The notes beneath the pieces are model-generated. The model saw only the letters and a program-made list of their open reading frames with translations. It ran no database searches and had not been told where the DNA came from. This document shows positions 1 to 64,000 of a DNA stretch of 64,000 bases, one piece after another. The stretch comes from an uncultured Spirochaetaceae bacterium (GTDB lineage: Bacteria; Spirochaetota; Spirochaetia; SZUA-6; DRHE01), in the NCBI GenBank assembly GCA_964490725.1, contig CAZBDU010000013.1, forward strand, positions 8,633-72,632, read 5' to 3'. The position numbers and the translations under genes are program-made. Position 1 is the stretch's first letter, and the number at the start of each line of letters is the position of its first letter.

Positions 1-508
1 AGCAGCGCCTGACCTCCTCGGCCACCCGCACCGCCCCTGTTACGTTGAGGTAGCTGTCCTGCTGTCCGGCGAAGCTTGAACCCGGGAGATCCTCCGCGGT
101 CGCGGAGGATCGCACGGCCACCGCGACGCCGTCCCCTCCCATGCGGGCGTAGCTGCCGGAGATTGCCTGGAACACCGGCGCCGGCAGGCGGCCTGCGGCA
201 AGAATCCGTCGAATCCGTCCTGCAAGCTCCCGCAGGCGGCCAAGGTCGGCGGCGGGCAGCTCTTGCAGGCGTTCCAGGAGCGGCTGCACCTCCTTCACCC
301 TTGCCGCACCCTCGTAGGCGCGGGTCGTAACGCAGAACCCTTCCGGGACTGGAAACCCCAGGCGGACCATCCGTCCCAGGTTGAGGGCCTTGCCGCCCAC
401 AAGCGGCAGCAGGTCTTCACCGATCTCACCCAGCGGCAGAACCAGCGGCGCCGCCGAGGCCGAGCCGGATTCGGGTCCGATCGACGAGCTGTCGAAAGTC
501 ATCTTCAT
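1..508 (-). CDS. PEP/pyruvate-binding (PPDK_N-type) domain protein, PpsA / phosphotransferase-like; only the 5' part is inside the window
   Basis: Manual minus-strand translation from ATG at 508 (SD GGAAGGAGA just upstream): MKMTFDSSSIGPESG..LPLGEIGEDLLPLVGGKALNLGRMVRLGFPVPEGFCVTTRAYEGAA..AVAVRSSATAEDLPGSSFAGQQDSYLNV. This is the hallmark N-terminal region of PEP synthase / PPDK / rifampicin-phosphotransferase-type enzymes. It is absent from the ORF track because it has no stop codon in the window. Confidence 0.75.
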   Translation of the reverse strand, partial: MKMTFDSSSIGPESGSASAAPLVLPLGEIGEDLLPLVGGKALNLGRMVRLGFPVPEGFCVTTRAYEGAARVKEVQPLLERLQELPAADLGRLRELAGRIRRILAAGRLPAPVFQAISGSYARMGGDGVAVAVRSSATAEDLPGSSFAGQQDSYLNVTGAVRVAEEVRRC

Positions 509-539
509 CTTCTCCTTCCGTTGCCCCGAGGCAACGTTG

Positions 540-557
540 TAATTGACTGATCAATTA
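540..557. promoter_or_regulatory. Inverted repeat TAATTGA-CTGA-TCAATTA, candidate TetR operator upstream of the PEP-utilising gene
   Basis: Perfect 7-4-7 palindrome about 32 nt upstream of the ATG at 508. It shares the core TAATT-N2-CTGA-N2-AATTA with a second dyad at 1213-1232. Confidence 0.45.
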
Positions 558-577
558 AGGCCGGGTGAAAAAAAATC

Positions 578-1186
578 TCATCTGGGCAGCAATCCCTGAA
601 GCACGGTGCTGAGGATACCGTCTACGATCTGCTCATGGGAGAAACGCAGGACTGCCGGATCCTTCAGTACCTGGCGGCGCAGGACCAGGTCCATGACGCC
701 GCCCAGCAGGTACTGAGTGGCGAAGGCAGGATCCGCCCTGCGCAACGTCCCTTCGGCCATCTGCCGTTCCAGGTAGCGTTCGAGCGAGGAGGTCGCCTCG
801 GCGACCAGCGAAATGCCCACTGGCGCGACCCCCGCGTTGTGGATGGCCTCGGGAAGATACAGACGCATGAGATTGACGAAACGCTCGTTCTCCACGATCT
901 GGAGGAGACGGCGGATCAGGGTTCGCAGCATCGCTTCGGGGGGGAGGTCGGGCATCTCTGTTTCCATCGTTCGCATCAGGCCCAGTGCGGACCGCTGTTC
1001 CATGGCGCTGCGCAGAAGATCCTCTTTGCTGTCGAAATAGTGGTAGATGAGGCCCGGCGTGATTCCGGCGGCCCTGGCGATGTCGCGGTTAGTAGCCCTG
1101 GCGAAGCCCTTTTCCGCGAACACCCGCACGGCCGCCTCCAGGATCTGCTCGCGGCGGTCTGCGCCGGTCCCCGGGGTCCTGCCCAT
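578..1186 (-). CDS. TetR/AcrR family transcriptional regulator
   Basis: 202 aa. N-terminal HTH REQILEAAVRVFAEKGFARATNRDIARAAGITPGLIYHYFDSKEDLL. ATG preceded by AAGGAG. Confidence 0.9.
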   Translation of the reverse strand: MGRTPGTGADRREQILEAAVRVFAEKGFARATNRDIARAAGITPGLIYHYFDSKEDLLRSAMEQRSALGLMRTMETEMPDLPPEAMLRTLIRRLLQIVENERFVNLMRLYLPEAIHNAGVAPVGISLVAEATSSLERYLERQMAEGTLRRADPAFATQYLLGGVMDLVLRRQVLKDPAVLRFSHEQIVDGILSTVLQGLLPR

Positions 1187-1212
1187 CTTCGCTCCTTGCC
1201 AGCTTTCAGCCG

Positions 1213-1232
1213 TTAATTATCTGACCAATTAA
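1213..1232. promoter_or_regulatory. Inverted repeat TTAATT-ATCTGACC-AATTAA, candidate autoregulatory TetR operator
   Basis: 6-8-6 dyad 27 nt upstream of the TetR start codon (1186). Its core is related to the dyad at 540-557. Confidence 0.45.
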
Positions 1233-1520
1233 ATAATCATCCTATTCGGACAACGTGTCAAGTTGTCATGATTCGGAGTCAACCATGTGCTTTGGAGGTG
1301 CGAGTGAATCTGGAGGTAGGCGGCTCCGCACCCTCGGCAGCTGTTTGCGCAGTGGCAGGGCTGAACAGACAGATCCCGCAGCAGAAGAACCAGGTGCATG
1401 GCCTGCTGACGGACAACGGGATCCCCGATCGAAGCCTGGGCAACCAGATGGTGGACCGTCCGGCGCCGGCCCCGCTGCACACCGGACCGGCCGCCGCCCG
1501 GACACCTCCCCGGCCGCAGG

Positions 1521-2483
1521 CTAGAACAGACGCAGGCCCAGCTTCAGCGCCAGGAACAGGTCGACGGGGCCGAAGAAGGAGAGCGTATCAATCGAGCTGG
1601 CCATCTTGCCGCCGTACTCCAGCTCGAGAATCAGCCGCTTCAGGAAGGGGTTGCCCGTCAACCCGTCCAGGTGCAGCCCCAGCCCCAGGCCGGCGGCGAA
1701 CATGTACCGGAAGGAGCTCACGTACCCGCCCGAATAGGTGTACCGGGTCATCGGCGTGGACCAGGGAAAGAATCCGGCGCTCACGCACAGAGAGATGGGC
1801 ACGTTCTCCAGCCGGTGCCGCCACTTGGCAAACACGGACAGGTTCACCGACTGCAGATAGGGGCCGGAGGCGATGCGGGCCCGCAGGCCTATTTGGTTGA
1901 AGAGGTGAAGCAGCAGCTCCAGGTCCCCGCCGAAGGAGGGGCCGGTGTCCTGGAACGCCCCTTCGGCCTGCGTGTCAGCGGCACCGACGTTCAGTATGTC
2001 GAAGTGTGCCCCGCTCAGCACGATGCCGGCCACCCGCGGGGCCGGGCCCGCCCCGCCTCGGCCGGCCGCGGAGGGCAGAAGCGTCCGGATGGTTTCCGCG
2101 CGGGAACGGTACTGGCGGCCCGTGGCCTGCAGGTAATGCCCTTCCTCCAGATTGCGCTGCTCCCCTGCCCACACGTAGTGGAAGACCAGCCGGCTCTTCT
2201 CCGCGCGGGCCAGATACACGCTGTCCACCAGATCCAGGTAACAGGGGTGCCCGTCCAGCTCGACGCTCGCGGCGTACACGTCGTAGATCTCCCGGAGAGT
2301 GTAGCGCTTCGGGTCTATCTCCTCTTCCAGCGCCACGACCAGCTCCTCCGCACCCACCTCCGTGACTTGCAGCGTCGCCTGCGCGCCCGCTGCCCCGGCG
2401 CCGGCCTCCTGAGCAACCGAGAAGGAGGCGCAGACCGCAAGCAGCCAGACTGCCGTGCAGAGGGTCCTACAGGATGTTGGCAT
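1521..2483 (-). CDS. Hypothetical secreted protein, probable outer-membrane beta-barrel
   Basis: 320 aa. N-terminal signal peptide (LCTAVWLLAVCASFSVA-QE). C-terminal half shows alternating hydrophobic/aromatic strands and ends in a terminal F (..LALKLGLRLF). No recognised family. Confidence 0.5.
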   Translation of the reverse strand: MPTSCRTLCTAVWLLAVCASFSVAQEAGAGAAGAQATLQVTEVGAEELVVALEEEIDPKRYTLREIYDVYAASVELDGHPCYLDLVDSVYLARAEKSRLVFHYVWAGEQRNLEEGHYLQATGRQYRSRAETIRTLLPSAAGRGGAGPAPRVAGIVLSGAHFDILNVGAADTQAEGAFQDTGPSFGGDLELLLHLFNQIGLRARIASGPYLQSVNLSVFAKWRHRLENVPISLCVSAGFFPWSTPMTRYTYSGGYVSSFRYMFAAGLGLGLHLDGLTGNPFLKRLILELEYGGKMASSIDTLSFFGPVDLFLALKLGLRLF

Positions 2484-3921
2484 CGGTGTGCCTCCTGATC
2501 ATGCTGTAGACGTAGTCGGAGACCTCCTCCAGGTCCTTCAGCGACTTGCCCTTGGGCAGATGCAGGACCTGGAGGTAGCGGGTCCTGTCCTCGAAGTGGT
2601 CGTCGATGAACCCCAGCAGGTCGCCCGGCTTCACCCCCCGGCTGGCCAGGAAGCTGTCCGCGTGGACCCTGCGCACCTCGTAGAAGGTCAGGCTTACCAG
2701 CCGGTTTTTGACGTACACCCGCTCGGTCCGCAGGCCGTCGGGGTTCACCTCGAAGCCGAAGTGGGGATACAGGGAGGAAAGCCGGTTCCCCTCCCGGGTG
2801 GCGTTGTAGATGGCGTAGTCCGGCCGGCGGGCCAGTCGCACCCAGCGATCCAGCTGCCTGCCGTCTTCCTTCTGGACCTTCAGATGCACCCAGGTGCCCG
2901 CCTCCAGATCGTAGAGCATCTCCTGGGCCTGAGGAATCCGCTCGACCGGCTCGTGATCCAGCTCCAGGAGGCGGTCGCCCACCTCGATGCCGCAGGCCCT
3001 CACCGGCGAGGTGGGGAACAGGTCGATGATCTCCACCTGGCCCTTCTCCCGCCAGCTCTCGCTCAGGAGCAGCCCCAGCCAGGGCCGGCGGATGTCCCGC
3101 CCTTCCAGCATGCGGTCCACGGCCCCCAGGATCGCCATGGACGGCACGGCGAAGTTGATCCCCTCGCCCAGATAGCCGGTCACCACCATGCCGTAGATGT
3201 GCGAATCGTCGCCGATGACCAGCCCGCCGCTGGCTCCCGGGGACACGTCGGCGTCCATCTGCAGCCAGCTCCCCACCTCCGGAGCCCTCCGCTTCACGGC
3301 GCTGACGATCCCCCGGGTGAGGCTCGAAGCGTACCCGCGGGAGTGGCCCAGGCAGTGGATGCCGAACCCCTGCACCAGGGCGTCGCTGTTTCCCAGCAGA
3401 TCGTGGATCCGGTAGGGCATCGGAAGCGGCTCGGGCAGCTCCAGGACCGCCAGGTCGCTCAGCGAGTCGCTGGAGAGAATCTCCGCGTGTTCCAGGATCT
3501 TCTCCCCGCCCTTCACCAGGATGTTCGCCTCCTGGGTCTCCTCCTGGTAGACGCCTTCCACCACGTGGAAGGCGGTGAGCACGTGCCGGGAGTCTACCAG
3601 GAAGCCGGTCCCGTAGGCGCCCGGGTAGTCCCGCCGGATCAGCCCGCCGGGTCCCTTGTAGGAGCGATCCACCAGGATCTCCACCAGGAGCCGGTGATAC
3701 TCGGGTACAGAGGGCAGGGCGGCCGCCGTGGCGGGCTGCTCGAGCCCCAGGCGGAGCTGCAGGTATTTCTGTGTGTTCGGCCGGTTGGTCGTCCGGAATC
3801 CCTCGATCAGCTCGCCGAAGAGGCGGATCTCCTCCCGCGGGTCCAGCTTCCGCACCGCACGCATGTTGTTCACCGCCGACCACACGCGGAAATACTCGCC
3901 CCGGCTGCTCCACTCCTCCAC
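2467..3921 (-). CDS. Trypsin-like (S1C, HtrA/DegP-like) serine protease with PDZ-like C-terminal region; no signal peptide seen
   Basis: 484 aa. Catalytic His (LTAFHVV), Asp (SDLAVLEL) and Ser (DVSPGASGGLV) motifs. PDZ-like segment (GIEVGDRLLELD). GTG start, so the exact start is uncertain. Overlaps the downstream beta-barrel gene by 17 nt. Confidence 0.85.
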   Translation of the reverse strand: MEEWSSRGEYFRVWSAVNNMRAVRKLDPREEIRLFGELIEGFRTTNRPNTQKYLQLRLGLEQPATAAALPSVPEYHRLLVEILVDRSYKGPGGLIRRDYPGAYGTGFLVDSRHVLTAFHVVEGVYQEETQEANILVKGGEKILEHAEILSSDSLSDLAVLELPEPLPMPYRIHDLLGNSDALVQGFGIHCLGHSRGYASSLTRGIVSAVKRRAPEVGSWLQMDADVSPGASGGLVIGDDSHIYGMVVTGYLGEGINFAVPSMAILGAVDRMLEGRDIRRPWLGLLLSESWREKGQVEIIDLFPTSPVRACGIEVGDRLLELDHEPVERIPQAQEMLYDLEAGTWVHLKVQKEDGRQLDRWVRLARRPDYAIYNATREGNRLSSLYPHFGFEVNPDGLRTERVYVKNRLVSLTFYEVRRVHADSFLASRGVKPGDLLGFIDDHFEDRTRYLQVLHLPKGKSLKDLEEVSDYVYSMIRRHTDANIL

Positions 3922-3979
3922 GCGCCGGAGCTGGACGACTCCTCGAAAGATACTTTCAGAAAGATGGCAAGCACGGCAA

Positions 3980-4482
3980 TCTCAGGGGGGGATTGCGACA
4001 GGAGCCTACTCCTACCTGAACCTGCTGCTGCACCTGATCCAGAAGCACGCGGGGCGGGACATCGCCGTCCTGACCTCCAAGCTGTTCCTGATCGACGTGG
4101 ACAGGCGCAGCCAGTCCCGGTTCGTCGTCTTCCAGGGGCAGAAGAGGCACCAGGACGGGCAGGTCCGGCGCGTGCAGGAGTTCATCGAGGCCACTACGCG
4201 GAGAACATACGCGTGGGCGACCTGGCCGGCGCCTTTGCCCTCGGCCGGAGAAACCTGGAGCGCCGCTTCCGAAAAGCCACCTGCAACACGGTTTCAGAGC
4301 ACGCCCATCGGGTGAAGGTCGAGGCCGCCGAGGCAAGCCTGGAGTCGGGCAGGATGACGGTGTACGAGGTGGTGGACCGCCTGGGTTACTCCGATCTCAA
4401 GGCCTTCCGGACGGCGTTCAAGAGAATCACGGGGCTGTCTCCGAGCCAGTACCGCAACAGGTACAGCAGGGCCGCCTCGTAG
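3980..4482 (+). pseudogene. Remnant of a GlxA-type (DJ-1/PfpI + AraC HTH) transcriptional regulator; N-terminally truncated and frameshifted
   Basis: One frame gives GGIATGAYSYLNLLLHLIQKHAGRDIAVLTSKLFLIDVDRRSQSRFVVFQGQKRHQDGQVRRVQEFIEA. From about 4193 another frame gives HYAENIRVGDLAGAFALGRRNLERRFRKATCNTVSEHAHRVKVEAAEASLESGRMTVYEVVDRLGYSDLKAFRTAFKRITGLSPSQYRNRY, a typical AraC HTH. The DJ-1 domain is missing and the protease gene starts at 3921. Confidence 0.7.
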
Positions 4483-4532
4483 AAGCCCGTGCCGCGGCGG
4501 AATCCGGCGGCCGCCTCGAGGCGGGCTCGCCC

Positions 4533-4572
4533 GCGATTGCCCCCCGGTCCCGGCGATTGCCCCCCGGCCCCG
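4533..4572. repeat. Tandem direct repeat, 2 x 20 nt (GCGATTGCCCCCCGGYCCCG)
   Basis: Read directly from the sequence, 19/20 identical. Lies between the AraC remnant and the methyltransferase gene. Confidence 0.8.
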
Positions 4573-4594
4573 GCGGTGTTATCTTCGGGGCAAG

Positions 4595-5131
4595 GTGAAC
4601 CGCATGGACCGGCCGGAAGGCAACGTTCAGTTCCGAGGGATGGCCCTGGCCTTTGGCCTGCGCGACCTGCTATCCCCGCCGGAGCGCAGGCTGCGCGAGG
4701 CGGGACTGCGGTCGGGCATCCGGGTGCTCGACTACGGCTGCGGACCGGGCAGCTACTCTCTGGCAGCGGCCGGGCAGGTCGGGGAGGGCGGGCGGGTGTT
4801 CGCCCTGGACGTCCATCCTCTGGCGGTCCGCAGTGTGGAGAGCCGCGCCAGGAAGAAGGGGCTGCGGAACGTGGTAACCGTCCGTTCCGGCTGCGCTACC
4901 GGCCTGGAGGCGGGAAGCATCGACGTGGTGCTGCTGTACGACGTCCTTCACGGCCTCCGGGAGCCCGCCTGCATTCTGCAGGAGCTGCACCGGGTGCTGA
5001 AGAGCGAAGGGACCCTCTCCGTCCACGATCCCCACATGGAGGAAGATCGAATACTGGCCGCCATCACCGGCGGCGGGCTGTTCCGCCTGGGGGAGAAGAA
5101 ATCCAGGAGCTACGCCTTCCGCAAGACCTGA
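4595..5131 (+). CDS. Class I SAM-dependent methyltransferase
   Basis: 178 aa. Motif I VLDYGCGPGSY; post-I/II region VFALDVHP..VVLLYDVLH. GTG start at 4595, with an alternative ATG at 4604. Confidence 0.85.
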   Translation: MNRMDRPEGNVQFRGMALAFGLRDLLSPPERRLREAGLRSGIRVLDYGCGPGSYSLAAAGQVGEGGRVFALDVHPLAVRSVESRARKKGLRNVVTVRSGCATGLEAGSIDVVLLYDVLHGLREPACILQELHRVLKSEGTLSVHDPHMEEDRILAAITGGGLFRLGEKKSRSYAFRKT

Positions 5132-5192
5132 ACAGACACCCAACCGCTGCGGTCAGAGCCTCCGCAGCGCCGATCCCTCGGGGCTCACCGGT

Positions 5193-6086
5193 CTACGGCG
5201 TGCCGGCTCTGCTGAGGGCATCTTCCACCGCCTTCATGTACGCCTTGCTGGTGGTGGTGGCTCCCGTAATCGCATCGGTGTTCGCACTCTGATCCCGGAT
5301 GATCTTGTTGAACACGCCCTGGGCGTATTCGGCGTATACGCTGTGAGGGCCCCCCACCGCCGAGACCCCTGCGATCCTGCCGGCGCGCACCTCCACCTCT
5401 ACGCGATAGGTGATCTTGCCGATCTCCGATTCCCCGGAGTACAGCCCGTCGGGTATTCCCGCGCCGCTCACCTCCCTGATAGCCATCCTGCGATACTTTT
5501 CCAGGCCCTGCTCGGAAAGCGTCAGCCCCGCCACCCCCACGACCACCGCGGCCAGGACGACGGCGGAGATGAGGCGCTCGGCCCGGCTCTCCTTCTCCCG
5601 GCGCTGGCCGAAGGGCCGGAGAGTGGAAAACAGAATGGCAGTGACCATACAGGCCAGCCCCACCGCGGCCGTGATGGTGACCCGCGCGGTGTAGGACGCG
5701 TAGCGGTCCTCCATGCCCGACAGGTGGAGGCCGGCGTCCGATACCGACGACAGGCCGCTGACTGCGGGTCCGAGGCCGAACCAGACCAGCGCGAACACAC
5801 CGGTCAGGAGCAGCCACTTGAGGGCGACCCAGCCGAAGCGCAGGATGCCCCAACTGAAGAACAGGCTGTAGAGGCAGGAAGTCACAACGAAGGCGAAGGA
5901 CGGGTAGGTGATCATCCAGCGGAACACAGCCAGTATTCCACGATCGACAGTGGCGTAGGCGCCGGCGTCGATGGCAGTCTTCACACCCAGGAGCACGAGT
6001 ACCGCCGCAAGGCCGCCGATGATTGCAGCGGCCAGGACGATGTGGACGGATTTCAGGATTCTCGACCAGAGAGCTTTGCCACGCAT
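5193..6086 (-). CDS. Multi-pass membrane protein with C-terminal FMN-binding (FMN_bind) domain
   Basis: The C-terminus TDAITGATTTSKAYMKAVEDAL is the FMN_bind signature. About 5 hydrophobic helices lie upstream. Start placed at the internal ATG (MRGKALW); the track ORF extends to 6188. Confidence 0.7.
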   Translation of the reverse strand: MRGKALWSRILKSVHIVLAAAIIGGLAAVLVLLGVKTAIDAGAYATVDRGILAVFRWMITYPSFAFVVTSCLYSLFFSWGILRFGWVALKWLLLTGVFALVWFGLGPAVSGLSSVSDAGLHLSGMEDRYASYTARVTITAAVGLACMVTAILFSTLRPFGQRREKESRAERLISAVVLAAVVVGVAGLTLSEQGLEKYRRMAIREVSGAGIPDGLYSGESEIGKITYRVEVEVRAGRIAGVSAVGGPHSVYAEYAQGVFNKIIRDQSANTDAITGATTTSKAYMKAVEDALSRAGTP

Positions 6087-6330
6087 GATCCAAGCTACTC
6101 CGACAATGGTGTTCCACCGGGCATCCGCATCACGTCCGGGCACGAATCCGCAGGATGCCGCCGCGGTGGTGAATTCTCCGGGGTGCAATATGCCTCACAG
6201 GCCGACAATCCACCATAGGGAATCCTCCCCATTTTGCGACTGGTCAAGGCGGCACGGGACCGCTTCGGCTCAACGCGGAACTGTTTGCTTGTAGACCTGT
6301 AAACGCTCTGTCCCGCCCGGTTCGGTGCGG

Positions 6331-6849
6331 CTACCTCTTCGCCACGGAGAGCAGCAGGTAGTCGATCTCGACCCGGCCGCCGCTCACCGCGGTGAGCCGG
6401 GCGTGGTAGCTGCCCCGCTGCAGGTCGACGGTGTCACTCACGGTGACCTCATGCCAGGACGCTCAGCCAAAGCCGTTGCCCGGTAGGGAAAGCTCGATTT
6501 CACCGGGCGCCGTCCCGGCAGCCTGGCCCGCGGGCGCCAGGGCCAGCCGCATCAGCACGGGCTTGCCCGCCCGGGCCCGGAAGTGCACCGAGACGGAATA
6601 CGTCTCCGCGGCCGGCACCTTGAGGGTGTAGGAGGTCCACTCCCCGGGGCTCTCCAGGCCTGCCAGGCTCACGCCGCCGCTGCAGGAGGGATTGTCCACG
6701 CCGCGGATGGGCGGCTGGCTCAGGTCCCGGGAGCCGGTGTAGCTTTCCGCCTCGACTCTGAGCTCCTGCGCCGGCAAGCGGAGGGCGGCCAGGAGCAGGA
6801 AGGCCGCCGGCAGCAGCAGGGCCGCCGGCGGCAGTAACCGCGTGTGCAT
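6331..6849 (-). pseudogene. Secreted carbohydrate-binding-module (CBM6/35-like) protein interrupted by an in-frame TGA at 6463-6465
   Basis: Signal peptide MHTRLLPPAALLLPAAFLLLAALRLPAQE. Then ELRVEAESYTGS..SPGEWTSYTLKVPAAETYSVSVHFRA..LPGNGFG-TGA-ASWHEVTVSDTVDLQRGSYHARLTAVSGGRVEIDYLLLSVAKR, continuing in the same frame to TAG at 6331. Confidence 0.55.
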
Positions 6850-6945
6850 CTGCCTGTCCTTTCCGTATCGCGAAGCGAGTCTACCACGAAAAGGCACGGT
6901 CGTGAAGGCGCGCCTGTCGAGGCGCGGCTCCGTGGGTGCGGCCCT

Positions 6946-7457
6946 TCAACTCCTGCCGGCGGGGGGAAGCACCCCCTCGGTCACCAGGGCGTCCACGAAG
7001 ACTTCCATAATCTCCTCCATCCTGACCCGGGTGTCACTGGCGAGCACGATCAGGGCGGCGCCGTCATCCGGAAGCAGCCAGAGCCCGAGGTTGAAGCCGG
7101 GCCCTCCGCCGTAGTGGCCGGCCACTCGCCTGCCCCTGTAGGCCTTGACCCTGAACCCCAGGCCGAACCCCGCCTCTGCGCTGCTCCCCGCGGCGAGGGC
7201 CTCGGCCAGCACGGACGCGTCCGCCGGAGGCTGGGGGCTCATCATCGCCCGCGCCGTGGGCGCGGCCACCAGCCGGTCCTCTCCGCCCCAGGCCTCGAGC
7301 ATGGCGCAGGCATAGGCGGCCAGGTCGCGGGCGCTGCCGCGGCGGCTGCCGGCCGCCGGGGCGGCCGGGGGTTGGTCAACCACAGGACCGCGACGGCGGC
7401 GATCACCGCGGCGACGGCCAGCCCGGCGATTCCCAGTCCCTTTACGAAACCACTCAT
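6946..7457 (-). pseudogene. Remnant of a beta-lactamase-family serine hydrolase (C-terminal ~145 aa only), joined out of frame to an N-terminal membrane anchor
   Basis: ORF 6946-7383 ends with GHYGGGPGFNLGLWLLPDDGAALIVLASD, typical of the C-terminus of class-C beta-lactamase-like esterases. No SxxK region is present. ORF 7242-7457 (different frame) supplies only MSGFVKGLGIAGLAVAAVIAAVAVLW. Confidence 0.55.
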
Positions 7458-7569
7458 GTTTCCCTCCAGAGGATCGTTGCTGATGGGGAAGCTACCGGGA
7501 GCCGCGGGAAGGGTCGTCCGGAGTGTTCATTTCGGACAAATCGGACAAACTCGTCACGCGCCGGCTGGA

Positions 7570-8655
7570 TCAGGAACCGCCGCCGGCCAGGTATCCCCGG
7601 GGGGTCGTGCCGGTGAGGCGGCGAAAGGCGTCGTAGAACGCGGACTTGGACTGGAAGCCGGCCTCGAAGGCCAGGGCCAGGATGGTCTTGCGCCGCTGCT
7701 CGCCCCGGGCCAGCGAAGACAGGATCTCGCGAACCCGGTAGCCCGCCACATGATCGCTGAACCGCTCGCCGATGCGATGGTTCAGAACGTAGGAGAGGTA
7801 CTGAGGCGGGCAGCCGACGCGCCGGGCGCAGGCAGGCAGGCTCAGGGTTTCCTCCCGATAGGCCCCGGAGGCCATGAGCTCGGCGAAGCGCCGCTCGATC
7901 AGGTCCAGGGACTCCGCCGGGGCCGGGGCTTCCGCCGGCAGGGAGGGCCCAACCGCGGCCGCTCCGGGGCTCTCAGGCTGCCGGACGGCGGAGGCAATCA
8001 GGCGCGGCCGCGCCAGCACACGCAGCCAGCAGCCGGTCAGGAACACCGTGACGCCGGCCCGGGTGAGCACCTCGGCCAGATCGAGAAACCACGGGATGGA
8101 GTAGACCACTCCCGCCACTCCCGTGACGGCCATGAAGAGGAATATCCCTGCCATCCAGTAGATCAGGTAGCGCAGCCACGGCAGAGTGGACTCGGCGGGG
8201 TTCGAGACCAGGTCTTTGAGCTCCTCCTGGCGGCGCTTCAGGACCGCCACAATCGCGGCGGCGTAGAGGAGAACCCAGCCGATGCGGGCCACGGCCATGG
8301 GCAGGTAGACGCGCGTACCCGGCGGGCCGAACAGGTACACGGCGACCGCAGCCGGGTACACCAGCGCGTGCAGCGCGATCCGGGGCCTGCCTCCGATGCT
8401 TCGCGCCGCGTAGTACCAGAGGAAAGGCCCGAACAGAAAGATGGCCTGGCGGAAGGGCGCGTGCAGAAGCGGTCGCTCTGCCAGGGACTGCGGCAGTGGG
8501 AACAGTGGATACAGGTCCGGGACGAAGCTGAGGCCGATCACCAGGAACAGGGGCACGATCTCCCAGGCTCGCCGGGAGGCCGCGGCGCCGGCGAAGAGCA
8601 ATCCCAGGAAGATCGGAATGATGGAGCTCACCCCCCGCAGGAGGACCAGATCCAT
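7570..8655 (-). CDS. Membrane-anchored AraC family transcriptional regulator
   Basis: 361 aa. About 6 N-terminal hydrophobic helices followed by an AraC HTH (LSLPACARRVGCPPQYLSYVLNHRIGERFSDHVAGYRVREI..LALAFEAGFQSKSAFYDAFRRLTGTTPRGY). Confidence 0.8.
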   Translation of the reverse strand: MDLVLLRGVSSIIPIFLGLLFAGAAASRRAWEIVPLFLVIGLSFVPDLYPLFPLPQSLAERPLLHAPFRQAIFLFGPFLWYYAARSIGGRPRIALHALVYPAAVAVYLFGPPGTRVYLPMAVARIGWVLLYAAAIVAVLKRRQEELKDLVSNPAESTLPWLRYLIYWMAGIFLFMAVTGVAGVVYSIPWFLDLAEVLTRAGVTVFLTGCWLRVLARPRLIASAVRQPESPGAAAVGPSLPAEAPAPAESLDLIERRFAELMASGAYREETLSLPACARRVGCPPQYLSYVLNHRIGERFSDHVAGYRVREILSSLARGEQRRKTILALAFEAGFQSKSAFYDAFRRLTGTTPRGYLAGGGS

Positions 8656-8662
8656 GGGTCTG

Positions 8663-9280
8663 TCACCGCCGCGGTGCCGCTTGCGGCCCGTCTCCGGCGC
8701 CTCCCAGGAGGCGGCTCAGCAGGAGCTCCAGGTACTCCATGCGGGCTGCGGATCCTCGGGGCGCCGCCTCGGGAAGATCGGCGAACATCCCGCCCAGGAG
8801 CCCCCAGCCCATGGTCGCTGAGAACAGCGCCGCCAGCCGCAGCTCCAGCCCTGCGGCGCCGCCCGGCAGGACCGGCGCCAGGGCGTCCCGCGCCCGAACC
8901 AGGAAGCCCCGGAACCTCCGGGCAAAGACCGTCTCGAAGTCTCCCTCCATGATGGGACCGTGGAGGTGAGCCTTGGAGAGGTTCGGGAACTTCTCCAGGC
9001 CCTCGAGGAGCTCCCGCAGGATCGACCGCAGGCGATCCACCGGTTCCATCTTGGGGTCCGCGATGATCCGTTCCCAGTCGCCGATGGCGTTCTCGGTGGT
9101 GGCCGCCAGGGTGCGATCGATGAGGGCCTGCTTGGAGCGAAAATAGTAGTTCACTGCCGCGCTGTTCATGCCCGCGATCTCGGCGATCTTGCGGATGGTC
9201 ACCGACTCGATCCCCACCGCTTCGATGCACTGAATCGTGGCTTCCAGCAGCCGCTGCTCCGCCCCGGGCTCCCTGTCCAT
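8663..9280 (-). CDS. TetR/AcrR family transcriptional regulator
   Basis: 205 aa. HTH LLEATIQCIEAVGIESVTIRKIAEIAGMNSAAVNYYFRSKQALI. Confidence 0.9.
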   Translation of the reverse strand: MDREPGAEQRLLEATIQCIEAVGIESVTIRKIAEIAGMNSAAVNYYFRSKQALIDRTLAATTENAIGDWERIIADPKMEPVDRLRSILRELLEGLEKFPNLSKAHLHGPIMEGDFETVFARRFRGFLVRARDALAPVLPGGAAGLELRLAALFSATMGWGLLGGMFADLPEAAPRGSAARMEYLELLLSRLLGGAGDGPQAAPRR

Positions 9281-9281
9281 G

Positions 9282-9306
9282 GGCGGACGCTAACACGCCG
9301 TCCGCC
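9282..9306. terminator. GC-rich hairpin (GGCGGACG-9 nt-CGTCCGCC) between the hydrolase stop and the TetR start
   Basis: 8-bp perfect stem read from the sequence, with no clear U-tract. It could be a weak terminator or a processing/regulatory stem. Confidence 0.3.
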
Positions 9307-9311
9307 GGCTG

Positions 9312-10700
9312 TCAATCAGGCGATTGAATCCCCTGGTTGCGGCTCCAGGCCGTCTCCCCCTCCCCGGGCTGACCCCGCAGGGACCGCCCGCCTCCGGTTC
9401 TTCCCATCTCCTGGTCGATCCAGTCGAAGATCCGCTGGCTCGAGACGGCCAGGGAGCCCGTCTGCACGTGCAGGGGGGCGGCCTCCGCCTCGGTGAACAT
9501 CATGTAGTCCTTCCGGCAGGTCAGGGCGTCGTAGAGTTCCCTCGACTGGCCGAACTCCTCCGCCTCCGCGTCGATCACCAGCGTGGCGGCCCGGATCCGC
9601 CCCACTCCGTCGGCGTTGGTGAAGGCCTTCATCTTGTCGAGCATCTCGGAAGGGCTGCGGGCGCCGTGCTTCCACATGGTGTCGGTGAGGCCCCAGGTCA
9701 GGAACGGGCTCAGCCGGCCCGCCACCCCGAGGACCGCGTTCAGCGCGGCGGGGCTCGATTCGTACAGCCGCAGGAGGTGCGGCGCGTATTCCTCCAGCTG
9801 CCGGAAGAACACCCTGCCCCAGTCCACCACGCCCGGGTTGGCGATGCAGAGCCGCAGGCGGGGTTCGTGGGCCGCCGCGCGGGGGGCCAGGTAGCCGCCC
9901 ATGCTCATGCCCATCAGGATGATCCCTTGCGGATCCACCTCGGGACGCGCCGCCAGGGTATCCACCACCGGGGTGATGAAGGCCTCCCAGTCAGGGCGGA
10001 AGGGCAGGTCGTGGCGCCGCAGCGCCTGACCGTTGCCGGGGCCGTCGATGAGCAGGCAGTGGTAGCCCCTGCGCACCGCCTCGTCGGCCACGTACTTGCA
10101 GTCCTCCGCCCAGGCGTCGCGGCCCTGGTGCACGATCAGGGTCGGCGCGGGCCCGCCGGCCTTTGGCGAGCGGTAGAAGTAGCCGGTCAGCTCCAGACCC
10201 TCGTAGGGCACCGCCAGCACCTCCAGCGGCGCGCCGAGCAACTCCTGCGATTTGACGAAGCAGGCAATCTCCCGCTCGGTCAGCTCCTTCACCTCGGGCG
10301 AGCCGGGGTGCATGTGGCGGTGCATGGCGGCCCGGTAGTAGGAGGCGGCGCGCAGGTAGTACTCTCCTGCGCTCTCCCGATGTCCCGCCGCCAGCAGCCT
10401 GTCCGCCTCCCGGTGCAGCCGCGCCGCGGTCTTTCTCCACTCACGGGCCCAGCTCTCCGGGTCGTCCCTGTCCACCCGGGAAGCGGTCTCCAGGCACTCG
10501 TTGATGTCCGTCATCCCGGTCCATGCCTCCCCCAGGTAGAAGAGCAGCACCTGGTCCAGGATGGGGTCCGCCATCATGCCGAGCTCGTACCACTTCTTCT
10601 CCGCCTCTTCGCCCTCCTGCCGCCCGGCGGCGCAGGACGCCGTGAAGAGAACCGCAGCCACGGCCAGGCCAGCCCGCACCCAGTGAATCAGCTTCTTCAT
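9312..10700 (-). CDS. Alpha/beta hydrolase, probable lipoprotein
   Basis: 462 aa. Signal peptide plus Cys (AVLFTASC). Nucleophile elbow GMSMGG. Low-complexity C-terminal tail. Confidence 0.8.
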   Translation of the reverse strand: MKKLIHWVRAGLAVAAVLFTASCAAGRQEGEEAEKKWYELGMMADPILDQVLLFYLGEAWTGMTDINECLETASRVDRDDPESWAREWRKTAARLHREADRLLAAGHRESAGEYYLRAASYYRAAMHRHMHPGSPEVKELTEREIACFVKSQELLGAPLEVLAVPYEGLELTGYFYRSPKAGGPAPTLIVHQGRDAWAEDCKYVADEAVRRGYHCLLIDGPGNGQALRRHDLPFRPDWEAFITPVVDTLAARPEVDPQGIILMGMSMGGYLAPRAAAHEPRLRLCIANPGVVDWGRVFFRQLEEYAPHLLRLYESSPAALNAVLGVAGRLSPFLTWGLTDTMWKHGARSPSEMLDKMKAFTNADGVGRIRAATLVIDAEAEEFGQSRELYDALTCRKDYMMFTEAEAAPLHVQTGSLAVSSQRIFDWIDQEMGRTGGGRSLRGQPGEGETAWSRNQGIQSPD

Positions 10701-10955
10701 CCCTTCCTCCCACGCTGCAGGCTAGATACGGGCACAATATAGCGCGGAGGTCGCGGGTTGTCAATCGTGTGATTAAATCATTTGTTCGTAGGATTGCTTC
10801 CGGCCATCACGTCACCCGTCGTATGGTCGGGAGTAGGCGAGAAGTAGAGCCGACCCGTGGCTCCGTTGACAGCGTGTACCGAAGGTGCTACGATTTTCCC
10901 GGGTCGACGCACGGTCGGTGGAGACCGTTACAAGACGGAAATGGGAGGCAGATCC

Positions 10956-12047
10956 ATGGCTCCCGCCACCCGCAAACGCGATACACGTCCCGACGCAGCC
11001 ATTCCACTTCGCGATCTGCTGAAGCTGAGCGTTTCGATCCTCGGCGCGCTCGGGGGTCTTACCGCTTTTCTGTCTTTCATGGGATTCGTGATCGCTCTGA
11101 GCTTCATCTCCAGTCAAGGGCTGTACGGAATTCCGAACTTCGCCGAGCAGTTCTTCAAGGAGGCGGCTGTCAAGTTCGTCGATGACCTGTTCGTTGTTCT
11201 GCATGGATGGCGTGTCCTGGCTTTTCTTCTCCTTCTCGCCCTTCTCTTTTGCCTGACTCTGCTCACCAGGGCCGCACGAAGTGAAGGAAATCAGGGATTC
11301 TGGAGGCACGGACGCCGCGTACTTGCGGTCGGCTACCCGATTTTCCTGTGTGCCGCGGCAGTGGGGGCGATCGCCCTTCTGTTCATGCTCGACAGTGACT
11401 TCGCGAAGATCAAGTCCAACGGAGCCATGCTGTACTGGATCTGCCTGCCCGTCTTCCTGGGTGTCCTGCTCTATCTTCTGTTCCACGCGCGAGACCTCTC
11501 CACAGGCAGCCGGGGCGGCAAGATCGCCTACAGCGGCTTTCTCCTCCTGTTCGTGGCCCTGGCCCTGAGCCTTCCCTTCAGCTACGGAAGGAACGTTTTC
11601 GATTTCCCCGTGTACAAAGTCTCCGCCATCGACAGCCACGCGTTTTCGGAGGGCAATCTCGGCCGCCCAGAGGGCGATTCCCCCCTCTCCGCCATGATGC
11701 GCGCCTTCGGAAGCGCCCGCCGGCAGGATGATGTGGTTCGAGCCGAAGACTTTCGAGTTTACTACGTCATGTTTCACACCAGCGGAAAGGAAGTCTTCAT
11801 AGTTCCCGGATCAGCTGAGTACACCCCGCTCAAATTCGTGCTGGTCGATGAGAACCTCACGTCTTTCCTCGAGCTGATTGCCAGTGTCGATAGCGGCTCC
11901 GGACCGACGACCGTCAACTATACGACGTTCAGGTTCGTCCTCGCCCAGGCGCGTTCCGCGGGCAGCGCCCTTCCCGGCGAACCATTCGGCACCGAGGACT
12001 ACGAGAGGTACGACCTGGAGGAGCTGCCGACGCAGATGCTTCGCTGA
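10956..12047 (+). CDS. Hypothetical multi-pass membrane protein
   Basis: Start set at the ATG 7 nt after GGGAGG. About 6 hydrophobic helices followed by a soluble ~130-aa C-terminus. No recognised domain. GC visibly lower than the flanks. Confidence 0.5.
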   Translation: MAPATRKRDTRPDAAIPLRDLLKLSVSILGALGGLTAFLSFMGFVIALSFISSQGLYGIPNFAEQFFKEAAVKFVDDLFVVLHGWRVLAFLLLLALLFCLTLLTRAARSEGNQGFWRHGRRVLAVGYPIFLCAAAVGAIALLFMLDSDFAKIKSNGAMLYWICLPVFLGVLLYLLFHARDLSTGSRGGKIAYSGFLLLFVALALSLPFSYGRNVFDFPVYKVSAIDSHAFSEGNLGRPEGDSPLSAMMRAFGSARRQDDVVRAEDFRVYYVMFHTSGKEVFIVPGSAEYTPLKFVLVDENLTSFLELIASVDSGSGPTTVNYTTFRFVLAQARSAGSALPGEPFGTEDYERYDLEELPTQMLR

Positions 12048-12117
12048 GCCGCCGGCCGGGTGGCCGGCAGCAGAGAGGCAGCGCGTGGAGCAGGCGCAAG
12101 AGCCAGGAGCTGGAGAG

Positions 12118-12696
12118 ATGACCAAGAGAACCATCACAGTCTGCGGGTTTGTTCTGTACCTTCTTGCTGCCGCAAACGGCAACGCCCAGGACCGGCTGGC
12201 CATCACGCCGGGAGTCGGGCTGGCTTTCGCGAGGGTGGACGCGCCTGCAAGCGAGTTCATCGAGGCAGTCGGATCGAAGGTGCAGATGAGCCGAGTCGAT
12301 GTGGGATCCTCCAGCCAGCCGGCCAGGCAGATCCTCATCTACGCCTTTGAGATAGGAGTCACCGCCGTGTGCAACGACCCTGCCCCCGGGAGCGGACTGG
12401 AAGTCTCCGCAATCGTCATCAGCAATCCCGCATTCCTGGTGAGGGGGAACGGGCTGCACGTTGGGAGCCAGGAATCGGAAGTCACGCGGCTCATGGGAAG
12501 TGCTTCCCCAGCGGATTTGCGCCTCTCCGGCTATCGAGTCCTGCAGTACCCCCAGCGCGGGATAGTCTTCGCGATCGGCGGCGGAGCCGTGGTGTCGATC
12601 ACGGTGCGAGCTTCCGGCACCGCCGAAATCTACGAGCAGTACAGGGGGATCCTCGGAATGGGCCTGGCCAAGAGCGAGTTGCTGCTCGCAAGATGA
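12118..12696 (+). CDS. Hypothetical secreted protein
   Basis: MTKRTITVCGFVLYLLAAANGNA-QD signal peptide, GGAGAG SD. No recognised domain. Confidence 0.5.
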   Translation: MTKRTITVCGFVLYLLAAANGNAQDRLAITPGVGLAFARVDAPASEFIEAVGSKVQMSRVDVGSSSQPARQILIYAFEIGVTAVCNDPAPGSGLEVSAIVISNPAFLVRGNGLHVGSQESEVTRLMGSASPADLRLSGYRVLQYPQRGIVFAIGGGAVVSITVRASGTAEIYEQYRGILGMGLAKSELLLAR

Positions 12697-13071
12697 AGCG
12701 GGTGCCCGCGTTGTCCGCAGGGGGTGGGCACCGGATCCGGCCGGCGGGAGCCGGATTCCTGAGTTGCCTGCGCGAACGAGTTGCGGACCCCGTCGCCCAC
12801 GCGCTATGCTGGCAGCAAGACCGACACGCTCCAGCGCTTGGGTTGCAGGGGGTTTCCATGAGTTTTCGGCCCGCCGCGAGATGGCGCCAGAGGGACGGGT
12901 GCTGGGGATCCTGCGCAGGCTGCATCTGATCCTGCCGCTGGGGGATGCATTCCTGCAGGTCGCGCAGAATCAGAGACTGCCTTTCCAGAACTGAGACTTG
13001 ACTTTCCTCTTGAGCTGTTGAAGGCTCTTTGCCGGCGGTCTTGCGGCCTGATGCCAGTGCGCCAACACGGG

Positions 13072-14121
13072 TCAGCCGGCCGTCCTCGCGTGGTGAGGGG
13101 GTCCCGACTCCTGGGCGTAGCGGACCTCCGCAAGCCTCCTCCTGGCGGCGAAGCTCTTCACCACCTCATCGGCCCCGACACCCACTAGGATGACGAAACC
13201 GACCACGGCGAACTCCAGGGTCGTGGCGATGCCCAGGATGTTGATGGCGTTGTACAGCACCCGCACGATTGCGGTCCCGATGATCACCCCCAGGATGTTC
13301 CCTTCCCCTCCCTTCAGACTGACCCCGCCGACTACGCAGCCGGCGATGGCGTACAGCTCGTACATGTTCCCGGCCGTGGAGGGCTGGACCGTGTTCAGGT
13401 CCAGGGAGAAAAGGATGCCGGCGAACCCGGCGCAGGTGCTGGAGATGACGTAGGCGATGATGGTCATGCGGTCGGTGTTGATGCCGCTGAAGCGCGCGGC
13501 CTTCTCGTTGCGGCCCAGCGCCAGGATGTACCGCCCGTAGACCGAGCGATTCAGGAACACCGCCAGGATGATGCCGATGGCGATCAGAATGAGAAAGGGC
13601 ATCGGAAAGGACCAGTCAACCAGAAACCGGGGCGCCTGCCCCTGGGGCCAGAACGCCGAAGGGATCCTGCCGTGGGCCAGGAACTTCAACCCGGCGAAGC
13701 CGTTGCCATAGCCCTGGGTCACGTCCTGCATGGAAAAGCGGGCCATCCCGCGGTAGATGAACAGCCCGCAGAGGGTCACCACGAAGGGCTGCATCTTGAT
13801 CTTGGTGACCAGCAGCCCGTGGACGATCCCCATCAGGACCGACAGTCCCAGGCAGAGGAGAATGACGGGAACCACCGGCCACCCGCGCATGCGGATGAAG
13901 TGTGCGGACAGGGCGCCCACCAAACCCACGATGGAACCGACGGAGAGATCGATGCCGCCGGTCATAATCACGAAGGCCTCCCCCAGGCTGAGCAGCCCGA
14001 ACAGCCCGGACCAGCGCATGATGTTCATCAGGTTGTACCCCCCGATGAAGCTGGGATCGATGAGCGAGGTGATCATCATGACCACGGCCAGCAGCACCGC
14101 AATTCCGGCTATTCTCTTCAT
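13072..14121 (-). CDS. CUT2-family (ribose-type) sugar ABC transporter permease
   Basis: 349 aa. RbsC-like: GLFGLLSLGEAFVIMTGGIDLSVGSIVGL.., ALGRNEKAARFSGINTD. Confidence 0.9.
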   Translation of the reverse strand: MKRIAGIAVLLAVVMMITSLIDPSFIGGYNLMNIMRWSGLFGLLSLGEAFVIMTGGIDLSVGSIVGLVGALSAHFIRMRGWPVVPVILLCLGLSVLMGIVHGLLVTKIKMQPFVVTLCGLFIYRGMARFSMQDVTQGYGNGFAGLKFLAHGRIPSAFWPQGQAPRFLVDWSFPMPFLILIAIGIILAVFLNRSVYGRYILALGRNEKAARFSGINTDRMTIIAYVISSTCAGFAGILFSLDLNTVQPSTAGNMYELYAIAGCVVGGVSLKGGEGNILGVIIGTAIVRVLYNAINILGIATTLEFAVVGFVILVGVGADEVVKSFAARRRLAEVRYAQESGPPHHARTAG

Positions 14122-14145
14122 TCCTTCGTCCCTTCGTCCCCCGGT

Positions 14146-15654
14146 CTACTTCCCCCCGGTGGCCAGGTTGACCACCGCTTCCTCGCTGAACTGCTCCTTG
14201 TGCAGCTCTCCGCTGATCGCACCCTCGTGCATCACCAGGATCCGATCCGCAATGCCCAGCACCTCCTGCATCTCGCTGGAGATCACCAGGTTGGCGACCC
14301 CCTCCGCCGCCAGGCGCTCCATCAGACGGTAGATTTCCTCCTTGGCGACGACGTCGATGCCCCGGGTCGGCTCGTCCAGCAGGAGCACCCTGGGATTCAG
14401 GGAAAGCCACTTGCCCAGCACCACCTTTTGCTGGTTGCCGCCCGAGAGGGACTCCACCAGCTGGTCGATGCTGCGCAGGCGTACGTCCAGCCTCTGCACC
14501 ATCTGCCTGGCCAGGTCTCGCACCTCATCGAAGCGGATCATCTTGAGTGTCTGATGGCGGCCGAGACCGGCGAGGGTGATGTTCGGTTCCACGGCCATCT
14601 CCACGATCAGCCCGTGGAGCTTCCGGTCTTCCGGCACCAGGATGATCCCGTGGCTTATGGCGTCCTGCGGGCCGGTGATGCGGACCGGCTCGCCGTCCAG
14701 GAGAACCGTACCCGAAAGAGGGCTCTCGATGCCGAAGAGGGCGTGGGCCAGCTCGGTCCTGCCGGCTCCGACCAGTCCCGCCAGAACCAGGATCTCTCCC
14801 GCATGGACGGCGAAGCTGATCGGAACCCCGGGATGCCGCGCAAGGACCAGGTCGCGCACCTCGAGAACCGGACGGCCGACGAACTCATGCTCCTTGTGGT
14901 AGAACTTCTCGATGTCCCGGCCCACCATCAGCTTCACCATCTTCTCGTGGCTTATCTCCTGCAGGCTCAGGTGGCCGGAGACACAACCGTCGCGAAGCAC
15001 GACCACCCTGTCCGCCACCTCCTTCACCTCGCCCAGGCGGTGGGAGATGTAGATGATGCTCACTCCCTGAGACCGCAACTCCTCGATGACCTTGAACAGC
15101 CTCTCCGCCTCCGAGCGGGAAAGGCTGCTGGTCGGCTCGTCGAGAATCAGGATCTTCGAGTTGATGGACAGGGCCTTGGCGATCTCCACCAGCTGCTGGC
15201 TGCCGATGGCCAGGTGCCGGACAAGCACCTTCGGAGAGCAGTGCATGTCGATCCGGCTGAGGATTCTCTCCGTGTCCTCGTAGATCTTCCTGCGGTCCAC
15301 AAGACGCAGGAGCCCTCTCTCCCGCGGCTCCCGCCCGAGGAACACGTTGGCGCCCACGTCCAGGTTGTCCGAAAGGTTAAGCTCCTGATGGACGAAGGCG
15401 ATCCCCAGGCTGGTCGCCACCTGCACCGAAGGGATGCGTACCTCCTGGCCGTCCAGAACGATTGTGCCGGCGTCCGGCTCGTACACTCCCCCCAGGATCT
15501 TGGCGAGGGTGCTCTTGCCCGCGCCGTTTTCCCCGATGATCGCCAGGATCTCGCCCCGGTGCAGCCGGAGGCTGACATTGTCCAGTGCTTTGACTCCGGG
15601 GAAGAACTTGGTGACGCCGCGCATCTCCAGCAGGCAGGACCTGCCTCGCTCCAT
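14146..15654 (-). CDS. Sugar ABC transporter ATP-binding protein with two fused NBDs (RbsA-like)
   Basis: Two Walker A motifs (GENGAGKST, GLVGAGRTE), Walker B motifs (ILILDEPT, VLLLDEPT) and signature LSGGNQQK. Start placed at the internal ATG (MERGRS..LEMRGVTKFFPGVKAL); the track ORF extends to 15768. Confidence 0.92.
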   Translation of the reverse strand: MERGRSCLLEMRGVTKFFPGVKALDNVSLRLHRGEILAIIGENGAGKSTLAKILGGVYEPDAGTIVLDGQEVRIPSVQVATSLGIAFVHQELNLSDNLDVGANVFLGREPRERGLLRLVDRRKIYEDTERILSRIDMHCSPKVLVRHLAIGSQQLVEIAKALSINSKILILDEPTSSLSRSEAERLFKVIEELRSQGVSIIYISHRLGEVKEVADRVVVLRDGCVSGHLSLQEISHEKMVKLMVGRDIEKFYHKEHEFVGRPVLEVRDLVLARHPGVPISFAVHAGEILVLAGLVGAGRTELAHALFGIESPLSGTVLLDGEPVRITGPQDAISHGIILVPEDRKLHGLIVEMAVEPNITLAGLGRHQTLKMIRFDEVRDLARQMVQRLDVRLRSIDQLVESLSGGNQQKVVLGKWLSLNPRVLLLDEPTRGIDVVAKEEIYRLMERLAAEGVANLVISSEMQEVLGIADRILVMHEGAISGELHKEQFSEEAVVNLATGGK

Positions 15655-15806
15655 CTCCCGTCCCTGACCCGCTTCCGTTTTCGCCACGCCGACCTCCACA
15701 GGTTGACCTTGATGCTCCACCAGACGGGTCCTCCCGGGACGCGAGCCTGGGGAGGCCCCCGAGCTCACCCCAGGCTCGACATACCCACTGCTTCCGGGAG
15801 GAACAG

Positions 15807-16859
15807 CTATTTTACCTCGAAGAACTCACCCACGGCCAGCTGCTTGTTCAGGGTCTCCATGAAAGCGTCGACCTTGTCCTTGGTGATGTAGCGGGCAGGA
15901 ACATCCACAAGCTTGTCCGCGGGGATGCCCGCATCCTGGCCGCTGATGATCTTGTACAGCAGCTCGACGCTGGTGCGGCCGTACTCGTAGGGGTTCTGCA
16001 CGATGGTGCCCGCCACGTAGCCATCCTTGATGGCCTGGAGGACGACCACCTCCTCGTCGAAGCCGATGATCTTCATGGTGCCCAGCTTGCCGGCATCCTG
16101 CACGGCGCTGATGATGGCCGGGGTGTTGTAGCTCCACAGGCCGATCATCAGGTCGAGGTCGGGGTACTTCACCAGGATGTCCTCGGCGTTCCCTTTGGCG
16201 CGGCTCTCGTCGCCGCCGTCGGTGCGGGTGTCCAGGATGGTCCACTGCCCGCAGTCAACCCTGCCCTGGGGGGTCATCTCTCCGGGATACTGGGCGGCGT
16301 AGGGCTTGCCCTGCAGCTCATCGATGATCCCCTGGCGGCGCTCCACGGCGTTCTGCGCGTCCAACCTGCCCACGAAGATCACGAGCTTGCCTCCGGCGGG
16401 CAGCTGTTCCTTGATCTTCTGCCCGGCCAGCCGACCGGCGGCATAGTTGCTCATCCCCACGTAGGCCCGCCGGTTGCTCTTGGGCGCGTCGCTGTCGAAC
16501 ATGACCACCGGTATCTTGGAGCCGATTTCATTCAGGAAGGGAGTCATGTTGTCCGGGTCGATGACGCTGATGGCCAGCCCGTCGATTCCCTTGGCCATCT
16601 GCGTCTCGATGAACCGCTTCTGCTCTTCCAGAGTGGCGCTGGGAGGCTTGTAGAAGTTCACCCTGACGCCGAACTCCTGCTCCGCCTTGAGGCAGCCGGC
16701 ATGAGCATAGGTCCAAAACGTGTACGGTCCGTTGGACACGTAGGCGATGTTGATCTGCTTCTGGGCCGCTGTCTCGGGTGTGCCCCCGGCCCACAGGGTG
16801 CCCATCCCCGCGAGCACCAGGAGGAGAAGTGTCCAAGAGAGGAACTTCCTCAGGTTCAT
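15807..16859 (-). CDS. Sugar ABC transporter periplasmic substrate-binding protein (RbsB-like)
   Basis: MNLRKFLSWTLLLLVLAGMGTLWAGG signal peptide. Periplasmic-binding-protein type I fold features. AAGGAGG SD 7 nt upstream of the ATG at 16859. Confidence 0.9.
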   Translation of the reverse strand: MNLRKFLSWTLLLLVLAGMGTLWAGGTPETAAQKQINIAYVSNGPYTFWTYAHAGCLKAEQEFGVRVNFYKPPSATLEEQKRFIETQMAKGIDGLAISVIDPDNMTPFLNEIGSKIPVVMFDSDAPKSNRRAYVGMSNYAAGRLAGQKIKEQLPAGGKLVIFVGRLDAQNAVERRQGIIDELQGKPYAAQYPGEMTPQGRVDCGQWTILDTRTDGGDESRAKGNAEDILVKYPDLDLMIGLWSYNTPAIISAVQDAGKLGTMKIIGFDEEVVVLQAIKDGYVAGTIVQNPYEYGRTSVELLYKIISGQDAGIPADKLVDVPARYITKDKVDAFMETLNKQLAVGEFFEVK

Positions 16860-16928
16860 GAGAGAACCTCCTTTGAGTCGATTGCGGGAAGACCACGCCG
16901 TGGCCCCGTTCTCCCGCTGTCCTTGGAG

Positions 16929-16944
16929 AGCAAGAATCATGCCA
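16929..16944 (-). promoter_or_regulatory. Sigma54 (-24/-12) promoter of the binding-protein/ATPase/permease operon
   Basis: The minus strand reads TGGCATGATTCTTGCT, against the consensus TGGCAC-N5-TTGCW. It lies about 70 nt upstream of the ATG at 16859, and a sigma54 activator is encoded divergently. Confidence 0.65.
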
Positions 16945-17009
16945 CAAGACGGAGGCATGACCCTGCAATCCCTTGAAGCGCAAACAGTTAAACCATGGCC
17001 CTGGCTTCC

Positions 17010-17037
17010 TTGACAGGGGAGCCCGCCCCTGTATAAT
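17010..17037 (+). promoter_or_regulatory. Consensus sigma70 promoter (TTGACA-16 nt-TATAAT) for the response-regulator/kinase operon
   Basis: Read directly: TTGACA at 17010-17015 and TATAAT at 17032-17037. A second TATAAT lies at 17063-17068. Confidence 0.55.
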
Positions 17038-17077
17038 TGTTGTACATGCGATCACCCCCGTGTATAATCAGGATACA
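17030..17077. promoter_or_regulatory. Two TGT-N11-ACA dyads (TGTATAATTGTTGTACA, TGTATAATCAGGATACA), candidate enhancer (UAS) sites for the NtrC-type activator
   Basis: Dyads at 17030-17046 and 17061-17077, centres 31 bp apart, starting 86 nt upstream of the -24 element. The same motif and geometry recur at 29096-29143. Confidence 0.5.
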
Positions 17078-17080
17078 CAG

Positions 17081-18415
17081 GTGAAGCCACAAGTCCTGGT
17101 CGTCGACGACAAGATCAAGGTCTGCGAGAGCCTGGCCCAGAATTTCAGGCAGCTCGGGTACGAATGCCACGCGGCCACGAGCTCCGGCGAGGCGATCCAC
17201 ACTTTTCTGGACCACAAGATCAACACGGTGATCCTGGACATCAGGCTGGGCAATGACGACGGGATCGAGCTGCTGAAACAGCTGCAGAATCTCAACGGCA
17301 AGGTGCCGGTTATCATGATCACCGCTTACGGTACCATCGAGTCAGCGGTGGAATCCATCAAGCTCGGCGCCTTCGACTTTCTTCAGAAGCCAATCAACTT
17401 CGACAAGCTGGTGAAGGTGGTGGAGAATGCCATCAGGATGAATGTCCTGGAGGAGGAGAACCACAGGCTCAAGCGCAAGCTCTTCGATTTCTCCTCCAGG
17501 CTGGTCACGCAGAACAGGGAGATGATCGAGCTGTGCCGCAAGGCAAAGCAGCTGGCCGCCACAGAGCTGCCAATCTTGATCTGCGGGGAAAGCGGCACAG
17601 GGAAGGAGCTGCTGGCCGACTTCATCCATTCTCATTCCGCTCAGTCGTGCAACGAGATCATCAAGATCAATTGCTCCGCCTTCGCCGAATCCCTGCTGGA
17701 CAACGAGCTGTTCGGCCACGAGAAAGGGGCCTACACAGGGGCGGATTCTACCTTCCGGGGCGTGTTCGAGAGAGCGAACAACGGGACCCTCTTTCTGGAT
17801 GAGATCGGTGACATGCCCCTGCCCATCCAGAGCAAGATACTGCGCACTCTGCAGAACAAGGAGATTCGCAGGGTCGGCGGCAACAATACCATCAGGATCA
17901 GCGTTCGTTTCATAGCGGCCACAAACAAGAACCTCCAACAACTGATCGCAGAGGGAAGATTCCGGGACGACCTCTTTTACCGCCTGAACGCCGCCACCCT
18001 GACCATCCCTCCCCTGAGAGAGCGCAGGGAGGACATTCCGCTGCTAACCCGACACTTCCTGAACGACTTCCGGGCCCCGAGCTCGGACAGGCCGAAGACT
18101 CTCGCCAGAGAGGTTCTGGGGATTTTCCTGGATTGCGACTGGCCAGGGAACATCCGCGAGCTGAAGAACACTCTGCAGTACGCCGCCACCGTTTCGCTGA
18201 AGGACACCATTGACATCTGCGACCTGCCTCCCGGGTTCAACCACACCAGCAACGAAGGCGCGCCCCAGAATATCAGGGAGAAGATGGAGAGAGACCTGAT
18301 CGTGAGCATGCTCGCCAGGACCGGCTACAACAAGAAGCGGGCGGCGGAATTGCTCGGCATGAGCCGCAAGACGCTCTATAACAAGCTGGAAAGGTATGGC
18401 ATCCTCTGCCCGTGA
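17081..18415 (+). CDS. Sigma54-dependent response regulator (NtrC family: receiver + AAA+ + Fis-type HTH)
   Basis: VKPQVLVVDDK..DIRLG receiver domain. Walker A GESGTGKELLA. GAYTGA (GAFTGA-type sigma54 contact loop). C-terminal HTH KRAAELLGMSRKTLYNKL. GTG start chosen; the track ORF begins at 16973. Confidence 0.92.
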   Translation: MKPQVLVVDDKIKVCESLAQNFRQLGYECHAATSSGEAIHTFLDHKINTVILDIRLGNDDGIELLKQLQNLNGKVPVIMITAYGTIESAVESIKLGAFDFLQKPINFDKLVKVVENAIRMNVLEEENHRLKRKLFDFSSRLVTQNREMIELCRKAKQLAATELPILICGESGTGKELLADFIHSHSAQSCNEIIKINCSAFAESLLDNELFGHEKGAYTGADSTFRGVFERANNGTLFLDEIGDMPLPIQSKILRTLQNKEIRRVGGNNTIRISVRFIAATNKNLQQLIAEGRFRDDLFYRLNAATLTIPPLRERREDIPLLTRHFLNDFRAPSSDRPKTLAREVLGIFLDCDWPGNIRELKNTLQYAATVSLKDTIDICDLPPGFNHTSNEGAPQNIREKMERDLIVSMLARTGYNKKRAAELLGMSRKTLYNKLERYGILCP

Positions 18416-20252
18416 GGGCGGCAGCAACACCCTTCTCGAGCTCCAGAACGTCAATCTCTACTACGACACCCTCAAAGTCCTCAAGGATATCAACATCAGG
18501 ATCAACCGATCCGAGGTCCATGCCATCGTCGGGGAGCACGGGGCAGGCAAGACCTCCCTGTGCATGATCCTGAGCGGCTTCCTCAGGCCCTACTCGGGCA
18601 AGCTCATCCTGGAAGGGAAGACCTGCGATTCCCTGTCGCCCAGAAAGGCCCTCACCGCCGGCATCGAGCTCGTGACTCAGCACAATCCGGTGGTCGACAA
18701 CTTCAGCGTTGCGGAGAACCTTTATCTGGACAACCGCGGGGTCTCCAGCTATCCGTTCATCAACCGCAGAAAGTACCTGGAGATGGCGCAGGCCAGCCTC
18801 GAGGCGCACGGGTTCGCCATCCGTCCCGAGGCGGTGCTGCGAAACATGAAGCTCTCCGACCGGGTGCTGGTCGACATCCTGAAGCATCTGGTAAACCGGC
18901 CGCGGCTTCTGATCCTGGACGAGGCCCTCCAGAAGCTCACCGCGCCAAACTGCGCGAAGATGATCCAGCACCTGAAGGAGCTGAAAAAGGCGGGCATGTC
19001 GATCATCTTCGTCACCCACCGCATCGACGACATCTACAACTTCGCCGACAAGGTGTCCATTCTCAGAAACGGCGAGATCCTGATCACCGATTCCGTCAGC
19101 AACATCGACAAGATCAATCTCATCAAGCTCGCCTACACCCAGATCAGCAGCGACGAGGAGCTGGAGAACGCCAACCAGGAGTTCTACCACCTGCTCAAGT
19201 ACAACGAGGCCGTCCTCAAACAACTGCCTGTGAACCTGGTGGTTGTGGACCGCAACAACAGCATCAAGCTGATCAACGAGTACGCCAAGAAGTACTTCGA
19301 GATCGAGGAGACCAACTACCTGAACACGCCGGTCCGCGAGCTGTTTTCTTTCGAGAATCGGGCGGCCTTCGATTTGCTGCAGGGCGGCCTGTCCAGCAGG
19401 AACAGCGAGACCTTCTACGGCATCACCCTGAACAGGAACGGAGTGGAGTCGATCACCAACATCAAGACCCATCCGATCTACGACGAGTCTTTCCGCATCG
19501 GCTACTACATCATTGTCGAAGACATTACGGAGCGCGAAAAGCTGCGCGAGCAGGTGATCCTGTCGGAGAAGCTTGCCTCCGTCGGGCTGCTGTCAGCCGG
19601 TGTGGCCCATGAGATCAACAACCCGCTGGAGATTATCTACAACTATGTCCGCTACCTGAAGTTCCACACCGCGAGCCAGGAGATCCGTGCCACGGTGAAC
19701 AGCCTGGAGGAGGAGCTCAAGTCCATCTCGCAGATCGTCAGCAACCTGATCTCCTTCTCTGACAGCAGCAAGAACCTGGTCGAGCAGGTGGATGTCAACG
19801 AGCTGATCGCGAGTATCCTCAACCTGGTCGAGTACAATGCCAGGTACCGGCGCATCTTCATCCACTTCCATAGGAAAGCCGATCCGCTTCCCCTCCGGAT
19901 CAACAAGACCGAGATGAAGCAGGTCATCCTCAACCTGATCAAGAACAGCTTCGAGGCCATGCCCTCGGGCGGGCACCTGACGGTCGCCACGGGCAGGCGC
20001 AAGCAGGGCGAAACGCGGCTCGTGGAGATCGTCTTCCAGGACACCGGCTGCGGGATCGGAGACCGCAAGGTGAACGACATCTTCCTGCCTTTCTACTCCA
20101 CAAAGAAGGACGGGCACGGCAACCTGGGTCTGGGTCTCTCGGTGAGCTACGGGATCATCAGAAAATACCACGGTACGATCACCGTCCGCAATCGCGACGG
20201 CGCGGGTTGCGAGTTCACCATCCGGGTTCCCCAGGCTCAGCTCGGCCGCTGA
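18396..20252 (+). CDS. Soluble sensor histidine kinase with N-terminal ABC-transporter NBD (NBD-PAS-HisKA-HATPase_c)
   Basis: 618 aa. aa ~13-247 are RbsA-N-half-like: Walker A GEHGAGKTS, Q-loop VTQH, degenerate signature LSDRVLV, Walker B LLILDEA, H-loop VTHR. A PAS-like region spans aa ~262-375. H-box GVAHEINNPL has its His codon at 19608-19610. N/G boxes are LIKNSFEAM, DTGCGI and GLGLSVS. No transmembrane segment. Overlaps the response-regulator stop by 20 nt. Confidence 0.85.
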   Translation: MASSAREGGSNTLLELQNVNLYYDTLKVLKDINIRINRSEVHAIVGEHGAGKTSLCMILSGFLRPYSGKLILEGKTCDSLSPRKALTAGIELVTQHNPVVDNFSVAENLYLDNRGVSSYPFINRRKYLEMAQASLEAHGFAIRPEAVLRNMKLSDRVLVDILKHLVNRPRLLILDEALQKLTAPNCAKMIQHLKELKKAGMSIIFVTHRIDDIYNFADKVSILRNGEILITDSVSNIDKINLIKLAYTQISSDEELENANQEFYHLLKYNEAVLKQLPVNLVVVDRNNSIKLINEYAKKYFEIEETNYLNTPVRELFSFENRAAFDLLQGGLSSRNSETFYGITLNRNGVESITNIKTHPIYDESFRIGYYIIVEDITEREKLREQVILSEKLASVGLLSAGVAHEINNPLEIIYNYVRYLKFHTASQEIRATVNSLEEELKSISQIVSNLISFSDSSKNLVEQVDVNELIASILNLVEYNARYRRIFIHFHRKADPLPLRINKTEMKQVILNLIKNSFEAMPSGGHLTVATGRRKQGETRLVEIVFQDTGCGIGDRKVNDIFLPFYSTKKDGHGNLGLGLSVSYGIIRKYHGTITVRNRDGAGCEFTIRVPQAQLGR

Positions 20253-21334
20253 GGCCCCTGCGGGATCGCGGAGGCCCGAGAGGCAGGCGGCCTTTTCCCG
20301 CGGGTGCGGCCCGCTCCCGTTCCGTGCTCGCCGATCGCTTCCGCCAGCCGTCGCCTCGCGGCGGCGGACTTGATCAGCTCCTCGGCGCTGGCCCCGAACA
20401 GGATGACCGATCCGACAATGGTGTACTCCAGGGTCGTGGAGATGCCCAGGATGTTGATCGCGTTGTACAGCACCCGCACGATCGCCGTGCCGATAATCAC
20501 CCCGGGCACCGAGCCTTCTCCGCCCCGCAGGCTCGCGCCTCCCACCACGCAGCCGGCGATCGCGTACAGCTCATACATGTTTCCGGCCGTGGAGGGCTGC
20601 ACCGTGTTGAGGTCCAGCGAAAAGAGGACCCCTGCCAGGCACGCGCAGGTTGCAGAAATGACGTAGGCAGCGATCTTGATACGATCCGTGTCCACCCCGC
20701 TGAAACGCACGGCCCTCTCGTTGCTGCCGATGGCCAGGATGCAGCGTCCGTACACTGAGCGCTCCAGGAAAAGCCAGAGGATGGCGCCCGCGAACAGCAG
20801 GATGAGGAAGGGCATCGGCAGCGACCATTCGGCCACCAGCAGCGGGGCGTTGCCCGCCGGCCAGAAGGCGGAGGGAAGGCGGCCGTTGGCCAGGAACTTG
20901 AGCCCCTGGAAGCCGCTTCCGTACCCCTGGGTGACGTCTCGCAGCGCGAAGCGCGCCAGTCCGCGGTAGATGAACAGCCCGCACAGGGTCACCACAAAGG
21001 GCTGCACCTTGACCTTGGTGACCAGCACTCCGTGCAGCAGCCCCATCAGGACCGCCAGGGTAAGACAGATGAGCAGGGCCGCGGCGATGGGCAGCCCGCG
21101 TACGGTGATGAAGTTGGCCGAGAGCCCGCCGATGAGCCCCACGATGGAGCCGACCGACAGGTCTATGCCCCCGGTCATGATGACAAAGGACACCCCCAGA
21201 CTGAGCAGGCCGAACAGGCCCGTCCAGCGCAGGATGTTCTTGACGTTGTAGGGGTTGATGAAGTCCGGGTCGACGATGGTTGTGAGCAGCATGGCGGCCA
21301 CCAGGACAACGCCAATCCCCGCCGCTCTTCTCAA
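20237..21334 (-). CDS. Second CUT2-family sugar ABC permease, paralog of 13072-14121, with no adjacent ATPase or binding protein
   Basis: Collinear with the first permease (GLFGLLSLGVSFVIMTGGIDLSVGSIVGL.., AIGSNERAVRFSGVDTD). TTG start 7 nt after GGAGGG; the track ORF extends to 21409. Its 3' end overlaps the kinase 3' end by 16 nt (convergent). Confidence 0.9.
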   Translation of the reverse strand: MRRAAGIGVVLVAAMLLTTIVDPDFINPYNVKNILRWTGLFGLLSLGVSFVIMTGGIDLSVGSIVGLIGGLSANFITVRGLPIAAALLICLTLAVLMGLLHGVLVTKVKVQPFVVTLCGLFIYRGLARFALRDVTQGYGSGFQGLKFLANGRLPSAFWPAGNAPLLVAEWSLPMPFLILLFAGAILWLFLERSVYGRCILAIGSNERAVRFSGVDTDRIKIAAYVISATCACLAGVLFSLDLNTVQPSTAGNMYELYAIAGCVVGGASLRGGEGSVPGVIIGTAIVRVLYNAINILGISTTLEYTIVGSVILFGASAEELIKSAAARRRLAEAIGEHGTGAGRTRGKRPPASRASAIPQGPQRPS

Positions 21335-21419
21335 GCGATTACCCTCCTGCCTTCGCTGGCGCTTCGGCGGGCCGCTTTCGGGCCGGGGGCGGACCCGGCG
21401 GCGGGCCACCGCAGGGCCC

Positions 21420-22049
21420 TCAGGCGAGGCGTTTCTTCACTGCCTCCTTCAGGCGGCTGTCCCGGATCGACTCCGGGTCCACCAACGCCTTCACCCCCGG
21501 GTATTCCAGGGCCGGGCGGACCACCTCCTCGGGGAGGGTCTCGATAATCTCGGCCAGGCTGCGGTGGGTCAGCCGGGAGACCCGTTCCAGGATGAGGCGC
21601 GCCTCGCGCTGCGGCTCCCTGCGGTGCTCCGGATAACCGGCGCCTCGCTCCACACTGAAGAGCCGATCGAAGATGAAGCGCAGGTTCACATCCCCGGCCC
21701 AGCCGTAGCCGCGGTTGAGGGCCAGGGAAACACAGTTGCCGCCGTTGATCTGCATGAACAGCCAGGCGTCGAGGGGGTCCAGCACGAGCCCGCAGAACAC
21801 CCCCGGATACTGCATGATCGAGCTCAGGAAGCCCTGGCCCGTGCCGCAGCCACCGACGACGAAGTCCGCCCGCTTGAGCTCCAGCAGCACCGCTGCGATC
21901 AGGCCGGTGTGGACGTAGAGCAGCTCGGGCTTCGCTCCCCGCTCCCTCATACCGGCGTTGATGACCTGGTGGCCGCGTCCCTCGAGAGCGGCCAGGATGT
22001 CCGCGTTCTTGTCCGCGGCGCTGGTCTCGCTGACCACTGCTATCCTCAC
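21420..22049 (-). CDS. RpiB/LacA/LacB family sugar-phosphate isomerase (long ~210-aa form)
   Basis: VRIAVVSETSAADKNADIL..DFVVGGCGTGQGFLSSIMQYPGV.. GTG start after GGGAGGG. It forms the C-terminal part of track ORF 21420-23642. Confidence 0.8.
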   Translation of the reverse strand: MRIAVVSETSAADKNADILAALEGRGHQVINAGMRERGAKPELLYVHTGLIAAVLLELKRADFVVGGCGTGQGFLSSIMQYPGVFCGLVLDPLDAWLFMQINGGNCVSLALNRGYGWAGDVNLRFIFDRLFSVERGAGYPEHRREPQREARLILERVSRLTHRSLAEIIETLPEEVVRPALEYPGVKALVDPESIRDSRLKEAVKKRLA

Positions 22050-23624
22050 GGCACCCTCCCGGCCGGGGTCTGCGGCCGGCCTGTCCCGCGGGTCTCGACC
22101 CGGCCCGTCCCGTTCACCTCCCTGGCCCAGCCCAGGCAGCGCTGCACTGCCTTGTTCCATCCGCGGTAGAGGGCTTGCCGGCGCTCCTCGCTCATGGCGG
22201 GCTCGAAGCGGCGGTCCAGCCGCCAGTGGGCCGCCACTTCCTCCCTGCTGCCCCAGAAGCCGACACCGAGGCCCGCCAGGTAGGCGGCGCCACGGGCTGC
22301 CATCTCCGTCACCGAGGGCCGCTCCACCGGGATTCCCAGCACGTCCGCCTGGAATTGCATCAGGAAGTCGCTGCGGCTCGCACCTCCGTCCACTCTCAGG
22401 GAGTCCGCCTGCCTGCCCGAATCGGCGCTCATCGCGTCCAGCACGTCCCGGGTCTGGTAGGCCATGGATTCCAGGCTCGCCCGGGCAATGTGCTCCCGGC
22501 CTGTCCCGCGGGTGATGCCGACGATAAGGCCCCGGGCGTACATGTCCCAGTAGGGGGCGCAGAGGCCGGTGAAGGCGGGCACCACATACACCCCTCCGGT
22601 GTCCTCCGCCTGAGCGGCCAGCCGGGTGCAGCCCTCCGCGTCCTCGACGATCCTCAGGCCGTCCCGCAGCCACTGCACCGCCGCCCCTCCGATGAACACC
22701 ACCCCTTCCAGAGCATACTCGGTCTTTCCATTGACGTGCCAGCCGAGATCCGTGGTCAGGCCGTGTGCGGACAGCATGGGGGTCTGGCCAATGTTCATCA
22801 TCAGCGCCAGGGCAGTGCCGTAGGTGTTCTTCGCCATCCCCGGCCTGAAGCAGTTCTGCCCGAAGGTGGCGGCGTGCTGGTCCCCGGCCGCGCCGGCTAC
22901 CGGGATCTCCGCTCCGAAGAAGACCATCCGGTCGGTGGTGGCCAGCACGCCGCTGGAGGAAAGGGGGGTGGGCAGGATCTCCTCGGGTATCTCCAGAGCC
23001 GCCAGGAGCTCCGCGTCCCACTGCAGCGTGTGGATGTTCAGCAGCATCGTCCGCGAGGCGTTGGAGAAGTCGGTCACGTGCGCCCTCTGGCCGCTCAGGT
23101 TCCAGATGAGCCAGGAATCGATGGTCCCCATGCAGATCTTGCCCCGGGCGATCCTCTCTCTCACTTCCGGCACGTTGTCCAGGATCCACCGGATCTTGGT
23201 TGCCGAGAAGTAGGCGTCGATCAGAAGGCCGGTCCTCTCCCGCACCAGCGGCTCCAGCCCCTTGGCCTTGAGCTCGTCGCACAGCGCCGCGGTGCGACGG
23301 CACTGCCAGACGATGGCGTTGTACACCGGCCGGCCGCTGTCCCTGTCCCAGAGGATCGTGGTTTCCCGCTGATTGGTGATGCCGATCCCGGCGATCGCCT
23401 CGGCCTCCAGGCGGCCCTTCTCCAGCACCTCCCGGGTGCAGTCCATCACCGTTTCCCAGTACTCCCGGGGGTCCTGCTCCACCCAGCCCGGCTGCGGGTA
23501 GATCTGCCGGATCTCCCGGTAGGCCGAGGAGTGGATGTCCCCGTTGTGCCGGAAGAGGATCACCCGGGTCCCGGTGGTTCCCTGGTCGATGGCCATGATG
23601 AATCGCTTGTCCACGGCGTCCCCC
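22046..23624 (-). CDS. glpK: Glycerol kinase (FGGY family)
   Basis: FIMAIDQGTTGTRVILF, GWVEQDPREYW, GITNQRETTILWD, GAAGDQHAATFGQ, RVDGGASRSDFLMQFQADVLG. GTG start at 23624. About 25 aa of low-complexity C-terminal tail. Confidence 0.9.
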
Positions 23625-23634
23625 TCGTCTCCAG

Positions 23635-24615
23635 TTAGCCACGCTCCAGGAGCGTCTCCCGCAGCAGGTCGTAGAGACCGGTGATGTCTTCTCGCTCCTG
23701 GTAGCGGCGGATGGCCTCGCCGTCCAGTCTGTCGGCGAGCCTCTCCATGCTTTGCAGCATACGGATCGAAAGCCCCACGGCCTCGGCCGGATCCTCGCGG
23801 AAAGGGAACTGATCCATGATGATGTAGCCCTCGTAGCTGGACTGCTTCAGGTACCAGAGGTACTCCACGGTGCGCCAGAGGTTGACGGTGCCGGCGATCA
23901 GGTCGTCGTCGAACTCCCCGTAGGCGTCGTTGCCATGCACGTTGAAGAGCCGGCCCGCCCGGTCGAGCATGCACAGCGACTCGGCGGGGTTCTCCCGAGA
24001 CAGGAGGGCGTGGCCGAAATCGAGGGTGATGCCGAAGTTCTCCGCGCCCACGTCGTGAGCCAGAACGAGGGCTTTCCCGACGTTGGCTACCATCATGAAC
24101 ATGCGGGGCTCTTTCAGCTTGTACTCGTAGGAGAAGCGCAAGTCGGGAGCGTACGCGGCGATCTCCCTGATGGCCTCCACGGTGGAGCTCCACATCGCGT
24201 TGTAGTCCCCCTGGAAGCAGTAGTCGTGTCCGTCCTGGCCCGGCCACATGTCGATGAGCCGGAAGCCCATCTCCCGGGCCGCATCGGCTCCCTTCTTCAC
24301 GGTGTCCACCGCCTTCCGGTAGGTCTTTCTGTCCCTGCTGGTGAAGGCGCCGTACTTGTACCGCGGGGCGAACAGGGCCATGTTCATGGCCTGCATCTCA
24401 AGCCCGCTGTCGCGGATGATCGCGGCCACCTCCCTGACCTGCAGCCCCTCGAAGTCACTCGGGTAGTGGATCTGGATCGCCTCCAGCCCCTTGACACGGG
24501 CTGCCGTTCGCACCTGCTCGCGGAAGCTCTGCGCAGGCCGATAGCCCCCCGGGATGAACCGGTCGGCCGTAAACCCGATGGTCCACAGTCCCGCTCCGAA
24601 CCTGAGCCTTTTCAT
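23635..24615 (-). CDS. Sugar phosphate isomerase/epimerase, xylose-isomerase-like TIM barrel
   Basis: 326 aa. AP_endonuc_2-type pattern (..IQIHYP.., WPGQDGHDY, EYKLKEPR, ITLDFGHALL, NVHGNDAYGEFDDDL). GAAGGAGG SD. Confidence 0.8.
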   Translation of the reverse strand: MKRLRFGAGLWTIGFTADRFIPGGYRPAQSFREQVRTAARVKGLEAIQIHYPSDFEGLQVREVAAIIRDSGLEMQAMNMALFAPRYKYGAFTSRDRKTYRKAVDTVKKGADAAREMGFRLIDMWPGQDGHDYCFQGDYNAMWSSTVEAIREIAAYAPDLRFSYEYKLKEPRMFMMVANVGKALVLAHDVGAENFGITLDFGHALLSRENPAESLCMLDRAGRLFNVHGNDAYGEFDDDLIAGTVNLWRTVEYLWYLKQSSYEGYIIMDQFPFREDPAEAVGLSIRMLQSMERLADRLDGEAIRRYQEREDITGLYDLLRETLLERG

Positions 24616-24688
24616 GTTGCGCCCTCCTTCTTCTCCACCTTCTGCACGCGGAACCGGCCGCAGGGCTCCCCGCGGCGGCCCCCAGGGG

Positions 24689-24939
24689 CTACTCCGGCAG
24701 CGGCTCCCCTGGAAAGAACATCACCTTGTTGAACGCCTGCTCCCTGCGGTGCATCAGAACTGGTGGCCGATGGTCGTCGGGTGGCGGTAGGTGCCCGTGA
24801 GCATGACCCGGGGAATGTCCGAGCCGCAGACGCCGCAGGCCTTGACCCGCACGATGAGCTCGCCTTCCCTCTCGATCTGCGGGGCCTCCGTGTGCACACA
24901 CCGCAGGTCCCCGGGCGCAAAGAGCCCGACCGCCCTCAT
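24689..24939 (-). pseudogene. Deletion remnant of a zinc-dependent (MDR) polyol/alcohol dehydrogenase
   Basis: MRAVGLFAPGDLRCVHTEAPQIEREGELIVRVKACGVCGSDIPRVMLTGTYRHPTTIGHQF then TGA. About 20 nt later, in another frame, ..REQAFNKVMFFPGEPLPE-stop resembles an MDR C-terminus. Roughly 270 internal codons are missing. Confidence 0.65.
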
Positions 24940-24995
24940 TGTTTCTGGCTCCACGAATCTGGCTCTCCCCCGTCTGCCCGGCGGCAACCGGCTGC

Positions 24996-25274
24996 TCAGC
25001 CGCCGGCCACCATCTGCAGGAGCATCACCTCCTGATCTTCCCGCAACGCGGTGCGGAGCTCCTTCACCGGACGGCCGTCCACGATGATGATCACCGAGGC
25101 CGCTGGCTTCCTACCCTGCCGATCCCAGAACTGCCCGGGGACGGCGGCCGCCCAGCGCTCGTCGATCAGTTTCATCAGGCTCTGAAGCGTGGAGCCTTCC
25201 GGCAGCTCCATCCGGTGGGTCTGCTCGCCGAGAAAGCCCGCCAGCGCCCCGAGGGCGCGCAGCCTGATCTTCAT
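24996..25274 (-). CDS. MoaD/ThiS-family ubiquitin-like small protein (C-terminal GG)
   Basis: 92 aa, ending ..VMLLQMVAGG. Lies immediately downstream of the AOR gene. Confidence 0.75.
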   Translation of the reverse strand: MKIRLRALGALAGFLGEQTHRMELPEGSTLQSLMKLIDERWAAAVPGQFWDRQGRKPAASVIIIVDGRPVKELRTALREDQEVMLLQMVAGG

Positions 25275-25283
25275 GGGCGGCCC

Positions 25284-27143
25284 TCACTGCGCGTAAAGAT
25301 CGGCGGCGGCATCCTCGAGGCCCAGCTCCAGCAGGACCGCCCGGCTCGGCCTGCCGTCCGCCTCCCAGCGGCGCAGCCGGTAGTACCGTTCCAGCTGGGC
25401 CGCCAGGTCCGGCACCTTGCCCGCCGCACCCCCTTCCTTCAGGGGGGTCATGGCCCGCACCGGCATGGTGTCATCCTCCCTCCGTATCCCGCAGCGCCAG
25501 TTGTACGCTCGATGCAGAGCGTTGATCCGGTCTCCGATGCACAGCAGGTCCTCTGGCCTCAGCGCGGAGCCGGTGGCCGCCTTCAGCAGGGCGCAGAAAT
25601 CCGAGGGCTTCAGCAGCACGGTGGCGAAATAGCACAGCACGAGAGAGTCCAGGACGTGGGCCCAGTTTTGGGCGAAGCGAGTCATCTCCGCCTTTCCGGT
25701 GTCGCTCAACCGCGTGTATGTGCCCGTGAACCCCCACTCCGGGATCGGGTTCTCCCCCTCTTCGTAGAGGTCCGTCATACCATGCAGATGGCAGCCTCCC
25801 CGGGAAGCGGTGGCGTAGTTGGAGGCCCACGCGAACCCGGCCCGCGCGTCGTGCATGGGAAGCTCCAGGCCCTTGACCTGCACCGCCCACTCCTTCGAGC
25901 CTCCCCCCAGCTTCTGCGCCAGCCTCCTGGTGCCCAGTCCCAGGAGCCTTCCCGCCCCTTCGCCTCGGCCGATCTTTTCGATCATACGGATCAACGCCTC
26001 CGCGCTGCCCCAGCGCAGCTCGATCCCATCCAGATCCTGGCTGGCGAGCAACCCCTTCTCGACGCATTCCATGGCAAAGGCCAGGGTGGAGCCGGTGCTG
26101 ATCGCATCCAGGCCGTAGAGGTTGCAGAGATGGTTGGCGTAGCAGACCGCCCGCACGTCCAGCACCATGCAGAGGGTTCCCAGCGCCGCCGTGCTCTCAT
26201 ACTCCGGGCCGGGAGCGTCCATCCTGTAGGGACCCTCCTCGATGCGGGTCCAGCGAGCGCAGCCGATGGTACAGCGGTGGCAGGCGGAGTGTCTCCTGGG
26301 CATGAGCTCGTAGATTCTCCGCCCTCCAATGGCCGTGCACACCGCTTCGGTGGAGCCCACCGACCAGTTCTTCACCGGGATGTCGCTGATCGCCCAGCGG
26401 CTGTCCAGCACGTCCGCCGTGCCGTACTTCCTGAGCGCCTCCAGGTCAGGGTCCGTGGCGTTGCGCCGGTTGATCGCCCGGGCCAGCTCCGTGAAGCCCT
26501 CCGGGTCGGCCAGCTGCACCTCCGCCGAGCCCCGCACCGCGATGGCCTTCAGCCGCTTGGCGCCCATGACCGCCCCGCCGCCGCCCCGGGCCGCCGCCCG
26601 GGCGTCGTCGTTGAGGATGGCACTGTACAGCACCCCCTTCTCCCCGGCCGGGCCGATCACCGCCACCCTGACCCCGCGCTGGCCTATCTCTTGCCTGATA
26701 TCCTCCTGGGCCGCGAAGGTGTCCTTACCCCAGTGTTGTGAGGCAGCGCGAATCTCCGCCTTCCCCTCCTCGACGTACAGATACACCGGCTCCGACGCGG
26801 CCCCTTCCACGACCAGCCCGTCGTAACCTGCCCTGCGGAGCGCCGTTCCCCAGTGTCCGCCAGAGCTGGAGTCGCAGAGCATCTCGGTCAGGGGGGCCTT
26901 GAAAACCACCTGGTAGCGCCCAGAGGTGCCCAGGGAGGTGCCCGTGACCGGTCCGGTCATGAACAGGAGCCTGTTCTCCGGCCCCAGCGGATCGGCCTCC
27001 GGAGGGATCTCGTCATAGGCCAGCCGGATTCCCATCCCGGAGCCCCCAATGTAGTTCCTGGCGTGCTCCGGTGAGACAGGCTCCTCGGCGATCCTCCCGG
27101 AGCCGAGATTCACCCGCAGCAGCTTTCCCATGTAGCCCTTCAT
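25284..27143 (-). CDS. Tungsten-type aldehyde:ferredoxin oxidoreductase (AOR family)
   Basis: 619 aa. MGKLLRVNLGSG..YIGGSGMGIRL..FMTGPVTGT N-terminus. 4Fe-4S Cys motif CHRCTIGC. AAGGAGG SD. Confidence 0.92.
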   Translation of the reverse strand: MKGYMGKLLRVNLGSGRIAEEPVSPEHARNYIGGSGMGIRLAYDEIPPEADPLGPENRLLFMTGPVTGTSLGTSGRYQVVFKAPLTEMLCDSSSGGHWGTALRRAGYDGLVVEGAASEPVYLYVEEGKAEIRAASQHWGKDTFAAQEDIRQEIGQRGVRVAVIGPAGEKGVLYSAILNDDARAAARGGGGAVMGAKRLKAIAVRGSAEVQLADPEGFTELARAINRRNATDPDLEALRKYGTADVLDSRWAISDIPVKNWSVGSTEAVCTAIGGRRIYELMPRRHSACHRCTIGCARWTRIEEGPYRMDAPGPEYESTAALGTLCMVLDVRAVCYANHLCNLYGLDAISTGSTLAFAMECVEKGLLASQDLDGIELRWGSAEALIRMIEKIGRGEGAGRLLGLGTRRLAQKLGGGSKEWAVQVKGLELPMHDARAGFAWASNYATASRGGCHLHGMTDLYEEGENPIPEWGFTGTYTRLSDTGKAEMTRFAQNWAHVLDSLVLCYFATVLLKPSDFCALLKAATGSALRPEDLLCIGDRINALHRAYNWRCGIRREDDTMPVRAMTPLKEGGAAGKVPDLAAQLERYYRLRRWEADGRPSRAVLLELGLEDAAADLYAQ

Positions 27144-28141
27144 CTCACCCCTCCTTTGCGCTTCTTGTCTCTCGCGAGAACGGTCCGGCGGCCTTCATCT
27201 GCCCCTCTCCTGTGCACTTCTTTTTTCTCAAGGGCCTCCCGGGCGGCCCGGGCGATATCTTGCGGACCCAGGCCGCAGAAGTCCCACAGGCTCTCCGGAT
27301 CAGGGCCGGTACAGACGAAGGTATCCCGGATACCTACCGGAACCGCCGGCGTGGGCCTCTCCCGGCTCAGCGCCTCGGCTACGGCGCCGTAGAGCCCCCC
27401 GACGATCGAGTGCTCCTCCACTGTGACCAACGCTCCCGTCTCTGCGGCAGCGCGGAGGACCAGCTCTCTGTCCAGGGGCTTGAGGGTGTGGATCTCCAGC
27501 ACTCGGGCGGAGATCCCCTCCCGCTCGAGCAGCTCGGCAGCCTCCAGGCTGCGGTGCACGGCAATTCCGGTAGCCACCAGGGTGAGGTCTCTGCCCTCCC
27601 TGAGCGGGCGCCCTTTGCCGATCTCCACGGCGCTATTCCGGCCAGGAACCGTCGGAACATCCGCCCGGCTGATGCGCAGGTACACCGGGCCGGGGTACTC
27701 CGCAACGGCTGGAATCAACTCCTTCAGCTCCGCGCCGTCGGTGGCGGTGACCACCGTCATGTTGGGCATGGCCCTCATGACGGCCAGATCGAACACCGAG
27801 TGATGGGTGGGACCGTCTTTGAAATCGGACACCCCCGCATAACCGGCCAGCAGCTTGACGTTGGCGCGGTTGTAGGCCACGCAGGTACGGATTTGCTCCA
27901 ACCCCCGGTAGCAAAGCATCGCAGCGAAGGCGCTGACGAAAGGGATCTTGCCGGCCAGGGCCATCCCCACCGCCGTGTCGATCATCCCGGGCTCGGCGAT
28001 CCCGACATTGAAGAACCGCTCCGGGTGCGCCTCGCGGAACAGGATGGTCATGGTGGAGTTGGAGGCATCCGCATCCAGAACCACTACGTTGCCGTTCAGG
28101 TGTCCGTAGTCCGCCAGGGCCCGGCCTAGCTCCTTCCTCAT
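27140..28141 (-). CDS. Transketolase, C-terminal (pyrimidine-binding) subunit
   Basis: MRKELGRALADYG..FFNVGIAEPGMIDTAVGMALAGKIPFVSAFA..GPTHHS.. ATGA overlap with the N-terminal subunit gene. Confidence 0.9.
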   Translation of the reverse strand: MRKELGRALADYGHLNGNVVVLDADASNSTMTILFREAHPERFFNVGIAEPGMIDTAVGMALAGKIPFVSAFAAMLCYRGLEQIRTCVAYNRANVKLLAGYAGVSDFKDGPTHHSVFDLAVMRAMPNMTVVTATDGAELKELIPAVAEYPGPVYLRISRADVPTVPGRNSAVEIGKGRPLREGRDLTLVATGIAVHRSLEAAELLEREGISARVLEIHTLKPLDRELVLRAAAETGALVTVEEHSIVGGLYGAVAEALSRERPTPAVPVGIRDTFVCTGPDPESLWDFCGLGPQDIARAAREALEKKEVHRRGADEGRRTVLARDKKRKGGVR

Positions 28142-28980
28142 GACCTGCCCGCTCCCGAGAGCTCCCGTCTGGCTTGCTCCATCTGCTCTCCCGTCGGCGC
28201 CGCCCCGTGCCAGGCATGGGCGTTCTCCATGAAGCTCACCCCCTTTCCCTTCACCGTGTGGGCTACGATCATCGCTGGCCGGTCGTGGATTGTCTCCGCT
28301 TCGTCGAGAGCCTCCAGGATATGGCGCATGTTGTGACCATCGATCTCGATGACCCCCAAGTTGAAGGCCTTCCACTTGTCCACGAGGGGCTCCAGAGGCA
28401 TGATCTCGTGCACGAAGCCGTCCAGCTGTACGTCGTTGTAGTCCAGGATCAGGGTCAGGTTGCTGAGATGGTACTTGGCCGCGGTCATCGCCCCCTCCCA
28501 GATGACCCCCGCCTGGCACTCCCCGTCTCCCAGCAGCACATAGGTGCGGAAGCGCCGGCCGTCGAGCCTGGCCGCCAGAGCCAGCCCGGCGCCCACGTTG
28601 ATGCCGTGTCCCAGGACTCCGGTGGTCATGTCCACGCCCGGGGTCTTGAGGCGCTCCGGATGTCCCTGCAGGTGGCAGTCCAGCTTTCCCCAGTTTCCCA
28701 AGTCGCTCTCCGGAAAGAACCCCCTCGCGGCAAGAGCCGCATAGAGAATGGCGCTGGCGTGTCCCTTGCTCAGGATGAAACGGTCCCGGCCGGGATCCTC
28801 CGGCAGGGCAGGATCGACGCGCAGCTTGTGGAAGTACAGGGCCGTGACGATGTCCGCTGCCGACAGGGAGCCGCCGGGATGACCGGCTCCTCGCCGCCAG
28901 ATCATCTCCAGCGCGGTGATGCGCAACCGCCGGGCCGTGTCCTCCAGACAGGCGATGAGCCTTTCTCCGTGGTGTGGCAT
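28138..28980 (-). CDS. Transketolase, N-terminal (TPP-binding) subunit
   Basis: 280 aa. GAGHPGGSLSAADIVTALYF..RDRFILSKGHA..LGDGECQAGVIWE. Confidence 0.9.
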   Translation of the reverse strand: MPHHGERLIACLEDTARRLRITALEMIWRRGAGHPGGSLSAADIVTALYFHKLRVDPALPEDPGRDRFILSKGHASAILYAALAARGFFPESDLGNWGKLDCHLQGHPERLKTPGVDMTTGVLGHGINVGAGLALAARLDGRRFRTYVLLGDGECQAGVIWEGAMTAAKYHLSNLTLILDYNDVQLDGFVHEIMPLEPLVDKWKAFNLGVIEIDGHNMRHILEALDEAETIHDRPAMIVAHTVKGKGVSFMENAHAWHGAAPTGEQMEQARRELSGAGRS

Positions 28981-28994
28981 GACTGGCCTCAGAC

Positions 28995-29010
28995 AGCAAG
29001 AAATGTGCCA
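28995..29010 (-). promoter_or_regulatory. Sigma54 (-24/-12) promoter of the transketolase-AOR-glpK-permease operon
   Basis: The minus strand reads TGGCACATTTCTTGCT, a perfect TGGCAC-N5-TTGC, and is 13/16 identical to the element at 16929-16944. The -12 GC is only ~16 nt from the ATG at 28980. Confidence 0.6.
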
Positions 29011-29095
29011 AATCCTGGCGCTCCCGTGCTGTAAACCCTTATGCTAAAGGGAGTTGTCAGCCGAAAATGGAAGACGGTTACCGCCGCCGGGTGAA

Positions 29096-29143
29096 TGTAT
29101 AACTCTTATACAAACCAGCCTGGCTGTGTACAATACCGCTACA
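29096..29143. promoter_or_regulatory. Two TGT-N11-ACA dyads (TGTATAACTCTTATACA, TGTACAATACCGCTACA), candidate UAS sites
   Basis: Dyads at 29096-29112 (perfect 7-3-7 palindrome) and 29127-29143, centres 31 bp apart, starting 86 nt upstream of the -24 T. This is the same geometry as at 17030-17077. Confidence 0.5.
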
Positions 29144-29636
29144 GTCAGGTGCGCGGAAGACGCACTTTGTTGAATCGAGGCGGGATTGGACGTGCCCCTG
29201 CGGAGACGGTCCCGACGGATGAGCAGATCGACGGCCAGGGCGCCTACGACACGGGTCATGCTTTGCTACCGGCTCGTATTCCCCATCGGCCCCTTCAGCC
29301 ATAACCTCAAGCTTGGCTTCTCCTCATGTTGCTAAAGCAGGCAACGCCTGCAGGAACGCCTGGTTCCGATCGCTCTGTTTCAGGCCGGGCCGGGCTCGAG
29401 CTGGAAACGGCAGCACCGCCCGGTCCAGAGAGTCTCCTCCACCCGAAAGCCTCTGGCCGGCGAAAGAGCTCCGGCCAGCGCCCGGAAAGGATTGATGCAG
29501 TACAGCTCGCAGGGCCGACCTTGGGTCTTGCGGAGGATTCCACGGTCTTGGAGGCGAGGCTTCCAGAGCACCAGGTGCCGGCCCCTTCGACTGTTCACCG
29601 ATCTGTGTCGACCGCACCTGCGGAAAGTCGCCATTG

Positions 29637-29665
29637 TTGACTGGATTGAAAACTTGACCTAATAT
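29637..29665 (+). promoter_or_regulatory. Sigma70 promoter TTGACT-17 nt-TAATAT for the toxin-antitoxin operon
   Basis: Read directly. The -10 ends 6 nt before the GTG start at 29672, which implies a leaderless or very short-leader mRNA. Confidence 0.5.
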
Positions 29666-29682
29666 GGTCTTGTGAAGACCAT
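29664..29682. promoter_or_regulatory. Perfect palindrome ATGGTCTT-GTG-AAGACCAT spanning the -10 region and start codon; candidate antitoxin operator
   Basis: 8-3-8 inverted repeat read directly. The central GTG is the antitoxin start codon. Confidence 0.45.
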
Positions 29683-29914
29683 AAACATCTCCGAATTCAA
29701 GAAGCACATGAGCGCGGAGCTCAGAAGAGTCAGGAACGGCGAGCGACTACTGATTTTCGACCGGGACAAACCGGTGGCCGAAGTCGTCCCATACCAGGAG
29801 TCTTCGAAGCGGCTCGTGGTCCGGCCGCCCCGGGGCCCCACAGCCCTTCCTGCCGTGAACGTCAAGACGGACGTTGACCCGCTCGGATTTCTGCTTGAGG
29901 ATCGGAAACGCTGA
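29672..29914 (+). CDS. Phd/YefM-family type II antitoxin
   Basis: 80 aa. MKTINISEFKKHMSAELRRVRNGERLLIFDRDKPVAEVVP. The stop overlaps the toxin ATG (TGATG). Confidence 0.8.
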   Translation: MKTINISEFKKHMSAELRRVRNGERLLIFDRDKPVAEVVPYQESSKRLVVRPPRGPTALPAVNVKTDVDPLGFLLEDRKR

Positions 29915-30330
29915 TGAGCTGCTACGTCGATTCGTCGATCGTCCTGCGGTACCTTCTCGGCATCGACCGCCAGCTCGAGAAGACCGAAAGATTTGAGGCG
30001 GCTGCCTCGAGCGAGCTTCTGCTGATCGAGTGCCCGCGCGTCCTCGATCGATACCGCCTTGAGAAGCTCCTGGACGACGACGCGCTCGTGCACGTCCTGG
30101 CGGCCTTCCGTGTCGTCGCGGAGGGCTTTCACATCATCGAGCTAACCGAAGCCGTCAAGGAACGGGCTGCCGAACCGTTCCCCACTGTGATCGGAACGCT
30201 CGACGCGCTCCACCTGAGCTCCGCAGCCCTCTGGTCTGAGAGGGAGGGCCGTCGCAGCGTGACGGTTCTCACGGCCGACCGGCAGATGGAGCGGTGCGCG
30301 CAAGCGATGGGGTTCGCGGTCGGCGCGTAG
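29914..30330 (+). CDS. vapC: PIN-domain ribonuclease toxin VapC
   Basis: 138 aa. Conserved acidic residues are in context: YVDSSIV, SELLLIE, GTLDALHLSSA, LTADRQM. Confidence 0.85.
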   Translation: MSCYVDSSIVLRYLLGIDRQLEKTERFEAAASSELLLIECPRVLDRYRLEKLLDDDALVHVLAAFRVVAEGFHIIELTEAVKERAAEPFPTVIGTLDALHLSSAALWSEREGRRSVTVLTADRQMERCAQAMGFAVGA

Positions 30331-30639
30331 CGGGAGGCTACTCTCCCCGGCCCCGCTCTCGGACGTCCTGGGGCCGGAAAAAGGAGCGGGGGACACGCCG
30401 AATCCTGCCTGCGGCGAACCCCCCCGGTGCCTGCGATGTCGCAGGGCTTGTCGGAATCTAGCGACTCGACGTTCTGGCCGACAAGACCACCAAGGCACAG
30501 ACACAGTGGTCGATTTCCGCCGGAGCAAAGCAACGATAGCCCTCCCTCTCCTATTCGAATCGATCATGATGATCTCGCGGTTGTATCTGCGACCGGCGCA
30601 ACCCTCGAGACCCTGGAGGCGCCGCCTGCCGCCGGCGCG

Positions 30640-30850
30640 CAGCGGGGTCGTCTTCCTGTCCATGCCGCTCGGAATGGGCCTGATGGGCTTCATAGCGGGT
30701 TGGTTCGCGAACCGCTTCAGCGCCCATCGCATCGCCGTCCTTGGCGCCGCGATCGTGGTGTGCGGCATCCCCACGCTCCCGGCGCTGTCGGCCGCCCACC
30801 CAGCGGGGGACCTCCTCTGGCGACTGGCGGGAAATGGGCCAGCAGGTCCG
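30640..30850 (+). pseudogene. Fragment of an MFS transporter (about 2 TM helices)
   Basis: GVVFLSMPLGMGLMGFIAGWFANRFSAHRIAVLGAAIVVCGIPTL..LLWRLAGNG sits inside track ORF 30506-31552. No remaining MFS helices are present on either side. Confidence 0.4.
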
Positions 30851-30997
30851 GAGGTTCCAGAGATGAAGACCGCCTCCGCGCTCCCGGATCGAGCCCTGTT
30901 CTATCGTGTGCGTGTCGATTTCGACCGCCGTCAAACGACTAGACGCCGTGAGCGCACCATACCCGCGGCAACCAGCTCTTACACGGAGACGCTTGGC

Positions 30998-31552
30998 ATG
31001 GCTACCAGGACGGTGGCTTCGATGATGCATGAGCCGGGCGATCCCCGTTGCCCCGTCGCGGGAACCTCGACCGGTGTCGACATCTCCCGCGATGGCACCA
31101 CGGTCGGCTACCGGCGGCTCGGGCAAGGCCCGGGCCTCGTGATCCTGCATGGCACCGCGTCGTCGGGATACAACCACCTGCGGCTCGGCGCGGCGCTGGC
31201 CGATGCCTTCACCGTCTGTCTTCCCGACCGCCGCGGCCGCGGCCTGAGCGGTCCCTACCGCGCCGATGACACCCTTCAGACCGAGGTCGAGGATCTCGAG
31301 GCGATCCTCAAGGCCACCGGAGCTCAGGATGTATTCGGCGTCAGCTCCGGCGGTATCGTCTCCCTCGAGGCAGCGCTGCGCCTGCCTGGGATCCGGCACG
31401 TCGCCGTCCATGAACCGCCGCTGTTCGCTGATCCGACGGTCCCACAGGCGGTGCTGAGGCGGTTCGACCACGCGCTCGCGCCAGCCCGTCTCCGGGGCAT
31501 GAGCGCCGTATCCATTACGAGGCCGGAAGGAGACACTCCATGGCCAGGCTGA
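30998..31552 (+). pseudogene. C-terminally truncated alpha/beta hydrolase
   Basis: GLVILHGTASSG..LPDRRGRGLS..DVFGVSSGGIVSLEAALRLPGIRHVAVHEPP, then it ends about 45 aa later. The Asp/His part of the fold is missing. The end is overlapped by the next gene, which starts at 31540. Confidence 0.6.
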
Positions 31553-32100
31553 TCTACTCGGCGATCACGTCCCTGGACGGCTACGTGGCGGACGAAGATG
31601 GGAACTTCGACTGGGCGGCGCCGGACGAGGAGGTCCACACTTTCGTCAACAACCTCGAGCGTCCCATCGGCACCTATCTCTACGGGCGCCGGATGTACGA
31701 GGTGATGGTCGGCTGGGAGACGGCACCGACCGTCGGCGAGGCGCCGTCCTTCATGCGTGACTTCGCGCAGATCTGGCAGGCGGCGGAGAAGATCGTGTAC
31801 TCCCGGACACTCGATTCGGTCTCGAGCGCCAGGACGCGAATCGAGCGCGACTTCGACCCCGACGCCATCCGTGAGTTGAAGGCAACGGCGAAGCGTGACC
31901 TGAGCGTCGGCGGTCCGCAGCTCGCCGCCCAGGCGATCGGCGCGGGCTTGGTCGACGAGATCCACCTGTTCCTCACCCCTATCATCGTGGGCGGCGGCAA
32001 GCCGTCCCTCCGCGACCACGTCCGCCTGGAGCTTGGGCTGTTCGACGAACGCCGGTTCGGCAGCGGAGTGGTCCACCTCCATTACGGCATCAGGACGTGA
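31540..32100 (+). CDS. Dihydrofolate reductase family protein (RibD C-terminal domain type)
   Basis: 186 aa. MARLIYSAITSLDGYVADEDGNFDWAAP..YLYGRRMYEVM..LSVGGPQLAAQAIGAGLVDEIHLFLTPIIVGGG. Confidence 0.85.
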   Translation: MARLIYSAITSLDGYVADEDGNFDWAAPDEEVHTFVNNLERPIGTYLYGRRMYEVMVGWETAPTVGEAPSFMRDFAQIWQAAEKIVYSRTLDSVSSARTRIERDFDPDAIRELKATAKRDLSVGGPQLAAQAIGAGLVDEIHLFLTPIIVGGGKPSLRDHVRLELGLFDERRFGSGVVHLHYGIRT

Positions 32101-32202
32101 GGAGTCGTCCACCTCGCCCGGGTGCGGGGAAGGTCGCTCCCTGGTTTCGTGGAGAGCGACTATGTCGCTTGACGGCTTCATCGCGGCCCAGGAGGCCGCA
32201 GG

Positions 32203-33534
32203 TCATTCCAGTTCCCGCAAACGTCTTCTCAGGAAGCGACGCTCCGGCTCCTGCCGGGTGAGCTCCAGGGCGCGGCGATAGGACTCCCTGGCCTCGGCCC
32301 TTCGTCCGAGCCGCCGGCAGAGCTCCGCCCTCGCCGAGTGGGCCAGGTGGTAGCCGGTCAGCTCCCCCCGCGCCCAAATGGCATCGATCCCATCCAGGCC
32401 GCCCTGCGGGCCGTCGCGCATGGCCACGGCGACCGCCCGGTTGAGCTCCACGACCGGCGAAGGATCGACCTGATACAGCAAATCGTAGAGATCCGCTATC
32501 CGCCCCCAGTCCGTCGCTCTGGCTGAAGCCGCTGAGGCGTGCACCGCGCCAATCGCCGCCTGAAGCGTGTAGGTTCCGACTCGACGGCTGGCCATGGCCC
32601 GCTCGACGAGGCCGATCCCTTCGGCGATCTGCTCTCGATTCCAGAGCCCTCGATCCTGCTCCTCCAAAAGGACCAGATCGCCGCCCGGAGTCGCCCGCGC
32701 CGCACGGCGCGATTCCTGGAGGAGCATGAGCGCGAGAAGGCCTATCGCCTCCCCGGCCGGAAGCAGCTCCACCAGCAGCCGGCCCAGCCGGATCGCCTCC
32801 CCGGACAGGTCGGCCCGCGTGAGCGACTCCCCCGAGGTCGCCGAATAGCCCTCGTTGAACACCAGGTAGATGACCTGCAAGACCGCCTCGAGGCGCTGCG
32901 GCAGATCCTTTTCCGACGGCACCTGGTAGGGGATGCCAGCATCGCGGATTTTCGCCTTGGCCCGCACGATGCGCTGGGCCACGGTGGCGGGGCTGGCGAG
33001 AAAAGCCCGGGCGATTTCTTCGGTGGTCAACCCGCACACCTCCCGCAGAGTGAGCGCGGGGCGTGCTTCGGCCGACAGGGCGGGATGGCAGCAGGCGAAG
33101 ATCAGCCGCAGCTGGTCGTCCGGCACCGCTTCCAGGGCCTGCTCCGCAGGATCTTCGACCGTTGGGAGCTTCTCGGCCAGGCTCGGGAGCCTGGAATTGA
33201 ACCGGGTGCGGCGCCGCATCGCGTCGATGGCTTTGAATCGGCCCGTCGAAATCAGCCACGCGCGAGGATTGGCGGGTATGCCCCGCTCGGGCCACTGCCT
33301 GGCCGCCGCCACGAAGGCATCGTGGAGTGCGTCCTCGGCGGTGTCGAAGTCGCCCAGCAGCCGGATGAGCGTCGCCAGGATCCGACGGGACTCGTCGTGA
33401 TACAACCTGTCCAAGGTCTCGCGTACGGCTTCCGCGGTGTGCTCCCTGCCGCGGCTCCGCAATCGAGGGATGGTGTGCTGATACGTCGTGTCACCGAGGT
33501 CTTCCACTCGTTTCACCCTCCGCTCCGCGCTCAA
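32203..33534 (-). CDS. ECF-type sigma-70 factor with long C-terminal (TPR-like/DUF6596-type) extension
   Basis: Region 2: [44 protein letters not shown]. Region 4: [36 protein letters not shown]. About 230 aa of C-terminal extension. The start codon (TTG at 33534 or a GTG downstream) is uncertain. Confidence 0.85.
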
Positions 33535-33783
33535 CGGATCGAATCACGCAAGTTCTATTGCCAAAATCGTATTATTTGAGTTGGAAAGCAAACATGGCAG
33601 TATGATGCTGGGACAGTCCGCACAGGCCGCGTTGGCCCGCCTCTGGAAACCAACGTCCAATCTGCATATGGCGATGGGTCCTCGGAATATCCCTTCCGGG
33701 ACAGGGTGGGAGGCGACTGGGGGCAGTCCGCCGATGGCCAGAGCGCGAGGGTGTGCCGCCGGCTTCGTGGATGCGGGCCCCGG

Positions 33784-35208
33784 CTAGCCCTGCTGACCCG
33801 CGGTCAGATACTCTTCCCTTACTCCCTTTCGGCCCTTGTTGCTCATGGTTTCCGCACCGGTCGGCAGAGCCGCCGCCGCCTCGATGTTCGTACGCACCAG
33901 ACGGAACCCGACGACCGCGACCACCAGGTTCGTCACGGCAACGGCCGCCCAGAGCGTGATCAGCGGCAGCTTGAGAACGTGCAGCAGGAGGTAGGCCGCC
34001 GGAATGGCGATGGCGAGCCTCGCCAGGGCGAGCAGGAATCCAGACCAGGAGCGGGCGATGCCCTGAAGCGAATTGATCTCGACGAAAACCATGGCAAACA
34101 GCCCGTAGCTCAGCGGCACCGTGAGAAAGTAGCCGCGAGCGTACTCGGTGATCACTGGATCGGTAGTCAGAATGCGGATGATCCGATCATGGAACAATGC
34201 TGCGAGGAGGCCGAACAGGGTCGCCAGACCGAACCCGAGCAACAGCGCCTGGCGATAGGCGGCCCGGACGCGGTCGAACCGGCCCGCACCCGTGTTCTGG
34301 CTGAGGAGCGCAAGGACCGCCACGCCGAAGCCAACGGCCGGGAGGTAGGCGAAGAACTCCACGCGAAAGCCGATCGAAAGGCTTATCGCACCCGCTTCCT
34401 GAAAGCGAGCGGAGATGATCGCCGCCAGCACGGCCAGGGAGAGAGGACCGACCACGTTGGTCAGGGAGGCAGGAAGGCCGACGTTCAGAACCTGCTTCAC
34501 CGACTCCCAGTGTAGTCCCAGACGCGAGAACCGCAGAGCCACCATCATCTTCGCCTTCCTGAGGATGGTCAGCGCCGCAATCAGCATCAGCAGCTGCGAG
34601 AACAGAGTCGCCACCGCGGCGCCGCGAATACCCATGGCCGGAAGCCCTGCCCAGCCGAAGATCAGGGCCGGATCGAGGACGGCGTTGACGGCGGTGGAGA
34701 TGCTGAACAGGAGAGTGACGGTCTTGTTGTCGCCCTGGGAGTTGAACGCGAAGAACACGGTGAAGAGCAGGAACATCACCATCGAACCACCGGCGACGAT
34801 GGCGAAGTAGTCAACTGCCAGCGGAAGTATGCCTCCTGTAGCCCCGGAGGCCACCAGTAGCGGTATCCGGAAGACGAGAGAAATACCGGTGAAGAACAGG
34901 CCGGCGACGGCGGAAAGCACGAATGACTGGCCCAGGATCCGTTCCGCCTCGGCGATGTCCCGGCGTCCGATAGACATCGCCATCAGCACTCCCGAGCCCA
35001 CCGTGATACCCATGCTGAGGGATATCATCACGAACAGCGTAATCTGGGACAGGCTCACAGCCGCGATTGCATCGGGAGAGAGCTTGCTCACCCAGAAGGA
35101 GTCCACCGCGTTGTACAGGGTCTGAAAGAAAATCGACAGCATCACTGGCCAGGCCAGCGCCCATAGATGAGAGAAGAGGTTGCCCTCGGTCAGGTTGCGT
35201 CCTCGCAT
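33784..35208 (-). CDS. MATE family efflux transporter
   Basis: 474 aa, 12 predicted helices. N-terminus LWALAWPVMLSIFFQTLYNAVDSFWVSKL is typical of NorM/DinF-type MATE pumps. Confidence 0.9.
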   Translation of the reverse strand: MRGRNLTEGNLFSHLWALAWPVMLSIFFQTLYNAVDSFWVSKLSPDAIAAVSLSQITLFVMISLSMGITVGSGVLMAMSIGRRDIAEAERILGQSFVLSAVAGLFFTGISLVFRIPLLVASGATGGILPLAVDYFAIVAGGSMVMFLLFTVFFAFNSQGDNKTVTLLFSISTAVNAVLDPALIFGWAGLPAMGIRGAAVATLFSQLLMLIAALTILRKAKMMVALRFSRLGLHWESVKQVLNVGLPASLTNVVGPLSLAVLAAIISARFQEAGAISLSIGFRVEFFAYLPAVGFGVAVLALLSQNTGAGRFDRVRAAYRQALLLGFGLATLFGLLAALFHDRIIRILTTDPVITEYARGYFLTVPLSYGLFAMVFVEINSLQGIARSWSGFLLALARLAIAIPAAYLLLHVLKLPLITLWAAVAVTNLVVAVVGFRLVRTNIEAAAALPTGAETMSNKGRKGVREEYLTAGQQG

Positions 35209-35309
35209 AGTTCCGTTCCTTTCGCTGTACCTAGTCGGGAGTAAGCGGCCGAGAGGAAGCTCACCAGGCTGCTTCTCACCTCAGGCTGAACTGGTCGGCG
35301 GGCCTGTCC

Positions 35310-35662
35310 CTACTCTGGCAAGCCCGGGATTTCCATTACGGGCCGGATTTCGATCGTGCCCAGATCCGCCACCGGGACCCGCGCGGCTATGTCGATAGCC
35401 TCGTCGAGGTCCCGGGCGTCGATCAGATAGTACCCGCCCAGCTGCTCTCGCGTTTCGGCGAACGGTCCGTCGGTCACCACGCGCTTTCCGCCGCGCACTC
35501 GGACGCTTGTCGCCGTCGACGGGGGTGCAGCGGCGATGCGTCCAGGTACTGACCACTCCGATTGAGGTCCCGTGCCAGGCGCGCCGAATCACGGTAGCAA
35601 GCCTCCCGCCGAGCATCGCCCAGCGCATCTTCGTCCAGATGGACCAACGGCATGTACTTCAC
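35310..35662 (-). pseudogene. YCII-related (DGPF) domain protein with a -1 frameshift in a C/G homopolymer run (about 35521-35525)
   Basis: ORF 35474-35662 gives MKYMPLVHLDEDALG..SGQYLDASPLHP. ORF 35310-35498 gives ..STATSVRVRGGKRVVTDGPFAETREQLGGYYLIDARDLDEAIDIAARVP. The two join if one C is added to the CCCCC run on the coding strand. Confidence 0.75.
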
Positions 35663-35729
35663 GGCCGATACCGCGGCCAGACCGTACCTGAGCGGAGGCT
35701 CCTGTTCTCCAGCATCGCTGCCACGCTTC

Positions 35730-36081
35730 TCACGATTGCTCCTGTCGACCGGTGATGTTCACCATCCATTCGACGCCAAACCTGTCGGTGAGCATGCCAA
35801 ACGCGTCTCCCCAGGGGGCCTTGGCAAGCGGCTCTCGGATCGTGGCGCCGGAGGAGAGCTTCTCCCAGTAGCCACGCAGTTCCGCTTCGTTGTCGCCGGA
35901 GAGGGATATGCTCACGTTGGTCCCCGGAGGATGCTCCATCCTGTTCGGAATGTCTGCGGCCATGAGCGTGATGCCATTGTCCGCTTCCAGCAGGGAGTTT
36001 GCCGCCAGAGACCCTGTAGAATGTCATGGCCTCGCGAGCGTTGTCCTTGAACCCGATGTACGGATTCAGCCTGGTCTGCAC
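35730..36081 (-). pseudogene. PhnB/VOC (glyoxalase-fold, 3-demethylubiquinone methyltransferase-like) protein with internal deletion and frameshift
   Basis: N-terminus MQTRLNPYIGFKDNAREAMTFY (frame of ORF 35659-36081). C-terminus LLEADNGITLMAADIP..SISLSGDNEAELRGYWEKLSSGATIREPLAKAPWGDAFGMLTDRFGVEWMVN (frame of ORF 35730-35963). About 25-30 residues expected between the two are missing. Confidence 0.6.
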
Positions 36082-36275
36082 AAGCGCCTCCTTGGGAAAT
36101 GGTCCGCTGCGTTACGCTGCCTCCGGGCTCCATCCCCACGAGATAGTCGATTGGGTGGAGCAGAAATCGACTGAGACAGTGATGGTTCCAGCCCGGCTAC
36201 CCGCTCGTGCAGGGCTCCCGCCCCTGCCCGGCAACCCCAAAGCCCACCATTGCACGCCTTCTCTTTGAAAGGTTT

Positions 36276-36647
36276 TCAAGACGTCCGGAGATCGAAATCG
36301 TCGCTTCTGACGTCAAGACATCCCGAGGTTTTCTTTCCCGGGGATGATAGAGACTGTGCATCTTCTTCAGGTCCTCGAGCGGTTGAGGCGGAGCCTCCCG
36401 TCCCGGCGCCGGTGAAAGCCTCCCCTTCAGCAATCTGAAACCGCTGCTCCAGCCGCTGCCCCAGGCCATTGGCGTAGCCGCCCAGCCGGCGGCACATCCA
36501 CGCTGTCGCTCCAGCCAGCCGTTTCAGGCGGCGCTGCCTGCGGATGCGGGCCTGTTCCTCGAGCGCCCGGTATATGGACGCGTTCTTCTCCCAGGCGAGC
36601 TGCCGCAGGCGATGATTGAGCATGACTTCGTACATGCTCCCGTACAT
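36276..36647 (-). CDS. Hypothetical protein (weak call), divergent from the WYL regulator
   Basis: 123 aa. Plausible SD (AAGGGGGA). Charged helical N-terminus, but a low-complexity C-terminal half. No recognised domain. Confidence 0.3.
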   Translation of the reverse strand: MYGSMYEVMLNHRLRQLAWEKNASIYRALEEQARIRRQRRLKRLAGATAWMCRRLGGYANGLGQRLEQRFQIAEGEAFTGAGTGGSASTARGPEEDAQSLSSPGKKTSGCLDVRSDDFDLRTS

Positions 36648-36711
36648 AATGTCCCCCTTTCGACCGTGCCCGGTTCCTTGATTTCGTCTTCAGGAAAAGT
36701 TACTCTTGAAA

Positions 36712-36730
36712 GAGGACATACTCGGTCCTC
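36712..36730. promoter_or_regulatory. Inverted repeat GAGGAC-7 nt-GTCCTC in the AT-richer divergent promoter region
   Basis: 6-bp arms read directly. Lies between the divergent genes at 36647 and 36811. Confidence 0.3.
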
Positions 36731-36810
36731 ATTAAATTTGTTTTCGGGTGTTTTTCTTTGCTTTTTTCCTGATCGAGGTTCCGGGGTGATGCCCGGGGAG
36801 GGTTCAGGCC

Positions 36811-37758
36811 ATGTACCATCCTACCGGCCGCGTGCTGACCGTGCTGGAGCTGCTACAGTCGCGACCCGGCATCACCGGCCCGCAGCTGGCGATGAGGCTG
36901 GAAACCGACGTTCGTACGGTGCGCCGCTACGTCTCCAAGCTCCAGGACGTCGGCATTCCCGTGGAAGCGAATCCCGGGCGCTACGGAGGATACCGCCTGA
37001 GACCCGGTTACAAGCTGCCCCCGCTGATTTTCAGCGAAGAGGAGGCCACCGCGATCGTGCTCGGCCTCATAGGAAGCTCCTGGCTCGAGGTCGAGCAGTC
37101 CCGGGCCGCCGTGTCGGGGGCGATATCGAAGATCACCCGGGTGCTGCCGCAAGAAGCCCGGGAACGCCTCGACTCGCTCTCCTCGCTCCTGATCCTGGAC
37201 ACCCGGCGAAAGAGGTCCCAGCCCGATGCGGCCCTGCTCATCCGCCTGAGCGAAGCGGTCCAGGCCCGCCAGGCGGTCGACATGCGTTACACGGCGGACG
37301 AACGGACCACGCTCAGGGTGGTCGAACCCTACGGGCTGATCGGCCGGGCGGGATGCTGGTACCTGGTGGGCTACTGCCGGTTGAGGCAGGATTACCGCAC
37401 CTTCCGGCTGGACCGCATCGACGCGCTCGACGTTCTGGAAGAACACTTCACCCGCAACGAGGACTTCGATTACGAGGCGTACGTCGCCGAGCACGTGGAA
37501 ACCTATCCCGGTAGCAAGCGGTACCGGGTGGTGTTCAAGGCCGACCTGGAGACCGTGCGGAGAAGGATCCCCCCCGCCGACGGTCCGCTCACCGAGAGTC
37601 CCGAGGGGATCGTCTTCGACGGGCGTACCGACGATTACGATTACGGGGCCCGACGCCTCATCCGGCTGGAAATCCCCTTCGTGGTGAAGGATCCCCCAGA
37701 GCTGAAGGAAGCCCTGCTGGCCATCGTCCGCGAGCTCCGCCTCAGCGCGCAAGCCTGA
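36811..37758 (+). CDS. YafY-family transcriptional regulator (wHTH + WYL + WCX domains)
   Basis: 315 aa. RVLTVLELLQSRPGITGPQLAMRLETDVRTVRRYVSKLQDVGIPVEANPGRYGGYRL. WYL-type core: VDMRYTADERTTLRVVEPYGLIGRAGCWYLVGYCRLRQDYRTFRLDRI. Confidence 0.85.
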   Translation: MYHPTGRVLTVLELLQSRPGITGPQLAMRLETDVRTVRRYVSKLQDVGIPVEANPGRYGGYRLRPGYKLPPLIFSEEEATAIVLGLIGSSWLEVEQSRAAVSGAISKITRVLPQEARERLDSLSSLLILDTRRKRSQPDAALLIRLSEAVQARQAVDMRYTADERTTLRVVEPYGLIGRAGCWYLVGYCRLRQDYRTFRLDRIDALDVLEEHFTRNEDFDYEAYVAEHVETYPGSKRYRVVFKADLETVRRRIPPADGPLTESPEGIVFDGRTDDYDYGARRLIRLEIPFVVKDPPELKEALLAIVRELRLSAQA

Positions 37759-37783
37759 AGACTATGGGTGACGCAAGGAACCG

Positions 37784-38146
37784 TTGATGACACTTTGGGT
37801 ACGCGATGGTCAATCGAATCGGGACTCGAACCTGGTGAAAAGACTAACCAAGCACGGGAACAGTCTGGCGCTGGTCATCGATCGGGCGGTCCTCGATCTG
37901 CTCAAGATCGATCGCGACACTCCCTTGGATATCTCGACTGATGGTGAGGTCCTCGTAGTATCGGCCTGCGGGATCTCGGGCCGCTGCAGTCTGCTTTGGC
38001 GATGCCTGCGAAAACGGGTCCCCTGCGCTGCGTTCCCCGGAGGCAGCCCCGCAGGAAAGCTCGCGGGGTGCGGCGAACGGGAGCCTGCTACGCCGGGGGC
38101 GCCGGCGGCCCGGCCACCTGCAGCCCGATCAGCTCCTCGACGGTGA
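37784..38146 (+). pseudogene. Orphan AbrB/MazE/SpoVT-family antitoxin; the SpoVT-AbrB core (about 37835-37960) is intact, the C-terminus is degenerate, and no toxin gene follows
   Basis: VKRLTKHGNSLALVIDRAVLDLLKIDRDTPLDISTDGEVLVVS, followed by Cys/Arg/Pro-rich sequence that overlaps an antisense ABC ATPase fragment. Confidence 0.55.
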
Positions 38147-38330
38147 CATCCCGCTTGGCCAGGTTGGCCACCACCTGTCCCCTGAGCATGACCACGAGCC
38201 GGTCGGCAACGGCGTAGACGTCGTGAAGGTTGTGGGTCACGAAGATGCCGGCGATGTCCTCCTCCTTCAGCCTTTCGATGAAGCTCAACACCCGCTGCAC
38301 CCCGGTGACCGCCAGGGCCAGCACGTGGTG
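38088..38330 (-). pseudogene. C-terminal fragment of a sugar-type ABC transporter ATPase
   Basis: ..ALAVTGVQRVLSFIERLKEEDIAGIFVTHNLHDVYAVADRLVVMLRGQVVANLAKRDVTVEELIGLQV (H-loop and C-terminal region only). No Walker A/B or signature motif is recognisable upstream in this frame. Confidence 0.6.
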
Positions 38331-39158
38331 AACGACGTAGTAGGTGTCGCGGACCGAAGAGCAGCCGCCGGCGAGGAGGTCGAACAGCCTCTCGGTCACC
38401 GCCGCCAGGGTGTAGCGGTCACCCCCGCGGGCGGCGAGAATCAGCTGCGTCTCCAGCTCCTGAGGTCCGGGATTCACCCGGCAGCTCAATCGGGGAGATG
38501 CCCGCTCCGCCGGTGGGGGGGTCTCCTTGACGCAGAAGTCCATCTTCTTCTGCGGCCGGCTTGCCGAATGCCGCCTCCCCCCCGCGTGCAGCTCCCCGAC
38601 GGAACCGGCAGCCGCCTGCATTGAGTATAGGCAGGACAGGCCGCCTCCACCTATAGCCGGATGTGACTAACTGTCCGGGTGGTATCGGGTTAGCTGATAC
38701 TGGCAGCAAGAGTTGGAACTGCCCTTAACCCTCTACTCTTTGAACCGAAGCTCTTTGGGCAAATCCTCCTCGCCCCCACCCCTGCCGTGCCGCCGCTCTT
38801 CGGCCTCATCCTCGCGACCTTCGTGCTCGCGGACGATCAGAAGTACGGGCATTTCTTCCGGGACCACGGAATTCGCAAGGTGATCTTCGCATTCCAGGGC
38901 CGGCCGAGGCTGTACAACGATCTTGCCACCGCCGGCGCATCCGTGCGCCGTGTGGCCTTGCATGCAGGGGAGCTCGCCGGCGAGGGGGCCAAGGCGCCTA
39001 GGTGCTGGCCGGGGAGTGACCGCGGGCCGCCGGAACGCGCTTGCGCGCCGGCGGAAAGGGGGCCTCCCCCAGCTGCAACCCCAGCGAGCCCTGGAGCATC
39101 CTGGCGGACATACGCCTGCCCATGAGCACGCTGGTCTGGGCTCACCTGCGGCCAGCTT

Positions 39159-40028
39159 CTAGTCCTTCTTTCCCGGGCGTTGCCGGGGGCTGAGGGCCCC
39201 CGCTACATCGCCGAAGCGGGTCAGCTTGGCCTTGCTCTTTGCGGCCATGAGCTCATCGTAGCGCCGGTCATCCACCATGGCCACGAGTCGGCAGATGCTG
39301 GACTCCCCATCCACGAACCTCCATGGGAAGCAGCCAATGACCACCCGCTGGTTCAAGAGAAGATCTATGTCCCCTCCGGCGCACTCCAGGTGGATGATGC
39401 CGTGGTTGAACATCTCGATATGCATCAGTTGGTACTTGTCCTCGGGGAAGGCCTCCTCCAGGCTCCGACCGAACTTCTGGCGGAAGAAGGCATCGGCCTC
39501 CCGTGCCTGTCTGGGCATCCAGTTGCGGATAATTGTGTTCATCGGGTGATCTGCACTGCCGCAGTCTACGGCGATCCAGCGGATCCTTTTTCTTTTGGCC
39601 CATTCGGCGAACTCCCGGTCGGGGCCCGGGTGCTTCACCATGTAGCGGATCTCGTCAGCGGTGGGCTGGTCCCAACCGTAGTGATGGTAGCCGGTATGAA
39701 TGACCAGAATGTCTCCCTCCTTCACTTCCACCCGCTCCTCTACCTGGGCTGAGGTATACACATCGTAGTCCTGGGTGCAATCCGACAGATCCACTACCAC
39801 CCCTTCATGCACCAGAAAGTCCATGTCCAGAGAGGCGATGTCCTTGCCGGGCGTATGAAAGTGAATCTCCCCGTCCAGATGCGTGCCCACGTGGTTGGAG
39901 TGGGTCAGCAACTGTCCGTTGGCTCCATTGGGCGCCAGCCGTTTGAAGTACTTCACCTGTAGGGGTTCGTAGGTCGGCCAGGGCGGCGTGGCGATGCCGA
40001 TCGGGATGGTCAGGTCAATGAATTTCAC
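39159..40028 (-). CDS. Cyclase family protein (kynurenine-formamidase-like metal hydrolase fold)
   Basis: 289 aa. HxGTHxDxxxH motif as HVGTHLDGEIH. GTGA overlap with the upstream gene. Confidence 0.85.
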   Translation of the reverse strand: MKFIDLTIPIGIATPPWPTYEPLQVKYFKRLAPNGANGQLLTHSNHVGTHLDGEIHFHTPGKDIASLDMDFLVHEGVVVDLSDCTQDYDVYTSAQVEERVEVKEGDILVIHTGYHHYGWDQPTADEIRYMVKHPGPDREFAEWAKRKRIRWIAVDCGSADHPMNTIIRNWMPRQAREADAFFRQKFGRSLEEAFPEDKYQLMHIEMFNHGIIHLECAGGDIDLLLNQRVVIGCFPWRFVDGESSICRLVAMVDDRRYDELMAAKSKAKLTRFGDVAGALSPRQRPGKKD

Positions 40029-41305
40029 GGTTTCCTCCTGTGCTCACGCTGAATCTCGCCTTCTCCGTACTCCTGCACGAAGGTCTCGAAGGCTTCCTGA
40101 AAACAGGCCAGGGGCGGTTTGACCAACCCCGCGCCCACCATGCCGATCCCCGGCTCGCGGTGGGCGATCCCGGTGTTCACGGCCGGCAGAATCCCGGTTT
40201 CCACCACCTTGACCAAGTCAATCGCGGTGGGGGTGCCCCGGAAATCCAGGATAGGGATCCGGTAGGCGTCGTTCTCGGCCGTGGTGATCTCGTACATGGA
40301 CTGGCTGACGTTGAGGGCCTCGCGGGGGCTGCCGCCTACGAACTTGACAATGGCCGGGGCCGCAGCCATGGCAAAACCGCCGATGCCGGCTGTCTCGGTG
40401 ATCACCGAATCCCCTATGTCGGGGGCCGCGTCCGCCGCGGAGAAGCCCGGAAGATAGAGCCCGTCGACCGTGCTGGCCGGGGCGGTGAACCAACCCTCCC
40501 CCAGGCCCGACACGCGGATGCCGAAATCGGTGCCGTTGCGCGCCATGGTCCAAATCACTGAGCTGCCCTCGATGCCGGCTGCAGCGTCAGCGGTGCACTT
40601 GCAGGCCGGCATGGACAGGTTCAGGAAAAAGTGGTCGTTGCCGTGCATGAAGGAGAGCACTCGGGCGATCGCCTCACGGTCCGCATCGAGCCTGACCAGG
40701 TGGGGAGCCAGTTCCCGAATCAGCAGGGAGGTGCCGGCGCGGTTGCGGTTGTGCCCTTCGTCGCCCATCTGCAGGGCCTGGGCGATCAGGCTCTTCATGT
40801 CAATCTCTCCATGGCGCCGCAAGGCGGCCCGCAGCAGGGGCGCCAGCTCGGCGGCCATCCAGCGCAACCGCTCGATCACCTCATCGGAAAAGGCTCCGTA
40901 GCGCAAAACCTTGCCCAGCCCCTCGTTGAGGGTGCAGAACGCGCGGTTGCCGAAGCTCCTGTTCTCCAAGACCCACACCGGCATGCTCCAGCCGAGCACG
41001 CCGGCCATCGGCCCCACGGCGGAATGGTGATGGCAGGGTTCGAAGGCGATCTGCCCGGAGGCGGCCAGCCGCTGCGCTGCTTCGGGGTCAGAAGCCAGAC
41101 CCTCGAGGATCAGGGCGCCGATCACGGCTCCACGCATGGGGCCGCACATTCGCTCCCAGCCCACGGGGGGCCCGGCGTGCAGGATGAGATTGCGGCGCAG
41201 GCCAGGGACCACCTCTGCGGCGGTGGCGATGTCCACCAGGGTGGGTTTGCTCCCCAGCATCCGGGAGGCGGCTTCCTGGTTGGCCTTCACGATCCGCGAG
41301 TGCAT
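40025..41305 (-). CDS. DUF1116 family protein (YlbE-like)
   Basis: 426 aa. LILHAGPPVGWERMCGPMRGAVIGA..FEPCHHHSAVGPMAGV..NEGLGKVLRYGAF..GDSVITETAGIGGFAMAAAP..NTGIAHREPGIGMVGAGLVKPPLACF, collinear with E. coli YlbE as I recall it. AAGGAGG SD. Confidence 0.85.
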   Translation of the reverse strand: MHSRIVKANQEAASRMLGSKPTLVDIATAAEVVPGLRRNLILHAGPPVGWERMCGPMRGAVIGALILEGLASDPEAAQRLAASGQIAFEPCHHHSAVGPMAGVLGWSMPVWVLENRSFGNRAFCTLNEGLGKVLRYGAFSDEVIERLRWMAAELAPLLRAALRRHGEIDMKSLIAQALQMGDEGHNRNRAGTSLLIRELAPHLVRLDADREAIARVLSFMHGNDHFFLNLSMPACKCTADAAAGIEGSSVIWTMARNGTDFGIRVSGLGEGWFTAPASTVDGLYLPGFSAADAAPDIGDSVITETAGIGGFAMAAAPAIVKFVGGSPREALNVSQSMYEITTAENDAYRIPILDFRGTPTAIDLVKVVETGILPAVNTGIAHREPGIGMVGAGLVKPPLACFQEAFETFVQEYGEGEIQREHRRKP

Positions 41306-41314
41306 GGCGCCTCC

Positions 41315-41500
41315 TTATCGCCCCAGCCGGCGCAGCAGCCCGAGCAGGCGCTCGTCGCCGCCGGCAGGGGGGCGCCAGGCCATCTGCAATACTGTCACCC
41401 CTTGGCGCTGCAAGCTCTGCGCAAATAACTCCAGCCCCATGTTGATGCACTGAAGCTCGCCTGTGAACAGATCGCTGATTTTCCCGACGTCCGGTGTCAT
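41315..41500 (-). CDS. Small ORF (61 aa) in the same frame as, and 9 nt upstream of, the DUF1116 gene; resembles the N-terminal extension of longer DUF1116 proteins
   Basis: MTPDVGKISDLFTGELQCINMGLELFAQSLQRQGVTVLQMAWRPPAGGDERLLGLLRRLGR then TAA. ATGA overlap with the fdrA stop. Confidence 0.5.
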   Translation of the reverse strand: MTPDVGKISDLFTGELQCINMGLELFAQSLQRQGVTVLQMAWRPPAGGDERLLGLLRRLGR

Positions 41501-43086
41501 GGTGCCGTCTCCTCTTTCTCCCGTCGCGCCCGCAAAATGCGGCAGCTCAACCGAGCCGCCTGGTAGTTGGAGGGCATCACCAGGCAACCGACAGAGGCCA
41601 GTTTCGCTGTCTGCCGCTCCAGATTCTGCGGATCCCCTTCCGTTCCAGTAACCGAAGCGATCATAGCCAGCGCACCGCCGCGTCGTTTTGCCTTGGCCGA
41701 GGCCTCCCGCATGCTATTCAGCAGGGCTCCGGCCGGATCAGGGTGCGAACCGTAGCCCAGAACGAAGTCCAGGAGCAGCACGGCCACTTCAGGATCTTCG
41801 GCTTCCTTCAGGATACGCTCGGCACGGAGGCTGGGATCAATCATCGGGTGCGGCCGCCCCACGGTGAACACGTCGTCGCCCAGGTCTACGATTGTATGAG
41901 CCTGCGATCGCCAGGGGTCGCTCAGTCGCAGCTCAGCCCGAAGCTGATTGGTGGAGTAAACCTCGCCGATCTCCTGCTCCAGCAGGGAAAGGGCCTCATC
42001 GGCAAGAGTTCCACCGGAGAAGAGCCCGCGCACATAGCGCTGCTCGGCGGCCAGGGCGCCGCCTGCGCCGGTCACGAGTCGCTGCAGCTCTGGCTCAGGC
42101 AGGCTGAGGGCCTGCGGATCGTGAGGCCTGCCCTGCAGCAGGGACACGGCCAACCCAGCAGCTTCCTCCAGACTGCCGGCCTGGTGGACGCCCTCCGGAA
42201 GGCCGGAGCGCCCGGACAATCCCTGTGCCCCGACGAAATGCACCACCCCCGGTTTGCCCGAGCGCCCCAAACGGCTTAGCACTTTGCGGGCCACCTCCGG
42301 AGCCGGAGGCTTGGAGATGAGCACGATGATGTCGGTGTGGGGGTCTCGTTTGAGCGCTTCGATCCCCATGAGCATGGTGGAGCCGCCCACCTCCGGGCTC
42401 AAGTCCCGGCCCCCGGTGCCGATCGCCTGGGAAACCCCGCTGCCCAGCCGATGCAGCAGGCAGGCAACCTCCTGCAGGCCGGTGCCCGAAGCGGCCACCA
42501 GTCCTACGCGGCCGCGGCGCACTTCGTTGGCGAAGCACAGAGGCTTGCCGTCGATTATGGCGGTACCGCAGTCAGGGCCCATCAGCAGCAGACCCTTGCG
42601 GGCGGCCAGGTGTTTGAGAGCTACCTCCTGATCCAGCGGAACGTTGTCCGAGAACAGCATGACATGCAGGTCCCGCTCGAGGGCCAGGCGCGCTTCCCGC
42701 GCGGCGTATGCTCCGGGGACCGAGATGATCGCCAGGTTGGCTCCAGGCAGCAGCCGCAGCGCGCCCTCCAGGCTCACTGGACGGTAACCTTCAGCTGAGG
42801 CCACCTGCTGTTTCTGCTCGCCGAGAAGCTGGCGCACCCGCGCCAGGGCTTGGGCCGCTGCGGTTTCGCCCGTCGCCTCCACGGCGATCACCAGGTCGTT
42901 CGGGGTGGCCCACTCCAATTCGGGACAGGAAAAACCTATCCGCTCGAGCAGCTCCCGGTTGGTTTCGGTGGCCATGGCCACCACTGCCTCCGTTATGCCC
43001 GGCAGCTTCTTGACTTCGGCGCTGATGAGCATCAGGAAGACGGAATCGTGATAGGAGCCCTTGGCCACCAGAACCTGTCTCTTCAA
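41497..43086 (-). CDS. fdrA: FdrA family protein (succinyl-CoA-synthetase-alpha-like / acyl-CoA synthetase-like)
   Basis: 529 aa. N-terminus (TTG start) KRQVLVAKGSYHDSVFLMLIS, like E. coli FdrA. CoA-ligase-type Gly-rich segments are present. Confidence 0.85.
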   Translation of the reverse strand: MKRQVLVAKGSYHDSVFLMLISAEVKKLPGITEAVVAMATETNRELLERIGFSCPELEWATPNDLVIAVEATGETAAAQALARVRQLLGEQKQQVASAEGYRPVSLEGALRLLPGANLAIISVPGAYAAREARLALERDLHVMLFSDNVPLDQEVALKHLAARKGLLLMGPDCGTAIIDGKPLCFANEVRRGRVGLVAASGTGLQEVACLLHRLGSGVSQAIGTGGRDLSPEVGGSTMLMGIEALKRDPHTDIIVLISKPPAPEVARKVLSRLGRSGKPGVVHFVGAQGLSGRSGLPEGVHQAGSLEEAAGLAVSLLQGRPHDPQALSLPEPELQRLVTGAGGALAAEQRYVRGLFSGGTLADEALSLLEQEIGEVYSTNQLRAELRLSDPWRSQAHTIVDLGDDVFTVGRPHPMIDPSLRAERILKEAEDPEVAVLLLDFVLGYGSHPDPAGALLNSMREASAKAKRRGGALAMIASVTGTEGDPQNLERQTAKLASVGCLVMPSNYQAARLSCRILRARREKEETAP

Positions 43087-43099
43087 ACTTCGTTCCCAC

Positions 43100-44392
43100 C
43101 TACCGTTGGGCCAGACGGGAAGCCGCCTGCCGCCCCTCGGCGATCAGCCGTTCTTCATCCAGCCGGGTGAAGCGTTTCCCCTCCAACAGGACTTCGCCGT
43201 TTACAATGACGGTATCCACATTCTGAGGCCCGGCGGAGTACACGACCGCTGCTATGGGGTCGTGCGAGAAGACCGTATTCGGCTGCTGCATATCCAGAAT
43301 GGTGATATCGGCCAGGTACCCGCGTTTGAGCACTCCGGCCCGGATTCCCAGCGCCCGGGCACCGTTCACAGTGGCCATCCTCAACACATCGCGAGCAGTG
43401 ATCTGGGCGGCATTCATGTGGTGGATCTTCTGCAGGAGAGAGGCGGTCTTCATCTCGCTGAACATATCCAGCCGCCCCGTGCTGGCCGCTCCGTCCGTGC
43501 CCAGGCAGACATTGGCGCCCGTCCCGGCCAGCCTGCTCAGCGGGGAAACCCCGTCCGCAATGTACATGTTGGAGGTGGGGCAGTGCACTGTGCTGGATCG
43601 CGCCCGACCGAGTGCCTCGATCTCGTGATCGGCCAGGTTGCAGGAATGCACCCCGATGAAACGGCCATCCAGGATCCCCAGCTCGTGCATCAGCTCCGCA
43701 TCCCGCTTGCCCTCTCGCTGCTGGAGCAGGCGAATGTCCCCCTCGCTCTCGGCCAAATGGATATAGAAGAGCCGGCCATACGCGTCCGCCAACTCTTTCG
43801 TCTTACTCAACAGCCGAGTGGATACGTAACAGGGATGCATGGGGCCGGGAAATACGTTGGGGTGTCTTTCCAGCAGCGCCGCGGTGCTCTCAAGGATGCT
43901 CGCCTCGTCTTCCAGCAGGCTCGGATTCGCCTCGACCTCATAGAAGCCCCTGGCCAGGAACCCGCGAATTCGTGTTTCCGCGAAGGCGGCGAGCACGGTT
44001 TCGAAATGGGGATTGCCGTAGTTCATGTCCACAAGGCAGGTCACGCCGGACCGGATGTTCTCGGCGATGCCGAGCCGTGCCGCTGCCTGCATGTCCGGGG
44101 CTGAATACCGGTGCACCACGGGCCAGATCACCCGGCTCAGCCAATCCAGCAGGTTCAAATCCGCGCCGCGGGTTCGCAAGAACACCTGGAACAGGTGGCA
44201 GTGCAGGTTGGCGAAGCCGGGCAGGGCGTATTTCCCGGCTGCCCGGATGAGCTTGTCCGGGCGAAATGGGGGAGCCTGTGTTCTACCTCCCGCATACTCA
44301 ATTCGGTTGTCTTCGACGAGCACAATGCCGTCCTGGATCGCCTCGGCATGATCCATGGTGATGACCGTGGCTCCCTCGATGGCCAGCTTCAC
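43100..44392 (-). CDS. Amidohydrolase (TRZ/ATZ / SsnA / nucleobase-deaminase-like)
   Basis: 430 aa. GFANLHCHLFQ metal-binding HxH, HLAESE, GTDGAAS. GTGA overlap with the upstream gene. Confidence 0.85.
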   Translation of the reverse strand: MKLAIEGATVITMDHAEAIQDGIVLVEDNRIEYAGGRTQAPPFRPDKLIRAAGKYALPGFANLHCHLFQVFLRTRGADLNLLDWLSRVIWPVVHRYSAPDMQAAARLGIAENIRSGVTCLVDMNYGNPHFETVLAAFAETRIRGFLARGFYEVEANPSLLEDEASILESTAALLERHPNVFPGPMHPCYVSTRLLSKTKELADAYGRLFYIHLAESEGDIRLLQQREGKRDAELMHELGILDGRFIGVHSCNLADHEIEALGRARSSTVHCPTSNMYIADGVSPLSRLAGTGANVCLGTDGAASTGRLDMFSEMKTASLLQKIHHMNAAQITARDVLRMATVNGARALGIRAGVLKRGYLADITILDMQQPNTVFSHDPIAAVVYSAGPQNVDTVIVNGEVLLEGKRFTRLDEERLIAEGRQAASRLAQR

Positions 44393-45297
44393 CGCCTACT
44401 CCCTGCTGTACGTGCCTTCTCCAGGTACCACAACAGGCCCACTAAAGCGTCCGTGCCGGAAGTCTTCCCATGCGCCACGGCTTTCTCGACCACCTTGAAC
44501 ACGGCCTGCAATGGTGCGGCCCGGGTCAGCCCTCGCACGGCAGAAAGCAGGTAGGCAGGAAAGCTCCCTCGCAGGGCCAGCCAGAGCAAGGTCCTCCCGC
44601 CCGGGCTGGAGCGGTCAAGCGTCGATCGGATACGCTCCGAGTCGATGCGCGGCGCTCCCGCGCGCTGCAGCATGAGCGCCCTCTCCCCCAGCAACATGCC
44701 GGCCAGGAAATCGTCTCCGGAAGGGGTAAAGCCTGGTCCCAGCCCTACGAGATCCTCCAGCCCCTGCAGAATCGGAGGATCAGAAGTCATTTCGACCCGG
44801 CGAAGAGTTGCAGCGGCGTACTCCCGGAAGGGGTTGGTCCCCTGCAGAGGGCCGAGTTCCCGCTGGAACCGGCCCGCCGCTTCGGATCTCGCCAGCCCGA
44901 GAAACCCTCCTGGCTCGCCGCAGGCCCCCAGGGCTCGGGCCAGGTCCGCAGCCTTCTCGGTGAGGCACCCACGCGAATCGAATTCTGATGGTGCAGCCGC
45001 GCGCACATCCCGCCCGCGCAGCCGGCCCCGCCAGAGCCGGCAGCCGCTCAGACAGACCTCGATACTTCCGACGCGCAGGCGGGTCCCAACTCGTTTCATG
45101 ACCGCTCCCACCACCGGGGGACGCCGGACCCGTTCCGGCAGCAGGACGGCCATGGCCGTCATCCGGTCCCGGCTGTTCACGAAGGACAGAAGCAACCCGT
45201 CGTCAAGAAGGACATTAACGGCGTCTGGATAACTGGCAACCACAGCCCCCCGCCCGCAGCAGCGGTTGACATGGCAACCGACAGTCAGGCTCGTCAC
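44389..45297 (-). CDS. DUF2877 family protein (YlbF-like)
   Basis: 302 aa. Signature GLGPGFTPSGDDFLAGMLLG and C-terminal GKTSGTDALVGLL. GTG start, uncertain. Confidence 0.75.
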   Translation of the reverse strand: MTSLTVGCHVNRCCGRGAVVASYPDAVNVLLDDGLLLSFVNSRDRMTAMAVLLPERVRRPPVVGAVMKRVGTRLRVGSIEVCLSGCRLWRGRLRGRDVRAAAPSEFDSRGCLTEKAADLARALGACGEPGGFLGLARSEAAGRFQRELGPLQGTNPFREYAAATLRRVEMTSDPPILQGLEDLVGLGPGFTPSGDDFLAGMLLGERALMLQRAGAPRIDSERIRSTLDRSSPGGRTLLWLALRGSFPAYLLSAVRGLTRAAPLQAVFKVVEKAVAHGKTSGTDALVGLLWYLEKARTAGSRR

Positions 45298-45325
45298 GCT
45301 CGTCCCATGCTCGTTTTCAGCTTGC

Positions 45326-45718
45326 TCAGGGCAGGCGGGCGAACAAGCCGTAGATCTCCTTGCCGGAGCGTTCCGTGGTCACTCCGGGCTCGGCGAGCAG
45401 CTCCATGCCGGTCTTCGGATCGTCCACTTCCAGCCGGACGCTGGCTTTCAAGCCGTTCTCGAAGGCCACGACTCCGAACAGCAGGAACTTCACGTCGTAC
45501 CCTTCGGGAAGCGCGTATACCCGCGTCCAGCCCAGCAGCTTGCACTTGCCCCCCAGCGGGACCTTCTCCCAGGGAGAGAAGAACACCGCCGACGGGTCCC
45601 GCCTGGTGTGACATTTGCCGCACACCATGGGCGCCGGGTAATAGAGCGTCCCGCAGGTCGGGCACTTGAGCGCGTTGACCTCTGCCTGTTGTTGGCCGTA
45701 AACGCTGAAATCGATCAT
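45326..45718 (-). CDS. Zn-ribbon/OB-fold DUF35 protein (thiolase partner)
   Basis: 130 aa. CPTCGTLYYPAPMVCGKC zinc ribbon followed by an OB-fold-like region. ATGA overlap with the thiolase gene. Confidence 0.8.
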   Translation of the reverse strand: MIDFSVYGQQQAEVNALKCPTCGTLYYPAPMVCGKCHTRRDPSAVFFSPWEKVPLGGKCKLLGWTRVYALPEGYDVKFLLFGVVAFENGLKASVRLEVDDPKTGMELLAEPGVTTERSGKEIYGLFARLP

Positions 45719-46920
45719 TTCGTTATCCTCGAACAAATGGTGGAAACTACGTTGTTGCCGAACCCCCCGAAGTTCACCGCCAGGCCATGCCTGGGGTTCT
45801 GGACCTGCCTTCCGTTCTCCGCCTCCCCGCGAAGTTGCTTGACCAGCTCGAAGACCTGCGATACCCCTGTGGCTCCCACGGGGTGACCCTTGGCCTTCAG
45901 CCCGCCGGAGGTGTTCAGAGGAATGAGGCCGTCGATGCGGGTTTCTCCTCGCACGATCCCCCCCCGGGCCTTGCCCCTCTCGAAGAAGCCGACCTCCTCG
46001 GAGATGGCGATCTCCAGGATCACGAAGGCGTCGTGCAGCTCCGCGAACGAGATGTCCTTGGGTCCCAGGCCCGCCATCGCGTAGGCCCTCTCGGCGCTCA
46101 GGCGCACCGCCTCCAGGCGCAGCGGGTCCATCCGCTCGTGCACGCAGTGCACGTCCGTGGCCGAACCTACACCTGCGATCAGCACCGGCGCCTTCTGCTG
46201 GAAATGCTTCATCCTCGGAGAATCCAGGGCGCACAGCAGCAGGGCCGCCGCGCCGTCCGAGACCGGACACATGCCATACAGGCGCAGGGGCTCGGCGATG
46301 TAGTTGTTCACCACGTCGGCGTTTTCGCCGTCGTGGATCGCCTCCAGCGTGCAGGGGACCCGCACGTGGGCGAAGGGGTTTTTCGCCGCGTTCTCGTGGT
46401 CCTTCACGGCCACCATGGCCAGTTCCCGCTCGGTCAGGCCGTAGCGCTCCATGTACATGCGCGTGAAAATGCCCCCGAAAGCCGGCAGGGTGAGCCCCAA
46501 GTCATACTCGGCCTGGGGGTGCAGCAGCGTGGCCACGGCATCCGTCCCTATCCAGCCGGTGACCGCCCGCATCAGTTCCCCCCCGGTGACCAGCACCACA
46601 TCGGCCATCCCGCTGGCGATGGCCATCACGCCCATCTTCACCGCGCTGGCTCCGCTGGCAGGGCCGTTCTCCACCAGCTCGGCCATCACCGGCTCCAGGC
46701 CGAGCCTGCTGGCCAGCGCCGAGGCGATCCCCGTCTGGTGGTTGAGGATCCCCCCGGCCATGTTGGCCACCAGCAGCTGGTCGACGATCTTGCGCTCCTT
46801 CAGGATCCCGGCATCCTCCAGGGCGCTGCAGGCCGCGAAGCCCATGATGTCCACCAGGTCGAACTCGCTCAGGTTCCCGAAAACCGTGTGTCCGATTCCG
46901 ACGATTCCTACTTTCCTCAT
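45715..46920 (-). CDS. Thiolase-domain protein (SCP-x / non-specific thiolase type)
   Basis: 401 aa. MRKVGIVGIGHTVFG.., ..NGPASGASAVKMG.., ..NTSGGLKAKGHPVGATG.. Confidence 0.85.
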   Translation of the reverse strand: MRKVGIVGIGHTVFGNLSEFDLVDIMGFAACSALEDAGILKERKIVDQLLVANMAGGILNHQTGIASALASRLGLEPVMAELVENGPASGASAVKMGVMAIASGMADVVLVTGGELMRAVTGWIGTDAVATLLHPQAEYDLGLTLPAFGGIFTRMYMERYGLTERELAMVAVKDHENAAKNPFAHVRVPCTLEAIHDGENADVVNNYIAEPLRLYGMCPVSDGAAALLLCALDSPRMKHFQQKAPVLIAGVGSATDVHCVHERMDPLRLEAVRLSAERAYAMAGLGPKDISFAELHDAFVILEIAISEEVGFFERGKARGGIVRGETRIDGLIPLNTSGGLKAKGHPVGATGVSQVFELVKQLRGEAENGRQVQNPRHGLAVNFGGFGNNVVSTICSRITK

Positions 46921-46931
46921 CCCGAGCCTCG

Positions 46932-47624
46932 CTAGCTCCCGCGCTTGAAACCGGGGATCTGCGGATAGCTTTCAGGCATCCTCAGCCTGGCGGCGCCGGC
47001 CAGCAGCTCAGGCGGGACCGGCCGGCTGCCGGTGACCTTCTGGCTCTTCACCGCGTCGTACAGGGCGCGGGTCAGCACGTAGGTGGGAACTCCGCCCAGC
47101 TCGTGGTGGATCTTGGGGTACAACGCCTCCCGGTTCTCCAGCTCGTACTCGATCATCCAGCGCTTGAAACCGATCGGGCTTTCGGCCACGATCCAGACTT
47201 CCTTCTCGCCCAGGATCTCCAGGTGGTGCTCCATCTTGGCCGCAAAGAGCTGGGCGCCGATCCGCAGCCCCCGCTTGATCGTCAGGGTGTGGTGGCTCAT
47301 ACCGAGATTCTGGTCCACGTGACGGCTGGTCACGATGCCGGCAATCTCCCCGTCGATGGCGCCCACGATCACAAACTCGTTGGCCACCCGGTAGCGGAAC
47401 CAGCCCAGGATCTCCGCGTACATCCGCGCCGCCACGATGTCGTAGAAGTCCTTCGGCACTCCAAGAAGCGGATACACCGTCCCCAACAATACCCCCGCTT
47501 CTTCTCTCCTAACCTCGCGAACCACCATCCGCTCCCCGTCGGCCAGGGTAATCACCTTGGGCGGGTATGGTTTCAGCGCCACCTCCGGCGGCCTGAGTTT
47601 CTTTTCCAGTTCGTCGACAGCCAT
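46932..47624 (-). CDS. Hypothetical protein, possible GNAT-like fold
   Basis: 230 aa with a good SD (AGAGGAG). The segment FVIVGAIDGEIAGIVTSRH..HTLTIKRGLRIGAQLFAAKMEHHLE..VWIVAESPIGFKRWMIE resembles an acyl-CoA N-acyltransferase core. The functional call is weak. Confidence 0.55.
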   Translation of the reverse strand: MAVDELEKKLRPPEVALKPYPPKVITLADGERMVVREVRREEAGVLLGTVYPLLGVPKDFYDIVAARMYAEILGWFRYRVANEFVIVGAIDGEIAGIVTSRHVDQNLGMSHHTLTIKRGLRIGAQLFAAKMEHHLEILGEKEVWIVAESPIGFKRWMIEYELENREALYPKIHHELGGVPTYVLTRALYDAVKSQKVTGSRPVPPELLAGAARLRMPESYPQIPGFKRGS

Positions 47625-47691
47625 TCCTGACTCCTCTTGCTCTCTGTTGGTGTCTTATCGCCGGCCAACAGCCGGCGCTCGGTCGCGACAA

Positions 47692-48372
47692 TTATGCGGT
47701 GCCGGCCATCCGCTCCAGGGCGTCCCAGAACCACAGCTCGTAGGTCTGTATCAGGCGGGCCACCCTTACCAAGGCCTTTTCCGGGACCCCTTGCTGGAGG
47801 CCGCGCCGCATGGCGGCGAGGGTGAGCTCGTCGAACGGCGCGTCCGGCGGGGGGACCTCATGAAACGGGCTCAGGAAAGCCACGGCTTGGCGGGGCACCC
47901 CGTACCCGTCCGCCAGCCCATCCGCGACGCGCTTGCAGGCGGACCACCAGGCCGAGAAGTTCGAGGCGAAAGCGACGAGCACTTCGGCCTCGCTGCCGTG
48001 GAGGGCCAGGCGGGCGAAGTAGGAGGGGTAGGCCTGGCACCTGGGATCCGGCTCGTGTTCCTCCAGTGCGGAGGCTTTGCAGCCGAGGGCTTCGGCCAGC
48101 CTGCGGATATGAGCCTGGGCGTATTGCTCGTTTTCCACCAATTCGCGGAAGAAGTCGGCGGAAGGCGCCTCCTTGAAGCGCCCGTACAGGTGCTTCGAGG
48201 AGGGCAGATCGCTAGCCACGATGTGGTACTCCTCCAGCGGGAGAATCGCGACCTGGGCCTTCGAATACTCCCGGGCTTCGACCTTCCGCAAGAAGGGGTG
48301 GTCGAGCAATCGAGACTCGAAGGGTTCCAAGGCCTTCCTGATCTGCTTGAATACCGACTGGGCTGGATCCAC
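47692..48372 (-). CDS. Heme-oxygenase-like fold protein (TenA/PqqC family)
   Basis: 226 aa. LLDHPFLRKVEAREYSKAQVA..ENEQYAQAHIRRLAEALG..QAYPSYFARLALHGSEAEVLVAFASNF.. pattern. GTG start after GGGAGG. Confidence 0.6.
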   Translation of the reverse strand: MDPAQSVFKQIRKALEPFESRLLDHPFLRKVEAREYSKAQVAILPLEEYHIVASDLPSSKHLYGRFKEAPSADFFRELVENEQYAQAHIRRLAEALGCKASALEEHEPDPRCQAYPSYFARLALHGSEAEVLVAFASNFSAWWSACKRVADGLADGYGVPRQAVAFLSPFHEVPPPDAPFDELTLAAMRRGLQQGVPEKALVRVARLIQTYELWFWDALERMAGTA

Positions 48373-48391
48373 TCGCTGCCTCCCGTCAAAC

Positions 48392-48418
48392 GCCCGCCGG
48401 CTAACCGCGCCGGCGGGC
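48392..48418 (-). terminator. Perfect 10-bp GC hairpin (GCCCGCCGGC-7 nt-GCCGGCGGGC) after the binding-protein gene; attenuator or mRNA-stabilising stem
   Basis: Read directly. Only a short T-run (GTTT) follows on the minus strand, so it is probably not a full terminator. Confidence 0.4.
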
Positions 48419-48432
48419 CGAGGAAAACTACC

Positions 48433-49491
48433 CTACTTGATGATCACCTCATTGACCAGCTCGACCTTCAGCGCGCCGCTTTTGAGCTTCTTCTCCACAT
48501 CCGCGGCGGCATTCTTCACATTGTCCGGCACGACCGAGCTCCACTTGCCCAGATAGATCGACCCATCCTTCGCGCTCAGCGGCCTGAAGTACCACTGCTT
48601 GCGGTAGGCGGCGAAGTTCCCCTTGGCCACCGCCTCGATGGCGCCCGTCAGGGGCGTGGACCAATCCATCACCACGCTGGTGAGAACGGTGTTCGGAGCC
48701 ACATCCAGCTTGTCCATGTACATGGGGATGATGTAGATCCCTCTGCTCTGGGCTTCGAGGATGGCGGAGTTGTCGTCCATTTCCGTGAAGACCACGTCGC
48801 AGCCCTGCTGGGCAAGGCTGTTCACCGCATCGCGGGTCTCCGCCGGGGCAATGTAGTCCCCGATGTAGATGACCTTCACCTCGATGTCCGGCTTGGCGGC
48901 CTTGGCGCCGAAGTAGAAGCAGTTGGAGTAGCGGTTCAGCGGCGGCGCCTCGAAGGGCTGCAGGACGCCGATCTTGTTTTTCTTGCTCATCAGGGCGGCC
49001 GTGTAGCCGGCCAGGTAGTTGCCCTCCCAGGGGGTGTCGCCGGCCAGCACGAGGTTCTCCGGCGTCTTGTCCGGCGTGTACTTGCCGGTTTCCGGATCGC
49101 TGGCGTACAACCGCGGGTCCAGCTGCAGCTCGCAGACGAAGGCCACCTTCGGGAACTGCTTTGCCACCGTGACCACCTGCTCCAGGTAGATGTCGCTGTG
49201 GGCGAAAATCAGGTCCACCCCACGGGAAGCCCAGTTGCGGATGATCTTCTCCGCGTCCTGGGTGGTGGTGCCTTCGCTCAGGCTCAGCTTGAAGGGCACC
49301 TTCTCCTGCGCCTTGATCAGTCCGGCATAGGCCGACGGGTCCCAGGTCCCCTCGTTGGCATGGCCGTACATGACAGCCACCACCTCCAGCTCCTTTTTGG
49401 GGGCGCTTTCGCTGCCGCCGCCGGCGAACACCATCTGGCCCACCAGGCCGAGAAGCAGAACCACGCCGAGAAGCAGGTAACCTTTCTTCAT
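48433..49491 (-). CDS. BMP-family (PnrA/Med-like) ABC transporter substrate-binding lipoprotein
   Basis: MKKGYLLLGVVLLLGLVGQMVFAGGGS signal, then a typical BMP pattern (VVAVMYGHANEGTWDPSAYAGL..DLIFAHS..). Start placed at the internal ATG after GGAGGAGAG. Confidence 0.85.
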   Translation of the reverse strand: MKKGYLLLGVVLLLGLVGQMVFAGGGSESAPKKELEVVAVMYGHANEGTWDPSAYAGLIKAQEKVPFKLSLSEGTTTQDAEKIIRNWASRGVDLIFAHSDIYLEQVVTVAKQFPKVAFVCELQLDPRLYASDPETGKYTPDKTPENLVLAGDTPWEGNYLAGYTAALMSKKNKIGVLQPFEAPPLNRYSNCFYFGAKAAKPDIEVKVIYIGDYIAPAETRDAVNSLAQQGCDVVFTEMDDNSAILEAQSRGIYIIPMYMDKLDVAPNTVLTSVVMDWSTPLTGAIEAVAKGNFAAYRKQWYFRPLSAKDGSIYLGKWSSVVPDNVKNAAADVEKKLKSGALKVELVNEVIIK

Positions 49492-49606
49492 CTTCTCTCC
49501 TCCTTCACCAAAGATGAGACAGGCGCGGCCGAAGCCGTGCTCCTGTCGATCCGAAGCCCAATACACTCGCTCTCTATCACCTCCTTTCGGCAGCGTTCCA
49601 GCGATG

Positions 49607-50533
49607 TTATTCCCGGTAGTAGGGCTGCCCCAGAGCCGAGGGAATGCGGGACTTCCCGGATCTGGACATGATCAGGATCAGGACGAAGAGGGTGACGATG
49701 TACGGCAGGGCCGTCAGGAACTCGGAAGGCACCCGCACGCCGATCACCTGCAGCCTGATCTGCAGCCCGTTGATGCCGGCGAACAGCAGGCAGCCCCACA
49801 GGATGTTGGCCGGCCGCCAGCGGCCGAAGATGATGATGATGAACGCGATCCACCCCCGCCCGGCTACCATGCCCTGGGTGTAGCCCTGGAGGAAGTCGAC
49901 GGCCAGGTAGGAGCCGGCCACCCCGACCAGTCCGGCCCCCAGGGTCACGCTCGCCTGCCGCAGCAGGAACAGGTCCACCCCGGCGGCATCCACCACCGCC
50001 GGGTTCTCCCCCGCCGCCCGCATGAACGCCCCGGGACGCGTGCCGTAGAGGAACCAGGACACCGCGACCAGCAGGGCGATCGAAAGCACGAAGATCACGT
50101 CCAGGTCCAGGATCAGGCCGAGCCCCCGGCTTCGGTCGGACAGCCCCAGCATTTCCGCGATGGACTTGAAGCCGACGGTGGATTGATCGAAAGGGATGTA
50201 CAGCTTGTAGAGGAAGCTGGCGAGCCCCAGCCCCACGAACCAGAGGCCGAAGCCGATGACGATCTGGTCAAGGTTGAAGCGGATCGAGAGGGTGGACAGG
50301 ATCAACCCGAAAATGAGCCCGCCGCCGAAACCGAACAGCAGCCCCATCCAGGGGGATTTGCTCACGAAGAAGCCGATCATCCCCAAGGCACAGCCCAGGG
50401 TCATGTTGCCCTCCATGCTGATGTCATAGATGCCGACCCTCTGGGAAAGGAAGCCGCCCAGGGCGGCGATCAGGTAGATGGGCAGGATGTTCAGCGTGGA
50501 GAAAAAGAGGTTCAGCAGCAGGTCGCCTACCAT
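49607..50533 (-). CDS. ABC transporter permease (BMP/nucleoside-type, second permease)
   Basis: MVGDLLLNLFFSTLNILPIYLIAALGGFLSQRVGIYDISMEGNM.. About 9 helices. Confidence 0.85.
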   Translation of the reverse strand: MVGDLLLNLFFSTLNILPIYLIAALGGFLSQRVGIYDISMEGNMTLGCALGMIGFFVSKSPWMGLLFGFGGGLIFGLILSTLSIRFNLDQIVIGFGLWFVGLGLASFLYKLYIPFDQSTVGFKSIAEMLGLSDRSRGLGLILDLDVIFVLSIALLVAVSWFLYGTRPGAFMRAAGENPAVVDAAGVDLFLLRQASVTLGAGLVGVAGSYLAVDFLQGYTQGMVAGRGWIAFIIIIFGRWRPANILWGCLLFAGINGLQIRLQVIGVRVPSEFLTALPYIVTLFVLILIMSRSGKSRIPSALGQPYYRE

Positions 50534-51792
50534 GTCCCACTCCCCCCGCAATACGCGTAGCTGAAGGCGGCGTACAGCTTGGCGGCTTCCACGAGCTGGG
50601 AAATCTCGATCTTCTCATTGATGGCGTGGGCCTCCTCCAGCCGGCCGGGACCGCAGATGACCACCGGGATGCCGCTTTCGGAGAACCAGCCGGCATCGCT
50701 GACCGACGGCCAGACCACGCTCTGCGCCTCGCGGCCCAGCACCTTGCTGAAAGTCCTGCCCAGGAGCTGCACCTGCGGATCATCCAGCCTCACCTCCGAG
50801 GCAGGAAAGATCTCGCCCCGGTCCCGGAACATGGAGCTGCCGCCGAAAATGACTTCGGGCGGGTTGTTCCTCAGCCAGGGGTCCGCCTGGCAGACGGCGT
50901 TCAGGTGCGACAGCACCTCCGCCTTGATCGCTTCCAAACGCTCGTTGGGCAGGTAGTGGATGGTGTACCAGAGGGAGCACTCGTCGGCGATGAAGGCCGG
51001 GTGCCGCCCTCCCTTGATGACCGCCGGGTTGATGGTGTTGGCCCCGGCAGGCATGCCCTGGTAGCCCTTCGTGACCGCCCAGTGCCGCTCCAGCTCCTGC
51101 ATCCCTCGCAGGATGTGAACCATCTTCTCGATGGCGCTGGCCGCCTCTATTCCGCCCCCGGCGTGGATCATCCGCGAGCGCAGCCCGTCGTGGTAGGTCT
51201 TGGGGCTGCGCACAATGACCCACATGGTCACCACGCCCCCCTGCCCTCCGATCTTCAGCTCCGACGGCTCGGGGATGATGGCGAAATCGCCCCGGAACCC
51301 CTTCTCCAGCAGCGTCTTCGTGCCGTGTTCCCCGGCCTCCTCTCCGATCACCGACTGGAACATCAGCGACCCATCCAACTGCACGCCCAGGTCGGTGAGC
51401 GTCTTGATGGCCCAGTAGGCCGCCGCCATCCCGCCTTTCATGTCCGCCGAACCCCGACCGTAGAGGTAGCGGCTGTCGCTGCGGGCGGTGAACGGCTCGA
51501 AGTCCCACTTCTCCTCCGGGTTGACCTGGGCCACGTCCACGTGGCCGTTGAACACCAGGGTGCGCTGGCCGCGCTTCCCGGGTTTGACTCCCACCAGGAG
51601 AGGCTCCTGCGGGTACAGGTCGAACATCTCGGTCTGGAGCCCCGCCTGCCGAAGCCGCTCGGCCAGCCACTTCTGGATACCCGCCGTGTTGTGCGCCGGC
51701 GGGTCGGGCGTGGCGAAACCGATCAGCCGGCCCGCGAAATCCAGCAGCTCGCCGCTGGAGTCCTCAATAGCCTGAAGGATTCTCTCCACCAT
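50527..51792 (-). CDS. M20 family metallohydrolase (ArgE/DapE/N-carbamoyl-amino-acid amidohydrolase-like)
   Basis: MVERILQAIE..LVFNGHVDV..GRGSADMKGGMAA..IGEEAGEHG.. Forms the C-terminal part of track ORF 50527-52857. Overlaps both flanking permease genes. Confidence 0.85.
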   Translation of the reverse strand: MVERILQAIEDSSGELLDFAGRLIGFATPDPPAHNTAGIQKWLAERLRQAGLQTEMFDLYPQEPLLVGVKPGKRGQRTLVFNGHVDVAQVNPEEKWDFEPFTARSDSRYLYGRGSADMKGGMAAAYWAIKTLTDLGVQLDGSLMFQSVIGEEAGEHGTKTLLEKGFRGDFAIIPEPSELKIGGQGGVVTMWVIVRSPKTYHDGLRSRMIHAGGGIEAASAIEKMVHILRGMQELERHWAVTKGYQGMPAGANTINPAVIKGGRHPAFIADECSLWYTIHYLPNERLEAIKAEVLSHLNAVCQADPWLRNNPPEVIFGGSSMFRDRGEIFPASEVRLDDPQVQLLGRTFSKVLGREAQSVVWPSVSDAGWFSESGIPVVICGPGRLEEAHAINEKIEISQLVEAAKLYAAFSYAYCGGSGTW

Positions 51793-52832
51793 CAGCGCAC
51801 CTCCCAGGCCGCGGTCATCCTGCCCTCCAGCCAGGTGGCGGAGACCACGCAGAGCAGCAAAAGCCCGACGAACACCTGCGAGAAGGTCGCCGGAATGCCC
51901 GCCAGGGTCAGCGAGGTGGCGCCCACCAGGACTCCGGAGATGAAAATGCTCACAAAGGGCAGAGCGACGATGTTCTCCCGGGCGAGCATGACCACCACGA
52001 TGGCAGTGAAGCCGTAGCCTCCGGTGACATTCTTCTCCATCCGGAAAAAGTCCCCGACGATCTCCACCGTTCCGCCGAGGGCCGAAACGGCACCGCTCAG
52101 CACCATGATGATCAGGGTGAGCGAGCGCATGCTCATCCCGGCCAGGCGCGCGGATTCCCGGCTCAACCCCACGGCCTGCAAACGGAAGCCGAGCGTGGTC
52201 GAGCTGAGGATGAACCAGATCGCCGGCACGATGACCAGGGCGACGAGGAAGGTGACGTTCAGCGGGTACTGCAGGAACGGCATGTGCGCCTGGGGCAGGA
52301 TCTCGGAGGTCCGCGGGTAGTTGGGGTTGGGCATGGACATGGGGCCGTAGATCAGGTAGTCCATCAGCTTCAGGGCAATGTAGTTCATCATCAGAGTGGA
52401 AAGCATCTCGTGGACCCCGAAGCGGTTCTTCAAGTATCCGGATATCCCCGACCAGATGCCCCCTCCCACCAGGGAAACCACGAAGATCAGCAGCAGCAGT
52501 ACATAAGCGGGCAGGCGCAGGTACAGCCCCAGGGCGGTGGAAAGGATGGCCCCGATCGCCATCTGCCCTTCGGCGCCCAGGTTCCACAGCCCGCAACGGA
52601 AGGCTGTGATCATCCCCGCGCCGGCGATCATGATGGGAGTTGCCTTGGCCAGCACCTCCAGCAGGCCGTAGACCGAGAAGAAGCTCTGGGAGAAGAACTC
52701 CCCGTAGGCGCCGATAGGGTCCTTGCCGGTGAACAGGAGGATGAAAAGACCGCCCAGGACAAAGGCCATCACAATGGCCGTCACGTAGGCCAGGGGCTTG
52801 CTGAGCCTGGCTAGGTTTTGTCTTTGGGACAT
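51792..52832 (-). CDS. ABC transporter permease (BMP/nucleoside-type, first permease)
   Basis: MSQRQNLARLSKPLAYVTAIVMAF..ATPIMIAGAGMITAFRCGLWNLGAEGQM.. Forms the C-terminal part of track ORF 51792-54170. Confidence 0.85.
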   Translation of the reverse strand: MSQRQNLARLSKPLAYVTAIVMAFVLGGLFILLFTGKDPIGAYGEFFSQSFFSVYGLLEVLAKATPIMIAGAGMITAFRCGLWNLGAEGQMAIGAILSTALGLYLRLPAYVLLLLIFVVSLVGGGIWSGISGYLKNRFGVHEMLSTLMMNYIALKLMDYLIYGPMSMPNPNYPRTSEILPQAHMPFLQYPLNVTFLVALVIVPAIWFILSSTTLGFRLQAVGLSRESARLAGMSMRSLTLIIMVLSGAVSALGGTVEIVGDFFRMEKNVTGGYGFTAIVVVMLARENIVALPFVSIFISGVLVGATSLTLAGIPATFSQVFVGLLLLCVVSATWLEGRMTAAWEVR

Positions 52833-54373
52833 GGTTTCCCTTCTGGGGCCTGCGCACCCCCGGTCATCAGGACTCCGACGTCGTACTTGGTGACCCCGGC
52901 CAGCTCCCGGAAGCAGCCGACCACCTGACCCCGGTAGAGCACAAACAGCCGGTCGCAGATCTTGTACAGCTCGTCCAGATCGGTGCCCAGGAACAGTATG
53001 GTGGCGCCGGACAGGGTCATTTCGCTGAGCTTTGAATAGAAGAAATTCTGCGAAGCAACGTCCAGCCCCTTGGTGGGGTGATAGGCGATCAACAGCCTCG
53101 GGCAGGCCTCGATCTTCCTTCCCAGGGCCAGCCGCTGCCGGTTTCCCCCCGACAGCTTCGCCGAGGAGAGGTTGATCCCCGGCGTCTGCACGTTGTAGGT
53201 ATCCACGATCCTCTGGGCGTGCCTCGCCACCGCGGGCCAGTTCATGACCCCCCGCCGGGAAAAGGGCTGCTTCTCCGGATAGTCCAGAATCGAGTTCTTG
53301 CGGATGCTGAACAGCGGCACCAGGGTGTTCGCGCTGGGCAGGTAGTTCATTCCCCGGCGCATGCGCGCCTGACAGGACAGGCGGGTGATGTCCCGGCCCC
53401 GGAAGCGGATGGTTCCGGCCTGCGCTTCCCGCAGCCCCATCAGGGCTTCGGCCAGCTGAGCGCTGCCGTTGCCTTCGATGGCCGCCACCCCCACGACTTC
53501 CCCCTCGTGCAGCTCCAGGCTGAGGTCGCGCACTGCCGGCAGGCCTCGATCGTCCGCCACATGCAGCCCTGAAACCGACAGGGCCATCTCCCCGCTCTTC
53601 CTGCCGACGCCGCCGAAGCGGTGGGAGAACTCCTCGCCGACCATCATCATCGTGAGGCGGTTGTAGTCCGCTTGCGCCGCGGGGAGAGTGCCCACCAGCT
53701 TCCCTTTCCGGAACACGGAGATGCGGTCGGAGATGGCAAGGGCCTCGTAGAGGCGGTGCGTGATGTTGAGGATGGTGTAGCCCTGCCGGTTCAGGTCCCG
53801 GATCACCCGCTGGAAGGACTCCAGCTCGTTGGGGGCCAGGACGTTGGTCGCCTCGTCCAGCAGGATGATGCGAGAGCCCAGGGCCAGGACCTTGAGGATC
53901 TCCACCTTCTGCTTCTCGCCTTCCGAGAGGTCCACGATTTCGGTGTCGAGGCGTTCCTCCAGGCCGAAACCGAACAGGTCCGACAGCCGCCTGACCTTCC
54001 GCGCCAGCTCCTGCTTCCTGGCCAGAAACCCGCTTTCCTGCAGGAAGAGGCTGACGTTCTCGACGACCGTCATGTCCTCGACGAGCTTGAAGAACTGCGG
54101 GACCATGCCAATGCCCAGCCGCAGGGCGTGCTTGGGATCGCGGATCTCCTGTTCCTGCCCTTCGACCCACACGCTTCCGCAGTCCTTCTGGTACAGGCCG
54201 TAGAGGATGTTCATCAGGGTGGTTTTGCCCGCCCCGTTCTCCCCCAGCAAGGTGTGGATCTCCCCGCGCTGGAAGGCCAGGGAGACGTCGTCGAGAGCCT
54301 GCACTTTCCCGAAGTGCTTGGAGACGCCCCGCACCTCCAGGACGATGTCCGTGCCTCTCCCGGTCTCTTTCAT
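52811..54373 (-). CDS. ABC transporter ATP-binding protein with two fused NBDs
   Basis: 520 aa. GENGAGKTT, LSEGEKQKVEI, ILLDEAT. Second NBD: AIEGNGSAQ, LSGGNRQRLAL. Confidence 0.9.
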   Translation of the reverse strand: MKETGRGTDIVLEVRGVSKHFGKVQALDDVSLAFQRGEIHTLLGENGAGKTTLMNILYGLYQKDCGSVWVEGQEQEIRDPKHALRLGIGMVPQFFKLVEDMTVVENVSLFLQESGFLARKQELARKVRRLSDLFGFGLEERLDTEIVDLSEGEKQKVEILKVLALGSRIILLDEATNVLAPNELESFQRVIRDLNRQGYTILNITHRLYEALAISDRISVFRKGKLVGTLPAAQADYNRLTMMMVGEEFSHRFGGVGRKSGEMALSVSGLHVADDRGLPAVRDLSLELHEGEVVGVAAIEGNGSAQLAEALMGLREAQAGTIRFRGRDITRLSCQARMRRGMNYLPSANTLVPLFSIRKNSILDYPEKQPFSRRGVMNWPAVARHAQRIVDTYNVQTPGINLSSAKLSGGNRQRLALGRKIEACPRLLIAYHPTKGLDVASQNFFYSKLSEMTLSGATILFLGTDLDELYKICDRLFVLYRGQVVGCFRELAGVTKYDVGVLMTGGAQAPEGKPCPKDKT

Positions 54374-56649
54374 GCGTCCTTCAAATCCCGCTGGAGCGCG
54401 AAATACACGTCCTCGGCCTTCACCGGAAGCTGGTGAAAGCGGATGCCGACGGCGTTGTGGATGGCATTGACGATCGCCGGCGCCGTGTTGTTGAGGCCGA
54501 TCTCGCCGACCCCTTTCGCGCCGTAGGGACCTTCCTTGTCGGCGCTTTCTACCAGGATGATCCGGATCTCCGGCATGTCCATGGAGGTGGGCAGCATGTA
54601 CTTTTCGAAGCAGTCACTCACCACTCTCCCTTTGGCGTCGGTGATCAGCTCCTCGCTCAGAGCGTAGCCCACACCCTGGAGCACCGCCCCCTCGATCTGG
54701 CCTTCCACGGCCAGGGGATTGATGGCCTTGCCCACGTCCTGGGCCACGGTCACCCGCTCCACCTGCACCTCGCCGGTCAGGGTGTCCACCAGCACCTCGG
54801 CCACCTGGATGGAGAAGGCGAAGGCGGCGGAGGTGTTGGCGTAGCCGTTGGGCGGCAGCCGCTCGCTGGGCGGCGAATACTGGAAAGCAGAAGAAAGCAC
54901 GTGCCCGATGCACCGCGGAGAACGGAACACGGCCTCCCCGTAATCCAGGCTCTTGCTTTCGTCGCCGCGCGCCTGAATCCGGCCGTCCCGCACGACCAGC
55001 TGCTCCACCGGGAGGCCCAACACCGCCGCGGCCGACTCCAGCAGATACCCCCGCAGCTGGCCGGCCGCTCCCCGCGCGGCGTTGCCGTCCTCGAAGCAGA
55101 CCCGGGAGGCGAAGCTCCCCAGCGACACCGGGGCGGTCAGGGTGTCGTAGCCCATGACCTTGATGCTGGACAGCGGCAGATCCAGCTCCTCGGCCACGAT
55201 TTGGGCCAGCACGGTGTCGGCCCAGGTGCCGGTGTCCCCGCTGCCCTTGTACAGCGCCACCTGCCCGTCCCTGAACATCTTCAGCTCGATGCTGGAGAAC
55301 TCGCCATCCGGGAAGATGTTGCTGCCGCTGACGTGGATGGCCCCGGCCAGTCCGATGCCTCGCCGCAGCCGGCCCTGCTTGGGGGCTCTCCACTTGCGTT
55401 CCCAGTCCGTAGCCTCAAGCGCCTTCTGCAGGCACTCCCCGAACCCGCAGGAGGTGATCCTCCAACCGCAGGCGGTGACCTCCCCGGACTCCGTGAGGTT
55501 GCGCTGACGGATCTGCACCGGGTCCAGACCCAGCTCCTGGGCGATCCGGTCCAGCTGGGTGTCGATGGCGAAGCAGACCTGCGGGGCTCCAAAGCCGCGG
55601 AAGGGCCCCCCGACCTCCTTATTGGTGTAGACGATCTTGGCCCGATAACGGAAGTTCGGGACCCGGTACAACGAGGAGGCGATGCCCCCGGCGTACCCGG
55701 TCACCCCGGGGCCGTAATGGCAGTAGGCCCCCTTGTCGGCCACGACCTGCATCTCGCGGGCCAGCAGAGTGCCGTCCTGGCGCACGCCCGTCTTGATCTT
55801 CATGCGATAGGGGTGGCGGATGCGGGTGGTGGTCATCTCCTCTTCGCGGGTGAAGTTGATCTTCACCGGCCGGCCCGTACGGATGGCCAGCAGCGCCGTG
55901 ACCCCCTCGTCCTCGCAGTACTTGGAGCGGGAACCGAAACCGCCTCCCGACAGGATGGGCATCACCCGCACCTGCGAAAGCGGGAGGTTGCACACGTGCG
56001 CCACTTCCTTGCGCACGAAGTAGGGACTCTGGGTGCCCGACCAGATCTCCAGCACATCGTCCCCGGTGAGTCGGGCGACGCTGCAGCGCGGCTCCAGGTT
56101 GCAGTGGGCGGCGGCCTGGGTGGAGTACTCGTCCTCGAACACCCGATCGCAGGCGGCAAAGGCGGAGTCCACGTCGCCGAAGTCGCGGTTGATCTGCAGC
56201 ATCAGGTTGCTCTTGCCCTCGTGGATTTGCGGCGCATCTTCCTTGAGCGCCTCCTCCGGATCCAGCAGGGCGGGCAGCGGCTCGTATTCCACCTCGATGA
56301 GCTTCAGGGCGGCGCTGGCGGCCTCCAGGCTCTCCGCCGCCACCGCGGCCACAGCGTCCCCCACGTAACGGACCTTGTCCTTGGCCAGAACCGGCATATC
56401 GGGGATCTGGGCCTGGTAGTTGATGCCCGGGGTGTCCTTACCGGTCATGACGGTGACCACGCCCGGCACTGCCAGCGCCTTGGATGCGTCGATGCTCAAG
56501 ATTCGCGCATGCGCGTGCGGGCTGCGCAGGATCCTGGCCTGCAGCATGTTGGGCAACTTCAGGTCGTCGCCGTATTCGGCCTTGCCGCTGATCTTCGCGT
56601 AGCCGTGGACTTCCGGCACCCGCTGGCCAATGTACCGGTTCTTGCTCAT
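54370..56649 (-). CDS. Xanthine dehydrogenase family molybdopterin-binding subunit
   Basis: MSKNRYIGQRVPEVHGYAKISGKAEYGDDL (a/b-hammerhead N-terminus), ..GGGFGS.., ..KGVGEIG.. ATG at 56649 preferred; the track ORF starts at TTG 56664. Confidence 0.9.
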   Translation of the reverse strand: MSKNRYIGQRVPEVHGYAKISGKAEYGDDLKLPNMLQARILRSPHAHARILSIDASKALAVPGVVTVMTGKDTPGINYQAQIPDMPVLAKDKVRYVGDAVAAVAAESLEAASAALKLIEVEYEPLPALLDPEEALKEDAPQIHEGKSNLMLQINRDFGDVDSAFAACDRVFEDEYSTQAAAHCNLEPRCSVARLTGDDVLEIWSGTQSPYFVRKEVAHVCNLPLSQVRVMPILSGGGFGSRSKYCEDEGVTALLAIRTGRPVKINFTREEEMTTTRIRHPYRMKIKTGVRQDGTLLAREMQVVADKGAYCHYGPGVTGYAGGIASSLYRVPNFRYRAKIVYTNKEVGGPFRGFGAPQVCFAIDTQLDRIAQELGLDPVQIRQRNLTESGEVTACGWRITSCGFGECLQKALEATDWERKWRAPKQGRLRRGIGLAGAIHVSGSNIFPDGEFSSIELKMFRDGQVALYKGSGDTGTWADTVLAQIVAEELDLPLSSIKVMGYDTLTAPVSLGSFASRVCFEDGNAARGAAGQLRGYLLESAAAVLGLPVEQLVVRDGRIQARGDESKSLDYGEAVFRSPRCIGHVLSSAFQYSPPSERLPPNGYANTSAAFAFSIQVAEVLVDTLTGEVQVERVTVAQDVGKAINPLAVEGQIEGAVLQGVGYALSEELITDAKGRVVSDCFEKYMLPTSMDMPEIRIILVESADKEGPYGAKGVGEIGLNNTAPAIVNAIHNAVGIRFHQLPVKAEDVYFALQRDLKDA

Positions 56650-56660
56650 GCTCCTCGCTC

Positions 56661-57338
56661 TCAATAGTTCTTGACCTGCACGCCGTACGGGTCGCGGTGC
56701 GCCCGTTCGACCAGATCCTGCGGACGCAGCTTGCCGCGGTCGAACCTCTCCTCGTGAGTGAAGTCAGCCGGGTTTCTGCGCTCCGGCGGAGTCTTGGCCG
56801 GTCCGCCGGGGTATCCCAGAGGCAGGCTGCAGATCACCTTCAGCGGGTCGGGGACCCCCAGGATCGCCTTCACCTCCTCCGGGTAGAAGTTGGTGAACAC
56901 AGCCGAGCCCAGCCCCAGGGCGTGCGCCGCCAGCAGCATGTTCTGGATGGCCATGCTCACGCTGCCCCACAGGGCGAAAAGCTCCATCTGGTCGTCCACC
57001 CCGTGCATCATGCTGACGTACTGGAAACGGGGGTCCGCGCAGATCACCAGCTGTAAGGGAGCCTCCAGCAGATACCCGCCGGTGAAAGTGCGCAGGAAGG
57101 GGAAATCCCTAAGCTCCTTGATGCGAGCCACCACCCGCCGCACGCTCTTCTGGATGCGCTCCCGGGTGGCCAGGTCCCTGACCACGACGACGTCCCAGGG
57201 CTGGGAGTTCGCGCTGGAGGGAGCCCAGCGGCCGGCCTCGATGACCGCGCGGATCGCCTCCTCGGGCACCGGGTCCGGCTTGTAGGCGCGGACCGTTCGC
57301 CGCCCGCGCACGATCGACAACAGCTCTTCGGCTTGCAT
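56661..57338 (-). CDS. Nitroreductase family protein
   Basis: 225 aa. RRTVRAYKPDPVPEEAIRAVIEAGRWAPSSANSQPWDVVVV. Confidence 0.85.
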   Translation of the reverse strand: MQAEELLSIVRGRRTVRAYKPDPVPEEAIRAVIEAGRWAPSSANSQPWDVVVVRDLATRERIQKSVRRVVARIKELRDFPFLRTFTGGYLLEAPLQLVICADPRFQYVSMMHGVDDQMELFALWGSVSMAIQNMLLAAHALGLGSAVFTNFYPEEVKAILGVPDPLKVICSLPLGYPGGPAKTPPERRNPADFTHEERFDRGKLRPQDLVERAHRDPYGVQVKNY

Positions 57339-57348
57339 GCCTTTCTCC

Positions 57349-58668
57349 CTACCTGGCCTTCTTCTCCGCCGCCGTCAGGGCCTTCTCGAAGACCTCCAGC
57401 ACCCTCCCGGCCTGCTCGCGACTAAGGCAAAGGGCCGGCTGGAAGCGGATGCGGTTATAATAGAAGCCTCCCCGGCCGAGCAGCACGTTCTGCTTCAGCG
57501 CCTCGTCGAGGATCGTGGTGAGCACCTCGTTGCCTGCCGGGGTGCGGGCCTTCTTGTCGCTCACGATCTCGGCGCCGATCATCAGCCCCCGGCCCTGGAC
57601 GTCGTCCAGGAACGGGTGGCTGCGGCTGAGCTGGAGGAGCCCCTCCTTCAGGAACTCCCCGACCTCCCGGGCATTGTCCATCAGCTTCTCTTCGACGATA
57701 ACCTCCAGGCTCGCCAAGGCCGCCCGGCAGCTCACCGGGTTACCGCCGAAGGTGGAGAAGTCGGGGCCGGGGAACGAGTCGGCTACCTGGGCGCTGGCCA
57801 TCACCGCCCCGATCGGCAGTCCCCCGCCCAGCGCCTTGGCAACGGTGATCACGTCGGGCGTCACCCCGCAGTGCTCGATGCCGAACCACTTGCCGGTGCG
57901 CCCGAAGCCGGTCTGCACCTCGTCCACCAGCAGGAGGATCTTGTTCTCGTCGAGGATGGGCTTCAGGACCTTGAAGTAGTCCGGCGGGGCGCACACGATG
58001 CCGCCGATGCCCTGGATGGTCTCGACCATGACGGCGGCCACGCGCCTGCAGGTCTGGCTCTTGAGCAGCACGTCCAGGTAGCGGGCGCAGGCGGTCCCGC
58101 ACTTCTCCGGGTCCTTGTGCCCCAGCGAGCAGCGGTAGCAGTGGTAGCCCGGCAGGTGCGTCGCTCCCGGCATGAACGGCCCCAGGCCCGCTCGCCAGGA
58201 GCCCAGCCCGGTCAGGCTCATGGTGAAGCCGCCGCGGCCGTAGAAACCGTTCTGCAGGCCCAGCAGCTCGAACTTGCCCGTGGCAACCCGGGCCAGGGTC
58301 AGGGCGTGCTCATTGGCCTCCGTGCCGGAGTTGCAGAAGAACACCCTGGCCCTGCCGCGGTCCATCGGGGAAATCTCCGAGAGTTTCTTGGCCAGCAGGG
58401 GCATGGGCACCGTGCGGTAGAGGGTGGACATGTGGGTCAGCTTGCCCACCTGGTCGCGGACCGCCTGCACCACCTTGGGGTGGGTGTGGCCGACATTCAG
58501 GACCGCAACCCCGCTGAAGCAGTCGATGTACTCCTGCCCCTCCAGATCGGTGACCACGGCCCCGTGCCCTGCAACGAAGACCTTGTCGTTCCAGGCCTCC
58601 ACGGACTTCATCAGGTACCTGTCCTGCAGCTCGATCAGCTGTCTGCTCGTAAGCCTTTTCTCATCCAC
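57349..58668 (-). CDS. Class III (omega) aminotransferase, PLP-dependent
   Basis: 439 aa. DCFSGVAVLNVGHTHPKV.., LLLVDEVQTGFGRTGKWF.., VTVAKALGGGLPIG. Confidence 0.9.
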   Translation of the reverse strand: MDEKRLTSRQLIELQDRYLMKSVEAWNDKVFVAGHGAVVTDLEGQEYIDCFSGVAVLNVGHTHPKVVQAVRDQVGKLTHMSTLYRTVPMPLLAKKLSEISPMDRGRARVFFCNSGTEANEHALTLARVATGKFELLGLQNGFYGRGGFTMSLTGLGSWRAGLGPFMPGATHLPGYHCYRCSLGHKDPEKCGTACARYLDVLLKSQTCRRVAAVMVETIQGIGGIVCAPPDYFKVLKPILDENKILLLVDEVQTGFGRTGKWFGIEHCGVTPDVITVAKALGGGLPIGAVMASAQVADSFPGPDFSTFGGNPVSCRAALASLEVIVEEKLMDNAREVGEFLKEGLLQLSRSHPFLDDVQGRGLMIGAEIVSDKKARTPAGNEVLTTILDEALKQNVLLGRGGFYYNRIRFQPALCLSREQAGRVLEVFEKALTAAEKKAR

Positions 58669-58680
58669 GGCGTGGGCTCC

Positions 58681-60009
58681 TCATCTTCTGGCCTTGATCA
58701 CCCGCTGGGCCGCCTCCGCCGCGCTGTCGATGACCTCGCGCTCGTCCACCGTGAGCATTCGGCGAGCCTTCATCACCACCCGCCCGTCGATGATGACCGT
58801 GTCTACGTTCTCCCCGTGGGCGGCGAAGACCAGGTGGGCGTAGACGTTGAAGTTCTTGCCGGTGAAAAGCGGGGTCAGCGAGGGGGCGCGCATGTTCACC
58901 AGGATCACGTCGGCCTTCTTGCCGGCTTCCAGGGAGCCGATCTCCTTTTCCAGCCCCAGCGCCATGGCCCCCCCGCGGGTGGCCATGGACAGCACCTGCT
59001 CGGAGGGCAGGAGGCTCGCGTCGGTGTGCACCGCTTTCTGGAACAGGGATGCGTACTTCATGACCTCGAACATGTCGTTGTTGTTGTTGCACGGGGCATC
59101 ATCGGTCCCCAGGCCGACGTTGATGCCCGCCTTCAGGTAGTCCACCGTCCGGGCCACCCCATTGCCCAGCTTGGCGTTGGAGACGGGGTTGTAGGAGATG
59201 TGCGTGCCGGTGTCACGCATGATCTGGATCTCGCGGTCCGAAAGCCAGACGCAGTGCGCGGCCACCACGTCCGGGCCCAGCAGGCCCAGCGCGTGGACGA
59301 ACTCCACCGGCGGCTTGCCGTATTTCTCGGTGCACATCCGGACTTCTTCCCTGGATTCGTTCAAGTGCACATGGATGCCCACCCCGTGCTTGTCGGCCAG
59401 CTCCCGGCAGCGGCGGATGTACTGCTCGGAGCAGACCGGCACCCACTCCACCCCGAACCGGAAGGTGATGCGCCCTCCCGCCGAGTTGTTCCGTTCCAGG
59501 AGCGCCCGCTCGTTGTCCTCCAGACTCTCCTGCCCGGGCACCAGGTCCGCCCCTTCGCTGGACAGCACCGCCCGGATGCCCACTCTCTCCGCCGCGTCGG
59601 CCAGAGCCGGCAGCTTGATGTACATGTCGTTGACGCAGGTGGTCCCGCCCTTGATCACCTCCGTGTAAGCCAGCAGGCCCGCTTTGCGGGCGTCCTCCGG
59701 GCCCATAGCCGCGAGCATCGGGTAGTAGATTGTTTCCAGCCAGGCCTCCAGCCCCAGGTGCTCCCCCACCCCACGGGAGAAATTGTCCGAGTGCAGGTGC
59801 AGGTTCACCAGCCCCGGCATCACCACCATACCGCGGGCGTCCAGCTGCTCCCGGCCGCGGTACCGCTTCCGCAGCTCACCGGTTGCCCCCACCTCCACGA
59901 TGCGCCCCCGATCGATGGCCGCGCCGCCGTCGTCCAGCACGCGCCGTCGCTCGTCCATGGCGAGCACGATCCCGCCGTGTATCAGGATGTCCACGTCCCG
60001 TGCAGGCAT
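58681..60009 (-). CDS. Amidohydrolase (TRZ/ATZ, MTA/SAH- or nucleobase-deaminase-like)
   Basis: PGLVNLHLHS, HVHLNESREE, GLGTDDAPCNNN. ATG at 60009 after GGGAGGA preferred; the track ORF starts at TTG 60018. Confidence 0.85.
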   Translation of the reverse strand: MPARDVDILIHGGIVLAMDERRRVLDDGGAAIDRGRIVEVGATGELRKRYRGREQLDARGMVVMPGLVNLHLHSDNFSRGVGEHLGLEAWLETIYYPMLAAMGPEDARKAGLLAYTEVIKGGTTCVNDMYIKLPALADAAERVGIRAVLSSEGADLVPGQESLEDNERALLERNNSAGGRITFRFGVEWVPVCSEQYIRRCRELADKHGVGIHVHLNESREEVRMCTEKYGKPPVEFVHALGLLGPDVVAAHCVWLSDREIQIMRDTGTHISYNPVSNAKLGNGVARTVDYLKAGINVGLGTDDAPCNNNNDMFEVMKYASLFQKAVHTDASLLPSEQVLSMATRGGAMALGLEKEIGSLEAGKKADVILVNMRAPSLTPLFTGKNFNVYAHLVFAAHGENVDTVIIDGRVVMKARRMLTVDEREVIDSAAEAAQRVIKARR

Positions 60010-60024
60010 CGTCCGCAATCCTCC

Positions 60025-61845
60025 CTACAGCCCCAGCCTTCGCAGGAGCTCCGTGGTGGGCCTGCCCTCCGGGGTCCAGCCGCGCTTCTGGTAGTATTCC
60101 CTCAAAAGAACGTCCAGCTCGACCACCTGTTTCGCCGATCCGCCCTCGGCGTGCGGCTCCTCGAGGAACCGCCGGGGCAGGCAGTCCTGGCTCGGGCTCA
60201 TGCCCTCCCGCCAGTTGAAGAGGCGTTCCAGGTTGAACACCCGCTCGCCAACCTGCTCCAAAGCCTCTTTGGAACCCAGCTCGCTGAAGCCCGTGGCCGC
60301 CGGGAGCAGCCGGGCCATGGTGTCCTGGTCGATGACCCCTAGCTGGGTGGGGAAAGCGCAGACTCCGGTGGAGTCGTACATGCAGGACTTGTTCTGGTTG
60401 GCCACGGTCAGCGCCGCCTTGCCGTCGGTGGTGAAGCGGTCGAAGGCCGGGTCGAACAGCTCCGGTTCGGCGTAGCCGGTGTGGTGGCAGCCCCCGCGGG
60501 GGGAGGTCGCATAGGCCAGCGCCTGGGACTTGGCGCCCCGCGGGTCGTAGCCGGCCAGCTCCATCCCCTTCACCTCGAGCGCGTAGGCTTCCGCGCCCAT
60601 GCCGATGGACTTCGCGGCCCGCAGCACCCCTTCGCCCAGCAGCCGTCCCAGCCCTTCGCGGCGGCCCATCCGCTTCAACAGCTCGATCATCGCCCGGTGG
60701 TTGCCGAAGCGCAGCTCCAGTCCGCCGGTGTCGCGGTGGCTCAGGATTCCGCGCTCGTACAGCTCCATGGCGAAGGCGCAGATATTGCCCGCCGAAATCG
60801 TGTCCACCCCGTATTCGGTGCAGAGCTGGTCGGCGCGGATGATCGCCGGAAGCGAGCTCACGCCGCAGTCCGAGCCGAAGGCGTAGATCGTTTCGTATTC
60901 CGGGCCTCGGCAGCGGGCCCCGGCGTATTCGCCCTCCCTCACCTCCGAGAGTGAAATACAGACCACGGGGCAGCGGTGGCAGGTGATCTTTTTCACCACG
61001 AAGCTCTTCAGCAGGCTTTCCCCGTTGATCTGCTCGTGGAAGGAGCACTCCCCGCTCTGGTAGTTTCGCGTCCCCAGGAGCCCGAGCTTGTTCATGGGCG
61101 AAACGATGTAGGGCGTCCCGTACTGCCGCCATTCCTGGAAGAAGTCGTTGTCCCGGAACAGCTTCATTTCCTGCTCGACGATTGCCCGGAAGCTCTTCGG
61201 GTCCGCAGCCTCCAGCTTGTTGGTCGCCGTCCCCCGCGCGACAATGCCCTTGAGGTTCTTGGAGCCGAACACGGCGCCCGTTCCTCCCCGCCCCACGAAG
61301 CGGTGGTCCCCGTACAGGCAGGCGATCCGCGCCTGCAGCTCGCCCGCCGGGCCGATGCACAGCGCCCGGGCCCTGCGGTCCGTGGCGGCGAGCAGCTCGG
61401 ACTCGGTCTCCGGACAGCTCTTGCCGCGCAGCTCTCCGCAGGGGCGCAGCTCCGCCCGCCCGTCCCGGATCCAGAGGTAGCACATCTCCCTCGCGCGCCC
61501 ACTGAGGATCACGGCATCAAAGCCGGCGAACTTGAGCTCCGGGCCGAAGAAGCCGCCGCAGTTGCCCATACAGATCATGCCGGTCAGGGGCGACTTGGTG
61601 GTCACGTTGGTGCGCGAGCTGAACGGCGAGGCCGTGCCGGTCAGCGCACCCGCTGTCAGGACCACCACGTTTTCCGGGGAGAGGGGGTCGGTCCCGGCAG
61701 GCAGCCGGTCGTAGAGCAGGCGGGCCCCCAGACCGCGGCCGCCGATGTAGCGGGCGAGCAGGCGCTCGTCGGTGCTCTCCGATCCGATCACCCCGCTCGC
61801 CAGGTCAACGATCAGCACCTTTCCGGCGTAGGCGCCCCGCATCAC
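60025..61845 (-). CDS. Aldehyde:ferredoxin oxidoreductase family tungsten enzyme (second copy in the window)
   Basis: 606 aa. AGKVLIVDLASG..YIGGRGLGARLLY..; Cys motif CHRCPVVC. Start is GTG 61845 or ATG 61842, overlapping the 2Fe-2S gene stop. Confidence 0.9.
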   Translation of the reverse strand: MMRGAYAGKVLIVDLASGVIGSESTDERLLARYIGGRGLGARLLYDRLPAGTDPLSPENVVVLTAGALTGTASPFSSRTNVTTKSPLTGMICMGNCGGFFGPELKFAGFDAVILSGRAREMCYLWIRDGRAELRPCGELRGKSCPETESELLAATDRRARALCIGPAGELQARIACLYGDHRFVGRGGTGAVFGSKNLKGIVARGTATNKLEAADPKSFRAIVEQEMKLFRDNDFFQEWRQYGTPYIVSPMNKLGLLGTRNYQSGECSFHEQINGESLLKSFVVKKITCHRCPVVCISLSEVREGEYAGARCRGPEYETIYAFGSDCGVSSLPAIIRADQLCTEYGVDTISAGNICAFAMELYERGILSHRDTGGLELRFGNHRAMIELLKRMGRREGLGRLLGEGVLRAAKSIGMGAEAYALEVKGMELAGYDPRGAKSQALAYATSPRGGCHHTGYAEPELFDPAFDRFTTDGKAALTVANQNKSCMYDSTGVCAFPTQLGVIDQDTMARLLPAATGFSELGSKEALEQVGERVFNLERLFNWREGMSPSQDCLPRRFLEEPHAEGGSAKQVVELDVLLREYYQKRGWTPEGRPTTELLRRLGL

Positions 61846-62312
61846 AGCTTGCCTCCCTGCCCGGAGGCCTGCTGCACCGCCTCGATGATCTTCTTGTAGC
61901 CCGTGCAGCGGCAGAGGTTTCCGGACAATCCACGCTTGATCTCTTCCTCATCGGGCTTGGGCTTTTCGTCCAGCAGCGCCTTGGCCGCCAGCACCATGCC
62001 GGGGGTGCAAAACCCACACTGCAGGGCGCCTGTTTCCAGGAACGCCTGCTGGATCGGGTGGGGGCTCTCCCGGCTGCCCAGCCCGGCGGCCGTGAGGATC
62101 GAGCAGCCCTCCGCCTGCAGCACCAGCACCAGGCAGGAGTCCACGAGCTTCCCGTCCAGGATCACCGAGCAGGAGCCGCAGTCCCCGCGGCTGCAGCCCC
62201 GCTTGACCTCCGTGCAGTCCAGCTCATCCCGGAGGAAGTCCAGCAGGGTCTGCCCTGGACGGGCCCAGCCCTCGCGCCAGGCGCCGTTGACCTTGATGCG
62301 GATCCGCTTCAC
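61842..62312 (-). CDS. (2Fe-2S)-binding small subunit of a xanthine dehydrogenase / CoxS family enzyme
   Basis: 156 aa. GCSRGDCGSCSV and QCGFCTPGM..LCRCTGY motifs. Confidence 0.9.
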   Translation of the reverse strand: MKRIRIKVNGAWREGWARPGQTLLDFLRDELDCTEVKRGCSRGDCGSCSVILDGKLVDSCLVLVLQAEGCSILTAAGLGSRESPHPIQQAFLETGALQCGFCTPGMVLAAKALLDEKPKPDEEEIKRGLSGNLCRCTGYKKIIEAVQQASGQGGKL

Positions 62313-63199
62313 GGCCTGCCCCCTTGGGTTGGAAGCCGGGACCAGGCCGCGTGGATCGTCCGCTCGACCATTACCTTGGCCATGTCTTTGCGGTACGCCG
62401 CCGAGCCCCGGAACACGGAATCCCGGGGCGTAGAAGCGGCTGCGGCCGCCTCCGCCGCCAGCCTGACCCGCTTTGAGTCATAAGATCCCTGGCACAGCAC
62501 CTTCTCGGCCTCCCTCGCCCTCAGCGGGACCGCGGCCACCGGGCCCAGCACGATGCGCGCCTCGCTCACTGCCCCGTCCTGCCGGCGCAGCCGGACGGCG
62601 CAGCCCAGAACCGGCAGGGTCAGGGCCTGGCGGCGCATCATCCGGCTGTAGGCGGAAGCCTCCTCCCGGTCGTGCAGGCGCAGAAGCAGCCCGGTGACCA
62701 TCTCACGTGTGGAGTCGACAGCGCTTCCCCCTGCTTCGCGGTAGGCCTGCTCGATCGGAAGCTCGCGCGCGCCCTCCGGGGAACGCAGCAGAAGCACCGC
62801 GTCCAGGGCCAACAGCGGCAGGGCAGCGTCCGCGGCCGGCTGTGCCGAAACCACGTTGCCCACCAGGGTAGCCCGGTTCCTGATCTGCGGGCCGCCGACC
62901 CAGGCGCAGCCTTCGGCCAGCGCGGCAGCCCTCCGCACCAGCTCCGGGCTGCCTTCCGCCTGGGTCATGGTGACCCTGGCGCCGAGCCTCACCCTGGCGC
63001 CGCCGTCCTGCAGCTCGATGGCATCGAGATTGGGAATCCTGGCGGTGTCCACCAGCACTTCGCAGAGCAGCTTACCTTCGTGCAGGGCCACCACCAGGTC
63101 CGTGCCACCGGCGATCAGCCGGGCCTCGCCGCGCTCATTGGCCAGGAGGGTCAGCGCCTCTTGCACGCTTTCCGGAAAATGATGCGCCCGAATCTGCAT
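62309..63199 (-). CDS. FAD-binding (CoxM/XdhB-like) subunit of a molybdenum hydroxylase
   Basis: MQIRAHHFPESVQEALTLL..ARLIAGGTDLVV..IRNRATLVGNV.. Start placed at the internal ATG 63199. Confidence 0.85.
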   Translation of the reverse strand: MQIRAHHFPESVQEALTLLANERGEARLIAGGTDLVVALHEGKLLCEVLVDTARIPNLDAIELQDGGARVRLGARVTMTQAEGSPELVRRAAALAEGCAWVGGPQIRNRATLVGNVVSAQPAADAALPLLALDAVLLLRSPEGARELPIEQAYREAGGSAVDSTREMVTGLLLRLHDREEASAYSRMMRRQALTLPVLGCAVRLRRQDGAVSEARIVLGPVAAVPLRAREAEKVLCQGSYDSKRVRLAAEAAAAASTPRDSVFRGSAAYRKDMAKVMVERTIHAAWSRLPTQGGRP

Positions 63200-63221
63200 C
63201 CCGCCGCTCCGTCCTCCCGGC

Positions 63222-63989
63222 CTATTCCTCGACGAAGGCCACCGCGCGCACGAACCCGGCACTGCCCTTGGAGAACTTGATCGGAAAACCGAAGAACTTG
63301 AAGCCGAACGGCGGCAGCAGTTCCAGGTGAGCCAGCTTCTCGTAGTGGGCGTACTCCCTCTTCCTGCCCAGCAGGTGGCAGGGCCAGAGGTACTTCGGGT
63401 CCCGGCCGTGGTCCTTGTAGTTCTTCGACCAGTGGGCGTACCCGATGTCGAAGCTCCAGGCGTCGGTCCCCACGGTCTTGATCCCCTGGTCCAGCACCCA
63501 GGACAGGGCGTCCGCGGACAGGTGCCCGCCGTGGTCCGCGTAGCCGGGCTGGCCGAACAGCTTGTCGTTGCCGGTCATCGCCAGGAAAATGTCGTTGGGC
63601 TTCAGCTTGTAGCCGATCTTGTTCAGTCGCTCCTGCAGCTCCTTGGGGGAGAGGGAATACCCCTCGGGCAGGTCGCGAATGTCGACCACCACCCCGTCGC
63701 CGTAGCACCATTCCAGGGGCCACTCGTCGATGGTCTTGGCCGGCTTTCCCGCGCATTCCGGCCCCATGTGCCACGGGGAATCCAGGTGGGTGCCGGCATG
63801 CGTGGTCATCTCCAGGAAGTCGTCCGCCCAGGCCTTGCCCGGGGTTGGCCAGTCCTGCGGGTCGATGCCGTAGCACCGCTGGTCCTCCTTGGCTCCGTTT
63901 TCGTGCGGGAGATTCGTGATCTTCACGTTCATCAGGGGGCTGGGATCGCTCTGTGTCACCATCGACAGATCGATGATCTTGGTAGCCAT
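63222..63989 (-). CDS. Cyclase family protein (second copy)
   Basis: 255 aa. HAGTHLDSPWH motif. First recognisable gene of the long minus-strand cluster inside the window. Confidence 0.8.
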   Translation of the reverse strand: MATKIIDLSMVTQSDPSPLMNVKITNLPHENGAKEDQRCYGIDPQDWPTPGKAWADDFLEMTTHAGTHLDSPWHMGPECAGKPAKTIDEWPLEWCYGDGVVVDIRDLPEGYSLSPKELQERLNKIGYKLKPNDIFLAMTGNDKLFGQPGYADHGGHLSADALSWVLDQGIKTVGTDAWSFDIGYAHWSKNYKDHGRDPKYLWPCHLLGRKREYAHYEKLAHLELLPPFGFKFFGFPIKFSKGSAGFVRAVAFVEE

Positions 63990-64000
63990 GCTCTGCTCTC

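Follow-up and report, generated by a model that had tools for sequence, protein, structure and literature searches.

A 25-kb spirochaetal gene array joins two conserved modules and looks like an undescribed oxygen-free breakdown pathway for a pyrimidine-type ring compound

The window analyzed here (the whole 64,000-nt stretch, from an uncultured Spirochaetaceae bacterium) contains an uninterrupted run of 23 genes on the minus strand (63989 to 39159) that looks like an undescribed oxygen-free breakdown pathway for a pyrimidine-type ring compound. The array is composed of two modules (Module B and Module A; Table 1), which are conserved separately in other genomes and joined only in the window lineage. 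Our best explanation, which taken as a whole has about an even chance of being right, is that these 25 kb are the part visible here of a longer operon-like unit for an oxygen-independent catabolic route, with a pyrimidine-type heterocycle as the probable substrate. The host is most likely a high-GC groundwater or sediment spirochaete. The gene combination matches no pathway found in a literature search, and no published description was found, in agreement with the initial annotation, which did not recognize it as a described pathway. The proposal of a catabolic N-heterocycle cluster of an anaerobe is likewise supported, the substrate class being the probable part of it.

The gene map is based on the ORF listing, codon-position GC, and independent gene calls taken from a public contig identical to the window (L001). 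GC3 is 0.74–0.93 in the chosen reading frames. Eleven junctions overlap by 1–22 nt, and the widest gap, between the permease 1 and BMP genes, is 115 nt; other gaps are 6–67 nt. The common strand, the overlaps (at least 10 had been reported), and the largest gap are thus as initially described, and each family call made then is recovered with Pfam or NCBIfam; the 61-aa ORF at 41315–41500 is an addition to the earlier gene list. One gene caller starts AllH 48 codons later, which would open a 172-nt gap. Orthologues conserve the N-terminal residues that the later start would remove, and the longer ORF is therefore preferred. Scans for consensus promoters and terminators inside the array gave nothing above shuffled expectation, which is compatible with one transcript but is not proof of it. 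The window ends only 11 nt upstream of the first ATG, that of cyclase 1, the first Module B gene visible. The 5′ end of the array therefore lies outside the window. The run of about 25 kb noted earlier is real within the window, but the array goes on upstream, as seen in relatives.

Table 1 Features of the array, in the order of transcription.
Feature	Coordinates	Strand	Evidence or content
Module B	63989-47692	-	cyclase, split Mo-hydroxylase, AOR, deaminase, aminotransferase, nitroreductase, BMP-ABC importer + M20, TenA-fold protein
Cyclase-family metal hydrolase 1, 255 aa	63222..63989	-	Pfam PF04199, 105 bits
FAD subunit, XDH-family Mo hydroxylase, 296 aa	62309..63199	-	Pfam FAD_binding_5, CO_deh_flav_C
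2Fe-2S subunit, Mo hydroxylase, 156 aa	61842..62312	-	Pfam Fer2_2, Fer2
Aldehyde:ferredoxin oxidoreductase (AOR), 606 aa	60025..61845	-	Pfam AFOR_N 233 bits, AFOR_C 435 bits
Amidohydrolase A, TRZ/ATZ or deaminase type, 445 aa	58681..60018	-	Pfam Amidohydro_1, 229 bits
Class III (omega-amine) aminotransferase, 439 aa	57349..58668	-	Pfam Aminotran_3, 347 bits
Nitroreductase-fold flavoprotein, 225 aa	56661..57338	-	Pfam Nitroreductase, 127 bits
Molybdopterin subunit of hydroxylase, 764 aa by ORF	54370..56664	-	Pfam Ald_Xan_dh_C, MoCoBD_1, MoCoBD_2
ABC importer ATPase, two nucleotide-binding domains, 520 aa	52811..54373	-	Pfam ABC_tran, two copies
ABC permease 2, 346 aa	51792..52832	-	Pfam BPD_transp_2
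M20 ArgE/DapE-type deacylase, 421 aa	50527..51792	-	Pfam Peptidase_M20, M20_dimer
ABC permease 1, 308 aa	49607..50533	-	Pfam BPD_transp_2
BMP/PnrA-family substrate-binding protein, signal peptide, 352 aa	48433..49491	-	Pfam Bmp, 133 bits
TenA-fold (haem-oxygenase-like) protein, 226 aa	47692..48372	-	Pfam TENA_THI-4, 40.7 bits, gathering score 22
Module A	47624-39159	-	GNAT-fold protein, thiolase-like protein, DUF35, AllH, AllF, AllG, cyclase 2
Uncharacterized GNAT-fold protein, 230 aa	46932..47624	-	AlphaFold + Foldseek; signature gene of Module A
Thiolase-fold protein without nucleophilic cysteine, 401 aa	45715..46920	-	Pfam Thiolase_N, Thiolase_C_1
DUF35/ChsH2-type zinc-ribbon protein, 130 aa	45326..45718	-	Pfam zf-ChsH2, 24 bits
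AllH (DUF2877) subunit, oxamate-carbamoyltransferase-type enzyme, 302 aa	44389..45297	-	Pfam AllH, 64.5 bits
Amidohydrolase B, TRZ/ATZ or deaminase type, 430 aa	43100..44392	-	Pfam Amidohydro_1
AllF/FdrA subunit, main part, 529 aa	41497..43086	-	Pfam Ligase_CoA, CoA_binding
Detached C-terminal segment of AllF, 61 aa	41315..41500	-	4-nt overlap with AllF stop
AllG (DUF1116) subunit, 426 aa	40025..41305	-	Pfam AllG, 339 bits
Cyclase-family metal hydrolase 2, 289 aa	39159..40028	-	Pfam PF04199, 109 bits
4-nt overlaps	62309-62312, 61842-61845, 56661-56664, 54370-54373, 45715-45718, 44389-44392, 41497-41500, 40025-40028
22-nt overlap	52811-52832
1-nt overlap	51792
7-nt overlap	50527-50533

Module B is defined by the orthologue group of the molybdopterin subunit (65–92% identity). 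Its gene order recurs as an operon of its own in six lineages, at Mo-subunit identities of 88, 71, 68, 67, 66, and 65%. Every relative with upstream sequence carries GntR, RidA, and a second AllG (AllG′) upstream, and the AllG paralogue always precedes cyclase 1. The five lineages for which upstream sequence is available (L088, L090/L097, L091, L094, and L096) all carry a thiaminase-I homologue. It passes the Pfam gathering score (43–48 bits versus 27) and matches the solved thiaminases 4KYS (E = 5e-25) and 2THI (E = 2e-19), with the catalytic residues Cys113 (in “CTN”) and Glu241 (in “YSE”) aligned and conserved. A signal peptide or lipobox predicts that it is secreted. The gene itself lies outside the window, and its presence upstream would follow from relatives whose Mo subunit is 65–88% identical. 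Thiaminase I is a long-puzzling enzyme, and one module is tied to it in these relatives.

Cyclase 1 shares 93% identity with its L088 orthologue and 82% with that of L090, and only about 30%, over 84 residues, with cyclase 2. The start of the FAD subunit at 63199 fits the 295-aa L088 orthologue, and every NCBIfam equivalog model is below cut-off for this subunit. Orthologues of the molybdopterin subunit have 757–761 residues; among solved structures, the subunit is nearest to 4-hydroxybenzoyl-CoA reductase alpha (466 bits), and the NCBIfam model scores 634, below the cut-off of 995. The AOR gene is inserted among the genes for the hydroxylase subunits; the window lineage and a JGI contig at 71% identity have it, and L090, L091, and L094 lack it. 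Amidohydrolase A and the aminotransferase are kept in every Module B locus. The best NCBIfam models of the former are N-ethylammeline chlorohydrolase and 5′-deoxyadenosine deaminase, both below cut-off; the latter reaches no NCBIfam equivalog cut-off. The nitroreductase-fold protein is also below cut-off (BluB, 98 versus 150; RutE, 52 versus 152), as is the ABC ATPase with its best model, “putative B6 ABC transporter ATP-binding protein” (403 bits versus 670). The M20 gene, located between the two permease genes, encodes a protein that passes PRK08596 “acetylornithine deacetylase” (544 bits versus 412) and TIGR01910. The N-terminus of the BMP/PnrA-family protein is MKKGYLLLGVVLLLGLVGQMVFAGG.

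The gene for the TenA-fold protein sits at the seam between the modules. The AlphaFold model (pLDDT 93) has as its best Foldseek match a TenA/Thi-4 thiaminase bound to HMP (TM 0.69–0.73), and chlamydial CADD is an about equally good fold match. In sequence, no solved TenA protein is matched significantly. The protein belongs to a very small family, with 29 clusters at ≥60% identity from Spirochaete MAGs. Cys112, Cys146, and Glu212 are invariant, and His is conserved at only two sites.

Module A was traced with its GNAT-fold protein, which is 73–93% identical across phyla (>2,500 matches) and has no Pfam, NCBIfam, or PDB sequence match. Its AlphaFold model (pLDDT 91.7) matches many GNATs with a Foldseek probability of 1.0, so that the “possible GNAT” of the initial annotation has the GNAT fold. 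The query matched 292 stretches in species-representative genomes, mostly of Spirochaetota. Among the 80 of these examined, 53 are from Spirochaetota and 14 from Verrucomicrobiota or their relatives. In the 85 loci used for gene-presence counts, the thiolase-like protein occurs in 82, DUF35 in 79, cyclase 2 in 58, AllG in 55, and AllF in 53, and Module B genes are absent. The usual order in Treponema, Sphaerochaeta, and Gracilinema is AllF-AllG fusion, cyclase, GNAT, thiolase-like, DUF35, GntR, AllH, carbamate kinase, XDH FAD/FeS/Mo, and NCS2 permease. Elsewhere, Module A is usually accompanied by another Mo-hydroxylase, only 30–35% identical to that of the window and not orthologous, and often by a uracil-permease-like carrier and a carbamate kinase that scores above the arcC equivalog cut-off. 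No carbamate kinase gene is present in the window. Gene neighborhoods therefore recur, but as two separate modules rather than one unit, and the single “hybrid route” suggested earlier is better described as a fusion of the two.

The thiolase-like protein has “ENGPASG” aligned with “EAACASG” of the archaeal thiolases 7YVY and 6ESQ, with Pro replacing the nucleophilic Cys, and retains the His of “GHPVGATG”. Of 83 orthologues, 82 carry this Cys-to-Pro substitution. The CoA-dependent thiolytic step of the initial annotation is therefore unlikely. The gene for its partner, the DUF35 protein, adjoins the thiolase-like gene in 79/85 loci. Cyclase 2, a core member of Module A whose gene ends the array, has kynurenine formamidases as its nearest, weakly matching solved structures; in the 58 loci it is mostly 76–89% identical to the window protein, with a small group at 50–53%. 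Amidohydrolase B is 32% identical to amidohydrolase A, and the best NCBIfam models of both are of TRZ/ATZ type. It has no counterpart among the 80 core loci, and is an insertion into Module A limited to the window lineage.

Window AllF is 40% identical to E. coli FdrA, AllG is 48% identical to YlbE/AllG over its full length, and AllH is 33% identical to YlbF/AllH in the C-terminal domain. AllF passes PRK06091 “acyl-CoA synthetase FdrA” (511 bits, cut-off 433). Its 61-aa segment, a separate gene in the L001 gene calls, aligns to residues 566–617 of the Treponema AllF-AllG fusion and 510–545 of E. coli FdrA. AllG is 67–84% identical to core-locus orthologues. FdrA/DUF1116/DUF2877 was shown in 2024 to be the oxamate carbamoyltransferase AllFGH, which makes carbamoyl phosphate, the E. 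coli proteins FdrA, YlbE, and YlbF together cleaving an acyl-urea with phosphate (PMC11326118). The gene set assigned earlier to the allantoin locus is thus present, but its function has since become known (PMC11326118).

A purine or urate degradation locus, to which the initial annotation linked the Mo hydroxylase, an SsnA-like amidohydrolase, and the M20 peptidase, is a weak alternative. These families are present, but amidohydrolase A scores 251 against the SsnA cut-off of 455, the M20 protein scores 126 against the YgeY cut-off of 321, and no YgfK-type reductase, hydantoinase, YgeW-type carbamoyltransferase, or YgeX-type lyase is among the family assignments of the array. In addition, the carrier attached to the core module in relatives scores best with the uracil permease model (357 bits; RutG, 282; xanthine permease model, 229). 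Finally, a thiaminase-I homologue heads the upper module in relatives, which argues for a pyrimidine rather than a purine.

Within the pyrimidines, the leading candidate substrate of Module B is the aminopyrimidine moiety of thiamine or a close analogue, because GntR, RidA, the AllG paralogue, and the secreted thiaminase-I homologue head the module in relatives. Further pointers are the structural closeness of the TenA-fold protein to HMP-bound TenA and the ArgE-type equivalog passed by the M20 protein. The pyrimidine of thiamine carries a 2-methyl group and cannot yield a ureido group; therefore, a role of AllG or AllFGH in a thiamine route is hard to place. Thiamine is scarce, and a 25-kb catabolic operon for it would be surprising. 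The usual ligands of BMP-family binding proteins are nucleosides or purines, not free aminopyrimidines.

From homology and gene neighborhood, we infer the substrates, the order of steps, and the chemistry of the GNAT/thiolase-like/DUF35 trio as follows. Overall, the ring would be hydroxylated and opened to give an acyl-urea, from which phosphorolysis would release carbamoyl phosphate, and a malonyl-type unit would then be decarboxylated. Module B would serve uptake and the upper pathway: the BMP-type ABC system would import the substrate, the M20 deacylase and the TenA-fold protein, as a hydrolase, would trim its side chain, the aminotransferase would produce an aldehyde from an aminomethyl or omega-amino group, and AOR would oxidize this aldehyde to an acid with ferredoxin. 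The ring would be deaminated by the TRZ/ATZ-type amidohydrolase, given an oxo group from water by the Mo hydroxylase, and opened by cyclase 1.

Module A would be the lower pathway, common to hundreds of mostly spirochaetal genomes, in which a Mo hydroxylase and cyclase 2 may turn a uracil-like ring into an acyl-urea of malonurate type. AllF, AllG, and AllH would cleave this with phosphate to carbamoyl phosphate and a malonamate-type amide, and carbamate kinase, where present, would use the carbamoyl phosphate to make ATP. The GNAT-fold protein and the Cys-less thiolase-like/DUF35 pair may convert the C3 acid unit to a thioester, to be decarboxylated to an acetyl unit; we know of no precedent for a GNAT acting in the amide-to-thioester direction. 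GNAT paralogues (35–40% identity) adjoin genes for biotin-dependent Na+-decarboxylases. Downstream of Module B, L090 and L094 have genes for an alcohol dehydrogenase, a GNAT homologue of 245 aa (35% identity to the window protein), a carboxyltransferase, and OAD_gamma. The L092/L093 homologue, of 246 aa, has as neighbors a carboxyltransferase, BirA, BioY, a biotin carrier protein, and OAD_beta. In L099, a thiaminase-I homologue directly follows the trio. In Verrucomicrobiota, the trio is present without AllF, AllG, or the cyclase, and its function may therefore extend beyond pyrimidine breakdown.

Twenty-three co-directional genes make up the array, as the initial annotation had claimed, and the rest of its map holds as well: it had counted at least ten overlapping junctions, with correct coordinates, and we find 11 (1–22 nt); the largest gap is indeed 115 nt; and every family it named is recovered with Pfam and NCBIfam models. 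The GC content of the window is about 65%, so that ORF lists are crowded with shadow frames, and coding frames were chosen by third-position GC (0.74–0.93). One fused-looking ORF was resolved into a permease gene and an M20 gene. Independent gene calls on a public 15.6-kb contig identical to part of the window (L001) match this map. Exact-sequence look-ups with cyclase 1 and with protein P0279 returned no record.

The array consists of two modules, B and A, in the order of transcription. The three largest gaps lie around the seam between them, namely 115 nt between the permease and BMP genes, 60 nt between the BMP and TenA-fold genes, and 67 nt between the TenA-fold and GNAT-fold genes. The first ATG is preceded by only 11 nt before the window ends, indicating that the start of the unit lies outside the visible sequence. 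Promoter and terminator consensus scans inside the array, seam included, found no site above shuffled expectation, and the fold 3' of the cyclase 2 gene is not significant (z = -1.0). The co-direction, the 11 overlapping junctions, and the lack of an above-chance terminator-like site are compatible with one transcript, although they do not prove it. A scan of the window and four related loci (L086, L088, L090, and L091) at the Rfam gathering threshold gave no match, and thus no TPP riboswitch.

Coordinates of the array, its parts, and other features (positions in the window unless a contig is named)
Feature	Contig	Position	Strand	Content
Array		63989–39159	minus	23 genes
Module B		63989–47692	minus	cyclase 1, split Mo-hydroxylase, aldehyde:ferredoxin oxidoreductase (AOR), amidohydrolase A, aminotransferase, nitroreductase, BMP-ABC importer with M20, TenA-fold protein
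Module A		47624–39159	minus	GNAT-fold protein, thiolase-like protein, DUF35, AllH, AllF, AllG, cyclase 2; amidohydrolase B inserted
AllF, first ORF		41497–43086	minus	529 aa
AllF, second ORF		41315–41500	minus	61 aa, 4-nt overlap with the first ORF
ORF 3' of the array end		38088–38621	minus	177 aa, no Pfam match
WYL/HTH_11 regulator		36811–37758	opposite to the 177-aa ORF	beyond the array end
MatE exporter		33784–35208		
ECF sigma factor		32203–33534		with DUF6596
Second AOR		24996–27143	minus	619 aa
FGGY-family sugar kinase and transketolase region		22046–24247 and 28138–28980		
GNAT homologue with biotin decarboxylase genes	L092	257–7441		
Trio with thiaminase-I homologue	L099	3518–7264		
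DUF35 end of a trio with thiaminase-I homologue	L098	3–1781		

Farther from the array, past an ORF, a regulator, an exporter, and a sigma factor, the window encodes a second AOR, which is 37% identical to the AOR of the array and is directly followed by a 92-aa ThiS/MoaD-like gene. In the same part of the window, the ORF of an FGGY-family sugar kinase (733 aa) carries a long extension at its N-terminus, perhaps through a mis-called start, and the N-terminal half of a transketolase is a separate gene. These kinase and transketolase genes are unrelated to the array.

Module A recurs in many other genomes. A scan with the alignment of the GNAT-fold family against one genome per species matched 292 stretches. 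Of 80 fetched loci, 53 belong to Spirochaetota (Treponema, Sphaerochaeta, Gracilinema, and Rectinemataceae), 14 belong to Verrucomicrobiota, Kiritimatiellia, or Lentisphaerae, and a few belong to Caldisericota, Deltaproteobacteria, and Acidobacteriota. When all window proteins were compared with 85 loci by tblastn, the thiolase-like protein was matched in 82, DUF35 in 79, cyclase 2 in 58 (mostly 76–89% identical, with a small group at 50–53%), AllG in 55, AllF in 53, and an XDH-family enzyme in about 45, the Mo subunit of which is 30–35% identical to that of the window. Cyclase 1, AOR, both amidohydrolases, the aminotransferase, the nitroreductase, the ABC system, the M20 enzyme, and the TenA-fold gene are essentially missing from the same 85 loci. 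The usual order of these core loci is AllF-AllG (often fused), cyclase, GNAT, thiolase-like, DUF35, GntR, AllH, carbamate kinase, the XDH FAD, FeS, and Mo subunits, and an NCS2 permease. The permease scores best with the uracil permease model (357 bits, versus 282 for RutG and 229 for xanthine permease), and the carbamate kinase passes the arcC equivalog model.

In Verrucomicrobiota and relatives, the trio of GNAT-fold, thiolase-like, and DUF35 genes occurs without AllF, AllG, or cyclase (L027, L037, L048–L052, L061, L064, L070, L078, and L079). There the trio adjoins a divergent ORF that is nitrilase-like by eye, as well as TonB/ExbD-type and TPR genes. Across L006–L085, which span Spirochaetota, Verrucomicrobiota, Caldisericota, and Lentisphaerae, the GNAT-fold protein (72–82%) and cyclase 2 (mostly 76–89%) are more similar to the window proteins than AllF (43–63%) and DUF35 (51–75%) are. 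This contrast implies that the GNAT-fold and cyclase 2 genes either spread horizontally in recent times or are under unusually strong constraint.

The thiolase-like protein of the trio has a thiolase fold, with Pfam Thiolase_N and Thiolase_C_1 domains, and aligns end to end with archaeal thiolases (259 bits to 7YVY). The conserved histidine of the 'GHPVGATG' motif is kept. However, the site of the nucleophilic cysteine reads 'VENGPASGASAV' in the window, versus 'IEAACASGGAAV' in 7YVY and 'VEAACASGSLAL' in 6ESQ; proline replaces cysteine ('ENGPASG' versus 'EAACASG'), and 82 of 83 orthologues carry 'ENGPASG'. Since the replacement runs throughout the family, a covalent acyl-enzyme is impossible. 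A canonical thiolase step was therefore rejected, and the CoA-dependent thiolytic step that had been proposed for the array is unlikely. The closest solved structures are thiolase/DUF35 assemblies, namely archaeal thiolase-HMG-CoA synthase-DUF35 (6ESQ), benzoylsuccinyl-CoA thiolase BbsAB (7PXP), and PhlACB (5M3K), in which, as in the trio, a thiolase-fold gene adjoins DUF35 and a third catalytic partner. The third partner of the trio is GNAT-fold, whereas the known assemblies use HMG-CoA synthase or a KAS III-like protein. The decarboxylating KSQ and CLF ketosynthases are likewise Cys-less, and by analogy the thiolase-like protein may act as a decarboxylase.

The 230-aa GNAT-fold protein has no sequence match in Pfam, NCBIfam, or the PDB, and a PDB search with the family profile was also empty. 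Nevertheless, it shares 73–93% identity with over 2,500 proteins in the databases, which come from several phyla. The 'possible GNAT' of the initial annotation is borne out by an AlphaFold2 model (pLDDT 91.7), for which Foldseek returns the GNAT fold with probability 1.0 to PatZ, RimJ, SpeG, Rv0998, and others (E down to 2e-6, TM about 0.5). The CoA loop (R118-G-L-R-I-G123-A) is near, but not identical to, the canonical Q/R-x-x-G-x-G/A, and G123 is invariant.

Elsewhere, genes for paralogues of the GNAT-fold protein immediately precede those for carboxyltransferase, biotin carrier, OAD_beta or OAD_gamma, and biotin supply, in the manner of components of biotin-dependent Na+ decarboxylases (for malonate, methylmalonyl-CoA, or glutaconyl-CoA). 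In L092 and L093, for example, a 246-aa homologue accompanies carboxyltransferase, BirA, a BioY/ECF biotin importer, biotin carrier, and OAD_beta; these genes make up a Na+-pumping biotin decarboxylase set, in which the GNAT-type partner is unexplained. To our knowledge, the described biotin decarboxylase systems contain no GNAT-type subunit. The window has no biotin decarboxylase components, and the thiolase-like/DUF35 pair stands in their place. The GNAT family thus repeatedly precedes a decarboxylase-type partner, either a biotin system or the Cys-less thiolase-like/DUF35 pair.

Module A further encodes all three subunits of an E. coli-type oxamate carbamoyltransferase. AllG (339 bits) and AllH (64.5 bits) match the Pfam families that were formerly DUF1116 and DUF2877, and AllF carries Ligase_CoA and CoA_binding domains and scores above the NCBIfam FdrA cut-off (511 versus 433 bits). 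AllF, AllG, and AllH are 40, 48, and 33% identical, respectively, to the E. coli proteins. In E. coli, FdrA (AllF), AllG, and AllH were demonstrated in 2024 to form oxamate carbamoyltransferase, which converts oxalurate and phosphate to oxamate and carbamoyl phosphate, from which carbamate kinase then yields ATP (PMC11326118). By homology, the expected chemistry in the window is similar, namely phosphorolysis of an N-acyl-urea to carbamoyl phosphate; identities of 33–48% are compatible with a different acyl-urea as the substrate, which probably is not oxalurate.

The organization of the genes differs from that in E. coli. In the window, AllF is split into two ORFs: the C-terminal end of the subunit has become detached and forms the 61-aa ORF that precedes AllG. 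Treponema MAGs instead encode an AllF-AllG fusion protein of about 1,035 aa. Evidently, the subunit boundaries of AllFGH are fluid. Here the AllFGH genes always accompany a cyclase-family hydrolase and the trio, which the E. coli locus lacks, and Module B has a second AllG paralogue with neither AllF nor AllH, unlike the E. coli system. The E. coli genes are flanked by allB, allC, allD, and allE, whereas the family assignments of the array include no allantoinase-, allantoate amidohydrolase-, or ureidoglycolate dehydrogenase-type protein. E. coli allFGHK includes carbamate kinase, and some spirochaete core loci also encode it, adjoining AllH, whereas a tblastn search of the 64-kb window for carbamate kinase gave no match. 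Of the link to the allantoin locus that had been drawn from fdrA, the E. coli homology stands, but only allFGH is shared, and its function has since been identified as oxamate carbamoyltransferase.

The enzymes of Module B belong to known superfamilies. The Mo-hydroxylase subunits fall below the cut-off of every equivalog model. Both 4-hydroxybenzoyl-CoA reductase (alpha 634 versus 995, beta 98 versus 405, and gamma 160 versus 258), an example of which is the closest solved structure to the Mo subunit, and true xanthine dehydrogenase (XdhABC/PucCDE models: XdhA 583 versus 780, XdhB 195 versus 310, and XdhC 172 versus 217) were rejected on these scores. Because no xanthine dehydrogenase equivalog is reached, we treat the enzyme as a member of the Mo-hydroxylase family without an assigned substrate. 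Both amidohydrolases, the aminotransferase, and the nitroreductase are under all curated cut-offs, the closest model to the nitroreductase being BluB, and the M20 enzyme passes an ArgE-type model. A 'B6 transporter' identity for the ABC importer was also rejected, with scores far below cut-off.

The last protein of Module B has the TenA fold. It scores 40.7 bits with Pfam TENA_THI-4 (gathering score 22), and the top Foldseek matches of its model (pLDDT 93) are TenA/Thi-4 thiaminase bound to HMP (TM 0.69–0.73), although chlamydial CADD matches the model about as well as TenA. Phmmer with the protein found no solved TenA at E <= 1. The family is tiny (29 clusters), with invariant Cys146, Glu212, Phe215, and Tyr115/118, the spacing of which presumably resembles that in Bacillus subtilis TenA. 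A role as a di-iron oxidase was discarded, since only two histidines are conserved and the setting is anaerobic. The invariant Cys146 and Glu212, together with the few conserved histidines, favour a TenA-like hydrolase as the predicted function.

Relatives of Module B define a unit that extends beyond the window. The orthologue group of the Mo subunit spans 65–92% identity, followed by a drop to 54%. The gene order of the window is shared by L088/L089 (88%), a JGI contig (71%), L090 (68%), L091 (67%), L096 (66%), and L094 (65%): cyclase 1, FAD subunit, FeS subunit, AOR, amidohydrolase A, aminotransferase, nitroreductase, Mo subunit, ABC ATPase, permease, M20 (missing in some), permease, and BMP. 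AOR is limited to the window lineage and the 71% contig. In every locus with upstream sequence, cyclase 1 is preceded by a GntR/FCD regulator, RidA, and an AllG paralogue that is 49% identical to the AllG of the window. Therefore, the first gene of the array as initially annotated is not the first gene of the unit.

Upstream sequence is available for five lineages, and all five encode a thiaminase-I homologue. Four of the homologues are full length (499–503 aa); that of the nearest relative has 410 aa and is encoded on the opposite strand. The protein matches Pfam PF22141 (43–48 bits; gathering score 27) and the solved thiaminases 4KYS (E = 5e-25) and 2THI (E = 2e-19). The nucleophile Cys113 ('CTN') and the base Glu241 ('YSE') are aligned and conserved, and the protein carries a signal peptide or lipobox. 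In the relatives, a thiaminase-I domain with its catalytic residues and a secretion signal is thus encoded next to Module B; the gene is not within the window. When metagenomes were scanned for this thiaminase subfamily, only five loci were recovered, two of them with Module B. In L099, a sediment metagenome contig, the trio, with a 268-aa GNAT homologue 58% identical to the window protein, lies directly upstream of a 411-aa thiaminase-I homologue; in L098, also from a sediment metagenome, only the DUF35 end of such an arrangement is present. CCG-domain and LarA-like genes lie upstream of the trio-thiaminase set, and in L098 a transposase gene comes after it.

The genes 3' of Module B vary. 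In the window lineage, the TenA-fold gene and then Module A follow, and the close relative L086 ends at DUF35 and lacks the block from AllH to cyclase 2. In the 71% contig, the TenA-fold gene is followed by unrelated genes. In L090 and L094, an alcohol dehydrogenase, a 245-aa GNAT homologue (35% identical), carboxyltransferase, and OAD_gamma are found. A cluster for heterocycle catabolism is supported, but not the single hybrid route that had been proposed, as the two modules occur separately elsewhere.

The array is a cluster for heterocycle catabolism composed of known superfamilies and one unnamed family, and its gene combination is undescribed. In accordance with the initial annotation, which had recognised no described pathway in it, a full-text search of a limited literature library found no paper that describes this combination. 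From the gene content we infer the following steps. In Module A, the Mo enzyme would hydroxylate a uracil-like ring to a barbiturate-type trione, which cyclase 2 would open to an acyl-urea (malonurate). AllFGH would cleave malonurate by phosphorolysis to carbamoyl phosphate and a malonamate-type amide, and the GNAT-fold enzyme with its decarboxylase partner would convert the C3 unit to an acetyl thioester and CO2. In Module B, an aminopyrimidine would be imported, and the M20 enzyme and the TenA-fold protein would deacylate or hydrolyse its side chain. The aminotransferase would then turn an aminomethyl group into an aldehyde, and AOR, or the alcohol dehydrogenase in other lineages, would oxidise the aldehyde to the acid. 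The ring would be deaminated by amidohydrolase A, hydroxylated by the Mo enzyme, and opened by cyclase 1, with RidA removing enamine or imine intermediates.

As one reading, which is possible but which we hold only tentatively, the two modules form the first catabolic, rather than salvage, pathway for the thiamine pyrimidine together with a new anaerobic fermentation of pyrimidines. Secreted thiaminase I would free the pyrimidine for import; trimming, side-chain oxidation, deamination, hydroxylation, and ring opening would follow without O2. The fragments would feed a widespread, energy-conserving lower pathway, in which an AllFGH-type enzyme would make carbamoyl phosphate (or an acyl phosphate), and the GNAT-fold enzyme with the Cys-less thiolase-like/DUF35 decarboxylase would release an acetyl unit. 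Weak points of the steps set out above are that BMP proteins usually bind nucleosides, that thiamine is scarce, and that the window has no carbamate kinase. In addition, the thiamine pyrimidine has a 2-methyl group, so that no ureido group forms and the AllG paralogue of Module B is left without an evident role; as a speculation, it might take part in splitting an N-acetyl imide with phosphate to give acetyl phosphate.

Module A as proposed resembles the oxidative pyrimidine pathway of aerobic actinomycetes, which consists of uracil/thymine dehydrogenase, barbiturase, and ureidomalonase. In both, a Mo enzyme would convert uracil to barbiturate, and hydrolytic opening would give ureidomalonate (malonurate). 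However, the ring opener here would be a PF04199 cyclase-family hydrolase, whereas actinomycete barbiturase (mentioned in PMC3758960) has the cyanuric-acid-hydrolase ('Toblerone') fold. The ureide here would be cleaved by phosphate to carbamoyl phosphate, so that energy is kept, whereas actinomycetes hydrolyse it to urea and malonate, and the host here is an anaerobe. The anaerobic urate route via 2,8-dioxopurine (XdhD, YgfK, SsnA, HyuA, YgeW, YgeY, YgeX, and YqeA; bioRxiv 10.1101/2025.04.24.650524; PMC12507026) is similar in its O2-free use of a nucleobase with an XDH-family enzyme, an Amidohydro_1 ring opener, and an M20 hydrolase, and in making ATP via carbamoyl phosphate and carbamate kinase. 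Its carbamoyltransferase, however, is YgeW, which has the OTC fold, not AllFGH.

Module B shares features with thiamine salvage (YlmB and TenA), in that the importer is adjoined by an M20 ArgE-type deacylase and a TenA-fold protein. The M20 enzyme may be equivalent to the Bacillus YlmB deformylase. Thiamine salvage operons carry ThiD, ThiE, and ThiM and TPP riboswitches. Thiaminase-I operons are known from Paenibacillus and Clostridium botulinum (PMC5627462, citing Jenkins et al. 2007), and the secreted homologue in our relatives, with catalytic Cys and Glu, is similar. Unlike both kinds of operon, the array has no assigned ThiD, ThiE, or ThiM types, bacimethrin genes, or TPP riboswitch, and its binding protein is of the BMP family, not of the ThiY/NMT1 family of salvage systems. 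With a ring deaminase, a hydroxylase, and hydrolases of the ring-opening type as partners, the genes stand in a catabolic setting, unlike salvage.

Other readings of the array have to be weighed against pyrimidine catabolism. The substrate could be another heterocycle, such as an s-triazine or biuret, a pterin or flavin, vitamin B6, or a modified nucleoside, with the thiaminase-I-like protein acting on a different quaternary or benzylic-type substrate. The best NCBIfam models of both amidohydrolases are indeed s-triazine hydrolases and those of the transporter are 'putative B6 ABC transporter' components, all below cut-off, and BluB and 4-hydroxybenzoyl-CoA reductase are the nearest relatives of the nitroreductase and the Mo subunit. 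Matches so far under curated cut-offs, however, indicate superfamily membership only, and such a substrate would account neither for the carbamate kinase and uracil-permease-like carrier in the core loci nor for the conserved thiaminase-I catalytic residues; we consider it unlikely. Somewhat less likely again is the breakdown of urate, xanthine, allantoin, or oxalurate, towards which the initial annotation leaned, with the Mo hydroxylase acting on xanthine or urate, SsnA-like amidohydrolases, the M20 enzyme as YgeY, and AllFGH acting on oxalurate. AllFGH is homologous to the E. coli oxalurate enzyme, published anaerobic urate clusters combine XDH-family, SsnA-like, and M20 genes, and BMP proteins are typically purine or nucleoside receptors. 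But the SsnA models give only 251 and 249 bits (cut-offs 455 and 444), the YgeY model gives 126 and 117 bits (cut-off 321), and no YgfK-type reductase, hydantoinase (HyuA), YgeW-type carbamoyltransferase, or YgeX-type lyase is among the family assignments of the array, nor are the ureide enzymes that accompany allFGH in E. coli. Accordingly, neither the 2,8-dioxopurine pathway nor the E. coli allantoin locus was retained, most of their genes being missing. The core-locus carrier is nearest uracil permease, not a xanthine/urate permease, the roughly five enzyme functions encoded by the core loci would not suffice for a purine, and the thiaminase-I and TenA-fold neighbours point to pyrimidines. 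The claim of a purine-, pyrimidine-, or related substrate thus survives as heterocycle catabolism, and its link to purine and urate is weak.

The modules, and perhaps the transporter block, could also be independent operons for unrelated substrates that merely lie head to tail. Each module is found alone elsewhere, the largest gaps cluster at the seam, and L086 ends after DUF35. Against such chance adjacency, GNAT-family homologues lie 3' of Module B in three arrangements (the window lineage, L090, and L094), the thiaminase-I homologue of L099 directly follows the trio, an AllG-cyclase pair occurs in both modules, and the seam has no above-chance terminator- or promoter-like site. This repeated independent linkage argues for a metabolic connection, and we regard mere adjacency as improbable. 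Finally, Module B could serve vitamin salvage or detoxification. It would then recover HMP, the pyrimidine of thiamine, from antivitamins or degraded thiamine, much like the YlmB-TenA pathway and the Paenibacillus thiaminase-I operons, and the redox enzymes would repair oxidised forms. A thiaminase-I homologue, an M20 ArgE-type deacylase, and a TenA-fold protein do occur together, known thiaminase-I operons contain salvage genes (PMC5627462), and oxidised thiamine fragments have no known salvage routes (PMC11223231). This reading is nonetheless very unlikely and was set aside: ThiD-, ThiE-, and ThiM-type families are neither assigned in the array nor recorded among the called genes of relatives, no TPP riboswitch is present in the five loci scanned, the regulators are of the GntR/FCD type typical of catabolic operons, and enzymes that deaminate and hydroxylate the ring, together with two hydrolases of the ring-opening type, would break the pyrimidine down instead of saving it. 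Furthermore, relatives join the module to decarboxylase or carbamoyl-phosphate-forming genes, which are energy-yielding steps.

The interpretation in the initial annotation was thus partly right; its architecture, its thiolase step, its view of AllFGH, the function of which is now known, and its likely ring type are to be corrected. The array provides a second context for AllFGH, which was identified only in 2024 and in one setting. The GNAT-fold family is very highly conserved yet absent from Pfam, and its repeated pairing with decarboxylase-type partners suggests a testable job. What thiaminase I does biologically "remains a mystery" (PMC5627462), and what becomes of oxidised thiamine fragments is not known (PMC11223231). 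Module B sets thiaminase I beside ring-destroying enzymes, so that a defined gene set is at hand for testing both the role of the thiaminase and the fate of the fragments. The question has ecological relevance, since thiamine deficiency driven by thiaminase is recognised as a problem for fish and wildlife. If the catabolic reading of the thiamine pyrimidine is true, thiaminase I would gain a physiological role, and an anaerobic 'oxidative' fermentation of uracil would be defined in spirochaetes. It would be an unrecognised third anaerobic pyrimidine route beside the reductive and Rut pathways, with a lower pathway present in hundreds of genomes of spirochaetes, Verrucomicrobia, and other anaerobes that would conserve energy via carbamoyl phosphate.
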